64,000 bases of DNA from Nemertoderma westbladi (GCA_032718475.1 JAUCBJ010002449.1:28077-92076), one strand, 5' to 3'; counted from the first letter of the stretch, positions 1 through 64,000 are shown. Notes: generated by a model from the sequence alone, not told the origin. Translations and numbers: made by a program.

Positions 1-3000
1 AAATAAGTAAACCTGTAAGGGTAAATAAGTAAACCTGTAAGGGTAAATAAGTAAACCTGTAAGGGTAAATAAGTAAACCTGTAAGGGTAAATAAGTAAAC
101 CTGTAAGGGTAAATAAGTAAACCTGTAAGGGTAAATAAGTAAACCTGTAAGGGTAAATAAGTAAACCTGTAAGGGTAAATAAGTAAACCTGTAAGGGTAA
201 ATAAGTAAACCTGTAAGGGTAAATAAGTAAACCTGTAAGGGTAAATAAGTAAACCTGTAAGGGTAAATAAGTAAACCTGTAAGGGTAAATAAGTAAACCT
301 GTAAGGGTAAATAAGTAAACCTATAAGGGTAAATAAGTAAACCTATAAGGGTAAATAAGTAAACCTGTAAGGGTAAATAAGTAAACCTGTAAGGGTAAAT
401 AAGTAAACCTGTAAGGGTAAATAAGTAAACCTATAAGGGTAAATAAGTAAACCTGTAAGGGTAAATAAGTAAACCTGTAAGGGTAAATAAGTAAACCTGT
501 AAGGGTAAATAAGTAAACCTGTAAGGGTAAATAAGTAAACCTGTAAGGGTAAATAAGTAAACCTGTAAGGGTAAATAAGTAAACCTGTAAGGGTAAATAA
601 GTAAACCTGTAAGGGTAAATAAGTAAACCTGTAAGGGTAAATAAGTAAACCTGTAAGGGTAAATAAGTAAACCTGTAAGGGTAAATAAGTAAACCTGTAA
701 GGGTAAATAAGTAAACCTGTAAGGGTAAATAAGTAAACCTGTAAGGGTAAATAAGTAAACCTGTAAGGGTAAATAAGTAAACCTGTAAGGGTAAATAAGT
801 AAACCTGTAAGGGTAAATAAGTAAACCTATAAGGGTAAATAAGTAAACCTGTAAGGGTAAATAAGTAAACCTGTAAGGGTAAATAAGTAAACCTGTAAGG
901 GTAAATAAGTAAACCTGTAAGGGTAAATAAGTAAACCTGTAAGGGTAAATAAGTAAACCTGTAAGGGTAAATAAGTAAACCTGTAAGGGTAAATAAGTAA
1001 ACCTGTAAGGGTAAATAAGTAAACCTGTAACGGTAAATAAGTAAACCTGTAAGGGTAAATAAGTAAACCTGTAAGGGTAAATAAGTAAACCTGTAAGGGT
1101 AAATAAGTAAACCTGTAAGGGTAAATAAGTAAACCTGTAAGGGTAAATAAGTAAACCTGTAAGGGTAAATAAGTAAACCTGTAAGGGTAAATAAGTAAAC
1201 CTGTAAGGGTAAATAAGTAAACCTGTAAGGGTAAATAAGTAAACCTATAAGGGTAAATAAGTAAACCTGTAAGGGTAAATAAGTAAACCTGTAAGGGTAA
1301 ATAAGTAAACCTGTAAGGGTAAATAAGTAAACCTGTAAGGGTAAATAAGTAAACCTGTAAGGGTAAATAAGTAAACCTGTAAGGGTAAATAAGTAAACCT
1401 ATAAGGGTAAATAAGTAAACCTATAAGGGTAAATAAGTAAACCTATAAGGGCAAATAAGTAAACCTGTAAGGGTAAATAAGTAAACCTGTAAGGGTAAAT
1501 AAGTAAACCTGTAAGGGTAAATAAGTAAACCTGTAAGGGTAAATAAGTAAACCTATAAGGGTAAATAAGTAAACCTATAAGGGTAAATAAGTAAACCTAT
1601 AAGGGCAAATAAGTAAACCTGTAAGGGTAAATAAGTAAACCTGTAAGGGTAAATAAGTAAACCTGTAAGGGTAAATAAGTAAACCTGTAAGGGTAAATAA
1701 GTAAACCTGTAAGGGTAAATAAGTAAACCTGTAAGGGTAAATAAGTAAACCTGTAAGGGTAAATAAGTAAACCTATAACGGTAAATAAGTAAACCTGTAA
1801 GGGTAAATAAGTAAACCTGTAAGGGTAAATAAGTAAACCTGTAAGGGTAAATAAGTAAACCTGTAAGGGTAAATAAGTAAACCTGTAAGGGTAAATAAGT
1901 AAACCTGTAAGGGTAAATAAGTAAACCTGTAAGGGTAAATAAGTAAACCTGTAAGGGTAAATAAGTAAACCTGTAAGGGTAAATAAGTAAACCTGTAAGG
2001 GTAAATAAGTAAACCTGTAAGGGTAAATAAGTAAACCTGTAAGGGTAAATAAGTAAACCTGTAAGGGTAAATAAGTAAACCTGTAAGGGTAAATAAGTAA
2101 ACCTGTAAGGGTAAATAAGTAAACCTGTAAGGGTAAATAAGTAAACCTGTAAGGGTAAATAAGTAAACCTGTAAGGGTAAATAAGTAAACCTGTAAGGGT
2201 AAATAAGTAAACCTGTAAGGGTAAATAAGTAAACCTGTAAGGGTAAATAAGTAAACCTGTAAGGGTAAATAAGTAAACCTGTAAGGGTAAATAAGTAAAC
2301 CTATAAGGGTAAATAAGTAAACCTATAAGGGTAAATAAGTAAACCTATAAGGGTAAATAAGTAAACCTATAAGGGTAAATAAGTAAACCTGTAACGGTAA
2401 ATAAGTAAACCTGTAAGGGTAAATAAGTAAACCTGTAAGGGTAAATAAGTAAACCTGTAAGGGTAAATAAGTAAACCTGTAAGGGTAAATAAGTAAACCT
2501 GTAAGGGTAAATAAGTAAACCTGTAAGGGTAAATAAGTAAACCTGTAAGGGTAAATAAGTAAACCTGTAAGGGTAAATAAGTAAACCTGTAAGGGTAAAT
2601 AAGTAAACCTATAAGGGTAAATAAGTAAACCTATAAGGGTAAATAAGTAAACCTATAAGGGTAAATAAGTAAACCTATAAGGGTAAATAAGTAAACCTGT
2701 AAGGGTAAATAAGTAAACCTGTAAGGGTAAATAAGTAAACCTATAAGGGTAAATAAGTAAACCTATAAGGGTAAATAAGTAAACCTATAAGGGTAAATAA
2801 GTAAACCTATAAGGGTAAATAAGTAAACCTGTAAGGGTAAATAAGTAAACCTGTAAGGGTAAATAAGTAAACCTGTAAGGGTAAATAAGTAAACCTGTAA
2901 GGGTAAATAAGTAAACCTGTAAGGGTAAATAAGTAAACCTGTAAGGGTAAATAAGTAAACCTGTAAGGGTAAATAAGTAAACCTATAAGGGTAAATAAGT

Positions 3001-3353
3001 AAACCTATAAGGGTAAATAAGTAAACCTGTAAGGGTAAATAAGTAAACCTATAACGGTAAATAAGTAAACCTGTAAGGGTAAATAAGTAAACCGACAAGG
3101 GTAAATAAGTAAACCTGTAAGGGTAAATAAGTAAACCTGTAAGGGTAAATAAGTAAACCTATAAGGGTAAATAAGTAAACCTATAAGGGTAAATAAGTAA
3201 ACCTATAAGGGTAAATAAGTAAACCTGTAAGGGTAAATAAGTAAACCTGTAAGGGTAAATAAGTAAACCGACAAGGGTAAATAAGTAAACCTATAAGGGT
3301 AAATAAGTAAACCTATAAGGGTAAATAAGTAATCCTGTAAGGGTAAATAAGTA
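1..3353. repeat. 22-bp tandem array (AAATAAGTAAACCTGTAAGGGT), about 150 copies, runs off the left edge
   Basis: Direct periodicity with G/A variants (CCTGTAA/CCTATAA). Minus strand reads TACTTATTTACCCTTACAG|GTT, which resembles a splice acceptor. Confidence 0.97.
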
Positions 3354-4022
3354 GCGTTACAGAAACTCCATCTGACCCGATTAGACGAAAACCTGGAGTC
3401 GGACGGGGATTGCTTGGTTTGATCATCCGACGGCTTTGTGATACGCCAGTCGTTCCATTTCCCAGCGTTCTAGAACCACAGACAACCCGACGCAGGAGTC
3501 CGAGCCCAAGTAGACCGAAATCACCGTGAGTCGTTTCAGGGGGCGAGGTCGAGCTCCATCAACGAACACACACGCGTCTAAGATTTCTGTTCTACTACTG
3601 ATATTACCCCATTTGACTGCTTTTTCTGTCGGCAGTATTGTCTTACGCTAGTTTTATCAACCCACTGGCTCGTTATACCCATATAAATCACATCGCGGCA
3701 AGTCTACAGTAGTTTAGGTCCATTAGCGATATAGTTAGGATTCGCTACACGGGGATTGTTTTCTCGCGAGTTTGGTCTGTTTCTGTAGACTGTACATCTG
3801 CCTCACCGGTTAGAGGCCGGGCATCCTGTTTGTCTAGTTAGCCCGGGCAATTGATTCGGCCAAGTTTAGGGGCAGACATCAGGCACCGATCTCGCCAGTA
3901 GTAGTTTGTGTACTTTTAGTATCTATTATTTAGATCTGTCCAGCCCTGGGATTTCACGGTAGATATTGTACAACCTTCTGTTATGGACTACTGGATTCTA
4001 CATTACTGTATCTGTATCTGTA

Positions 4023-6400
4023 GTTACTGTATCCGAGTTACTGTATCCGAGTTACTGTATCCGAGTTACTGTATCCGAGTTACTGTATCCGAGTTACTGT
4101 ATCCGAGTTACTGTATCCGAGTTACTGTATCCGAGTTACTGTATCCGAGTTACTGTATCCGAGTTACTGTATCCGAGTTACTGTATCCGAGTTACTGTAT
4201 CCGAGTTACTGTATCCGAGTTACTGTATCCGAGTTACTGTATCCGAGTTACTGTATCCGAGTTACTGTATCCGAGTTACTGTATCCGAGTTACTGTATCC
4301 GAGTTACTGTATCCGAGTTACTGTATCCGAGTTACTGTATCCGAGTTACTGTATCCGAGTTACTGTATCCGAGTTACTGTATCCGAGTTACTGTATCCGA
4401 GTTACTGTATCCGAGTTACTGTATCCGAGTTACTGTATCCGAGTTACTGTATCCGAGTTACTGTATCCGAGTTACTGTATCCGAGTTACTGTATCCGAGT
4501 TACTGTATCCGAGTTACTGTATCCGAGTTACTGTATCCGAGTTACTGTATCCGAGTTACTGTATCCGAGTTACTGTATCCGAGTTACTGTATCCGAGTTA
4601 CTGTATCCGAGTTACTGTATCCGAGTTACTGTATCCGAGTTACTGTATCCGAGTTACTGTATCCGAGTTACTGTATCCGAGTTACTGTATCCGAGTTACT
4701 GTATCCGAGTTACTGTATCCGAGTTACTGTATCCGAGTTACTGTATCCGAGTTACTGTATCCGAGTTACTGTATCCGAGTTAAGGTATCCGAGTTAAGGT
4801 ATCCGAGTTAAGGTATCCGAGTTACTGTATCCGAGTTACTGTATCCGAGTTACTGTATCCGAGTTACTGTATCCGAGTTACTGTATCCGAGTTACTGTAT
4901 CCGAGTTACTGTATCCGAGTTAAGGTATCCGAGTTACTGTATCCGAGTTACTGTATCCGAGTTACTGTATCCGAGTTACTGTATCCGAGTTACTGTATCC
5001 GAGTTAAGGTATCCGAGTTACTGTATCCGAGTTAAGGTATCCGAGTTAAGGTATCCGAGTTAAGGTATCCGAGTTACTGTATCCGAGTTAAGGTATCCGA
5101 GTTACTGTATCCGAGTTACTGTATCCGAGTTACTGTATCCGAGTTACTGTATCCGAGTTACTGTATCCGAGTTACTGTATCCGAGTTAAGGTATCCGAGT
5201 TAAGGTATCCGAGTTACTGTATCCGAGTTACTGTATCCGAGTTACTGTATCCGAGTTACTGTATCCGAGTTACTGTATCCGAGTTACTGTATCCGAGTTA
5301 CTGTATCCGAGTTACTGTATCCGAGTTACTGTATCCGAGTTACTGTATCCGAGTTACTGTATCCGAGTTACTGTATCCGAGTTACTGTATCCGAGTTACT
5401 GTATCCGAGTTACTGTATCCGAGTTACTGTATCCGAGTTACTGTATCCGAGTTACTGTATCCGAGTTACTGTATCCGAGTTACTGTATCCGAGTTACAGT
5501 ATCCGAGTTACTGTATCCGAGTTACTGTATCCGAGTTACTGTATCCGAGTTACTGTATCCGAGTTACTGTATCCGAGTTACTGTATCCGAGTTACTGTAT
5601 CCGAGTTACTGTATCCGAGTTACTGTATCCGAGTTACTGTATCCGAGTTACTGTATCCGAGTTACTGTATCCGAGTTACTGTATCCGAGTTACTGTATCC
5701 GAGTTACTGTATCCGAGTTACTGTATCCGAGTTACTGTATCCGAGTTACTGTATCCGAGTTACTGTATCCGAATTACTGTATCCGAGTTACTGTATCCGA
5801 GTTACTGTATCCGAGTTACTGTATCCGAGTTACTGTATCCGAGTTACTGTATCCGAGTTACTGTATCCGAGTTACTGTATCCGAGTTACTGTATCCGAGT
5901 TACTGTATCCGAGTTACTGTATCCGAGTTACTGTATCCGAGTTACTGTATCCGAGTTACTGTATCCGAGTTACTGTATCCGAGTTACTGTATCCGAGTTA
6001 CTGTATCCGAGTTACTGTATCCGAGTTACTGTATCCGAGTTACTGTATCCGAGTTACTGTATCCGAGTTACTGTATCCGAGTTACTGTATCCGAGTTACT
6101 GTATCCGAGTTACTGTATCCGAGTTACTGTATCCGAGTTACTGTATCCGAGTTACTGTATCCGAGTTACTGTATCCGAGTTACTGTATCCGAGTTACTGT
6201 ATCCGAGTTACTGTATCCGAGTTACTGTATCCGAGTTACTGTATCCGAGTTACTGTATCCGAGTTACTGTATCCGAGTTACTGTATCCGAGTTACTGTAT
6301 CCGAGTTACTGTATCCGAGTTACTGTATCCGAGTTACTGTATCCGAGTTACTGTATCCGAGTTACTGTATCCGAGTTACTGTATCCGAGTTACTGTGTCC
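4023..6400. repeat. 14-bp tandem array (GTTACTGTATCCGA), about 170 copies, intronic
   Basis: Near-perfect periodicity with a patch of GTTAAGGTATCCGA variants at about 4780-5200. Confidence 0.97.
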
Positions 6401-6474
6401 GGGATGATTCATTCCCGCGCGCTCTCAATACTTAAGATATTAATAAATGTGATGATCTAGAAATATTAAATAAC

Positions 6475-6667
6475 CTTTAGTTTCCTCATATTTCATATAC
6501 TCTAGCGTATTGTCGTCCTCCTGTCTGTGTATATCGGACAGCGTTGTTAACGTAGAAGTGTACCATTGTTCTGCTATGTCAGTATTGAGTAGCGATAGAT
6601 GCAGGTCTCCCAGGGATTCCTGGACACCGCATAGCAGCTTCAATGAGTCGAGATCCCGGTCTGTTTG
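6475..6667 (-). CDS. Host gene exon (QTDRDLDSLKLLCGVQESLGDLHL...EETK), TPR-like helices
   Basis: TTGTACAG| acceptor, AAAG|GTTAT donor; phase 0 to 1. Confidence 0.8.
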
Positions 6668-9600
6668 CTGTACAAGTTAAACACATTGGGTTACATCTAC
6701 ATGTTAGTATAGACGTGGTATGTGACGCTCTCCACAGCGAAAAATATTAACCGACTCTGATGGGGTTCGAACCCAGTACCTAGGGTTTCAAACATACCGT
6801 TTTATATTGTTTCAATACCATTTACACAAGTTACTCCATCCCCAGCAATATATATATTCATTTATGAATAATGCAATGTGAAGGCAGGAAATATATAGCA
6901 ATATTTTATTTGCATCTAATTAATTAGATATTATTATATATACCTGGGTTATTTGATGGTAAGCCAATGAAAACATTTCCTCTGACTGACTGAGGTAGCC
7001 CAACTCAGCCAATAGCTGCCCCGCATAGAAACTCAGTTTAATATTCTCAACTTGGGTTAAATCAGATAAACTTTTATTTCCATCACCTAAAACAAAACGG
7101 AAACTTTCAACAAATTAATTTTATGAGGTAAATATTTGGAGTTCGTTCCTATGATACGATGTTGGTTACTGCTTGGTTGCTAAGATACCAATGCGCGGAG
7201 TAAGGGTACTGTAAAAAAAATAAAAACGAAAAATATATACGAAATTTTTTCAGTTCAGCATATTGATTGATTGATTGATTTGCTTATTAATAATTTTTGT
7301 TAAAATTATTAATTATGTGAAATAATTTAACATTGAACGTGTTGCTGCGCGCGTGAATCCGTTACGTTGCGGGTATTACAAAACTGAGTAAAATCATAAA
7401 TAATAAAATCATATATAATAAGTTGGACAAACCGTTTCGATTATCCACCAATGGCTGGTCGGCAGACAGACATACGGATTCTGATTGGATGGATAGACTT
7501 CTCTGCGAAGCAGCCGATTGGCTAGCATCTTCGTATTCTTTGATGACCTCTAGCGGGAAGCTGGCAGATCGGGGTCTAAGTTTACCTCCTAAACCAATAA
7601 ACGGGGTCTAAGTTTACCACCTAAACCAATAAACGGGGTCTAAGTTTACCACCTAAACCAATAAACGGGGTCTAAGTTTACCACCTAAACCAATAAACGG
7701 GGTCTAAGTTTACCACCTAAACCAATAAACGGGGTCTAAGTTTACCTCCTAAACCAATAAACGGGGTCTAAGTTTACAACCTAAACCAATAAACGGGGTC
7801 TAAGTTTAAAACCTAAACCAATAAAGGGGGTCTAAGTTTACCACCTAAACCAATAAACGGGGTCTAAGTTTACCACCTAAACCAATAAACGGGGTCTAAG
7901 TTTAAAACCTAAACCAATAAACGGGGTCTAAGTTTACCTCCTAAACCAATAAACGGGGTCTAAGTTTACAACCTAAACCAATAAACGGGGTCTAAGTTTA
8001 CCACCTAAACCAATAAACGGGGTCTAAGTTTACCACCTAAACCAATAAACGGGGTCTAAGTTTACCACCTAAACCAATAAACGGGGTCTAAGTTTAAAAC
8101 CTAAACCAATAAACGGGGTCTAAGTTTACCTCCTAAACCAATAAACGGGGTCTAAGTTTACCACCTAAACCAATAAACGGGGTCTAAGTTTACCACCTAA
8201 ACCAATAAACGGGGTCTAAGTTTACCACCTAAACCAATAAACGGGGTCTAAGTTTACCTCCTAAACCAATAAACGGGGTCTAAGTTGACCACCTAAACCA
8301 ATAAACGGGGTCTAAGTTTACCACCTAAACCAATAAACGGGGTCTAAGTTTACCACCTAAACCAATAAACGGGGTCTAAGTTTACCACCTAAACCAATAA
8401 ACGGGGTCTAAGTTTACCACCTAAACCAATAAACGGGGTCTAAGGTTACCACCCAAACCAATAAACGGGGTCTAAGTTTACCACCTAAACCAATAAACGG
8501 GGTCTAAGTTTACCACCTAAACCAATAAACGGGGTCTAAGTTTACCACCTAAACCAATACTCGGGGCTAAGTTTACAACCTAAACTAATAAACGGGGTCT
8601 AAGTTTACCACCTAAACCAATAAACGGGGTCTAAGTTTACCCCCTAAACCAATAAACGGGGTCTAAGTTTACAACCTAAACCAATAAACGGGGTCTAAGT
8701 TTACCACCTAAACCAATAAACGGGGTCTAAGTTTACCTCCTAATCCAATAAACGGGGTCTAAGTTTACAACCTAAACCAATAAACGGGGTCTAAGTTTAA
8801 AACCTAAACCAATAAACGGGTTCTAAGTTTACCACCTAAACCAATAAACGGGGTCTAAGTTTACCTCCTAAACCAATAAACGGGGTCTAAGTTTACAACC
8901 TAAACCAATAAACGGGGTCTAAGTTTACCACCTAAACCAATAAACGGGGTCTAAGTTTACCACCTAAACCAATAAACGGGGTCTAAGTTTACCACCAAAA
9001 CCAATAAACGGGGTCTAAGTTTACCACCTAAACCAATAAACGGGTCTAAGTTTACCACCTAAACCAATAAACGGGGTCTAAGTTTACCACCTAAACCAAT
9101 AAACGGGGTCTAAGTTTACCACCTAAACCAATAAACGGGGTCTAAGTTTACCACCTAAACCAATAAACGGGGTCTAAGTTTAACACCTAAACCAATAAAC
9201 GGGGTCTAAGTTTACCACCTAAACCAATAAACGGGGTCTAAGTTTACCTCCTAAACCAATAAACGGGGTCTAAGTTTACCACCCAAACCAATAAACGGGG
9301 TCTAAGTTTACCACCTAAACCAATAAACGGGGTCTAAGTTTACCACCTAAACCAATAAACGGGGTCTAAGTTTACCACCTAAACCAATAAACGGGGTCTA
9401 AGTTTACCTCCTAAACCAATAAGCGGGGTCTAAGTTTTCAACCTAAACCAATAAACGGGGTCTAAGTTTACCACCTAAACCAATAAACGGGGTCTAAGTT
9501 TACCACCTAAACCAATAAACGGGGTCTAAGTTTACCACCTAAACCAATAAACGGGGTCTAAGTTTACCACCTAAACCAATAAACGGGGTCTAAGGTTACC

Positions 9601-12600
9601 ACCCAAACCAATAAACGGGGTCTAAGTTTACCACCTAAACCAATAAACGGGGTCTAAGTTTACCACCTAAACCAATAAACGGGGTCTAAGTTTACCACCT
9701 AAACCAATACTCGGGGCTAAGTTTACAACCTAAACTAATAAACGGGGTCTAAGTTTACCACCTAAACCAATAAACGGGGTCTAAGTTTACCTCCTAAACC
9801 AATAAACGGGGTCTAAGTTTACAACCTAAACCAATAAACGGGGTCTAAGTTTACCACCTAAACCAATAAACGGGGTCTAAGTTTACCTCCTAATCCAATA
9901 AACGGGGTCTAAGTTTACAACATAAACCAATAAACGGGGTCTAAGTTTACAACATAAACCAATAAACGGGGTCTAAGTTTACAACATAAACCAATAAACG
10001 GGGTCTAAGTTTACCACCTAAACCAATAAACGGGGTCTAAGTTTACAACCTAAACCAATAAACGGGGTCTAAGTTTACCACCTAAACCAATAAACAGGGT
10101 CTAAGTTTACCTCCTAAACCAATAAACGGGGTCTACGTTTACCACCTAAACCAATAAACGGGGTCTAAGTTTACCTCCTAAACCAATAAGCGGGGTCTAA
10201 GTTTACAACCTAAACCAATAAACGGGGTCTAAGTTTACAACATAAACCAATAAACGGGGTCTAAGTTTACAACATAAACCAATAAACGGGGTCTAAGTTT
10301 ACCACCTAAACCAATAAACGGGGTCTAAGTTTACAACCTAAACCAATAAACGGGGTCTAAGTTTACCACCTAAACCAATAAACAGGGTCTAAGTTTGCCT
10401 CCTAAACCAATAAACGGGGTCTACGTTTACCACCTAAACCAATAAACGGGGTCTAAGTTTACAACCTAAACCAATAAACGGGGTCTAAGTTTACCACCTA
10501 AACCAATAAACAGGGTCTAAGTTTACCTCCTAAACCAATAAACGGGGTCTACGTTTACCACCTAAACCAATAAACGGGGTCTAAGTTTACCTCCTAAACC
10601 AATAAGCGGGGTCTAAGTTTACAACCTAAACCAATAAACGGGGTCTAAGTTTACAACATAAACCAATAAACGGGGTCTAAGTTTACAACATAAACCAATA
10701 AACGGGGTCTAAGTTTACCACCTAAACCAATAAACGGGGTCTAAGTTTACAACCTAAACCAATAAACGGGGTCTAAGTTTACCACCTAAACCAATAAACA
10801 GGGTCTAAGTTTACCTCCTAAACCAATAAACGGGGTCTAAGTTTACCTCCTAAACCAATAAGCGGGGTCTAAGTTTACAACCTAAACCAATAAACGGGGT
10901 CTAAGTTTACCACCTAAACCAATAAACAGGGTCTAAGTTTACCTCCTAAACCAATAAACAGGGTCTAAGTTTACCTCCTAAACCAATAAACGGGGTCTAC
11001 GTTTACCACCTAAACCAATAAACGGGGTCTAAGTTTACCTCCTAAACCAATAAACGGGGTCTAAGTTTACCTCCTAAACCAATAAACGGGGTCTAAGTTT
11101 ACCACCTAAACCAATAAACGGGGTCTAAGTTTACCACCTAAACCAATAAACGAGGTCTAAGTTTAAAACCTAAACCAATAAACGGGGTCCTAGTTTACCA
11201 CCTAAACCAATAAACGGGGTCTAAGTTTACCACCTAAACCAATAAACGGGGTCTAAGTTTACCACCTAAACCAATAAACGGGTTCTAAGTTTACCACCTA
11301 AACCAATAAACGGGGTCTAAGTTTACCACCTAAACCAATAAACGGGGTCTAAGTTTACCACCAAAACCAATAAACGGGGTCTAAGTTTACAACCTAAACC
11401 AATAAACGGGGTCTAAGTTTACCACCTAAACCAATAAACAGGGTCTAAGTTTACCTCCTAAACCAATAAACAGGGTCTAAGTTTACCTCCTAAACCAATA
11501 AACGGGGTCTACGTTTACCACCTAAACCAATAAACGGGGTCTAAGTTTACCTCCTAAACCAATAAACGGGGTCTAAGTTTACCTCCTAAACCAATAAACG
11601 GGGTCTAAGTTTACCACCTAAACCAATAAACGGGGTCTAAGTTTACCACCTAAACCAATAAACGAGGTCTAAGTTTAAAACCTAAACCAATAAACGGGGT
11701 CCTAGTTTACCACCTAAACCAATAAACGGGGTCTAAGTTTACCACCTAAACCAATAAACGGGGTCTAAGTTTACCACCTAAACCAATAAACGGGTTCTAA
11801 GTTTACCACCTAAACCAATAAACGGGGTCTAAGTTTACCACCTAAACCAATAAACGGGGTCTAAGTTTACCACCAAAACCAATAAACGGGGTCTAAGTTT
11901 ACCACCTAAACCAATAAACGGGGTCTAAGTTTACCACCTAAACCAATAAACGGGGTCTAAGTTTACCACCTAAACCAATAAACGGGGTCTAAGTTTACCA
12001 CCTATACCAATAAACGGGGTCTAAGTTTAACACCTAAACCAATAAACGGGGTGTAAGTTTACCACCTAAACCAATAAACGGGGTCTAAGTTTACCACCAA
12101 AACCAATAAACGGGGTCTAAGTTTACCACCTAAACCAATAAACGGGGTCTAAGTTTACCACCTAAACCAATAAACGGGGTCTAAGTTTACCACCTAAACC
12201 AATAAACGGGGTCTAAGTTTACCACCTAAACCAATAAACGGGGTCTAAGTTTACCACCTAAACCAATAAACGGGGTCTAAGTTTACCTCCTAAACCCAAT
12301 TAATTCTAAATTTATTAAACACAAAAAAATCAGATAATATTAAAAGGGAAATAAATCTCAATAAATAATCATGAAAAGGGTCTTACCAATGGACAGCGGG
12401 GGAAACTTGGGGGTTGATTCATCAGTTTCGTCATGGGAACTAGAAATACTATCACTATCAGTTGTATTGACAGAACTTTTATCGTCTTTGTGAGGTTTAA
12501 AAACTGCCTGTATATAAATTAATTAACATAATTAACTAGATTAATTAACTAACATATAGTTAACTAAGTTATCATAAAACATTAAAAAAAATAAAAATTT

Positions 12601-15600
12601 ATGTAACTCTATAAATGGTATTAATCTGTGGATTTTCACTTTTTTGTTGAATTTGATTTTATTGATATTGTTGTACCTGTACCCCCGAACATAGACCCCT
12701 TGTTTCACCGTATAACAATTATCACACAATTACATGATCTACAGAACTAAATTAGATACACTACTCCACGTTCTTTCAGTGACCATAGTCGTAGACCAAG
12801 TACTAGCTCGGGCACCAGTCGTATAAAGTGCTAGCTCGGGCACCAGTCGTATAAAGTACTAGCTCGGGCACCAGTCGTATAAAGTGCTAGCTCGGGCACC
12901 AGTCGTATAAAGTGCTAGCTCGGGCACCAGTCGTATAAAGTGCTAGCTCGGGCACCAGTCGTATAAAGTACTAGCTCGGGCACCAGTCGTATAAAGTGCT
13001 AGCTCGGGCACCAGTCGTATAAAGTGCTAGCTCGGGCACCAGTCGTATAAAGTGCTAGCTCGGGCACCAGTCGTATAAAGTGCTAGCTCGGGCACCAGTC
13101 GTATAAAGTGCTAGCTCGGGCACCGGTCGTATAAAGTGCTAGCTCGGGCACCAGTCGTATAAAGTGCTAGCTCGGGCACCAGTCGTATAAAGTGCTAGCT
13201 CGGGCACCGGTCGTATAAAGTGCTAGCTCGGGCACCAGTCGTATAAAGTGCTAGCTCGGGCATCGGTCGTATAAAGTGCTAGCTCGGGCACCAGTCGTAT
13301 AAAGTGCTAGCTCGGCACGTTTCAGTGAGTCTTTGAGCGTAAAACAAAATATTGTAAATGGAATATTTGTGTTGTTAAATCGCGATGTATTGGATCTATC
13401 ATGTGTAACTAAAACACGCAATGCCAATAGTTGTCTTATATGTTTAATGCCAATAGTTGTCTTATAGCCTAATAGATGTTTATTGTTTTGATACATTTAG
13501 TCTCAGGGAAGTTCTTCCGTGTATCACAATAAAACTTATTATAATTAAACAATTTAAGTTGGTGCAAAAAAATGAAATAAAATATACAACTAACATTGTT
13601 GGTTTGGAATGTAACTCGAGTGTAATTGGAATCCACCATGTCTGCGTAAACATTACAGGGGTTGTATCCAGCAGATAGTAACGTCCGCCAATAACACAAA
13701 AGGTCCAGTTTAGAGAAGTTCTGATTCGCTTTCTCTCCACAAAGTTCAAGAAATAACCTATAAATAGAAAAGCTAAGAGATACACAACAGAACCACCCGA
13801 TAATGTTGTACAGATCGGTGCCTCTAAAGCTAAGAGATACACAACAGAACCACCCGATAATGTTGTACAGATCGGTGCCTCTAAAGCTAAGAGATACACA
13901 ACAGAACCACCCGATAATGTTGTACAGATCGGTGCCTCTAAAGCTAAGAGATACACAACAGAACCACCCGATAATGTTGTACAGATCGGTGCCTCTAAAG
14001 CTAAGAGATACACAACAGAACCACCCGATAATGTTGTACAGATCGGTGCCTCTAAAGCTAAGAGATACACAACAGAACCACCCGATAATGTTGTACAGAT
14101 CGGTGCCTCTATCTCTAAGAGATACACAACAGAACCACCCGATAATGTTGTACAGATCGGTGCCTATAAAGCTAAGAGATACACAACAGAACCACCCGAT
14201 AATGTTGTACAGATCGGTGCCTCTAAAGCTAAGAGATACACAACAGAACCACCCGATAATGTTGTACAGATCGGTGCCTCTAAAGCTAAGAGATACACAA
14301 CAGAACCACCCGATAATGTTGTACAGATCGGTGCCTCTAAAGCTAAGAGATACACAACAGAACCACCCGATAATGTTGTACAGATCGGTGCCTCTAAAGC
14401 TAAGAGATACACAACAGAACCACCCGATAATGTTGTACAGATCGGTGCCTCTAAAGCTAAGAGATACACAACAGAACCACCCGATAATGTTGTACAGATC
14501 GGTGCCTCTAAAGCTAAGAGATACACAACAGAACCACCCGATAATGTTGTACAGATCGGTGCCTCTAAAGCTAAGAGATACACAACAGAACCACCCGATA
14601 ATGTTGTACAGATCGGTGCCTCTAAAGCTAAGAGATACACAACAGAACCACCCGATAATGTTGTACGTACAGATCGGTGCCTCTAAAGCTAAGAGATACA
14701 CAACAGAACCACCCGATAATGTTGTACAGATCGGTGCCTCTAAAGCTAAGAGATACACAACAGAACCACCCGATAATGTTGTACAGATCGGTGCCTCTAT
14801 CTCTAAGAGATACACAACAGAACCACCCGATAATGTTGTACAGATCGGTGCCTCTAAAGCTAAGAGATACACAACAGAACCACCCGATAATGTTGTACAG
14901 ATCGGCGCCTCTAAAGCTAAGAGATACACAACAGAACCACCCGATAATGTTGTACAGATCGGTGCCTCTAAAGCTAAGAGATACACAACAGAACCACCCG
15001 ATAATGTTGTACAGATCGGTGCCTCTATCTCTAACAGATACACAACAGAACCACCCGATAATGTTGTACAGATCGGTGCCTCTATAGCTAAGAGATACAC
15101 AACAGAACCACCCGATAATGTTGTACAGATCGGTGCCTCTAAAGCTAAGAGATACACAACAGAACCACCCGATAATGTTGTACAGATCGGTGCCTCTATA
15201 GCTAAGAGATACACAACAGAACCACCCGATAATGTTGTACAGATCGGTGCCTCTATCTCTAAGAGATACACAACAGAACCACCCGATAATGTTATACAGA
15301 TCGGTGCCTCTAAAGCTAAGAGATACACAACAGAACCACCCGATAATGTTGTACAGATCGGTGCCTCTAAAGCTAAGAGATACACAACAGAACCACCCGA
15401 TAATGTTGTACAGATCGGTGCCTCTAAAGCTAAGAGATACACAACAGAACCACCCGATAATGTTGTACAGATCGGTGCCTCTAAAGCTAAGAGATACACA
15501 ACAGAACCACCCGATAATGTTGTACAGATCGGTGCCTCTAAAGCTAAGAGATACACAACAGAACCACCCGATAATGTTGTACAGATCGGTGCCTCTATCT

Positions 15601-18600
15601 CTAAGAGATACACAACAGAACCACCCGATAATGTTGTACAGATCGGTGCCTCTAAAGCTAAGAGATACACAACAGAACCACCCGATAATGTTGTACAGAT
15701 CGGTGCCTCTATAGCTAAGAGATACACAGCAGAACCACCCGATAATGTTGTACAGATCGGTGCCTCTAAAGCTAAGAGATACACAACAGAACCACCCGAT
15801 AATGTTGTACAGATCGGTGCCTCTAAAGCTAAGAGATACACAACAGAACCACCCGATAATGTTGTACAGATCGGTGCCTCTAAAGCTAAGAGATACACAA
15901 CAGAACCACCCGATAATGTTGTACAGATCGGTGCCTCTAAAGCTAAGAGATACACAACAGAACCACCCGATAATGTTGTACAGATCGGTGCCTCTAAAGC
16001 TAAGAGATACACAACAGAACCACCCGATAATGTTGTACAGATCGGTGCCTCTAAAGCTAAGAGATACACAACAGAACCACCCGATAATGTTGTACAGATC
16101 GGTGCCTCTATAGCTAAGAGATACACAACAGAACCACCCGATAATGTTGTACAGATCGGTGCCTCTAAAGCTAAGAGATACACAACAGAACCACCCGATA
16201 ATGTTGTACAGATCGGTGCCTCTAAAGCTAAGAGATACACAACAGAACCACCCGATAATGTTGTACAGATCGGTGCCTCTATAGCTAAGAGATACACAAC
16301 AGAACCACCCGATAATGTTGTACAGATCGGTGCCTCTATAGCTAAGAGATACACAACAGAACCACCCGATAATGTTGTACAGATCGGTGCCTCTATCTCT
16401 AAGAGATACACAACAGAACCACCCGATAATGTTGTACAGATCGGTGCCTCTATCTCTAAGAGATACAAAACAGAACCACCCGATAATGTTGTACAGATCG
16501 GTGCCTCTAAAGCTAAGAGATACACAACAGAACCACCCGATAATGTTGTACAGATCGGTGCCTCTATCTCTAAGAGATACACAACAGAACCACCCGATAA
16601 TGTTGTACAGATCGGTGCCTCTATAGCTAAGAGATACACAACAGAACCACCCGATAATGTTGTACAGATCGGTGCCTCTAAAGCTAAGAGATACACAACA
16701 GAACCACCCGATAATGTTGTACAGATCGGTGCCTCTATCTCTAAGAGATACACAACAGAACCACCCGATAATGTTGTACAGATCGGTGCCTCTATCTCTA
16801 AGAGATACACAACAGAACCACCCGATAATGTTGTACAGATCGGCGCCTCTATAGCTAAGAGATACACAACAGAACCACCCGATAATGTTGTACAGATCGG
16901 TGCCTCTATCTCTAAGAGATACACAACAGAACCACCCGATAATGTTGTACAGATCGGTGCCTCTATAGCTAAGAGATACACAACAGAACCACCCGATAAT
17001 GTTGTACAGATCGGTGCCTCTAAAGCTAAGAGATACACAACAGAACCACCCGATAATGTTGTACAGATCGGTGCCTCTATCTCTAAGAGATACACAACAG
17101 AACCACCCGATAATGTTGTACAGATCGGTGCCTCTATCTCTAAGAGATACACAACAGAACCACCCGATAATGTTGTACAGATCGGTGCCTCTATAGCTAA
17201 GAGATACACAACAGAACCACCCGATAATGTTGTACAGATCGGTGCCTCTAAAGCTAAGAGATACACAACAGAACCACCCGATAATGTTGTACAGATCGGT
17301 GCCTCTAAAGCTAAGAGATACACAACAGAACCACCCGATAATGTTGTACAGATCGGTGCCTCTATAGCTAAGAGATACACAACAGAACCACCCGATAATG
17401 TTGTACAGATCGGTACCTCTGTCTCTAAGAGATACACAACAGAACCACCCGATAATGTTGAACAGATCGGTGCCTCTAAAGCTAAGAGATACACAACAGA
17501 ACCACCCGATAATGTTGTACAGATCGGTGCCTCTAAAGCTAAGAGATACACAACAGAACCACCCGATAATGTTGTACAGATCGGTGCCTCTATCTCTAAG
17601 AGATACACAACAGAACCACCCGATAATGTTGTACAGATCGGTGCCTCTATAGCTAAGAGATACACAACAGAACCACCCGATAATGTTGTACAGATCGGTG
17701 CCTCTAAAGCTAAGAGATACACAACAAAACCACCCGATAATGTTGTACAGATCGGTGCCTCTAAAGCTCTAAGAGATACACAACAGAACCACCCGATAAT
17801 GTTGTACAGATCGGTGCCTCTAAAGCTAAGAGATACACAACAGAACCACCCGATAATGTTGTACAGATCGGTGCCTCTAAAGCTAAGAGATACACAACAG
17901 AACCACCCGATAATGTTGTACAGATCGGCGCCTCTATAGCTAAGAGATACACAACAGAACCACCCGATAATGTTGTACAGATCGGTGCCTCTATCTCTAA
18001 GAGATACACAACAGAACCACCCGATAATGTTGTACAGATCGGTGCCTCTAAAGCTAAGAGATACACAACAGAACCACCCGATAATGTTGTACAGATCGGT
18101 GCCTCTAAAGCTAAGAGATACACAACAGAACCACCCGATAATGTTGTACAGATCGGTGCCTCTATCTCTAAGAGATACACAACAGAACCACCCGATAATG
18201 TTGTACAGATCGGTGCCTCTAAAGCTAAGAGATACACAACAGAACCACCCGATAATGTTGTACAGATCGGTGCCTCTATCTCTAAGAGATACACAACAGA
18301 ACCACCCGATAATGTTGTACAGATCGGTGCCTCTATAGCTAAGAGATACACAACAGAACCACCCGATAATGTTGTACAGATCGGTGCCTCTAAAGCTAAG
18401 AGATACACAACAGAACCACCCGATAATGTTGTACAGATCGGTGCCTCTAAAGCTAAGAGATACACAACAGAACCACCCGATAATGTTGTACAGATCGGTG
18501 CCTCTATCTCTAAGAGATACACAACAGAACCACCCGATAATGTTGTACAGATCGGTGCCTCTATAGCTAAGAGATACACAACAGAACCACCCGATAATGT

Positions 18601-21600
18601 TGTACAGATCGGTGCCTCTAAAGCTAAGAGATACACAACAGAACCACCCGATAATGTTGTACAGATCGGTGCCTCTAAAGCTAAGAGATACACAACAGAA
18701 CCACCCGATAATGTTGTACAGATCGGTGCCTCTAAAGCTAAGAGATACACAACAGAACCACCCGATAATGTTGTACAGATCGGTGCCTCTAAAGCTAAGA
18801 GATACACAACAGAACCACCCGATAATGTTGTACAGATCGGTGCCTCTAAAGCTAAGAGATACACAACAGAACCACCCGATAATGTTGTACAGATCGGTGC
18901 CTCTAAAGCTAAGAGATACACAACAGAACCACCCGATAATGTTGTACAGATCGGTGCCTCTATCTCTAAGAGATACACAACAGAACCACCCGATAATGTT
19001 GTACAGATCGGTGCCTCTAAATCTAAGAGATACACAACAAAACCACCCGATAATGTTGTACAGATCGGCGCCTCTATAGCTAAGAGATACACAACAGAAC
19101 CACCCGATAATGTTGTACAGATCGGTGCCTCTATAGCTAAGAGATACACAACAGAACCACCCGATAATGTTGTACAGATCGGTGCCTCTATAGCTAAGAG
19201 ATACACAACAGAACCACCCGATAATGTTGTACAGATCGGTGCCTCTAAAGCTAAGAGATACACAACAGAACCACCCGATAATGTTGTACAGATCGGTGCC
19301 TCTAAAGCTAAGAGATACACAACAGAACCACCCGATAATGTTGTACAGATCGGTGCCTCTATAGCTAAGAGATACACAACAGAACCACCCGATAATGTTG
19401 TACAGATCGGTGCCTCTAAAGCTAAGAGATACACAACAGAACCACCCGATAATGTTGTACAGATCGGTGCCTCTAAAGCTAAGAGATACACAACAGAACC
19501 ACCCGATAATGTTGTACAGATCGGTGCCTCTAAAGCTAAGAGATACACAACAGAACCACCCGATAATGTTGTACAGATCGGTGCCTCTAAAGCTAAGAGA
19601 TACACAACAGAACCACCCGATAATGTTGTACAGATCGGTGCCTCTAAAGCTAAGAGATACACAACAGAACCACCCGATAATGTTGTACAGATCGGTACCT
19701 CTATCTCTAAGAGATACACAACAGAACCACCCGATAATGTTGTACAGATCGGTGCCTCTAAAGCTAAGAGATACACAACAGAACCACCCGATAATGTTGT
19801 ACAGATCGGTGCCTCTAAAGCTAAGAGATACACAACAGAACCACCCGATAATGTTGTACAGATCGGTGCCTCTAAAGCTAAGAGATACACAACAGAACCA
19901 CCCGATAATGTTGTACAGATCGGTGCCTCTAAAGCTAAGAGATACACAACAGAACCACCCGATAATGTTGTACAGATCGGTGCCTCTAAAGCTAAGAGAT
20001 ACACAACAGAACCACCCGATAATGTTGTACAGATCGGTGCCTCTATCTCTAAGAGATACACAACAGAACCACCCGATAATGTTGTACAGATCGGTGCCTC
20101 TATAGCTAAGAGATACACAACAGAACCACCCGATAATGTTGTACAGATCGGTGCCTCTAAAGCTAAGAGATACACAACAGAACCACCCGATAATGTTGTA
20201 CAGATCGGTGCCTCTATCTCTAAGAGATACACAACAGAACCACCCGATAATGTTGTACAGATCGGTGCCTCTAAAGCTAAGAGATACACAACAGAACCAC
20301 CCGATAATGTTGTACAGATCGGTGCCTATAAAGCTAAGAGATACACAACAGAACCACCCGATAATGTTGTACAGATCGGTGCCTCTAAAGCTAAGAGATA
20401 CACAACAGAACCACCCGATAATGTTGTACAGATCGGTGACTCTAAAGCTAAGAGATACACAACAGAACCACCCGATAATGTTGTACAGATTGGTGCCTCT
20501 AAAGCTAAGAGATACACAACAGAACCACCCGATAATGTTGTACAGATCGGTGCCTCTAAAGCTAAGAGATACACAACAGAACCACCCGATAATGTTGTAC
20601 AGATCGGTGCCTCTATCTCTAAGAGATACACAACAGAACCACCCGATAATGTTGTACAGATCGGTGCCTCTATCTCTAAGAGATACACAACAGAACCACC
20701 CGATAATGTTGTACAGATCGGTGCCTCTATATGGGTATGACTACTTCTGGACGCCTTACCTGGGTTCCGAGACCGCTCTACATAGACCCACGTAGTCGCC
20801 ACTCCGCTGACATTGCCATGGTAACTCCTGGGATTTACGGCCAGTCGCCTCCCGTTGTTGCCAATAGTAACGGGCAATATATAGATGGTAGGATTGGGTC
20901 TGTTGCCCTGGTGACACATCAGTGCAAGAAACTGGAGAATCGCTTGATGTAAGAATACCTGGAACCAATTAATTAATAAAGATAAAGGAAACAGGGTGGG
21001 AGGGTTTACTGTAGAAGATCACCCATGGTGGTGAAGAGCCATTCCTTTAGGAAACAGAGCGGAAGGGTTTACTGTGGAAGATCACCGATGGTGGTGAACA
21101 GGCATTCCTTTGGGAAACAGAGTGGAAGGGTTTACTGTGGAAGATCACCCATGGTGGTGAAGAGCCATTCCTTTAGGAAACAGAGCGGAAGGGTTTACCG
21201 TGGAAGAAAGATCACCCATGGTGGTGAACAGACATTCCTTTAGGAAACAGAGCGCAAGGGTTTACTGTGGAAGATCACCCAGGGTGGTGAAGAGGCATTC
21301 TTTTAGGAAACAGAGCGGAAGGGTTTACTGTGGAAGATCACCTATGGTGGTGAACAGGCATTCCTTTGGGAAACAGAGTGGAAGGGTTTACTGTGGAAGA
21401 TCACCCATGGTGGTGAAGAGCCATTCCTTTAGGAAACAGAGCGGAAGGGTTTACTGTGGAAGATCACCTATGGTGGTGAAGAGGCATTCCTTTAGGAAAC
21501 AGAGCGGAGGGGTTTACTGTGGAAGATCACCCAGGATGGTGAAGAGGCATTCCTTTAGGAAACAGAGTGGAAGGGTTTACTGTGGAAGATGACCCATGGT

Positions 21601-24600
21601 GGTTAACAGGCATTCCTTTAGGAAACAGAGTTGAAGGGTTTACTGTGGAAGATCACCCATGGTGGTGAACAGGCATTCCTTAAGGAAACAGAGTGGAAGG
21701 GTTTACTATGGAAGATCACCCATGGTGGTGAACAGGCAATCCTTTAGGAAACAGAGCGGAAGGGTTTACTGTGGAAGATCACCCATGGTGGTGAACAGAC
21801 ATTCCTTTAGGAAACAGAGTGGAAGGGTTTACTGTGGAAGAAAGATCACCCATGGTGGTGAACAGGCGTTCCTTTAGGAAACAGAGCGGAAGGGTTTACT
21901 GTGGAAGATCACCTATGGTGGTGAACAGGCATTCCTCTAGGAAACAGAGTGAAAGGGTTTACTGTGGAAGATCACCCATGGTGGTGAACAAACATTCCTT
22001 TAGGAAACAGAGCGGAAGGGTTTACTGTGGAAGATCACCTATGGTGGTGAACAGGCATTCCTTCGGGAAACAGAGTGGAAGGGTTTGCTGTTGAAGATCA
22101 CCCATGGTGGTGAACAAACATTCCTTTAGGAAACAGAGTGGAAGGGTTTACTGTGGAAGATCACCCATGGTGGTGAACAGACATTCCTTTAGGAAACAGA
22201 GTGGAAGGGTTTACTGTGGAAGATCACCGATGGTGGTGAACAGACATTCCTTTAGGAAACAGAGTGGAAGGGTTTACTGTGGAAGATCACCGATGGTGGT
22301 GAACAGACATTCCTTTAGGAAACAGAGTGGAAGGGTTTACTGTGGAAGAAAGATCACCCATGGTGGTGAACAGGCATTCCTTTAGGAAACAGAGTTGAAG
22401 GGTTTACTGTGGAAGATCACCCATGGTGGTGAACAGGCATTCCTTAAGGAAACATAGTGGAAGGGTTTACTATGGAAGATCACCCATGGTGGTGAACAGG
22501 CAATCCTTTAGGAAACAGAGCGGAAGGGTTTACTGTGGAAGATCACCCATGGTGGTGAACAGACATTCCTTTAGGAAACAGAGTGGAAGGGTTTACTGTG
22601 GAAGAAAGATCACCCATGGTGGTGAACAGGCGTTCCTTTAGGAAACAGAGCGGAAGGGTTTACTGTGGAAGATCACCTATGGTGGTGAACAGGCATTCCT
22701 CTAGGAAACAGAGTGAAAGGGTTTACTGTGGAAGATCACCCATGGTGGTGAACAAACATTCCTTTAGGAAACAGAGCGGAAGGGTTTACTGTGGAAGATC
22801 ACCTATGGTGGTGAACAGGCATTCCATCGGGAAAGAGTGGAAGGGTTTGCTGTTGAAGATCACCCATGGTGGTGAACAAACATTCCTTTAGGAAACAGAG
22901 TGGAAGGGTTTACTGTGGAAGATCACCCATGGTGGTGAACAGACATTCCTTTAGGAAACAGAGTGGAAGGGTTTACTGTGGTAGATCACCGATGGTGGTG
23001 AACAGACATTCCTTTAGGAAACAGAGTGGAAGGGTTTACTGTGGAAGATCACCGATGGTGGTGAACAGACATTCCTTTAGGAAACAGAGTGGAAGGGTTT
23101 ACTGTGGAAGAAAGATCACCCAAGGTGGTAAACAGGCATTCCTTTAGGAAACAGAGTGGAAGGGTTTACTGTGGAAGATCACCGATGGTGGTGAACAGGC
23201 ATTCCTTTAGGAAACAGAGTGGAAGGGTTTACTGTGGAAGATCACCGATGGTGGTGAACAGGCATTCCTTAAGGAAACAGAGTGGAAGGGTTTACTATGG
23301 AAGATCACCCATGGTGGTGAACAGGCAATCCTTTAGGAAACAGAGCGGAAGGGTTTACTGTGGAAGATCACCCATGGTGGCTGAAGAGGCATTCCTTTAG
23401 GAAACAGAGTGGAAGGGTTTACTGTGGAAGATCACCGATGGTGGTGAATGTTAGCTTATTCAATCCCGCCAACACCCCATAAAGTTATTAGCCGATAAGC
23501 AATATTGGGAGCCGCGAGATTGGGTAATTAACCAACTCGCGCCATCCCAATAAGAATGGGAAGGAAGCACACAATAGAGGGTCAGGGGCCAAACCCCTAA
23601 CCCAAGGAGAACAGGTGGAGTTAACGGGAATACTCCACGGGGCGCCAACAAGGGTATTAACCAATCAGAGGGGGGAACGGCATCGATTGAGTAGCAGTAA
23701 GGCCACCGTGCAATATAACCAATAACCTATTCATCAGTGATTCAGTTATCTCAAGTGCAGCAGTGCTAGCGTAGGGTACAGCCAATTAGTTTAGTTAGGG
23801 GATCACGGGACTTTAGTTACCGTATCCCGCCTTGTACACATTCACAATATCTATATCTTATAACCTCCTATTATACACCGAACTTCAGAACTCAGTCACT
23901 TTATTTCATCCTTATACACGGCGGGGACGCGTGGACTAAATTACCACAACCGGATAAATCGGGATCCCTCTTGGATCCCGTCACAGTAACTAAACCCGAG
24001 CTGTCGCTCTAGTTAAACTCTAAGAACTACCGGTACAACCTAGCTAGCCGAATCATCAGCCACAGACGAGATGAGTGAATCGGGCGAGACACCACCGCGG
24101 ACCCCGGACGAAGATCAAACGATCCGCGAGGCCGCGACCAGGCGGTATAGGCCCACGACGCCGGAGCCATCGGTAACGGGCGACCCGGAAGTCCAAGATG
24201 AGGGGGACCGTCTGGAATCAGAACCCGAGTTGAGAGGAGAGGGACTCGAGCCGGAGGATAAAGAGAGCGAGAAGGAGGGAGAAAGAGCGGAGTCGACACG
24301 GCACGGAGAACGGCGCGCCGATGTCGCCGGCCAGCTACCGGCCGGGGGCGACGAGCGGCCCACCGAAACGGTGACGGTGGGGCCGACGGTGCGACGCCGG
24401 ACGCGAAGAGACGGAATAAAGATCGGTACCGATGTCGCCGGCCAGCTACAGGCCGAGGGCGGCGGACGGCCCACCGGAACGGCGACGGTGGAGCCGCCGG
24501 TACGACGTCGAACCCGGAGGGACAGGGGAGAAGTCGGCGAAGAGGACGTCGGGGTTTCTGAGCGACTCCGACGCGCTTACATCGCAACCCGGAGGATACT

Positions 24601-27600
24601 AAACGATGCCAAGAAGAAAGGGGCGAAGGTAGATGAGGTGAGACTGAGGAAGCGACTAGGTGAGTCGGATAAACACTTTAGTTATCTAATACACTTTGAG
24701 CAGAGAGAGCTAGCCGAAACGAGGGCACATGAGATTGCCGTGGAACTATTGGAACTATGGGAGTGTGGGGGTGTGGAACCTAGTGTAGGGCCAGTGTACA
24801 TAGGGCCATACTCGGTCGATGCCCGGGGAATAAAACCGGTGGGTTGGAGGGGACTCGAAGGGGGCGAATCCGAGGTTAACTCCGAGGATTCGGCCTCGTC
24901 GGTCGGAGAAAGTTCCGGGAGGCGGGGGAGAGCCAGTGGGTCGGGAAGGCGGAGGGAATCCGTTACAACCGATAAGTCTGTTACATCCTCCGTAAAAGAA
25001 AGACGGGTGAGAGAGATAGAGGCCAGACACCGTCTCAATCTAGCGGTGGAAGCTAATAGAGAAGTAGGTAGACGGCTAGAGGAGGGGAGAGTGATGCTAG
25101 AGAGGGAAGCGGTGTCGATTAAAGAGTTAAGGGAAAGGGGCGAAAGGGCCGCGAGGAACCTTAGGGAGTATGACGAGATAGAGTTGAGGGAAGAGAGGGA
25201 ACGCGAGGCGGAACGCGAGAAACGCGAGGCGGAACGCAGGGAGCGTGAGGCGAGAGAGGAAAGTGAACGCAGGGAGCGTGAGGCGAGAGAGGAAAGTGAA
25301 CGCAGGGAGCGTGAGGCGAGAGAGGAAAGTGAACGCAAAGAGCGTAAGGCGAGAAGAAGAGAGGGGATTGTGAGAGAGATGGAATTGGTCGAGCAGAGAG
25401 AACGGGAGTCTAGCGAGAAAGTAACAAGAGTGGAGAGTGGCCGAATAGAGTTAGAGAAACGGCGAGAGAAACTCCTAGGGTATACAGCTGTACACGCGCG
25501 CGATTTGGAACGGGCGCGGGCAGGAGTGTCTGAAAGCGGGGCCGGCTCGAGTATTTTTGAGGAGCCGAGGGCCGTAGATACATTTATTAATGCCCCACTG
25601 ACAGGGACCGCACGACAGACCCAAAACTGGTGTGACCGTACGGGCGGGGGGGGTAATAATAATGATGGTACAGTAGGCGTTGTTAATATTGATAATACCG
25701 TATGGGACAACACTAATCAAACCTTTATTGCAGGAAATACTTTACCTAGTGGTAGTAATTTAAATTTAAATCAGAACAATCCTAGTGTTAATGTAGGAGA
25801 TAATTCTAATATTGATGTAGTTACGCAAAATAATTCAAATAATCAAAATAATAATCCAAATTCGAACCTACAAAATAATTTAACTAACGCGATCACGCAA
25901 AATAATTCGAATAATTTAAATAATGACCTAAATCCGAATTTACAAAATAATTCGGATAACGTGGCCGCCCAGAGTAATACAAACGATTTTGTTTTGGGCG
26001 AGCAAATTAATTCCGTTTCCAATATGGGTGTTATTAGTGTAAACACGTCGGGCCTACGTAACCAGGGAGCAGAGGGCCTGGTAGGCCACGTAGTTAGTAG
26101 ACAGGGAGCAGAGGGCCTGGTAGGCCACGTAGTTAGTAGACAGGGAGCAGAGGGCCTGGTAGGCCACGTAGTTAGTAGACAGGGAGCAGAGGGCCTGGTA
26201 GGCCACGTAGTTAGTAGACAGGGGGCAGAGGGCCTGGTAGGCCGCGTAGTTGGTAGGCAGGGAGTAGAGGGCCTGGAAGGCCACGCAATAGCAGAGGGAG
26301 AGGCGGGGGTGAATAGACCCGACTGTGGTAGGGTTGATGTGTCGACTAGAGAGACATATAATAGCGGGGAGAGAGGTAGCGAAGTTAGATGTAGCGAGTG
26401 GGGGGGGGCTACGAGCACCCCACAACAGAAAGTTAGCGGCGAGAGGGGGGGGGGGCAGAGAGTGTCCCACAGCCGTCAGCGGATAATGCGAGGGCCGAAC
26501 AAGGTAAACCGCAACAACCGGCGACGGAAAGTAATAGGGGGATTGCGAGTATCCCCAGCGACGTGCGATCGAGCAGAGAAAGACAGGTTGACGTCGCGGG
26601 AGGGCAGACGGAGCGTCGAGCCCGATCAGAGGAGGAAAGAAGAACAGTGGGGTTTAACCGGGAGGTCGACGAGAGATCTCGTGAGCGGGAATATTCCACT
26701 GATAGGAGAAGAGAGGAAGAGAGTAGTAGAAGTATCGCCGCAAACGATAGAAGAGTGAGGACGGACAGCGAGCCGTCGGTAGTCGAGATGAGAACGGAGA
26801 GTCAGTGGGGTCGGACTCCGGGAGATTGCCGTCGCCCCGGAGGGATGCGATCCGGTGAGACGCATTACACGCCGAGAGAGGGGTACGCGATGTACCGGTA
26901 CGAAGATGAAAACAGTGGAGAGGGGGGTCGAAGAGAAACTTTCCGACGGAATATACCTACCGATCGAGAATACGGTAGCCGCGGGGAGGATTATTCGAGA
27001 AGAATAAACTTCGATCCCGAGCAACACATGCAGACTGTAGGGCATACTGTAGGTCTTACTGCACATACCGTAGGCCATACTGAGAGAGGCAATGTAGGCG
27101 ATAGGATAGCGCGGACAACGGGATTAAACCCGGAAGTCGCGGAATACATACCGGCGAGTAGGCCAGAAGCTGATAGGCCTATACCGGTACCAGCACAGCA
27201 GTATGACTACAGCATGCAGGGACATAACATATACCCAGGGGAGGGGGGAATTATTGCGGATAGGTGTATGGGCCCCAACATATTAACATCAACCCCAGTA
27301 CCAGACATACCGGTGGGGGGGGGGACAGGGTGACATTCCCCCATCACAATATCAACAATATACCCCGACAGGAACAAGAACAACGAGACCCCTAGATGAA
27401 AACAGGTCGTGCGATACAGACATATGGAGGGGGCCGCTACCCCCGATGACATATCCGAGTCAGAGAAGATCAAGAAATAGGACGGACGAACCGCACCAGA
27501 CAAGGGAAACTATACAGCACCCGTCGAATCCATTAGAAGCGCAGGCAATGGGGATGGCCACGTTGATCGATGCGTTGAAAACGAGGATCGAATTACCACC

Positions 27601-30600
27601 CGTGGAACCGTTCAAATTCGATGGGAGCAGGCCGGAAGAATACTTACAGTTTCGGCGAATGTATAGTAACGAAATACTAACAAAAAACTTGACGCAGGCG
27701 GAGTGCCTAAAGTATCTACAAGTGTACACGGGAGGCCCAGCATACGATATCGTGAGGCAATACCAAGGAATAGAGGGCGGCTTCACGACAGCATGGCGGG
27801 CACTGGATAGGGAATACGGGCACCCGGCCAAGATCATCAGGCAGACGCTGAGAGGCATAACATCGGGTGGCCTACAGGATAATCCCGTTAGCATTAAGAC
27901 GTTTGCTAACAAAGTCGAGAAGGCGCTGATCGTGCTGAAGACGCTAGACGCGCCATACGAACTCAACGCGTCCAATAACATCACCACGATAGCGCAGGCA
28001 CTACCGAGCTGGCTGCGCAACAAATGGAGGAAGGTCGCTTTCTCCACCCGAGACAAGAAGGGTGCGGAACCAGGTTTAGAAGAAATGTCAAACTTCTTAA
28101 ATTACGAGGCTGAACTAATAACGGACCCAGTCTATAGCGAAGATAGCCTGGGAAAAGGACCAAAGGCAGATCACTACAGGCCCAAACCAGAGCACAGTAC
28201 ATCGAACGCGTTACCGAGACTCAGGCAATCATTGCCATATGCAGCGACGCAGGGGACTGCAAGTCCACAGGCAAGCGAAGATAGGACAACATCAAGGGAC
28301 GGACAGGGGAACAATAACAACATGAATAAACATAACCCCAGTACGTCCAGTAGGTCAAACCCAGTCAATAAGAATAGTAGGGACTTTGGTACAAACATAA
28401 CTGCGATACGCAACGCATTGTATAAAGAGGGCTACGACCCAAAGAGCAAATGCCAGTTACACGCAAATGCGCTTCATAAAACCATGAACTGCAGGTACTG
28501 GCAGGCGCTACCGAGGCAAGACCAGATAGATTACGCGTCGAGCAATAAAATCTGCTCGCGATGTGTAAAGAGTGGACACAAGGCCAGGGAATGCCAAGAA
28601 AAGCCGGTCAAGTTTGGCCAAAGGAGAGGCCAGACGATGGCAACGAGCACAGTAGGGGCGAAGAAGAGAGGAACAGTGCTACTTGGAGTAGTACCAGTAC
28701 GAGTGATCGGGGAAGGCAATCGATCAGTAACAACACTAATGCTGGTTGATAGTGGAGCTGCCTTCACACTAGTTGAGGAATGGATAGCCGAAGAAATAGG
28801 GTTGAGAACGAGGCCAAGCAGGATGGCGGTGACAACCATCTCTAGCAAGGACGAGGTCCTAGAGATGAGGACAGGACGGTGCGCAATTGCAGCAGTGGCA
28901 CCAGGATGCGATTATGGGGCAACCATCGACCCCATCCAAGTAATAGAGTCAATTAACATCAATGCCAGGCGGCCAACCAACATCGAGGTCGAGCAATACA
29001 AATTCCTGGACAACATTGACTTCTCAATCCCAGACGTGGACATTAGGAAGGTATCCATCATAGTTGGAATGGACTGCCCAACGGCCCACGAGAGAATGCA
29101 AACGGTCTTCGGCGAAGACAAGCAGAGCGACCCGGTGGCCATATTAACGCCATTCGGGTGGACGCTGAGTGGTCCAATTAAGAGCAAGATACCATTCAGG
29201 ATGTCGGAGACATCAGGATGCATGTTCGCGGGAACAATGCAGGAAATGGGTGATGAGGGGGCAGAGGAGCAGCTTAAAAGACTGCTCAGGCAAGACTTTG
29301 AGGGACTGAAAGAGACCGGGGTCGGGACCTCGGTAGAAGACAAACAGGCTCTACAGAGCGTGGAGGAATCGATGACGTGTGATGAGGGGCGGTATACAAT
29401 AGGAATGGTATGGAAGCTACCGAAGATACCGCTACCCGATAACAGAGGGATGGTACTCACGAGACTCCGAAAGCTGAAACAAACACTACAACGGAGCCCC
29501 GAGAAGAACGAGTACATTCACAAAACGATCAAGAAGTACGTCGAGAAGGGATGGGCCGTGGAGTTACCGGTCGACGAGCCGAACACTGACAGGACATACT
29601 ACCTGCCACTCCACGTAGCATTAGACCCAAAGAAAGGTAAACTGAGGATGGTAGTCGATGCATCGGCAAAGACCGACGGAAAATGCTTAAACGATTACCT
29701 GTTGGAAGGCCCAAATATTTACAATTCGGGCATAGAAGTGTTACTTAGGTTTCGGAATGGGAAACACGCCTTCACCTGTGACATAGAAGGCATGTTCAAC
29801 CAAGTCCGAGTAACAGAGGAAGATAGCGATAGTCAACGCTTCTTATGGTATAACGGCGAGGAAGAGCCGCCTATAATACCGGCATATAAGATGGTAGTAC
29901 AAAACATGGGGGCCAAGTCGTCCTCATTTACGACGACTATGGCAGTGAGAGACACGGTAAAAGGGAAGGAAGATAGATATAGTAGTAGGGCCGTCGATAT
30001 GATCAGACGCGGTTTCTACGTAGACGACGGCATGGAGTCTGGAAATACGGTTGAGGAGATACTGGAAACAGGGCGCGAGGTTCGCGACATCCTGAAAGGA
30101 TCCGGCTTCAACCTGACCAAATTCCAATCCAGTTCAGAAGAATTCATCAAGGAAATAGAAGACAAGAAACCAGAATCGACCATGGACAACCCTACAACAG
30201 CCAAAGGACAGGACATGGCGATTAAGAGAACGGAATCCCAGCAGAAGGCGTTGGGAATCGTGTGGGATAGAAAAACAGACGAACTGAAGTATCAGCTGAG
30301 CCAGGAGGGCGCAGACACCCATACGAAGAGGGGTTACGTATCATATATAGCAAGAATATACGATCCCTTAGGCCTAGCATCCCCATTACTAGTCACGGGG
30401 AAACAGATACTCAAGAGAGTATATAAGTTGAAGGATGAGTGGGACGTAGAGGTACCAGAAGACATCAGGAAACAGTGGAGCAAATGGACAGGAGACTTGG
30501 AGAGGATGGGAACATACAACATGCCGCGAGTGTATTTCCCGGACGGGAACATGACGAATCTGGACCTACATATGTTCTCCGACGCGTCGTTAGAGGCATA

Positions 30601-33600
30601 CGGAGCGGCACTCTATTTAGTACAACGAGAGGGGCCTCACAAGCCCAGACTAGCCTTTAGCAAAGCTAAGTCAACGCCGCCAGATTCAGCATCTGTTCCC
30701 AAGTTAGAATTGACAGCTGCGAGACTAGGAGTTAGAGCCACAGCCTACCTAGTGGATACAATTCCCAACATAGTGGAGACACACTACTGGACGGACTCCA
30801 TGGTAGTGCTTGGTTGGCTACACAACGAAAAGACGAGATACCCGATATTCGTCGCGAATAGAGTGGACGAAATAAGGGCGAGCACAGAACTGGAAAGGTG
30901 GCACTACTGCCCAACAGATCAGAACCCAGCGGACTTGCTGTCGAGGGGCGTGGAACGCCACACTTTCTTAAAGAAAGAAGAATTGTGGCAACACGGGCCA
31001 CAATTTCTGAGCGATAGGGAGGCCTGGCCGCCGATGAGGAAGGTGGACCCGGGCTCGGAAGTAATATCAGAAGGAGAAGGAGATTCAGAGGGAGAAGAGA
31101 TATACTCCCAGATGGTGAGGGAGATTAGGGACGTGCAACCAGGAAGGGAACTGTGCGACAACCCGACGGATAAACTCCTCAGCTACAGTTCCAGTTGGTA
31201 TAAGACCAAGAAACTAGTGGCGTACTGGAGAGCCTTTGGGAATTTCCTTGCGGGAGTCGGCAAGGACAAGAAGACCAGGATAACCATAGATCTGGAAGGA
31301 GCGACCAAGGCAGTGATCCGCTATGAACAACGCAAGAACTACGGCGACGAGGTGGAACGTGTCGATAACCAACAGCACCTCCGACGGGACAGCGAGTTGA
31401 TCACGCTGTCGCCACAACTCAACGAGGACGGGATTCTAGTAATGAATTCTAGGGTGGGATATAACAACAGTATAGTCGTGCCACCGAAACCCATCATCAT
31501 TCCCACAGGATCGCCTATAGTCCACCAGATCATATGGGACTCCCACAAATCGATACTGCATGGGGGCACCAACCGAACCCTCACAGAGATAAGGAGGACC
31601 TATTGGGTCAAACAATTAAGAAAGAAGGTTAAAGCGGTAGTGGGGCAGTGCCAGACCTGCCGACGAGCGAAGAAGGAACGAGCCGTACAGGAGATGGCGC
31701 CACTACCGGCGAGTAGGGTAAGACAGCACGACCCGCCATTTACGCATTGCGGTGTGGACATGTTCGGGCCGATAAAGATCAAGGTGATGCGACACACGGA
31801 GAAACGCTACGGTATTATCTTCGTATGCAACAATACGCGGGCGGTAGGGATAGAACTCGCCCAAGATGCAACCGCATCAGCATTCATTAACGCCTTAGAA
31901 AGGTTTAGGGACCGCAAAGGTGGGACGATCGCGGTGATATACAGCGACAACGGCACCAACTTTGTGGGCGCAGAGAGTGAGATGGCAGAGGCCTTAGACA
32001 TCTTGGAGGGAGAAGAAGTCAGGGCGGCCATGAGGAGACGACAAGTGAAGTGGGAGAGAAGGACGCCGTATGCACCACATACATTAGGATGCGTCGAGAG
32101 ACTTGTGGGCAGTTCAAAACGTCTAATGACGAAGCTAATGAACACCCACATGGTCACTGAAGACGTCTTACGGACAGTACTTGCGAAGTGCGAGGGGATC
32201 ATTAATAGCAGACCGCTATACCCGGAGAATGATGACCCTGAGTCATTAGACGTGTTGACGCCTAGCCATTTCCTGATGGAAAGGCCAGCGACCATAGATA
32301 TGCGGGGTGTAGACCCAGATGATATACACTCCCGCCAAAGTTGGAAAGTAGCTAAAGCAATTAGCGCAGAGTATTGGAGGAGGTGGGTAGAAGAATACCT
32401 ACCCACGCTCCATAAGCGAAGCAAGTGGAGGAAGCCAAACAGGGAGTTGAGAGAGGGAGATCTCGTAATCGTCACGGATGATACTATCATCAACAACCAA
32501 TGGCGGTTGGCGAGAGTTGTAGGCACCTACTCCGACGAGGACGGAAGAGTCCGATCGGTAGAAGTGCGGATAGGTGGAAAGATAGGTGCGAAAGACAGAA
32601 AAACCTACAGGAGAGCAGTAGGTAAATGCTGTCTTCTAGAAGGGGCACCTTAAATTAGAGTTAGTGTGATGTTTAGTCGTCCAAGTTTTGGACTGAGGGG
32701 GGTGGGATTGAGGGCGAGACGCCCTTCCCACACAAATAAAATAAAATAAAATAAAAATAAATAAAAGTTAGTTGGTTAGAGGGTACGTAGTACCTAGAGT
32801 TAGTTAGTTAGTAGGTACGTAGTACCTAGAGTTAGTTAGTTAGTAGGTACGTAGTATCTAGAGTTAGTTAGTTAGTAGGTACGTAGTACCTATAGTTAGA
32901 GAGTCAGTAGGTACGTAGTACCTAGAGTTAGTTAGTTAGTAGGTACGTAGTACCTAGAGTTAGTTAGTTAGTAGGTACGTAGTACCTAGAGTTAGTTAGT
33001 TAGTAGGTACGCAGTACCGATAGTTAGAGAGTTAGTAGGTACGTAATACCTAGTTAGAGTTAGAGTTAGAGGGTACGTAGTACCGATAGTTAGAGAGTTA
33101 CTAGGTACGTAGTACCTAGATAGAGTTAGAGTTAGAGGGTAGGTAGTACCGATAGAGTTAGAGTTAGTAGGTACGTGGTACCTAGTTAGAGTTAGAGTTA
33201 GAGGGTACGTAGTACCATTAGTTAGAAAGAGAGAGTAAGAGGTAGAAGGGGTAAAATAGGATATAGATATTAGATAGCAGTAAGTAGAGTTAGTAGCGAG
33301 AGGGGGGCATATGAGTACAGCTGGATAAATCGTGTGGCCACACGACGCATACTGCTGTACTGCATGGGCCCACTGAGTAGGCCAGAATATGGATCAGAGA
33401 GAGAATAGAATAAATCCATAGGCAGCAGTAAGTACTAGGACAGTAGAATCAAAGCAAAATAGATAAATAAATAGAATAGGGCTAAAAATCAAAAATAGTG
33501 GTAACACAAAGGAAGTCGTTCTAGAACATAATAAAAGTAACGGACGGAAATTGTAAGTTAGGCTGATTTACTAGCTCCGAAATTAATTAGATTAAATTAA

Positions 33601-36600
33601 GCTTGAAAGGCGCAGTTAAGTAGAAAAGTAGGCCATTATCGAACTGTAGGAAACATCTCAATACATCACTCATCTGTATTGCGCCTTGGTAAGGCACCAC
33701 CCTGCAGGTGAGCGAGTGTAGTGTTCGGAATGGCGAGTAAGTTGATCAGGAAGAGAAAGGCGGAATCAGGAGGAAAAGAAATATTGGTGGATTTCACCGA
33801 AAGACACCCGGAGGAGAAGACGAGAGGATACTACGAGAGGTTGGAAAGGGGTCACGCGGCACGAGCGCTGCAGGATCACTTCCGGGAGGCGCACGAACAG
33901 CGGTTGGTCGGGACCTACGGGACGCCGTCGCTGGACAACGCGATCTTCCAACACTTCCACTACGTGGTGAAAGGGGACGAGGCGAAGTTCGGGATTCCGA
34001 AGTATCCGAGGGAATCGCCGAGGAAGGACTGGAAAAGATTCATAGAGTCCGTCAACAGAGGAGGATATATGATCCTAGATGACGAGGGAACCGTGGAAGA
34101 CGAAGCGGGTTCGAGACGAGGAACGGCAGGGAGGCCAGGACACAGAGTTATGGCTTCGAGGAACAGGCGGGCCTAGACGAACTTCATTGGACTTCGTCGG
34201 GGAGTTCGGGGGAGTCTCTAGGGCGAGAATTGGGATGGACGGTGGGATCGCCGAAACAGTCGACGTCGGGGTTGCACGCGATGCCCATACCAGCGGGCGC
34301 CGAGGGCGACCAACCGCCGAGGAAGTTAAGGGAGCTAGAGGGATGGAGAGCTACGGGCGAGAGCCAAGGCGGGAAGGGACATAGTGGATCCACCGAGATA
34401 CCGGGATTGGAGACACTACCGGAAGAGGAGGACGACGACGACGAGTTCGGAGAGATACCGCCCATCGAGAGGATAGGCCACTCGGACACGGACTGGGTTG
34501 GCGGGAGGGTGGTGACGGCCAGTGGGGCGAGGGCCTTCTGGAACAGATCCGGCAAGCGGACCTGGGTGCACGAGGGGCCGGCGATGGATTTCGCGGGGAG
34601 CACTATCAGGTTGGGCGAGCAACCGGGGACGGCACCACGGATAGTATTCGGGGAGACAATGCCCGAGAGGGGCGGAGAGATCGACGTAAACAGGGAGAGC
34701 AACGTGGAGAAGTTTGCCTACCAGCGACTCCATAGACCGCGGAGATCGCTTGGGACGAAGGACGAGGTGGGACGCGAGACATTGGTACTCGGCTGCGACT
34801 ACTGTGGGAGACAGACCCATCGGGAAAGCAGCTGCCTATACCGGTTCCAACGGGGAACCTTTTGTCTCTATTGTAGAGAACCAAGTCACAGGATGGGGGC
34901 GTGTCCACGGTTGCATAACCGATGTCCAAAGTGCCACTTTCGGGGACACTACGGACGCGAGTGCGACTGGATGAGCGACGAGGAGAAGTTCACGAGGTTC
35001 GAGGAGTGGGCCGACGTCGGGGCCATGACGCGCCAGCGCATGAAGGCCCAAGAGTTCAAGTGGGGTTTCTTTCTCATAAACCAGGAGACCCACATGGAAA
35101 TCATAAAGCGAAGGTTACCGTTTACCTATCAAGAGGTAGCTACGGCGGCATCGTTCGCCGGAGTTATGAACACGCAACGGTACCTGGACAGGTGGACACC
35201 AGAGAACCGGAGGGAGTTTAGGGATTTCTTGGCGGAACACGTACCAAAGGCAATGAAGATGATCCTATGGGACGCCACACGAGGGAGACAACCAGGCCAT
35301 TCTGAGGGGCCACCGGCGAAGCGGTATCGGGCTTTAATAACACCAGCGCCCAAGGAGCCGACGACCGGGATCAGCAAGGAAGTGGCAGCGAAGGTCCGGA
35401 AGCAGAAAGCGGATGATGCCAGAGGAGCAGTGATAACCAAGAAACGGGCCAGGGAAGAGGACGTGAGGAGGAACAGATAAGTTCCCGGAGACGAGGGAAT
35501 GAGACTGAGACTGGGAAGTGGTGCGCCTGGAAGGCGCCGCATGTAACGTACGAACTATTAAGTATAAATTTAATTAATGCAAATAACCATATAAGTGCAA
35601 TTTGTATGTACGTACGTAGTGATTAGCAGTAAATACAAACGTTTGGAGTAAGTACTATAGTCATACAACCTTTCTCAATTAGCTACTGGGACTGGGGGAC
35701 AATTGACTATGGCACTATGGACGAGACAACTGACAACTTCACGCTTCTTGAGTGCGACGGCACGGAAGGGGGGGGGAGGTTCGTCAAGAGAGATAAAACA
35801 GTCAAAGTGGGGTTGAGAATCGGAATAAGAGTGCGAAGTGCGGAGAGAGTGCGAACGCAATTCTAGTGTGGGGGGGGGGAGAATGAGAGGCTGAGTGAGG
35901 GACGAGGAGGTCCGGGGGTATGAGAGAATTAGGGTGAGAGTGAAGGTGAGATAGGGCGAAAGTGTTGGGGAAACAAAAGTCGTGTGAAGAGGTGAGCGCG
36001 ATCGGCCCGACATGAGACGCCAGGCGTAAAGGGTAGCGTTATCATACCCAGAGGGAGCGGCCCGGAAAGCCGACTCCGAGAGAAAAGAATTCCACCCCAC
36101 ACCCGATACTAGGTCGGGATCCAGCGGGATTGTAACGCACTTTTGGGTTGATGCTATCTTCTTACCGGGAAGATAGCATGGGGGGGAGTGTTAGCTTATT
36201 CAATCCCGCCAACACCCCATAAAGTTATTAGCCGATAAGCAATATTGGGAGCCGCGAGATTGGGTAATTAACCAACTCGCGCCATCCCAATAAGAATGGG
36301 AAGGAAGCACACAATAGAGGGTCAGGGGCCAAACCCCTAACCCAAGGAGAACAGGTGGAGTTAACGGGAATACTCCACGGGGCGCCAACAAGGGTATTAA
36401 CCAATCAGAGGGGGGAACGGCATCGATTGAGTAGCAGTAAGGCCACCGTGCAATATAACCAATAACCTATTAATCAGTGATTCAGTTATCTCAAGTGCAG
36501 CAGTGCTAGCGTAGGGTACAGCCAATTAGTTTAGTTAGGGGATCACGGGACTTTAGTTACCGTATCCCGCCTTGTACACATTCACAATATCTATATCTTA

Positions 36601-39600
36601 TAACCTCCTATTATACACCGAACTTCAGAACTCAGTCACTTTATTTCATCCTTATACACGGCGGGGACGCGTGGACTAAATTACCACAACCGGATAAATC
36701 GGGATCCCTCTTGGATCCCGTCACAGTGAACTTACATTCCTTTAGGAAACAGAGTGGAAGGGTTTACTGTGGAAGAAAGATCACCCATGGTGGTGAACAG
36801 GCATTCCTTTAAGAAACATAGTGGAAGGGTTTACTGTGGAAGATCACCCATGGTGGTGAACAGGCATTCCTTTAGGGAACAGAGTGGAAGGGTTTACTGT
36901 GGAAGATCACACATGGTGGTGAACAGGCATTCATTTAGGAAACAGAGTGGAAGGGTTTACTGTGGAAGAAAGATCACCCATGGTGGTGAACAGGCATTCC
37001 TTTAGGAAACAGAGTGGAAGGGTTTACTGTGGAAGATCACCGATGGTGGTGAACAGGCATTCCTTTAGGAAACAGAGTGGAAGGGTTTACTGTGGAAGAT
37101 CACCGATGGTGGTGAACTTACATTCCTTTAGGAAACAGAGTGGAAAGGTTTACTGTGGAAGAAAGATCACCCATGGTGGTGAACAGACATTCCTTAGGAA
37201 CAGAGTGGAAGGGTTTACTGTGGAAGATCACCGATGGTGGTGAACAGGCATTCCTTTAGGAAACAGAGTGGCGGGGTTTACTGTGGAAGATCACCGATGG
37301 TGGTGAACAGGCATTCCTTTAGGAAACAGAGTGGCGGGGTTTACTGTGGAAGATCACCGATGGTGGTGAACAGGCATTCCTTTAGGAAACAGAGTGGCGG
37401 GGTTTACTGTGGAAGATCACCGATGGTGGTGAACAGGCATTCCTTTACGAAACAGAGTGGAAGGGTTTACTGTGGAAGATCACCCGTGGTGGTGAACAGG
37501 CATTCCTTTAAGAAACAGAGTGGAAGGGTTTACTGTGGAAGATCACCGATGGTGGTGAACAGACATTCCTTTAGGAAACAGAGTGGAAAGGTTTACTGTG
37601 GAAGAAAGATCACCCATGGTGGTGAACAGACATTCCTTTAGGAAACAGAGTGGAAGGATTTACTGTTGAAGATCACCCATGGTGGTGAACAGACATTCCT
37701 TTAGGAAACAGAGTGGAAGGGTTTACTGCGGAAGAAAGATCACCCATGGTGATGGTGAACAGGCAGTCCTTTGGGAAACAGAGTGGAAGGGTTTGCTGTG
37801 GAAGATCACCCATGATTCTGAACAGGCATTCCTTTAGGAAACAGAGTGGAAGGATATACTGTGGAAGATCACCCATGGTTCTGAACAGGCATTCCTTTAG
37901 GAAACATAGTGGAAGGGTTTACTGTGGAAGATCACCCATGGTGGTGAACAGGCATTCCTTTAGGAAACAGAGTGGAAGGGTTTACTGTGGAAGATCACCG
38001 ATGGTGGTGAACTTACATTCCTTTAGGAAACAGAGTGGAAGGGTTTACTGCGGAAGAAAGATCACCCATGGTGGTGAACAGACATTCCTTTAGGAAACAG
38101 AGTGGAAGGGTTTACTGTGGAAGATCACCGATGGTGGTGAACTTACATTCCTTTAGGAAACAGAGTGGAAGGGTTTACTGCGGAAGAAAGATCACCCATG
38201 GTAGTGAACAGGCATTCCTTTAGGAAACAGAGTGGAAGGGTTTACTGTGGAAGATCACCGATGGTGGTGAACTTACATTCCTTTAGGAAACAGAGTGGAA
38301 GGGTTTACTGCGGAAGAAAGATCACCCATGGTGGTGAACAGGCATTCCTTTAGGAAACAGAGTGGAAGGGTTTACTGTGGAAGATCACCGATGGTGGTGA
38401 ACTTACATTCCTTTAGGAAACAGAGTGGAAGGGTTTACTGCGGAAGAAAGATCACCCATGGTGGTGAACAGGCATTCCTTTAGGAAACAGAGTGGAAGGG
38501 TTTACTGTGGAAGATCACCGATGGTGGTGAACTTACATTCCTTTAGGAAACAGAGTGGAAGGGTTTACTGCGGAAGAAAGATCACCCATGGTGGTGAACA
38601 GGCATTCCTTTAGGAAACAGAGTGGAAGGGTTTACTGTGGAAGATCACCGATGGTGGTGAACTTACATTCCTTTAGGAAACAGAGTGGAAGGGTTTACTG
38701 CGGAAGAAAGATCACCCATGGTGGTGAACAGACATTCCTTTAGGAAACAGAGTGGAAGGGTTTACTGTGGAAGATCACCGATGGTGGTGAACAGACATTC
38801 CTTTAGGAAACAGAGTGGAAGGGTTTACTGTGGAAGAAAGATCACCCATGGTGGTGAACAGGCATTCCTTTAGGAAACAGAGTGGAAGGGTTTACTGTGG
38901 AAGAAAGATCACCCATGGTGGTGAACAGGCATTCCTTTAGGAAACAGAGTGGAAAGGTTTACTGTGGAAGAAAGATCACCCATGGTGGTGAACAGGCATT
39001 CCTTTAGGAAACAGAGTGGAAGGGTTTACTGTGGAAGATCAAAGATAACCCGTGGTGGTGAACTTACATTCCTTTAGGAAACAGAGTGGAAGGGTTTACT
39101 GCGGAAGAAAGATCACCCATGGTGGTGAACAGGCATTCCTTTAGGAAACAGAGTGGAAGGGTTTACTGTTGAAGATCACCCATGGTGGTGAACAGGCATT
39201 CCTTTAGGAAACAGAGTGGAAGGGTTTACTGTGGAAGATCAAAGATAACCCGTGGTGGTGAACTTACATTCCTTTAGGAAACAGAGTGGAAGGGTTTACT
39301 GCGGAAGAAATATCACCCATGGTGGTGAACAGGCATTCCTTTAGGAAACAGAGTGGAAGGGTTTACTGTGGAAGATCACCGATGGTGGTGAACTTACATT
39401 CCTTTAGGAAACAGAGTGGAAGGGTTTACTGCGGAAGAAAGATCACCCATGGTGGTGAACAGGCATTCCTTTAGGAAACAGAGTGGAAGGGTTTACTGTT
39501 GAAGATCACCCATGGTGGTGAACAGGCATTCCTTTAGGAAACAGAGTGGAAGGGTTTACTGTGGAAAATCACCCATGGTGGTGAACAGACATTCCTTTAG

Positions 39601-42600
39601 GAAACAGAGTGGAAGGGTTTACTGTTGAAGATCACCCATGGTGGTGAACAGATATTCCTTTAGGAAACAGAGTGGTAAGGTTTACTGTGGAAGAAAGATC
39701 ACCCATGGTGGTGAACAGGCATTCCTTTAGGAAACAGAGTGGAAGGGTTTACTGTGGAAGATCACCCATGGTGATGAACAGACATTCCTTTAGGAAACAG
39801 AGTGGAAGAGTTTACTGTGGAAGATCACCCATGGTGGTGAACAGACATTCCTTTAGGAAACAGAGTGGAAAGGTTTACTGTGGAAGATCACCGATGGTGG
39901 TGAACAGACATTCCTTTAGGAAACAGAGTGGAAGGGTTTACTGTGGAAGATCACCCATGGTGGTGAACAGACATTCCTTTAGGAAACAGAGTGGAAGGGT
40001 TTACTGTGGAAGATCAACCATGGTGGTGAACAGACATTCCTTTAGGAAACAGAGTGGAAGGGTTTACTGTGGAAGATCAACCATGGTGGTGAACAGGCAT
40101 TCCTTTAGGAAATAGAGTGGAAAGGTTTACTGTGGAAGATCACCCATGGTGGTGAACAGACATTCCTTTAGGAAACAGAGTGGAAGGGTTTACTGTTGAA
40201 GATCACCCATGGTGGTGAACAGACATTCCTTTAGGAAACAGAGTGGAAGGGTTTACTGTTGAAGATCACCCATGGTGGTGAACAGACATTCCTTTAGGAA
40301 ACAGAGTGGAAGGGTTTGCTGTTGAAGATCACCCATGGTGGTGAACAGACATTCCTTTAGGAAACAGAGTGGAAGGGTTTACTGTGGAAGATCACCCATG
40401 GTGATGAACAGACATTCCTTTAGGAAACAGAGTGGAAGGGTTTACTGTGGAAGATCACCGATGGTGGTGAACAGACATTCCTTTAGGAAACAGAGTGGAA
40501 GGGTTTACTGTGGAAGATCACCCATGGTGGTGAACAGACATTCCTTTAGGAAACAGAGTGGAAGGGTTTACTGTTGAAGATCACCCATGGTGGTGAACAG
40601 ACATTCCTTTAGGAAACAGAGTGGAAGGGTTTACTGTGGAAAATCACCCATGGTGGTGAACAGACATTCCTTTAGGAAACAGAGTGGAAGGGTTTACTGT
40701 GGAAGATCACCGATGGTGGTGAACAGACATTCCTTTAGGAAACAGAGTTGAAGGGTTTACTGTGGAAGAAAGATCACCCATGGTGGTGAACAGACATTCC
40801 TTTAGGAAACAGAGTGGAAGGGTTTACTGTTGAAGATCACCCATGGTGGTGAACAGACATTCCTTTAGGAAACAGAGTGGAAGGGTTTGCTGTTGAAGAT
40901 CACCCATGGTGGTGAACAGACATTCCTTTAGGAAACAGAGTGGAAGGGTTTACTGTTGAAGATCACCCATGGTGGTGAACAGACATTCCTTTAGGAAACA
41001 GAGTGGAAGGGTTTGCTGTTGAAGATCACCCATGGTGGGGAACAGACATTCCTTTAGGAAACAGAGTGGAAGGGTTTACTGTTGAAGATCACCCATGGTG
41101 GTGAACAGACATTCCTTTAGGAAACAGAGTGGAAGGGTTTACTGTGGAAGATCACCCATGGTGGTGAACAGGCATTCCTTTAGGAAACAGAGTGGAAGGG
41201 TTTACTGTGGAAGATCACACATGGTGGTGAAAAGGCACTCCTTTAGGAAACAGAGTGGAAGGGTTTACTGTGGAAGATCACCCATGGTGGTGAACAGACA
41301 TTCCTTTAGGAAACAGAGTGGAAGGGTTTACTGTGGAAGATCACCCATGGTGATGAACAGACATTCCTTTAGGAAACAGAGTGGAAGGGTTTACTGTGCA
41401 AGATCACCGATGGTGGTGAACAGACATTCCTTTAGGAAACAGAGTTGAAGGGTTTACTGTGGAAGAAAGATCACCCATGGTGGTGAACAGACATTCCTTT
41501 AGGAAACAGAGTGGAAGGGTTTACTGTGGAAGATCACCGATGGTGGTGAACAGACATTCCTTTAGGAAACAGAGTGGAAGGGTTTGCTGTTGAAGATCAC
41601 CCATGGTGGTGAACAGACATTCCTTTAGGAAACAGAGTGGAAGGGTTTACTGTGGAAGATCACCGATGGTGGTGAACAGACATTCCTTTAGGAAACAGAG
41701 TGGAAGGGTTTGCTGTTGAAGATCACCCATGGTGGTGAACAGACATTCCTTTAGGAAACAGAGTGGAAGGGTTTACTGTGGAAGATCACCGATGGTGGTG
41801 AACAGACATTCCTTTAGGAAACAGAGTGGAAGGGTTTGCTGTTGAAGATCACCCATGGTGGTGAACAGACATTCCTTTAGGAAACAGAGTGGAAGGGTTT
41901 ACTGTGGAAGATCACCCATGGTGATGAACAGACATTCCTTTAGGAAACAGAGTGGAAGGGTTTACTGCGGAAGATCACCGATGGTGGTGAACAGACATTC
42001 CTTTAGGAAACAGAGTGGAAGGGTTTACTGTGGAAGATCACCCATGGTGGTGAACAGACATTCCTTTAGGAAACAGAGTGGAAGGGTTTACTGTGGAAGA
42101 TCACCCATGGTGATGAACAGACATTCCTTTAGGAAACAGAGTGGAAGGGTTTACTGTGTAAGATCACCCATGGTGGTGAACAGGCATTCCTTTAGGAAAC
42201 AGAGTGGAAGGGTTTACTGTGGAAGATCACCCATGGTGGTGAACAGACATTCCTTTAGGAAACAGAGTGGAAGGGTTTACTGTGGAGTTAGTTTCTAGTT
42301 AATGGTTATAAATCTCTCTGATAGTATATAACGTACATAACAGTTAGTATATAATAACTAACGGTTAGTATATTACGTACCTAACAGTTTGCTCTCAACC
42401 GCCTCTTTTAGGTGCTGATGGAAGAAGCTGAGCAGACCACCCGGTCGTTCTACCAACGTTCCCATGGCAGCCGATAGGAAGGTAGCGAGATGGAAGGAGG
42501 TGACCTCGTGGTCACCCTGGTAACCAATGATGTCCAGACAACCGAGCAGCTCAGTGCGAGATAAACCGTGGCGGGAGCAGGCGATAAGTCTGAGTACATC

Positions 42601-45600
42601 GGCCACCCAGCCATCGGCAACGCCATCTAGTGGAGAGAGAGAGAGAACAGTCAAACCGTGGTGGGGCGCCATCTCGTGGAGAGAGAGAGAACAGTTAAAC
42701 TGTGGAGGGGCGCCATCTAGTGGAGAGAGAGAGAACAGTCAAACTGTGGTGGGGCGCCATCTAGTGGAGAGAGAGAACAGTCAAACTGTGGTGGGGCGCC
42801 ATCTAGTGGAGAGAGAGAACAGCTAAACTGTGGTGGGGCGCCATCTAGTGGAGAGAGAGAGAACAGTTAAACTGTGGTGGGGCGCCATCTAGTGGAGAGA
42901 GAGAGAACAGTTAAACTGTGGTGGGTCGCCATCTAGTGGAGAGAGAGAGAAAACAGTTAAACTGTGGTGGGGCGCCATCTAGTGGATAGAGAGAGAACAG
43001 TTAAACTGTGGTGGGGCGCCATCTAGTGGAGAGAGAGAGAACAGTTAAACTGTGGAGGGGCGCCATCTAGTGGAGAGAGAGAGAGCAGTTAAACTGTGGT
43101 GGGGCGCCATCTAGTGGAGAGAGAGAAAACAGTTAAACTGTGGTGGGGCGCCATCTAGTGGAGAGAGAGAGCAGTTAAACTGTGGTGGGGCGCCATCTAG
43201 TGGAGAGAGAGAGAACAGTCAAACTGTGGTGGGGCGCCACCGCGGTGAGGTGGGGCGCCACCGCGGTGTGGTGGGGTGCCACCGCGGTGAGGTGGGGCGC
43301 CACCGCGGTGTGGTGGGGCGCCACCGCGGTGAGGTGGGGCGCCACCGCGGTGTGGTGGGGCGCCACCGCGGTGTGGTGGGGCGCCACCGCGGTGAGGTGG
43401 GGCGCCACCGCGGTGTGGTGGGGCGCCACCGCGGTGAGGTGGGGCGCCACCGCGGTGAGGTGGGGGATATCCCCTGTGATACTAACAGATGTGGTCTTAT
43501 GAATTTTAAGGTACGGTACATGTAAGATAAGCGCAGACAGACGCCGCCATGTCGCAAACAGTTTAATTATAGTAATAATGTTTTTGTTTATTTGTTGATA
43601 TTTGTTGATATTTTGTTGATGAGTTCAGTTTCGTGACCGCGAGTCTCTCTCCTTGGATGGTTTGTATGGATCAATCGGTTTGTCTATTCGGTCAGTTATG
43701 TCTCAGGGCTCAGGGCAGTCGTCGTCCCAACGGTGCTGTCAGTGTGGGATCCGCGCTTGTACCACTTCTAGTCGTTGTCGTTGTGTCCGTGCCGGGCAAC
43801 CCTGCACCAGCTGCTCGCCTTTGTCTGTTGGCAATTGCCTGAACCCGCACCTCATATCGGGGGCCTCCATTAGTCCCCTAGTGGATGACACTCTGCTGCA
43901 TGAATCCACTGGCGACAACTCGGATGGGGATAGCTCGGATACCGATTCGTTTTCGAGTGCGATAACGCAGATAACTCAGATTCCCCGAGTCGTCGACACC
44001 GTTTTTCCCCCGTTATCTTTGCCTGGGAGTGCGAGTTCTCCTCCTTTCCCTACCACTGTGGAGCTTTTGGAGTCGGCCTTCGGTGGCCAGTGGTTAAACT
44101 CTCCTGGCTCTTCCACCGATCCGTATTGGGAGGCCAATTATTCGCGCCTCACCTGCCTTACTTGTTGCCAGTATATTGTGCCGGGTGGCAATGTGGGACG
44201 CAAAATCGCCGACTTAGTCGCTCGCGAGCTGGTATTTCTGACGGACGGTATCCACCCCTCGGAACGATCACTCTGTTGCGTGGCTACCATATTCCAGCGA
44301 GACCCAGACGTGACAAAAAGTGCGGATATTCGGCGTACTATGCTGCGCCGGATTGGCATGTGGGAGCGAGAGGAGTATAAGCAGCTGGTGGTGGAGGCGG
44401 AGCGCTGCAGCTCCAAGTTCGCTAAGTCCCGGGGATCGGCAAAAGTAAACCCGGGTCGGTTGTATAATCGGAAAATACTGGTGGGACAGAATCGGGCGGC
44501 AGTTCGTCTCATTACCGAGAGGGACAGTGGTGGAATTTTAGACCCCAATTCCCAGGCAGAGGGGCGAGCACCTGGGATTACCGTACGTGAGGTTCTGGCA
44601 GAAAAACATCCCCCTCAGATGCAGGTTTCGCCGGACGCGTTTGAACCCTGTGACGACCTACCAGCCTTCGAGGATGTCGACATTACTGGTCAGCACGTCC
44701 TCAAGGTTACTCGAGTGCTACGTGGTGGAGCTGGTCCGATCGGCGGAGACGCCGAATTATGGAGTGCGTTGCTTACCCGCTACGAGGCGCACAGCTCCCG
44801 CCTCAGGGAGGCCGTCGCCGGGTTGGCTCGACGCCTCGCCAACTCGGTGGTACCTTGGGGCGAGATCCGCGCGCTGCGTGCCTGTCGCCTCGTCGCAATT
44901 GATAAGGAACCCGGTGTCCGCCCCATCGGCATTGGGGAGGTCCTGTACCGGTTGCTGACTAACTGCCTCACAGCCGCCACCAAGATGGATTTCATCATGG
45001 AATGCGGGGCGGATCAACTCTGTGCGGGTGTTAAGGCGGGTGTCGAGGGCGCCGTCCATGCGATGGCTTCATTGTATGAGGACGACTCCACCGAGGGGAT
45101 GCTCCTCGTAGACGCCTCTAATGCCTTTAACAGTTTGAGTCGCCCCGTGGCCCTGTGGAATGCGCGGGTCTACTGGCACCGGTGTTCCCGTTACCTCTTT
45201 AATGCATACAACGGCCATGCCACTCTCTTCTTACAAGGGTCTGATGTACCGCTCTGGAGCAGGGAAGGGTACACCCAGGGCGACCCGGCCGCCATGCTTG
45301 GGTATGGCTGTGGGACCCTTCCCATGATACGGAGGCTACGGGACATCCGGATACCTGAGTGTCCTGGCAACCCGCCGTCGTCCCTACCTGGCGTCCCTTC
45401 GTCGACCCTGCCTGGTAACCTGCCGTCGACCCTGCACGGCGACTCGCCATCGACCGTACCCTGCAACCCGCAGTCGACCCTACCCGGCAACCCGCCTTCG
45501 ACCCTACCCGACAACCCGCCGTCGACCCTACCCGGCAACCCGCCGTTGACCCTATCCGGCAACCCGCCGTCGACCCAATCCGGTAACCCGCCGTTGATCC

Positions 45601-48600
45601 TACCTGGCAACCCGCCGTCGACCCTACCCGGCTTCCCGCCGTCGACCCTACCCGGCAACCCGCTGTTGACCCTACCCGGCAACCCGCCATCGTCCCTGCT
45701 TGGCGACCCGCCGTCTACCTTACCCGATAACCCGCCGTCGACCCTACCCGGCAACCCGCCGTCGACCCCACCCGGCAATCTGCCGTCGACCCTGCCTGGG
45801 GACCCGCTGTCAACCCTACCCGGCAACCCGCCATCGTTCCTGCTTGGCGACCCGCCGTCTACCTTACCCGATAACCCGTCACTGACCCTACCTGGCAACC
45901 CGCCGTCGACCCTACCCGGAAATCAGCCGTCGAACCTGCCTGGCGACCCGCCGTCAACCCTACCCGGCAACCCGCCATCGACCCCGCCTGGCAACCCAAC
46001 ACCGCACCACCAAAGACAGTGCTGGTATGCCGATGATGCCTCATCTGCTGGTTCCCTCGCTGGTGTGCTCCGTTGGTGGGAGGAGTTGCTCCTCAGTGGA
46101 CCCCGAATTGGGTACAACCCGGAGCCCACCAAGTCCTACTTGGTGGTGAAACCGGCGTATGTTGAGCAGGCACACGAGATGTTTGGGAGGTCGGGCGTTC
46201 GGATCGTCTCCGGTCACAGGTTTCTGGGCGGTTATGTTGGTGATTCCCAGGGGCTGCGGGGTTTCATCGCGGAGAAAGTTGCGGGGTGGGTCTACAGCAT
46301 CGGTAGATTGGCGGAGGTGGCCGAGGATTATCCCCAGACCGCTCATACGGGAATGTCCCGCTGCTTACAAGCGGAGTGGGACTTCCTGCTCCGGGTGGTT
46401 GAAATCGACGATGAGGATTTGGCTCCGATCCGGGAGGCGCTGCAGCACAGTTACATCCCGGCATTGTTCGGGATACCCCTCGGTGCTGTTGACGAAGACT
46501 TGGTTCTTTTGCCAGTCCGACACGGTGGGATCGGGATTCGGGACCCGTTAATGCGACGGTGCCACGCTAGAGAGGCGTCGCTGGCCGGCACAGCTGGGGT
46601 GGTTGATGCGCTGCTGTCGGACCGCCCCCTCCAGGTCGCAGACCACGCCGCGTGTCTCGCGTCGGCCCTCGCTGAAAGCCGCATTACCCAAGACGCGGCT
46701 TACAAGGCGAGACTGGAGTCCGCCCTCCTCGCTGTTCCTGCCGAACGGCGCCGCACGGTGGAGCGCACGGTCTCCCACAAGACGGGAGGGTGGCTGACCG
46801 CTCAGCCTTCGGCGGTGGACCACACCGACCTGGATCCCGAAGTGTTCCGGGACAACCTTGCCTTGCGGTATGGGTTGACGCCGCCCGGCCTCCCGGCTAA
46901 GTGCGAGGGGTGTGGGGAGTCTTTTTCGACGTCCCACGCCCTTAATTGCAAGTCGGGGGGCTTGATTATCAAGCGGCACAACGAGGTGCGGGAGGTCTTC
47001 GGGGACTTAATCGCGTCCGCGTTCGGGGGCTCGTGCGTCCAGCGTGAGGTTACGCTGGCGTCCGGCTACCTGGACAGACAGGGCCGCGAGGTGGGTGGAG
47101 TAAGGGCGGACCTTCTGGCGAGGGGAGTCTGGGCCGAACAGAGGGTGGCGTCATTTGACATTGCGGTTGTAAACGCTGACGCCCCCTCTTATGTTAACCG
47201 GTCCCTAGACTCCGTTCTCCAGCAGAGGGTCCGCGCCAAGAAGGTACACTATGCCGCAGTGTGCGAGGACCGTCGGATCTCCTTCACCCCCCTAGTCGGA
47301 ACCACCGACGGGGTGTGGTGCAAGGAGGCCGATATCCTAATCCGCCACCTCGCGGAGACCCTGGTGGCCCGGCAGCGTGGGATGCGCGAGCGAGGCCTAG
47401 CCTGTGTGCTGGGCGGAGTGCGGAGGCGCCTATTGTTTGCGCTGCTGCGCTCAAACTCCCTGTGCCTGCGTGGCGGTAGGCGGCCATGGAGGGCGCTCGG
47501 GTTTGGGGACGGTGCCGGTCTGCGGGGGTTTGACCTCCAAGACCGGTACTGAATCCAAGTTTTAGACTTGTGTTTGGTGGAGGGATGTAAAAATTCTTAC
47601 TAAATTTAATTTTGGTGGTGGTGGAAATTAAAATTAAAAATTGTAATAATAATAAATAATATTATATATCTGGTTTATTTTTAAAAAAATAATTATTTGT
47701 GTATAGAGTTTAATTATAGTTTAAAAATGTTTAATTACGGGTTATTCTACCAAAAACAATAAACCAATCACAGAGGTTAAGTTGTTTCCCGTAGTTACGC
47801 GTAACACCAGGCCCCCTTAAAGGTTTAATAAATTCCCACTACCTTATCAACTCACCATGGCAAACTAATTATGTAAGATAATATTATATTAAATATGAAT
47901 TTACATACTACGTCACGCACTAACAACTAATGGGTTGGCTGAGACAATGGACATTGGCCGAGACGCATATCAACGCAAACAGACTGTACTCTTGGTGTTT
48001 GTTAAGTACTGAGTGTCATTGTTTTAGAGACTGTTGGCTTAATTAGTAATTAGTATTTATAGAACTAACAAATTCATTATTTATCGCAAATTAAATAATA
48101 TTAAATAAACCTCCAAACCACAAAATAATATTTAAACGCAACTTCCAAATGTAATGTATTCAATTCATATAATATAACTTGTGAAATATATTTAAAAGGC
48201 TTTTGATTAAATACAAGAGAAAACAGTTCAATATGGGTCACTGTCATTGTATATTGTACTGATATTTGTAAGGGGAAGGGGGGGGGGGGGGGGGATAATA
48301 CAAGATCAGATCTGTCATTCTGTTGTCAAGGGGATCATAAAGTTACAGCTATTAAAATATGAAATTATATTTAATTCAGTAAAACAATATCCTAAAGTAA
48401 ACTATATTGTAAACATTACTTATCTACTTCTAAGAATATACAAACACACAAAAATAAAGTAATAAGGTAAATAATTGTAGCAAAATATTTAATTAAAATT
48501 CCATAGACGGAACCTATTAAACAGAGTTATTATATTATATTAATTAAATATCAATTATACATTGTCTTCGGCACTCGTAAATTAATTAGAACGATTTATT

Positions 48601-51600
48601 AATAATCAATAATTAAACAGAAGTTACAAATAATTAACCAGATTAATGTAAATTAATTGTTGAATATCATCAAATGGCGTCCAATATTGGAAAAATAGAA
48701 CATTTATTTAAAGTGTTGGTAATCGGTAGCCCGGCAACTGGTAAAACAAGCATCGTAAAGAGGTACGTCCATCAGCTGTTTACCACACATTATAAGGCTA
48801 CCGTTGGGGTTGACTTCGCTCTTAAAGTCATCCAATGGAACGACAGTATTCTAGTTCGTGTGCAGTTGTGGGACATTCAGGGACAAGAGTTGTACGAAAA
48901 CATGACGCGAGTTTACTACAAGGAAGCCACAGGCGCATTCGTGGTCTATGACGTCACACAACCTTCTACCTTCAACGCGGTGGAGCGATGGAAGTTGGAC
49001 CTGGACAGTAAAGCGTTCCTTAGCAACGGGGCAAACATACCCGCGGTTCTATTGGCTAATAAGTACGACCTGTTGGACGAGATGACGGAAGAGGAGTTGG
49101 TGAGGAAGGAGCGGTTTATGGAGAGGTTCTGCGAGGATAAAGGATTCCTCGCCTGGTTCAACACATCCGCTAAGACTAACATGAACATCGACGTAGCGGC
49201 GCGACGATTGGTCGAACAGATTCTAATTAACGTCGAAGAGCAGACCGAACAGGAAGACAATGACGCCATCAACCTACGGGACTCCAGGACCTCGGAACGT
49301 AAGCCAGGCGGTTGCTGCTAGTTACAGCCAATAGAAATCCTTTGTATATGTTCCCTTTTTGTTACAATATGCGAACTTTACCATCGCAATGCTGCAAAGT
49401 ACCACTTTACATCGCATCATTACGGCACATTTAGGTCGAAACGCTGAAAATTACTCAATACCATAGTAAATATAGACTTCTTGAGAACATCTTTATCCAT
49501 TGGAACTGCATGGTCTACGCCCTACACCCAAGGATTGGCCATTGAACTGAATGGTCTACGCCCTACACCCAAGGATTGGCCATTGAACTGAATGGTCTAC
49601 GCCCTACACCCAAGGATTGGCCATTGAGCTGCATGGTCTACGCCCTACACCCAAGGATTGGCCATTGAACTGAATGGTCTACGCCCTACACCCAAGGATT
49701 GGCCATTGAACTGAATGGTCTACGCCCTACACCTAAGGATTGGCCATTGAACTGCAGGGTCTACGCCCTACACCCAAGGATTGGCCAATGATGATATAAC
49801 ACGTGTAAGATTACTTGCGCCGTATAAATCGCAGTTGTTACTGCGATTTATTGCATAAAGGTATACGAATATTAATAATAATAATTAATAAAGAGATTAA
49901 TTACGTATGAGCATATTGTATAAAGCCAGACACATATTGTAACAAAATTATGTACATTATTGTATGAAAAATATACTATTCAGCGTTATAATCCATTGTT
50001 AATTAATTTATGTAAACCTTCCTCGCTGCGCTCGTTCGGTTAATAAATACAATCTATAAACTGGTTAATGGGTACTAATCACTGGTTAAGGGGTTACCAA
50101 TCACTGGTAAGTTGGTTACTAACCACTAGTTAGTCGGTTACTAATTACTGGCTAATAGGTTACTAACCACTGGTTAATGGGTTACTAACCACTGGCTAAT
50201 AGGTTACTAATCACTGGTTAATGGGTTACTAACCACAGGTTAATAGGTTACTAACCACTGGCTAATAGGTTACTAATCACTGGTTAATGGGTTACTAACC
50301 ACAGGTTAATAGGTTACTAACCACTGGCTAATAGGTTACTAACCACGGGATAGTCGGTTACTAACCACTGGCTAATAGGTTACTAACCACTGACTAATAG
50401 GTTACTAATCAATGGTTAATGGGTTACTATCCACTGGCTAATAGGTTACTAACCACTGGCTAATAGGTTACTAATCACTGGTTAATGGGTTACTAACCGC
50501 AGGATAATAGGGTACTAACCACTGGCTAATGGGTTACTATCCACTGGCTAATAGGTTACTAACCACTGGTGAGTCGGTTACTAACTACTGGCTAATAGGT
50601 TACTAACCACTGGTTAATGGGTTACTAACCACTGGCTAATAGGTTACTAATCACTGGATAATGGGTTACTAACCACAGGTTAATAGGTTACTAACCACTG
50701 GCTAATAGGTTACTAATCACTGGTTAATGGGTTACTAACCACAGGTTAATAGGATACTAACCACTGGCTAATGGGTTACTAACCACTGGCTAATGGGTTA
50801 CTAACCACAGGTTAATAGGTTACTAACCACTGGCTAATAGGTTACTAATCACTGGTTAATGGGTTACTAACCACAGGTTAATAGGATACTAACCACAGGC
50901 TAATAGGTTACTAACCACTGGCTAATAGGTTACTAATCACTGGTTAATGGGTTACTAACCACAGGTTAATAGGTTACTAACCACAGGTTAATAGGTTACT
51001 AACCACTGGCTAATAGGTTACTAACCACGGGATAGTCGGTTACTAACCACTGGCTAATAGGTTACTAACCACTGGCTAATAGGTTACTAACCACTGGCTA
51101 ATATGTTACTAACCACTGGCTAATAGGTTACTAATCACTGGTTAATAGGTTACTAACCACTGGCTAATAGGTTACTAACCACGGGATAGTCGGTTACTAA
51201 CCACGGGATAGTCGGTTACTAACCACTGGCTAATAGGTTACTAACCACTGACTAATAGGTTACTAATCACTGGTTAATGGGTTACTAACCACTGGCTAAT
51301 AGGTTACTAACCACTGGTGAGTCGGTTACTAACTACTGGCTAATATGTTACTAACCACTGGTTATGGGTTACTAACCACTGGCTAATAGGTTACTAATCA
51401 CTGGATAATGGGTTACTAACCACAGGTTAATGGGTTACTAACCACTGGCTAATAGGTTACTAACCACTGGTGAGTCGGTTACTAACTACTGGCTAATAGG
51501 TTACTAACCACAGAGTTAATAGGTTACTAACCACTGGCTAATAGGTTACTAACCACGGGATAGTCGGTTACTAACCACTGGCTAATAGGTTACTAACCAC

Positions 51601-54600
51601 TGACTAATAGGTTACTAATCACTGGTTAATGGGTTACTAACCACTGGCTAATAGGTTACTAACCACTGGTGAGTCGGTTACTAACTACTGGCTAATAGGT
51701 TACTAACCACAGGTTAATAGGTTACTAACCACTGGCTAATAGGTTACTAATCACTGGATAATGGGTTACTAACCACAGGTTAATGGGTTACTAACCACTG
51801 GCTAATAGGTTACTAATCACTGGTTAATGGGTTACTAACCACTGGCTAATAGGTTACTAATCACTGGTTAATGGGTTACTAACCACAGGTTAATAGGATA
51901 CTAACCACTGGCTAATGGGTTACTAACCACTGGCTAATGGGTTAGAACTGAACTGAATGATAAACATAAAAGTGTTGAGCAGTGGATAACCATCAATTTG
52001 AATTTGAATTGGTTAACCGGTGAACTGAAAGTCAGGTAAAAGCCACAGTGAGACCTTTAAGTGTCTTTAGTAGGAACTCTACAAATTAAATTTGTGGGAT
52101 TTTTACTTTTGATTTTACTATTAATTATATTACATTACGTTGTTTTATATTACAAACGTAATGTATATTATTTCATGTTTCAACTAGCGTTTAAATTATT
52201 ACGACTAAGTCCGAGTCCGAGTTTGTAGACTGAGTTAAAGGTTTACTGATGGGAACGGCAGTGGTTTTGGGGCAATCGGAAATTTGAATGCTGTTGTTCT
52301 GAGACCGGTTGAATGAGTCTGTTGTAAGACGTTAATTAATAAAACAACACATATAGATTGAGAATTATTACTGCTTTACTGTACCGTTAATCCTACCAAT
52401 CCTACCGTTATTGTGATTGATGTGACAAATAAGCAACCGCTATGGCTATACTATAAATGAAACTCTGATTCACTATAAGTATGGAGGCCCTGGTCTCCCC
52501 TGATTACTGGTTTATCAGTGGATGGTGGCGCGATATAACTTAGTATGGAGGCCCTGGTCTCCCCTGATACTGGTTTATCAGTGGATGGTGGCGCGATATA
52601 ACTTAGTATGGAGGCCCTGGTCTCCCCTGATTACTGGTTTATCAGTGGATGGTGGCGCGATATAACTTAGTATGGAGGCCCTGGTCTCCCCTGATTACTG
52701 GTTTATCAGTGGATGGTGGCGCGATATAACTTAGTATGGAGGCCCTGGTCTCCCCTGATTACTGGTTTATCAGTGGATGGTGGCGCGATATAACTTAGTA
52801 TGGAGGCCCTGGTCTCCCCTGATTACTGGTTTATCAGTGGATGGTGGCGCGATATAACTTAGTATGGAGGCCCTGGTCTCCCCCGATTACTGGTTTATCA
52901 GTGGATGGTGGCGCGATATAACTTAGTATGGAGGCCCTGGTCTCCCCTGATTACTGGTTTATCAGTGGATGGTGGCGCGATATAACTTAGTATGGAGGCC
53001 CTGGTCTCCCCTGATTACTGGTTTATCAGTGGATGGTGGCGCGATATAACTTAGTATGGAGGCCCTGGTCTCCCCTGATTACTGGTTTATCAGTGGATGG
53101 TGGCGCGATATAACTTAGTATGGAGGCCCTGGTCTCCCCCGATACTGGTTTATCAGTGGATGGTGGCGCGATATAACTTAGTATGGAGGCCCTGGTCTCC
53201 CCCGATTACTGGTTTATCAGTGGATGGTGGCGCGATATAACTTAGTATGGAGGCCCTGGTCTCCCCTGATTACTGGTTTATCAGTGGATGGTGGCGCGAT
53301 ATAACTTAGTATGGAGGCCCTGGTCTCCCCTGATTACTGGTTTATCAGTGGATGGTGGCGCGATATAACTTAGTATGGAGGCCCTGGTCTCCCCTGATTA
53401 CTGGTTTATCAGTGGATGGTGGCGCGATATAACTTAGTATGGAGGCCCTGGTCTCCCCCGATACTGGTTTATCAGTGGATGGTGGCGCGATATAACTTAG
53501 TATGGAGGCCCTGGTCTCCCCCGATACTGGTTTATCAGTGGATGATGGCGCGATGTAACTTAGTATGGAGGCCCTGGTCTCCCCTGATTACTGGTTTATC
53601 AGTGGATGGTGGCGCGATATAACTTAGTATGGAGGCCCTGGTCTCCCCCGATACTGGTTTATCAGTGGATGGTGGCGCGATATAACTTAGTATGGAGGCC
53701 CTGGTCTCCCCCGATACTGGTTTATCAGTGGATGGTGGCGCGATATAACTTAGTATGGAGGCCCTGGTCTCCCCCGATACTGGTTTATCAGTGGATGATG
53801 GCGCGATATAACTTAGTATGGAGGCCCTGGTCTCCCCTGATTACTGGTTTATCAGTGGATGATGGCGCGATATAACTTAGTATGGAGGCCCTGGTCTCCC
53901 CTGATACTGGTTTATCAGTGGATGGTGGCGCGATATAACTTAGTATGGAGGCCCTGGTCTCCCCTGATTACTGGTTTATCAGTGGATGGTGGCGCGATAT
54001 AACTTAGTATGGAGGCCCTGGTCTCCCCTGATTACTGGTTTATCAGTGGATGGTGGCGCGATATAACTTAGTATGGAGGCCCTGGTCTCCCCTGATTACT
54101 GGTTTATCAGTGGATGGTGGCGCGATATAACTTAGTATGGAGGCCCTGGTCTCCCCTGATTACTGGTTTATCAGTGGATGGTGGCGCGATATAACTTAGT
54201 ATGGAGGCCCTGGTCTCCCCTGATTACTGGTTTATCAGTGGATGGTGGCGCGATATAACTTAGTATGGAGGCCCTGGTCTCCCCTGATTACTGGTTTATC
54301 AGTGGATGGTGGCGCGATATAACTTAGTATGGAGGCCCTGGTCTCCCCTGATTACTGGTTTATCAGTGGATGGTGGCGCGATATAACTTAGTATGGAGGC
54401 CCTGGTCTCCCCTGATTACTGGTTTATCAGTGGATGGTGGCGCGATATAACTTAGTATGGAGGCCCTGGTCTCCCCTGATTACTGGTTTATCAGTGGATG
54501 GTGGCGCGATATAACTTAGTATGGAGGCCCTGGTCTCCCCCGATACTGGTTTATCAGTGGATGGTGGCGCGATATAACTTAGTATGGAGGCCCTGGTCTC

Positions 54601-57600
54601 CCCCGATACTGGTTTATCAGTGGATGATGGCGCGATGTAACTTAGTATGGAGGCCCTGGTCTCCCCTGATTACTGGTTTATCAGTGGATGGTGGCGCGAT
54701 ATAACTTAGTATGGAGGCCCTGGTCTCCCCCGATACTGGTTTATCAGTGGATGGTGGCGCGATATAACTTAGTATGGAGGCCCTGGTCTCCCCCGATACT
54801 GGTTTATCAGTGGATGGTGGCGCGATATAACTTAGTATGGAGGCCCTGGTCTCCCCCGATACTGGTTTATCAGTGGATGATGGCGCGATATAACTTAGTA
54901 TGGAGGCCCTGGTCTCCCCTGATTACTGGTTTATCAGTGGATGATGGTGCGATATAACTTAGTATGGAGGCCCTGGTCTCCCCTGATACTGGTTTATCAG
55001 TGGATGATGGCGCGATATAACTTAGTATGGAGGCCCTGGTCTCCCCCGATACTGGTTTATCAGTGGATGATGGCGCGATGTAACTTAGTATGGAGGCCCT
55101 GGTCTCCCCTGATTACTGGTTTATCAGTGGATGATGGCGCGATATAACTTAGTATGGAGGCCCTGGTCTCCCCCGATACTGGTTTATCAGTGGATGGTGG
55201 CGCGATATAACTTAGTATGGAGGCCCTGGTCTCCCCCGATACTGGTTTATCAGTGGATGGTGGCGCGATATAAAGTGAATGGTGGCGCGATATAACTTAG
55301 TATGGAGGCCCTGGTCTCCCCCGATACTGGTTTATCAGTGGATGATGGCGCGATATAACTTAGTATGGAGGCCCTGGTCTCCCCTGATTACTGGTTTATC
55401 AGTGGATGGTGGCGCGATATAACTTAGTATGGAGGCCCTGGTCTCCCCTGATTACTGGTTTATCAGTGAATGGTGGCGCGATATAACTTAGTATGGAGGC
55501 CCTGGCCTCCCCTGATTACTGGTTTATCAGTGAATGGTGGCGCGATATAACTTAGTATGGAGGCCCTGGTCTCCCCTGATTACTGGTTTATCAGTGGATG
55601 ATGGCGCGATATAACTTAGTATGGAGGCCCTGGTCTCCCACGATACTGGTTTATCAGTGGATGATGGCGCGATATAACTTAGTATGGAGGCCCTGGTCTC
55701 CCCCGATACTGGTTTATCAGTGGATGATGGCGCGATATAACTTAGTATGGAGGCCCTGGTCTCCCCTGATACTGGTTTATCAGTGGATGGTGGCGCGATA
55801 TAACTTAGTATGGAGGCCCTGGTCTCCCCTGATTACTGGTTTATCAGTGGATGGTGGCGCGATATAACTTAGTATGGAGGCCCTGGTCTCCCCTGATTAC
55901 TGGTTTATCAGTGGATGATGGCGCGATATAACTTAGTATGGAGGCCCTGGTCTCCCCCGATACTGGTTTATCAGTGGATGATGGCGCGATATAACTTAGT
56001 ATGGAGGCCCTGGTCTCCCCTGATTACTGGTTTATCAGTGAATGGTGGCGCGATATAACTTAGTATGGAGGCCCTGGCCTCCCCTGATTACTGGTTTATC
56101 AGTGAATGGTGGCGCGATATAACTTAGTATGGAGGCCCTGGTCTCCCCTGATTACTGGTTTATCAGTGGATGGTGGCGCGATATAACTTAGTATGGAGGC
56201 CCTGGTCTCCCCTGATTACTGGTTTATCAGTGGATGATGGCGCGATATAACTTAGTATGGAGGCCCTGGTCTCCCCTGATTACTGGTTTATCAGTGGATG
56301 ATGGCGCGATATAACTTAGTATGGAGGCCCTGGTCTCCCCTGATTACTGGTTTATCAGTGAATGGTGGCGCGATATAACTTAGTATGGAGGCCCTGGTCT
56401 CCCCTGATTACTGGTTTATCAGTGGATGGTGGCGCGATATAACTTAGTATGGAGGCCCTGGTCTCCCCTGATTACTGGTTTATCAGTGGATGATGGCGCG
56501 ATATAACTTAGTATGGAGGCCCTGGTCTCCCCTGATTACTGGTTTATCAGTGGATGGTGGCGCGATATAACTTAGTATGGAGGCCCTGGTCTCCCCTGAT
56601 TACTGGTTTATCAGTGGATGGTGGCGCGATATAACTTAGTATGGAGGCCCTGGTCTCCCCTGATTACTGGTTTATCAGTGGATGATGGCGCGATATAACT
56701 TAGTATGGAGGCCCTGGTCTCCCCTGATTACTGGTTTATCAGTGGATGGTGGCGCGATATAACTTAGTATGGAGGCCCTGGTCTCCCCCGATACTGGTTT
56801 ATCAGTGGATGGTGGCGCGATATAACTTAGTATGGAGGCCCTGGTCTCCCCCGATACTGGTTTATCAGTGGATGATGGCGCGATATAACTTAGTATGGAG
56901 GCCCTGGTCTCCCCTGATACTGGTTTATCAGTGGATGATGGCGCGATATAACTTAGTATGGAGGCCCTGGTCTCCCCCGATACTGGTTTATCAGTGGATG
57001 ATGGCGCGATATAACTTAGTATGGAGGCCCTGGTCTCCCCTGATACTGGTTTATCAGTGGATGGTGGCGCGATATAACTTAGTATGGAGGCCCTGGTCTC
57101 CCCTGATTACTGGTTTATCAGTGGATGGTGGCGCGATATAACTTAGTATGGAGGCCCTGGTCTCCCCTGATTACTGGTTTATCAGTGGATGATGGCGCGA
57201 TATAACTTAGTATGGAGGCCCTGGTCTCCCCCGATACTGGTTTATCAGTGGATGATGGCGCGATATAACTTAGTATGGAGGCCCTGGTCTCCCCTGATTA
57301 CTGGTTTATCAGTGAATGGTGGCGCGATATAACTTAGTATGGAGGCCCTGGCCTCCCCTGATTACTGGTTTATCAGTGAATGGTGGCGCGATATAACTTA
57401 GTATGGAGGCCCTGGTCTCCCCCGATACTGGTTTATCAGTGGATGATGGCGCGATATAACTTAGTATGGAGGCCCTGGTCTCCCCCGATACTGGTTTATC
57501 AGTGGATGATGGCGCGATATAACTTAGTATGGAGGCCCTGGTCTCCCCTGATTACTGGTTTATCAGTGAATGGTGGCGCGATATAACTTAGTATGGAGGC

Positions 57601-60600
57601 CCTGGCCTCCCCTGATTACTGGTTTATCAGTGGATGGTGGCGCGATATAACTTAGTATGGAGGCCCTGGTCTCCCCTGATTACTGGTTTATCAGTGGATG
57701 ATGGCGCGATATAACTTAGTATGGAGGCCCTGGTCTCCCCTGATTACTGGTTTATCAGTGGATGATGGCGCGATATAACTTAGTATGGAGGCCCTGGTCT
57801 CCCCTGATTACTGGTTTATCAGTGAATGGTGGCGCGATATAACTTAGTATGGAGGCCCTGGTCTCCCCTGATTACTGGTTTATCAGTGGATGGTGGCGCG
57901 ATATAACTTAGTATGGAGGCCCTGGTCTCCCCTGATTACTGGTTTATCAGTGGATGATGGCGCGATATAACTTAGTATGGAGGCCCTGGTCTCCCCTGAT
58001 TACTGGTTTATCAGTGAATGGTGGCGCGATATAACTTAGTATGGAGGCCCTGGTCTCCCCTGATTACTGGTTTATCAGTGGATGGTGGCGCGATATAACT
58101 TAGTATGGAGGCCCTGGTCTCCCCTGATTACTGGTTTATCAGTGGATGGTGGCGCGATATAACTTAGTATGGAGGCCCTGGTCTCCCCCGATACTGGTTT
58201 ATCAGTGGATGGTGGCGCGATATAACTTAGTATGGAGGCCCTGGTCTCCCCCGATACTGGTTTATCAGTGGATGGTGGCGCGATATAACTTAGTATGGAG
58301 GCCCTGGTCTCCCCTGATTACTGGTTTATCAGTGGATGATGGCGCGATATAACTTAGTATGGAGGCCCTGGTCTCCCCCGATACTGGTTTATCAGTGGAT
58401 GGTGGCGCGATATAACTTAGTATGGAGGCCCTGGTCTCCCCTGATTACTGGTTTATCAGTGGATGGTGGCGCGATATAACTTAGTATGGAGGCCCTGGTC
58501 TCCCCCGATACTGGTTTATCAGTGGATGGTGGCGCGATATAACTTAGTATGGAGGCCCTGGTCTCCCCTGATTACTGGTTTATCAGTGGATGATGGCGCG
58601 ATATAACTTAGTATGGAGGCCCTGGTCTCCCCCGATACTGGTTTATCAGTGGATGGTGGCGCGATATAACTTAGTATGGAGGCCCTGGTCTCCCCCGATA
58701 CTGGTTTATCAGTGGATGGTGGCGCGATATAACTTAGTATGGAGGCCCTGGTCTCCCCTGATTACTGGTTTATCAGTGAATGGTGGCGCGATATAACTTA
58801 GTATGGAGGCCCTGGTCTCCCCCGATACTGGTTTATCAGTGGATGGTGGCGCGATATAACAACTAATATTGCTAAATTATTAGTCTCTACACCTACCTTG
58901 ATGGTTGGTGGATACTTTGCTACTGGAATGGACCGACCCCGTCTGGATTTCGTCTCTCGCCAACCAGCCGTAGTCTCTACACCAGCGCCCCACTATCTGT
59001 ATCCATAGCGATTGTATACTGGAACAGCTGGTATACTGAGTCAGTTGCGTATCCAAATGCTGAAATATTGATAAATTACATGATAAAGTATTGCCTTGGC
59101 AAAGACAAGTCTATATAGAGAAAAGCGCAAACACAAACTCATTGGCTACAGCTGTTATGAATATCTCACCTGGTACAATCCACATACTCTCAGCTCATTG
59201 GCCACAGCTGTTAAGAACAATGGAAGGGAACTGAGTTTACAGCTGACCAGCTGATCCAATTGTTTCGCACTCAGACTTTTGCAATGAACTTCGAGGTGGC
59301 GTTTAATAACCTGAAAGTAGAAAATAATACAAAGTTAAATGTTTTATATTAAAAACAAAATGACTAATTTAAAAAGCTGAAAATAAAACAGTTTTTCTTT
59401 CTGGAGAACGTCAAGTTAATACTAGATGCGACTACATTGGCTATATAATGACTTTCACTGTCTGACTCTAATTACCTTCGCGATGATATTATAGTAAAGT
59501 AGATGAGTTACAAATAATGTAGTCAATGATTCCCCCCTCCCCCACCCCCCTTAATATCATAATAACAACGACCGACGTATAATAAAATAGTTGTAATAAC
59601 AATTATGATAAACAACTTCTGACCTGCTTTTTGGTTTCGACGGAAGTAATTGGCTGTATCCTAGTAACCGTACAATCCCATCTCGCAGACAAACTCTTGT
59701 AACTGATACTAGATGGCGTCGCAGAGATAATAAAGCGACACGTTGGCGGGAGCGGTTCGGGTAGCCAAGACATTTCCCTCACCTATTAGATTTAGTTAGA
59801 TTAAAGTAGTTAGATTAAAGTAGTTAGATTAAAGTAGTTAGATTAAAGTAGTTAGATTAAAGTAGTTAGATTAAAGTAGTTAGATTAAAGTAGTTAGATT
59901 AAAGTAGTTAGATTAAAGTAGTTAGATTAAAGTAGTTAGATTAAAGTAGTTAGATTAAAGTAGTTAGATTAAAGTAGTTAGATTAAAGTAGTTAGATTAA
60001 AGTAGTTAGATTAAAGTAGTTAGATTAAAGTAGTTAGATTAAAGTAGTTAGATTAAAGTAGTTAGATTAAAGTAGTTAGATTAAAGTAGTTAGATTACAG
60101 TAGTTAGATTAAAGTAGTTAGATTAAAGCAGTTAGATTAAAGTAGTTAGATTAAAGTAGTTAGATTAAAGTAGTTAGATTAAAGTAGTTAGATTAAAGTA
60201 GTTAGATTAAAGTAGTTAGATTAAAGTAGTTAGATTAAAGTAGTTAGATTAAAGTAGTTAGATTAAAGTAGTTAGATTAAAGTAGTTAGATTAAAGTAGT
60301 TAGATTAAAGTAGTTAGATTAAAGTAGTTAGATTAAAGCAGTTAGATTAAAGTAGTTAGATTAAAGTAGTTAGATTAAAGTAGTTAGATTAAAGTAGTTA
60401 GATTAAAGTAGTTAGATTAAAGTAGTTAGATTAAAGTAGTTAGATTAAAGTAGTTAGATTAAAGTAGTTAGATTAAAGTAGTTAGATTAAAGTAGTTAGA
60501 TTAAAGTAGTTAGATTAAAGTAGTTAGATTAAAGTAGTTAGATTAAAGTAGTTAGATTAAAGTAGTTAGATTAAAGTAGTTAGATTAAAGTAGTTAGATT

Positions 60601-62193
60601 AAAGTAGTTAGATTAAAGTAGTTAGATTAAAGTAGTTAGATTAAAGTAGTTAGATTAAAGTAGTTAGATTACAGTAGTTAGATTAAAGTAGTTAGATTAA
60701 AGTAGTTAGATTAAAGTAGTTAGATTAAAGTAGTTAGATTAAAGTAGTTAGATTAAAGTAGTTAGATTAAAGCAGTTAGATTAAAGTAGTTAGATTAAAG
60801 TAGTTAGATTAAAGCAGTTAGATTAAAGTAGTTAGATTAAAGTAGTTAGATTAAAGTAGTTAGATTAAAGTAGTTAGATTAAAGTAGTTAGATTAAAGTA
60901 GTTAGATTAAAGTAGTTAGATTAAAGTAGTTAGATTAAAGTAGTTAGATTAAAGTAGTTAGATTAAAGTAGTTAGATTAAAGTAGTTAGATTAAAGTAGT
61001 AAGTAACCAACCTGATTGCGGTTGACCCCAGATGAACCACTAAGTTCGTCAACCGAATCGAGAATTAGAACGCAGGGAACCGAGTTAACCGCCGCTACGA
61101 AAGATTCAGTTATTCGGTGGAAGTCGGTGAGATCCTCTGGATCCTTTAGGAGCTCCGATTGGTAACCTGGGAGACCGAGGGGGAGGGGGGTAGACGTAAA
61201 GGACAAGTAGAAGTTAGAACATAATTAAACAGGACAAATTAGGCAATGTTCTGACTACAATAGAAGTGGACGGGAATTTTGAGGGCGGCACTGGTATGAT
61301 TCTAGCTTGTCGGTGGCCTACAGTTCCGGGACAAAATTTAGGGATAAAGACCTATTATCTACATACTATACTACACACACACATGCGGATAGCCATTCAA
61401 CCACCACCCCACCCCCCCTCCCCCATTCCGTTCAGCTAAAGCGGCGGTAAAATAGTTGATTATTACCTGTCATTTCCTCCCTGAGTTCTAGAATACAACG
61501 ACGCATAAAACTTGTGACGTCGGCACTGCGGGCACTGGCGCCCACGTAATGGGCGAGGACCTTGCGATCTGATTGGTGGGTTTTATCGTAGTGTTTCACC
61601 CAATTAGCGAGCTGGGCAGTCTTCCCGCAGCCTCTATCACCGACCAGTAACAGAAGGGGAGGATCTATAACAGCAGTGGGGCGGGGCGCAGGAGTTGGGG
61701 GAGACATGTTATTGGGTGACTTTCTAAGGAAAACAAACAGAGGATGGAGACATGTTATTGGGTGACTTTCTAAGGAAAACAAACAGAGGATGGAGACATG
61801 ATATTGGGTGACTTTGTAAGGAACACAAACAGAGGATGGAGACATGTTATTGGGTGACTTTGTAAGGAACACAGAGGATGGAGACATGTTATTGGGTGAC
61901 TTTGTAAGGAACACAAACAGAGGATGGAGACATGTTATTGGGTGACTTTGTAAGGAACACAGAGGATGGAGACATGTTATTGGGCGACTTTGTATAACTC
62001 TAAGAATCTTACTTAGGTAAATATCCATTAAAGAATGGCGATTGCTCTTCATAGGGCGATGTTGTCATTATTGCGTTGGCATGGTTACTGAGTACTTCCT
62101 GTAAGTGACGCACTTCCGGTGTGTTTATAAAGACTTGGCGTCTAGAATCAGCGTATGATTCATGAGCGGCCCATTCCAGGAATAATTCCCCGT
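6475..62193 (-). CDS. Multi-exon NACHT/STAND NTPase with TPR-like region (TTC41/NPHP3-like), partial; 13 exons reconstructed
   Basis: Exons: 62193-62013, 61723-61467, 61166-61012, 59782-59624, 59310-59170, 59059-58897, 42626-42381, 20958-20760, 13757-13595, 12507-12387, 7588-7433, 7086-6944, 6667-6475. All are AG/GT bounded with matching phases and no stops. Motifs: Walker A GDRGCGKT, HYVGAS, Walker B VLILDSVDEL, WLPEPLPPTCRFIIS, PLFL..ANELR, LSFFHQHLKEAV, ELPWQ, DLLCYW. The family label comes from remembered motifs, not a search. Confidence 0.88.
6722..6845 (-). mobile_element. Possible degenerate tRNA-derived SINE remnant
   Basis: B-box-like GGTTCGAACC and a weak A-box-like TGTGTAAATGG upstream on the minus strand; no full cloverleaf. 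Confidence 0.25.
6944..7086 (-). CDS. Host gene exon (GDGNKSLSDLTQ...FYAGQLLAELGYLSQSEEMFSLAYHQITQ)
   Basis: TTTTGTTTTAG| acceptor, CAG|GTAT donor; phase 1 to 0. Confidence 0.85.
7433..7588 (-). CDS. Host gene exon (GGKLRPRSASFPLEVIKE...VDNRN)
   Basis: GGTTTAG|GAG acceptor lies inside the last copy of the 32-bp array; ACG|GTTTGT donor; phase 1 to 1. Confidence 0.78.
7571..12296. repeat. 32-bp tandem array (CTAAACCAATAAACGGGGTCTAAGTTTACCAC), about 148 copies; unit is the acceptor plus 18 nt of exon
   Basis: Periodicity. Minus-strand unit GTTTATTGGTTTAG|G(A/T)GGTAAACTTAGACCCC overlaps the exon start at 7588. Confidence 0.96.
12387..12507 (-). CDS. Host gene exon (AVFKPHKDDKSSVNTTDSDS...PKFPPLSI), Ser/Asp-rich linker
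   Basis: TATACAG| acceptor, TTG|GTAAGA donor; phase 0 to 1. Confidence 0.82.
12801..13316. repeat. 28-bp tandem array (CTAGCTCGGGCACCAGTCGTATAAAGTG), about 18 copies
   Basis: Direct periodicity. Confidence 0.95.
13595..13757 (-). CDS. Host gene exon (RLFLELCGEK...KLDLLCYWRTLLSAGY...QTNN)
   Basis: TTTATAG| acceptor, AAT|GTTAGT donor; phase 2 to 0; resembles the NPHP3-type ELLSYW motif. Confidence 0.85.
13770..20730. repeat. 57-bp tandem array (AGCTAAGAGATACACAACAGAACCACCCGATAATGTTGTACAGATCGGTGCCTCTAA), about 122 copies, filling a 7-kb intron
   Basis: Periodicity with three recurring variants (TAAAGC/TATAGC/TATCTC). Ends about 12 bp from the acceptor and about 30 bp from the donor. Confidence 0.97.
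20760..20958 (-). CDS. Host gene exon (GILTSSDSP...HLYIARYYWQQ...RKSQELPWQCQRSG...EP)
   Basis: GGTTCCAG| acceptor, CAG|GTAAGG donor; ELPWQ motif; phase 1 to 2. Confidence 0.88.
20987..23448. repeat. 63-bp (67-bp variant) tandem array, left arm, interrupted by the BEL element
   Basis: Unit GGAAACAGAGTGGAAGGGTTTACTGTGGAAGATCACCCATGGTGGTGAACAGGCATTCCTTTA. Confidence 0.95.
23449..23985 (+). repeat. 5' LTR
   Basis: TGTTAGC...GTCACA, repeated at 36189-36725. Confidence 0.96.
23714..23748 (+). promoter_or_regulatory. Putative LTR core promoter (TATA-like plus initiator)
   Basis: TATAA at 23714 and TCAGTT initiator about 30 bp downstream (A at 23744). Confidence 0.45.
24071..27445 (+). CDS. Long low-complexity N-terminal part of BEL gag-pol, split by frameshifts at two poly-G runs
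   Basis: The frame from 24071 meets the 26563 frame at G11 (26445-26455), which meets the 27446 frame at G10 (27315-27324). Contains an Arg/Glu coiled coil, an Asn-rich tract and QGAEGLVGHVVSR repeats. Confidence 0.7.
27446..32653 (+). CDS. BEL/Pao Gag-Pol: DUF1759-type gag, CCHC knuckles, aspartic protease, RT, RNase H, integrase
   Basis: PFKFDGSRPEEY; CSRCVKSGHKAREC; LVDSGA; YYLPLH, LRMVVDAS, CDIEGMF, YVDD; FSDAS, PKLEL, WTDS, NPADLLSRG; H-H-C-C and VDMFGP, SDNGTNF, ERLV; YWRRWVEEYL. Confidence 0.96.
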   Translation: MTYPSQRRSRNRTDEPHQTRETIQHPSNPLEAQAMGMATLIDALKTRIELPPVEPFKFDGSRPEEYLQFRRMYSNEILTKNLTQAECLKYLQVYTGGPAYDIVRQYQGIEGGFTTAWRALDREYGHPAKIIRQTLRGITSGGLQDNPVSIKTFANKVEKALIVLKTLDAPYELNASNNITTIAQALPSWLRNKWRKVAFSTRDKKGAEPGLEEMSNFLNYEAELITDPVYSEDSLGKGPKADHYRPKPEHSTSNALPRLRQSLPYAATQGTASPQASEDRTTSRDGQGNNNNMNKHNPSTSSRSNPVNKNSRDFGTNITAIRNALYKEGYDPKSKCQLHANALHKTMNCRYWQALPRQDQIDYASSNKICSRCVKSGHKARECQEKPVKFGQRRGQTMATSTVGAKKRGTVLLGVVPVRVIGEGNRSVTTLMLVDSGAAFTLVEEWIAEEIGLRTRPSRMAVTTISSKDEVLEMRTGRCAIAAVAPGCDYGATIDPIQVIESININARRPTNIEVEQYKFLDNIDFSIPDVDIRKVSIIVGMDCPTAHERMQTVFGEDKQSDPVAILTPFGWTLSGPIKSKIPFRMSETSGCMFAGTMQEMGDEGAEEQLKRLLRQDFEGLKETGVGTSVEDKQALQSVEESMTCDEGRYTIGMVWKLPKIPLPDNRGMVLTRLRKLKQTLQRSPEKNEYIHKTIKKYVEKGWAVELPVDEPNTDRTYYLPLHVALDPKKGKLRMVVDASAKTDGKCLNDYLLEGPNIYNSGIEVLLRFRNGKHAFTCDIEGMFNQVRVTEEDSDSQRFLWYNGEEEPPIIPAYKMVVQNMGAKSSSFTTTMAVRDTVKGKEDRYSSRAVDMIRRGFYVDDGMESGNTVEEILETGREVRDILKGSGFNLTKFQSSSEEFIKEIEDKKPESTMDNPTTAKGQDMAIKRTESQQKALGIVWDRKTDELKYQLSQEGADTHTKRGYVSYIARIYDPLGLASPLLVTGKQILKRVYKLKDEWDVEVPEDIRKQWSKWTGDLERMGTYNMPRVYFPDGNMTNLDLHMFSDASLEAYGAALYLVQREGPHKPRLAFSKAKSTPPDSASVPKLELTAARLGVRATAYLVDTIPNIVETHYWTDSMVVLGWLHNEKTRYPIFVANRVDEIRASTELERWHYCPTDQNPADLLSRGVERHTFLKKEELWQHGPQFLSDREAWPPMRKVDPGSEVISEGEGDSEGEEIYSQMVREIRDVQPGRELCDNPTDKLLSYSSSWYKTKKLVAYWRAFGNFLAGVGKDKKTRITIDLEGATKAVIRYEQRKNYGDEVERVDNQQHLRRDSELITLSPQLNEDGILVMNSRVGYNNSIVVPPKPIIIPTGSPIVHQIIWDSHKSILHGGTNRTLTEIRRTYWVKQLRKKVKAVVGQCQTCRRAKKERAVQEMAPLPASRVRQHDPPFTHCGVDMFGPIKIKVMRHTEKRYGIIFVCNNTRAVGIELAQDATASAFINALERFRDRKGGTIAVIYSDNGTNFVGAESEMAEALDILEGEEVRAAMRRRQVKWERRTPYAPHTLGCVERLVGSSKRLMTKLMNTHMVTEDVLRTVLAKCEGIINSRPLYPENDDPESLDVLTPSHFLMERPATIDMRGVDPDDIHSRQSWKVAKAISAEYWRRWVEEYLPTLHKRSKWRKPNRELREGDLVIVTDDTIINNQWRLARVVGTYSDEDGRVRSVEVRIGGKIGAKDRKTYRRAVGKCCLLEGAP
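32775..33222 (+). repeat. Internal degenerate array of about 32-bp units, each with a TAGGTAC-GTA-GTACCTA hairpin
   Basis: Repeated AGGTACGTAGTACCTAGAGTTAGTTAGTTAGT between pol and the 3' ORFs. Confidence 0.88.
33730..34176 (+). CDS. Accessory ORF A of the BEL element (about 148 aa, unknown function)
   Basis: ATG at 33730 (MASKLIRKRK...), open frame, purine-rich composition like gag-pol; no recognised motif. Confidence 0.5.
   Translation: MASKLIRKRKAESGGKEILVDFTERHPEEKTRGYYERLERGHAARALQDHFREAHEQRLVGTYGTPSLDNAIFQHFHYVVKGDEAKFGIPKYPRESPRKDWKRFIESVNRGGYMILDDEGTVEDEAGSRRGTAGRPGHRVMASRNRRA
34083..35480 (+). CDS. Accessory ORF B of the BEL element with three CCHC zinc knuckles; start uncertain
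   Basis: Frame open from 34083 (first ATG 34281). CDYCGRQTHRESSC, CLYCREPSHRMGAC, CPKCHFRGHYGREC; acidic EEEDDDDE patch; basic C-terminus (PPAKRYR). Confidence 0.8.
   Translation, partial: RGNRGRRSGFETRNGREARTQSYGFEEQAGLDELHWTSSGSSGESLGRELGWTVGSPKQSTSGLHAMPIPAGAEGDQPPRKLRELEGWRATGESQGGKGHSGSTEIPGLETLPEEEDDDDEFGEIPPIERIGHSDTDWVGGRVVTASGARAFWNRSGKRTWVHEGPAMDFAGSTIRLGEQPGTAPRIVFGETMPERGGEIDVNRESNVEKFAYQRLHRPRRSLGTKDEVGRETLVLGCDYCGRQTHRESSCLYRFQRGTFCLYCREPSHRMGACPRLHNRCPKCHFRGHYGRECDWMSDEEKFTRFEEWADVGAMTRQRMKAQEFKWGFFLINQETHMEIIKRRLPFTYQEVATAASFAGVMNTQRYLDRWTPENRREFRDFLAEHVPKAMKMILWDATRGRQPGHSEGPPAKRYRALITPAPKEPTTGISKEVAAKVRKQKADDARGAVITKKRAREEDVRRNR
36189..36725 (+). repeat. 3' LTR
   Basis: Copy of 23449-23985, preceded by the PPT. 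Confidence 0.96.
36726..42286. repeat. 63/67-bp tandem array, right arm
   Basis: Same unit as 20987-23448, resuming in register after the TSD; 130-bp dimers at about 38035-38870. Confidence 0.95.
42381..42626 (-). CDS. Host gene exon (DGVADGWVADVLRLIACSRHGLSRTELL...GLLSFFHQHLKEAVESKLL), winged-helix region
   Basis: CTCTCTCCACTAG| acceptor, TAG|GTACGT donor; phase 1 to 1. Confidence 0.9.
42621..43238. repeat. 42-46-bp tandem array, about 14 copies; unit is a complete 3' splice site plus 6 nt of exon
   Basis: Minus-strand unit CCCCACCACAGTTTAACTGTT(CT)nCCACTAG|ATGGCG. Confidence 0.93.
43225..43465. repeat. 21-bp GC-rich array (GGGGCGCCACCGCGGTGTGGT), about 11 copies
   Basis: Periodicity; shares GTGGTGGGGCGCCA with the adjacent array; contains the palindrome CACCGCGGTG. 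Confidence 0.92.
43698..47552 (+). CDS. CRE-like polyprotein: Cys-rich N-terminus, reverse transcriptase, CCHC/RHN motif, restriction-like endonuclease
   Basis: CCQCGIRAC...CRC...CTSC; KEPGVRPIGIGEVLYR; LLVDASNAFN; QGDP; WYADD; RFLGG; LPVRHGGIG; CEGC..HALNC..RHNEVR; RADL, FDIAV, KKVHY, FTPLV. First ATG at 43698 (frame open from at least 43653). Confidence 0.93.
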   Translation: MSQGSGQSSSQRCCQCGIRACTTSSRCRCVRAGQPCTSCSPLSVGNCLNPHLISGASISPLVDDTLLHESTGDNSDGDSSDTDSFSSAITQITQIPRVVDTVFPPLSLPGSASSPPFPTTVELLESAFGGQWLNSPGSSTDPYWEANYSRLTCLTCCQYIVPGGNVGRKIADLVARELVFLTDGIHPSERSLCCVATIFQRDPDVTKSADIRRTMLRRIGMWEREEYKQLVVEAERCSSKFAKSRGSAKVNPGRLYNRKILVGQNRAAVRLITERDSGGILDPNSQAEGRAPGITVREVLAEKHPPQMQVSPDAFEPCDDLPAFEDVDITGQHVLKVTRVLRGGAGPIGGDAELWSALLTRYEAHSSRLREAVAGLARRLANSVVPWGEIRALRACRLVAIDKEPGVRPIGIGEVLYRLLTNCLTAATKMDFIMECGADQLCAGVKAGVEGAVHAMASLYEDDSTEGMLLVDASNAFNSLSRPVALWNARVYWHRCSRYLFNAYNGHATLFLQGSDVPLWSREGYTQGDPAAMLGYGCGTLPMIRRLRDIRIPECPGNPPSSLPGVPSSTLPGNLPSTLHGDSPSTVPCNPQSTLPGNPPSTLPDNPPSTLPGNPPLTLSGNPPSTQSGNPPLILPGNPPSTLPGFPPSTLPGNPLLTLPGNPPSSLLGDPPSTLPDNPPSTLPGNPPSTPPGNLPSTLPGDPLSTLPGNPPSFLLGDPPSTLPDNPSLTLPGNPPSTLPGNQPSNLPGDPPSTLPGNPPSTPPGNPTPHHQRQCWYADDASSAGSLAGVLRWWEELLLSGPRIGYNPEPTKSYLVVKPAYVEQAHEMFGRSGVRIVSGHRFLGGYVGDSQGLRGFIAEKVAGWVYSIGRLAEVAEDYPQTAHTGMSRCLQAEWDFLLRVVEIDDEDLAPIREALQHSYIPALFGIPLGAVDEDLVLLPVRHGGIGIRDPLMRRCHAREASLAGTAGVVDALLSDRPLQVADHAACLASALAESRITQDAAYKARLESALLAVPAERRRTVERTVSHKTGGWLTAQPSAVDHTDLDPEVFRDNLALRYGLTPPGLPAKCEGCGESFSTSHALNCKSGGLIIKRHNEVREVFGDLIASAFGGSCVQREVTLASGYLDRQGREVGGVRADLLARGVWAEQRVASFDIAVVNADAPSYVNRSLDSVLQQRVRAKKVHYAAVCEDRRISFTPLVGTTDGVWCKEADILIRHLAETLVARQRGMRERGLACVLGGVRRRLLFALLRSNSLCLRGGRRPWRALGFGDGAGLRGFDLQDRY
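45363..45998 (+). repeat. In-frame 24-bp coding minisatellite (PGNPPSTL, about 26 copies) inside the RT
   Basis: Unit CCCGGCAACCCGCCGTCGACCCTA; copies are diverged with no stops or frameshifts. Confidence 0.95.
48674..49321 (+). CDS. RAB32: Intronless Rab32/38-family small GTPase (215 aa), nested antisense in a host intron
   Basis: EHLFKVLVIG, GKTS, KRYVHQLF, ATVGVDFALKV, WDIxGQE, NMTRVYYKEA, WKLDLDSK, LLANK, TSAK, C-terminal CC. The symbol denotes the Rab32/38 family, not proven orthology. Confidence 0.93.
   Translation: MASNIGKIEHLFKVLVIGSPATGKTSIVKRYVHQLFTTHYKATVGVDFALKVIQWNDSILVRVQLWDIQGQELYENMTRVYYKEATGAFVVYDVTQPSTFNAVERWKLDLDSKAFLSNGANIPAVLLANKYDLLDEMTEEELVRKERFMERFCEDKGFLAWFNTSAKTNMNIDVAARRLVEQILINVEEQTEQEDNDAINLRDSRTSERKPGGCC
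49497..49787. repeat. 41-bp tandem array, about 7 copies, just 3' of the Rab ORF
   Basis: Unit GGCCATTGAACTGAATGGTCTACGCCCTACACCCAAGGATT. Confidence 0.93.
50058..51943. repeat. 22-bp diverged tandem array (GGTTACTAACCACTGGCTAATA), about 85 copies
   Basis: Periodicity with many variants. Confidence 0.94.
52478..58860. repeat. 64/63-bp tandem array, about 100 copies
   Basis: Unit AGTATGGAGGCCCTGGTCTCCCCTGATTACTGGTTTATCAGTGGATGGTGGCGCGATATAACTT; ends about 36 bp from the donor at 58896. Confidence 0.97.
58897..59059 (-). CDS. Host gene exon (HLDTQLTQYTSCSSIQSLWIQIVGRWCRDYGW...NHQ)
   Basis: ATTTCAG| acceptor, AAG|GTAGGT donor; phase 0 to 1. Confidence 0.88.
59170..59310 (-). CDS. Host gene exon (VIKRHLEVHCKSLSAKQLDQLV...LPLFLTAVANELRVCGLYQ)
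   Basis: CTTTCAG| acceptor, CAG|GTGAGA donor; phase 0 to 0. Confidence 0.9.
59624..59782 (-). CDS. Host gene exon (VREMSWLPEPLPPTCRFIISAT...ETKKQ)
   Basis: CTAATAG| acceptor, CAG|GTCAGA donor; phase 0 to 0. Confidence 0.9.
59794..61000. repeat. 14-bp tandem array (AGTTAGATTAAAGT), about 86 copies, making up nearly all of intron 59783-61011
   Basis: Near-perfect periodicity; minus-strand unit ACTTTAATCTAACT. Confidence 0.97.
61012..61166 (-). CDS. Host gene exon with Walker B (GYQSELLKDPE...PCVLILDSVDELSG...RNQ)
   Basis: GTCTCCCAG| acceptor, CAG|GTTGGT donor; phase 1 to 0. Confidence 0.9.
61467..61723 (-). CDS. Host gene exon with Walker A (KSPNNMSPP...LLLVGDRGCGKTAQLANWV...HYVGAS...EEMT)
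   Basis: TTTGTTTTCCTTAG| acceptor inside the last array copy, CAG|GTAAT donor; phase 2 to 1. Confidence 0.88.
61700..61994. repeat. 46/42-bp tandem array, about 6.5 copies; unit is the acceptor plus 24 nt of exon
   Basis: Minus-strand unit ATCCTCTGTTTGTTTTCCTTA(G/C)|AAAGTCACCCAATAACATGTCTCC. Confidence 0.92.
62013..62193 (-). CDS. Host gene exon (GELFLEWAAHESYADSRRQVFINTPEVRHLQEVL...GYLPK)
   Basis: TTCTTCCTTTTAG| acceptor, TAA|GTAAGA donor; phase 1 to 2, matching the next exon. Confidence 0.85.
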
Positions 62194-64000
62194 CTAAAAG
62201 GAAGAATTTGGAATTCTAATACCACTCTATTAGCGATTCGGCGGTAGGGATCCTTCAGCCGTTAGGCCAGGGATTACTCACAAAGTCTGATGACATATCC
62301 AGTGCGGTCCCCCCAGAACTATACTCCCCAGAGGAAACTCTGGTAATCATTTAGCTACCATTTAAGGAAACAAGGACGTACAGATGTGCCGATTATTAAT
62401 CTGAAATCAGTGTTTCGAACATTTGTTTTGTTCTCGAGTTATGGCAACATACATATACAAACTTTTTTATTTATGTGCAGCACCACATTTGACATCAACA
62501 AAGACCGTTTGTTACAAAAAGACTGTTTGAAAGACTGTTTGTTACAGATGTTTGTCAAATAAATTATCTGTCGAAGCAAAAGTTATAAATACTGCAAAAT
62601 CCATATAACATAACTAGAAAGCCAGCAAGCTGGCTGGAAGGAGCCCGGGGGAAGAATCCTAGCCAAGACTATTACAAATGAACTATGTCAGTCAGCTGTA
62701 GGCCTAGTAAGTAGGCCTAAACTAAACAATTGTCTAAACTGTAAGGCGTGAGGCTAGCTGACTTTGTCGATCGTCCCACATAATAAAAAATTAAACTTTG
62801 CTACCACTAACAAAAATATAATATGAAGCAAATAATTTAATTATCAAGCACGTTTACAAGATTTAAGATTACCTGAACCCACCCTAGAACCACCCTATAT
62901 TATAAATGCAGACTCCATTTCCATACGAATATTACAACACCGGCTGCTAAGGCAATCAACCAATGCTGCATTATAGAACAAAACTAACAATAGAAAGGGG
63001 TAGCTATAGTTACTAAAACTAAAACACAAACAAAGCGCAAATATCCTAGCTGTTCCACATTAGTGTCAGTAGTTCTAGTAAGATAATAATAGTGATAACA
63101 GTTTCATTCAATTTTTTGAATAAATACAAATTATATAATATATTATAGAGCAAATGTATAAACAAAAACTCAACTAATATATTATGAAAATTTAAGGTCT
63201 AAACAATATGAAACAAAATAATACATTATCAAAGACAAATTAAATTTTAGCATCACAACAACTATATCCAAGAAATTTAACAAAACCGCAAATCAGTCAA
63301 AGTGAAAAGGGGGGACAGTTCCCCCTTCAACCCCCCTTTCAATCAGCACCTCGTCCCAAAAGCAAGCGGTTCTTTTAAATTTGCGTGATTTGAGTTTTAT
63401 GCTCGCACCACTATTGAGTTTTATAATATTTGTAAGAAATGTTAAAACTTATCTTATGCCAATGTAGTAATGGTATTAAAATATAATTAAATTAATTTGC
63501 ACTATTAATGCTTCAGCTAAAAAATGATGCTAATCCTATGTAATAAAAACAATAAGAATATTATTTTTAAGAACATTCTACATATATCCTATACAAAATA
63601 ATCAGCCCAAGGATTCGTGGAATAATAATATAATCCTACTGCAGTTGTATAATTTATTTTGTTTATTGACAACTCAACTATTTTCTGTCTATACCTGAGA
63701 GCTGATAAAGGAAGTGTAGACTCAGCCAGCAGCGCTGCTCCTACAAGGCAAAGGCAGGCAGGAGGGGTGTAGTCAAAGTCAAGAAATTCCGACTGGATGG
63801 AATTCTATCTCAGACAGACAGCCCTGCACTCCACCGTTCCTACTCCACAGCTAGCTGCTGCGAGCTCAGGCAGGAGTTGTTACTGTACCATTGCTTTTAA
63901 TTTCGCGACAAAATAATGTCAAAAAACGAAATATATCGAATACCACACATTGAATCGATCTGATATTTTGTAACGCGATTATGAACCACCAAAGCAATGT

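What the first reader, a model, noticed from the sequence alone, without database searches (positions are those of the whole stretch)
1..62012. Introns inflated by private tandem arrays seeded on the gene's own splice signals
Seen: each expanded intron of one gene carries its own array (units 14, 22, 28, 32, about 44, 46, 57, 63, 64 bp), while introns without arrays are only 110-346 bp. Arrays typically start or stop within about 10-40 bp of a splice site. In three independent introns the unit straddles the intron/exon boundary, and a fourth is built on a branch-point-like motif. Known: tandem duplication across an AG|GT proto-splice site is a proposed route to intron gain, and 3' splice-site choice normally favours the first AG after the branch point. 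Inference: some local process (splicing- or transcription-coupled breakage, slippage, or small-circle amplification) targets splice-junction DNA, and the spliceosome copes with tens to over a hundred decoy junctions. I do not know this as a described system, but I cannot search the literature.
Basis: partly seen in the sequence, partly recalled or inferred. Interest (0 to 1): 0.85.

Follow-up and report, generated by a model that had tools for sequence, protein, structure and literature searches.

The report
Splice-acceptor "mirage" repeats in TTC41 introns
The long introns of an animal's TTC41 gene are mostly filled with unrelated head-to-tail repeats, and three of them (likely four) copy the intron's end plus the start of the next exon up to 148 times; the one spliced transcript seen uses the last copy (read directly at two, inferred from its length at the third), so this is likely a tolerated, oversized case of the "mirage" repeats known from lancelets and humans, not a new splicing system.

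Summary
A minus-strand TTC41 gene (13 exons, 758 codons, no stop) is supported by one spliced contig: six junctions read directly, and seven exons by an exact 1,192-nt length sum. Thirteen unrelated arrays fill 61% of intron DNA; two retrotransposons fill about 29%. Three units (46, 44, 32 bp; 6, 14, 148 copies) straddle acceptors, and the last copy is used. A fourth (22 bp, 152+ copies) likely does too; its exon lies outside the window. Of 147 AG-bearing decoys, 146 would give a premature stop. Nine arrays touch no junction. With arrays collapsed, five host introns are only 39-184 nt, so 3 straddlers is near chance (P 0.05-0.77 by null; acceptor-only 0.008-0.06 if the fourth counts). In-frame arrays also sit in retrotransposon ORFs. 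The introns flanking one exon look ancient, so not intron gain. The repeat type is published: amphioxus "mirages" and human F7-type VNTRs. This scan has noted it before in several other genes of this genome, some with far larger arrays, and in other genomes. A genome-wide junction bias stays open because no genome was available.

The parts
62013..62193 (-). TTC41 exon E1 (first exon modelled; its 5' edge is uncertain)
   Evidence: 3' end read as the loose end of the spliced contig at 61723; tblastn of homologues 62206-62078
61700..61994 (-). 46-bp array, 6 junction copies plus a partial one; unit straddles the E2 acceptor (24 nt exonic); 2 copies end in AG, 4 in AC
   Evidence: spliced contig starts E2 at 61723
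61467..61723 (-). exon E2 (P-loop, GxxGxGKT)
   Evidence: weak NPHP3_N/AAA Pfam hits
61012..61166 (-). exon E3
   Evidence: joint skipping 300 nt, and loose end matching E4
59793..61000 (-). 14-bp array (86 copies) with CTAAC; 11 nt from donor, 10 nt from acceptor; collapsed intron about 39 nt
59624..59782 (-). exon E4
   Evidence: start read as loose end; homology
59170..59310 (-). exon E5
   Evidence: homology; length sum in spliced contig
58897..59059 (-). exon E6
   Evidence: homology; length sum
52478..58860 (.). 64-bp array (about 100 copies), starts 36 nt after the E6 donor; no junction in unit
50060..51944 (.). 22-bp array (86 copies), mid-intron
49497..49791 (.). 41-bp array (7 copies), mid-intron
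48674..49321 (+). intronless Rab32/38-like gene nested antisense in intron E6-E7
   Evidence: ORF; Pfam Ras E 3.7e-37; best hits Rab32, at most 60% identical
43500..47700 (+). non-LTR retrotransposon (1309-codon frame; ends approximate) with an in-frame 24-bp x 26 array at 45366-45997
   Evidence: atlas look-alikes carry RVT_1/zf-RVT; no significant Pfam hit
43228..43465 (.). 21-bp array (11 copies) sharing 15 bp with the adjacent 44-bp unit
42621..43239 (-). 44-bp array, 14 copies of branch-like motif + pyrimidine tract + AG + 6 nt of E7
   Evidence: use of the last copy inferred from the exact 1,192-nt sum
42381..42626 (-). exon E7 (winged-helix region)
   Evidence: HTH_NWD1 E 0.003; 86 relatives, named TTC41-like
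42322..42389 (-). degenerate 23-bp x 3 repeat straddling the E7 donor (left out of the 13-array count)
   Evidence: sequence
20986..42286 (.). 63-bp array (about 126 copies) split by an LTR element; ends 27 nt before the E8 acceptor
23449..36725 (+). BEL/Pao LTR retrotransposon: 537-bp LTRs with 1 mismatch, 5-bp target duplication
   Evidence: Peptidase_A17, DUF1759, DUF5641, integrase; LTRs
20760..20958 (-). exon E8
   Evidence: homology; length sum
13769..20729 (.). 57-bp array (122 copies); 30 nt from donor, 11 nt from acceptor; collapsed intron about 98 nt
13595..13757 (-). exon E9
   Evidence: homology; length sum
12798..13315 (.). 28-bp array (18 copies), about 280 nt from either splice site
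12387..12507 (-). exon E10
   Evidence: 3' end read as the loose end at 7589
7570..12296 (-). 32-bp array, 148 copies straddling the E11 acceptor (13 nt intron + 19 nt exon); 134 keep the AG, 106 read AG|GT
   Evidence: spliced contig joins E10 to the last copy
7433..7588 (-). exon E11
6944..7086 (-). exon E12
   Evidence: joints skipping 346 and 276 nt
6475..6667 (-). exon E13 (last exon inside the window)
   Evidence: the next exon's start is not in the window
4012..6401 (.). 14-bp array (171 copies), starts 73 nt after the E13 donor
1..3353 (-). 22-bp array (152+ copies, runs off the window); unit is a pyrimidine tract + YAG + GTTT, likely a fourth acceptor-straddling array
   Evidence: the next exon in the spliced contig begins with the same four bases; the real junction itself was not seen

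Best explanation
These are locus-born minisatellites in a TTC41 gene, and the three that span an acceptor (likely four) are 'mirage' repeats: a 14-64-bp stretch was likely duplicated in place and then amplified, splicing uses the copy next to the intact exon (read directly at two, inferred at one), and the decoys are likely tolerated passengers. Inferred steps: (1) short local duplications (slippage or microhomology repair) and unequal exchange act throughout this DNA. (2) Selection removes frame-breaking arrays from coding sequence but not from introns. (3) Many host introns were about 40-180 nt, so a sizeable share of surviving seeds must overlap a junction. (4) Only the last acceptor copy is followed by a complete exon and its donor, so exon definition would favour it. 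(5) Use of a decoy would almost always give a premature stop and so would likely be cleared by nonsense-mediated decay.
For: SHOWN. One spliced contig (4,760 nt, run X3) starts E2 at 61723 and E11 at 7588, the last copies. Its positions 1510 to 2703 leave 1,192 nt, exactly E4+...+E10, which fixes E7 at 246 nt. The joined exons give 758 codons without a stop, 37% identical over 791 columns to a Branchiostoma TTC41-like protein. 146 of 147 AG-bearing decoys give a stop in the extended exon. Collapsed introns are 39, 67, 97, 98 and 184 nt. Expected straddlers: 1.6-1.7 acceptor-only (own-intron null, P>=3 = 0.20-0.23) and 1.7-3.4 either junction (P>=3 = 0.25-0.77). Arrays in retrotransposon ORFs are all in frame (8 of 8 rows against 4 of 16 intronic rows). 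The 44-bp unit is bounded by a 5-nt microhomology, and the 21-bp array shares 15 bp with it. Both end copies of the 32-bp array keep the exon's letters while the interior is homogenised to variants, as described for mirages. FROM PAPERS: mirages do not disturb regular splicing (PMC3087553 section 16; PMC3902484 passage).
Against: Acceptor-only pooled null: P>=3 = 0.05-0.11, and P>=4 = 0.008-0.024 if the 22-bp array counts (own-intron 0.046-0.062). Two acceptor arrays (44 bp, and the inferred 22 bp) sit in introns that remain long after collapse, where own-intron chance is 1.4% and 2.6%. Unchecked scan notes report many more junction arrays in this genome, which a purely random model may not cover. 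RNA support is one contig from one run and cannot show minor isoforms. Exon definition and decay were not tested. Collapsed lengths are estimates; 39 nt may be too short for a real ancestor.
Confidence: 0.64

Rival explanations
1. A mutational process biased to exon-intron borders (transcription- or splicing-coupled breakage or slippage) seeds arrays at junctions more often than chance.
For: 3 confirmed plus 1 inferred acceptor arrays of 13, plus a degenerate 23-bp x 3 donor repeat; pooled acceptor null P = 0.008-0.024 with the fourth; 8 of 13 within 40 nt gives P = 0.03-0.10. Scan notes (unchecked leads) list donor and acceptor arrays in PRPF8, NF-kB, beta-catenin, TFCP2, CstF-77, RhoGEF and BRSK of the same genome.
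Against: The acceptor-only test is post hoc and the window was picked for this feature. Either-junction tests are not significant (P 0.08-0.77). 9 of 13 arrays miss junctions. Arrays also form in retroelement ORFs and non-coding parts without splice sites. The notes are selected for junction arrays.
Confidence: 0.2
2. Large acceptor arrays are tolerated because their decoys read AG|GT: a wrongly chosen decoy would recreate a donor and be re-spliced (recursive or dual-specific sites), so the intron may be removed in steps.
For: The two large acceptor arrays are mostly AG|GT (106 of 147 decoys in the 32-bp array; 149 of 150 scored copies in the 22-bp array), while the two small ones (14 and 6 copies) are not. 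The gene's real donors are loose (4 of 13 start GTT). In the 32-bp array the interior shifted from the exon's GAG to GT variants. Precedent for tandem dual-specific sites: UBC (PMC10809524, abstract).
Against: n = 4 arrays. Homogenisation to a variant is expected from drift. No intermediate was seen; the contig joins E10 to E11 with no added bases. The final mRNA cannot tell one step from several.
Confidence: 0.1
3. The arrays are dispersed satellite or mobile units that inserted near junctions, or their lengths are assembly artefacts.
For: The 46-bp unit has single contigs of depth 808 (X1) and 657 (X2) against 12-28 and 22 for unique flanks, more than the 6 copies here would give. No long reads or genome were available.
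Against: Each straddling unit contains this gene's own exon bases in register. No unit recurs elsewhere in the window except the 44/21 overlap. High-depth unit contigs occur in samples of two studies, and contigs join unique flanks to the arrays. Arrays show ordered internal variants. A longer allele explains the depth equally well.
Confidence: 0.04
4. The arrays created these introns by duplication across an AG|GT proto-splice site (intron gain).
For: Units of the 32- and 22-bp arrays hold AG|GT; the route is published (PMC3265369, part 1 of 4 read).
Against: In all three confirmed cases the donor lies in unique sequence outside the array (18 nt, 90 nt and 15.7 kb upstream). Short homologous fragments break off at the E7 donor position in 31 of 35 scorable cases and show acceptor-like read-through just upstream of the conserved GW in 17 of 26 (47 short hits of 86), so both E7-flanking introns look ancient. 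Introns E1-E2 and E10-E11 were not tested this way.
Confidence: 0.02

Closest known systems
Amphioxus 'mirage' minisatellites (Adh3, globins BflGb6/BflGb9, troponin C, PGBD5). Read: PMC3087553 section 16 and matching passages; PMC3902484 one passage. The original Adh paper (PMC117041) is not held and was seen only as cited.
   Same: Tandem copies of an intron 3' end plus exon start; unit sizes in the reported 10-160 bp range; many but not all copies keep the splice signal; regular splicing; homogenised interior with divergent boundary copies; several in one gene.
   Different: Copy numbers here reach 148 and 152+, against 3-6 for BflGb6; arrays are 61% of intron DNA; the host is an animal with no close relative in the databases; most arrays in this gene are not mirages at all.
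Human junction-spanning VNTRs: F7 IVS7 (37 bp x 5-9), CBS, 6-16, lamin B2, PDGF (PMC1557585, 12 of 43 passages read)
   Same: The unit spans an exon-intron border and reiterates a real splice site; the authentic site is used.
   Different: Those are donor-side, where 5'-to-3' scanning picks the first site. Here the arrays are acceptor-side and the last site is used; copy numbers are 5- to 20-fold higher.
Variable internal tandem repeats at exon-intron boundaries in human segmental duplications (PMC2812944, part 1 of 6 and 11 passages read)
   Same: Minisatellites of about 30 bp at exon-intron boundaries that lengthen introns.
   Different: There they often create new introns or alternative transcripts in young paralogues; here the tested introns look ancient and only one isoform was seen.
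Tandem dual-specific (AGGT) splice sites in polyubiquitin UBC (PMC10809524, abstract only)
   Same: A tandem array in which each unit holds an AG|GT.
   Different: UBC sites are exonic and used stochastically; here they are intronic and use is unproven.

Membership tests
Mirage minisatellite | Tandem unit spans an exon-intron boundary of the host gene | tested here: met
   46-, 44- and 32-bp units hold 24, 6 and 19 exon bases; junctions from the spliced contig. The 22-bp array is inferred only; the other nine arrays do not meet this.
Mirage minisatellite | Minisatellite-sized unit (10-160 bp reported) | tested here: met
   22-46 bp
Mirage minisatellite | Many but not all copies retain the AG/GT signal | tested here: met
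   AG kept in 2 of 6, 14 of 14 (one CGAG), and 134 of 148 copies
Mirage minisatellite | Regular mRNA splicing is not disturbed | tested here: met
   One contig of one run: direct at two arrays, by length at the third; minor isoforms not visible
Mirage minisatellite | Concerted evolution inside the array with boundary copies excluded | tested here: met
   32-bp array: first and last copies keep GAG, interior mostly GTG/GTT in runs; last 44-bp copy has the longest TC tract
Mirage minisatellite | Length polymorphism between haplotypes or individuals | tested here: inconclusive
   46-bp unit about 30x single-copy depth in X1 and X2 against 6 copies here; depth is not copy number
Mirage minisatellite | Somatic instability (Adh3) | not testable with these tools
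   Needs single-molecule reads from tissues
Intron gain by tandem duplication of AG|GT | Both donor and acceptor come from the duplicated unit | tested here: not met
   Donors lie in unique sequence outside all three arrays
Intron gain by tandem duplication of AG|GT | Intron absent from orthologues | tested here: not met
   E7-flanking positions recur in homologous fragments (31 of 35 and 17 of 26; indirect, from protein read-through); other introns not tested
Recursive / dual-specific splice sites | AG|GT motif at each candidate site | tested here: met
   106 of 147 (32 bp) and 149 of 150 (22 bp); absent from the 44- and 46-bp arrays
Recursive / dual-specific splice sites | Splicing intermediates or lariats at those sites | not testable with these tools
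   Only assembled contigs available
TTC41 family (host gene) | Co-linear homology to TTC41-like NACHT/TPR proteins | tested here: met
   28-37% identity to 9 of 9 homologues tested, best E 6e-156; names

The most novel reading that the evidence does not exclude
This genome amplifies exon-border DNA more often than chance, and acceptor arrays can grow past 100 copies only where their decoys read AG|GT, so that mis-picked sites regenerate a donor and are re-spliced: a self-correcting, recursively spliced satellite intron.
Probability: 0.13. Interest if true: 0.72.

Novelty: new member of a known kind. Interest (0 to 1): 0.3.

Why it matters
As it stands: a clean natural example of an acceptor being picked behind up to 133 equally good upstream AGs. 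That argues against simple first-AG scanning in this animal and makes a good substrate for testing exon definition, NMD masking and recursive splicing. It also shows that intron size here is set by local repeat amplification plus retroelements. If a genome-wide junction bias were proven, it would address the open question, stated in PMC3087553, of how mirages arise. This window alone cannot show that.

Tried and rejected
(1) Whole genome: none held, so no genome-wide TRF, null test or unit BLAST. (2) No RNA holder was listed by label. X3 is labelled 'DNA?' but its contig skips GT..AG introns exactly and covers no intron, so I treat it as spliced RNA. (3) A candidate 72-nt exon at 52318-52247 was rejected: the length sum leaves no room. 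(4) A candidate last exon at 3586-3430 was rejected: the contig continues into sequence absent from the window. (5) The acceptor at 61664 for E2 was rejected on phase and by the contig; likewise 6660 for E13. (6) The word-indexed homologue search with E7 found nothing; the HMMER search found 86. (7) The metagenome scan gave 8 weak loci (E about 1e-5, partial), which I did not treat as orthologues and did not analyse, so no orthologous intron sequence was compared. (8) Branch-point motif enrichment is at chance (units were taken from mid-array copies, not consensus). (9) Acceptor:donor asymmetry of 3:0, 4:0 or 4:1 is not significant (P 0.25, 0.125, 0.375). (10) Rows left out of the 13-array null: the 23-bp x 3, 13-bp x 3.8, 15-bp x 2.2 and 10-bp x 3.1 mini-repeats and all arrays inside the two retroelements; the split 63-bp array was counted once. 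(11) Pfam and PDB did not name the non-LTR ORF. (12) A scan-index look-up of the 46-bp unit found no look-alike (weak). (13) Eight paper searches found no genome-wide test of junction enrichment for mirages. The library lacks most subscription papers, so this is not proof of absence; supplements were not read.

Full report
OBSERVATION. I count 13 large intronic arrays, taking the split 63-bp array once. They make up 36.8 of 59.9 kb of intron DNA (61%). A BEL/Pao LTR element (23449-36725; 537-bp LTRs with one mismatch; 5-bp target duplication) and a roughly 4.2-kb non-LTR element add about 29%. An intronless Rab32-like gene lies antisense in intron E6-E7. Within the window no unit recurs elsewhere, apart from 15 bp shared by the adjacent 44- and 21-bp arrays. 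No genome was held.

THE GENE. Thirteen minus-strand exons join to 758 codons without a stop and align co-linearly with 9 of 9 TTC41-like proteins tested, best 37% over 791 columns. All 12 internal introns are GT-AG. The five without a large array are 110-346 bp. The host is an animal-like eukaryote with no close relative in the databases (Rab32 at most 60% identical).

RNA. Of six runs listed I laid four on two repeat-poor stretches. One 4,760-nt contig of X3 covers exons only and matches without differences. It skips introns E2-E3, E11-E12 and E12-E13, and its loose ends join E1 to 61723, E3 to E4, and E10 to 7588. Between the end of E3 (record position 1510) and the start of E11 (2703) lie 1,192 nt, exactly the sum of E4 to E10. 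E7 therefore starts at the last 44-bp copy (inferred) and no extra exon is included. After E13 the contig continues into sequence absent from the window, so the 14- and 22-bp arrays at 1-6401 lie in one intron that runs off the edge. This is one contig from one run; minor isoforms are invisible.

JUNCTION ARRAYS. The 46-bp unit holds 24 exon bases (6 copies; 2 end in AG, 4 in AC). The 44-bp unit holds a branch-like motif, TC tract, AG and 6 exon bases (14 copies). The 32-bp unit holds 13 intron and 19 exon bases (148 copies; 134 keep AG; 11 decoys are identical to the real junction over 32 nt). The 22-bp unit is a pyrimidine tract, YAG and four bases identical to the first four of the next exon in the contig, so it is likely a fourth case; the junction itself is outside the window. 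A crude leave-one-out matrix scores 1, 9 and 128 upstream AGs at or above the real site, so local acceptor sequence does not explain the choice. Using a decoy would introduce a stop in 146 of 147 cases. Run X1 and X2 contigs join unique flanks to arrays and carry the units at high depth, so arrays exist in samples of two studies. Their lengths are unverified, and the 46-bp unit's depth (about 30x) exceeds the 6 copies here.

IS IT MORE THAN CHANCE? Collapsing each array to one unit and removing transposons leaves host introns of about 39, 67, 97, 98, 184, 597, 763 and 1,058-2,855 nt. Placing each seed at random in its own intron predicts 1.6-1.7 acceptor straddlers (P>=3 0.20-0.23; P>=4 0.046-0.062). 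Pooling all introns predicts 0.9-1.2 (P>=3 0.05-0.11; P>=4 0.008-0.024). For either junction, 1.7-3.4 are expected (P>=3 0.25-0.77; P>=4 0.08-0.47). Seven arrays (eight with the inferred one) lie within 40 nt of a site, against 5.6-6.1 expected. One CTRAC among 13 units is chance. Arrays also occur in retroelement ORFs, all with units divisible by three (8 of 8 rows, about 6 loci, against 4 of 16 intronic rows). This fits general repeat formation filtered by selection.

NOT INTRON GAIN. Donors lie outside all three units. Among 47 short homologous fragments (of 86 hits), 31 of 35 scorable ones break off at the E7 donor position with residues typical of intron read-through, and 17 of 26 show acceptor-like read-through just before the conserved GW. 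This is indirect, but it indicates that both introns flanking E7 are old. The other introns were not tested.

MECHANISM. Most likely (0.64): in-place duplication, amplification by unequal exchange, survival in introns, chance overlap with junctions of short introns, choice of the last acceptor through the adjoining complete exon, and decay of rare mis-spliced RNA. Only the anatomy, the dominant splice choice and the predicted stops are shown; exon definition and NMD are general knowledge applied here. Rivals: junction-biased mutation (0.2); recursive rescue at AG|GT decoys (0.1), suggested by 106 of 147 and 149 of 150 AG|GT copies in the two large arrays and none in the two small ones; dispersed satellite or artefact (0.04); intron gain (0.02).

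WHAT IS KNOWN. Tandem repeats spanning exon-intron boundaries were named 'mirages' in amphioxus Adh3 and reported in globins, troponin C and PGBD5, with normal splicing, length instability and an unclear origin (PMC3087553 section 16; PMC3902484 passage). Human donor-side examples include F7, CBS, 6-16, lamin B2 and PDGF (PMC1557585 passages). I reached the mirage reading before consulting the scan's notes. Those notes (unchecked) describe the same class in several other genes of this genome, on both donor and acceptor sides and with up to about 2,100 copies, and in other animals. They weaken an acceptor-specific bias and keep a general junction bias open, but they are selected cases. Eight literature searches found no genome-wide enrichment test.

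VERDICT. Real, RNA-supported and large, but a new member of a known kind. Targeting of splice signals is not demonstrated. Interest 0.3.

Noticed in passing
window 23449-36725 (+): Very young BEL/Pao LTR element (LTRs differ at 1 of 537 bases) inserted into the 63-bp array, so the array predates it. Besides the 1,788-codon gag-pol frame it has a 904-codon upstream frame with in-frame 33-, 39- and 72-bp repeats, and extra frames after pol (33712-34176; 34083-35480, the latter with Cys/His clusters and no Pfam match).
   Followed up: partly
window 45366-45997 (+): 24-bp x 26 in-frame array (Pro/Gly/Asn/Ser-rich, about 210 residues) lying between the QGDP-like and YADD motifs of the non-LTR element's reverse transcriptase, frame still open. 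The element looks like a CRE-type restriction-endonuclease retrotransposon (label recalled, not from a call).
   Followed up: partly
window 48674-49321 (+): Intronless Rab32/38-like gene nested antisense in the 16-kb intron; possibly a retrocopy; expression not tested.
   Followed up: partly
window 7457 and 7189 (run X2): X2 contigs leave the window sequence at 7457 (inside exon E11) and at 7189 (intron), suggesting insertion alleles in that individual; the loose sequences do not match elsewhere in the window.
   Followed up: partly
window 59783-61011: This intron collapses to about 39 nt, and E1-E2 to 21-67 nt, far below the array-free introns (110-346 nt). Either very short introns existed or arrays replaced unique sequence.
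   Followed up: no
window 42322-42389 and 12517-12567: Small degenerate repeats at splice sites: 23 bp x 3 across the E7 donor, and 13 bp x 3.8 just upstream of the E10 acceptor; perhaps decayed or early-stage mirages.
   Followed up: no
window 32766-33293: A compound 32-bp array inside the LTR element's non-coding stretch, far from any host splice site.
   Followed up: no
window 62194-64000: The spliced contig has 1,098 nt upstream of E2; exons above E1 were not mapped, and E1's acceptor is uncertain.
   Followed up: no
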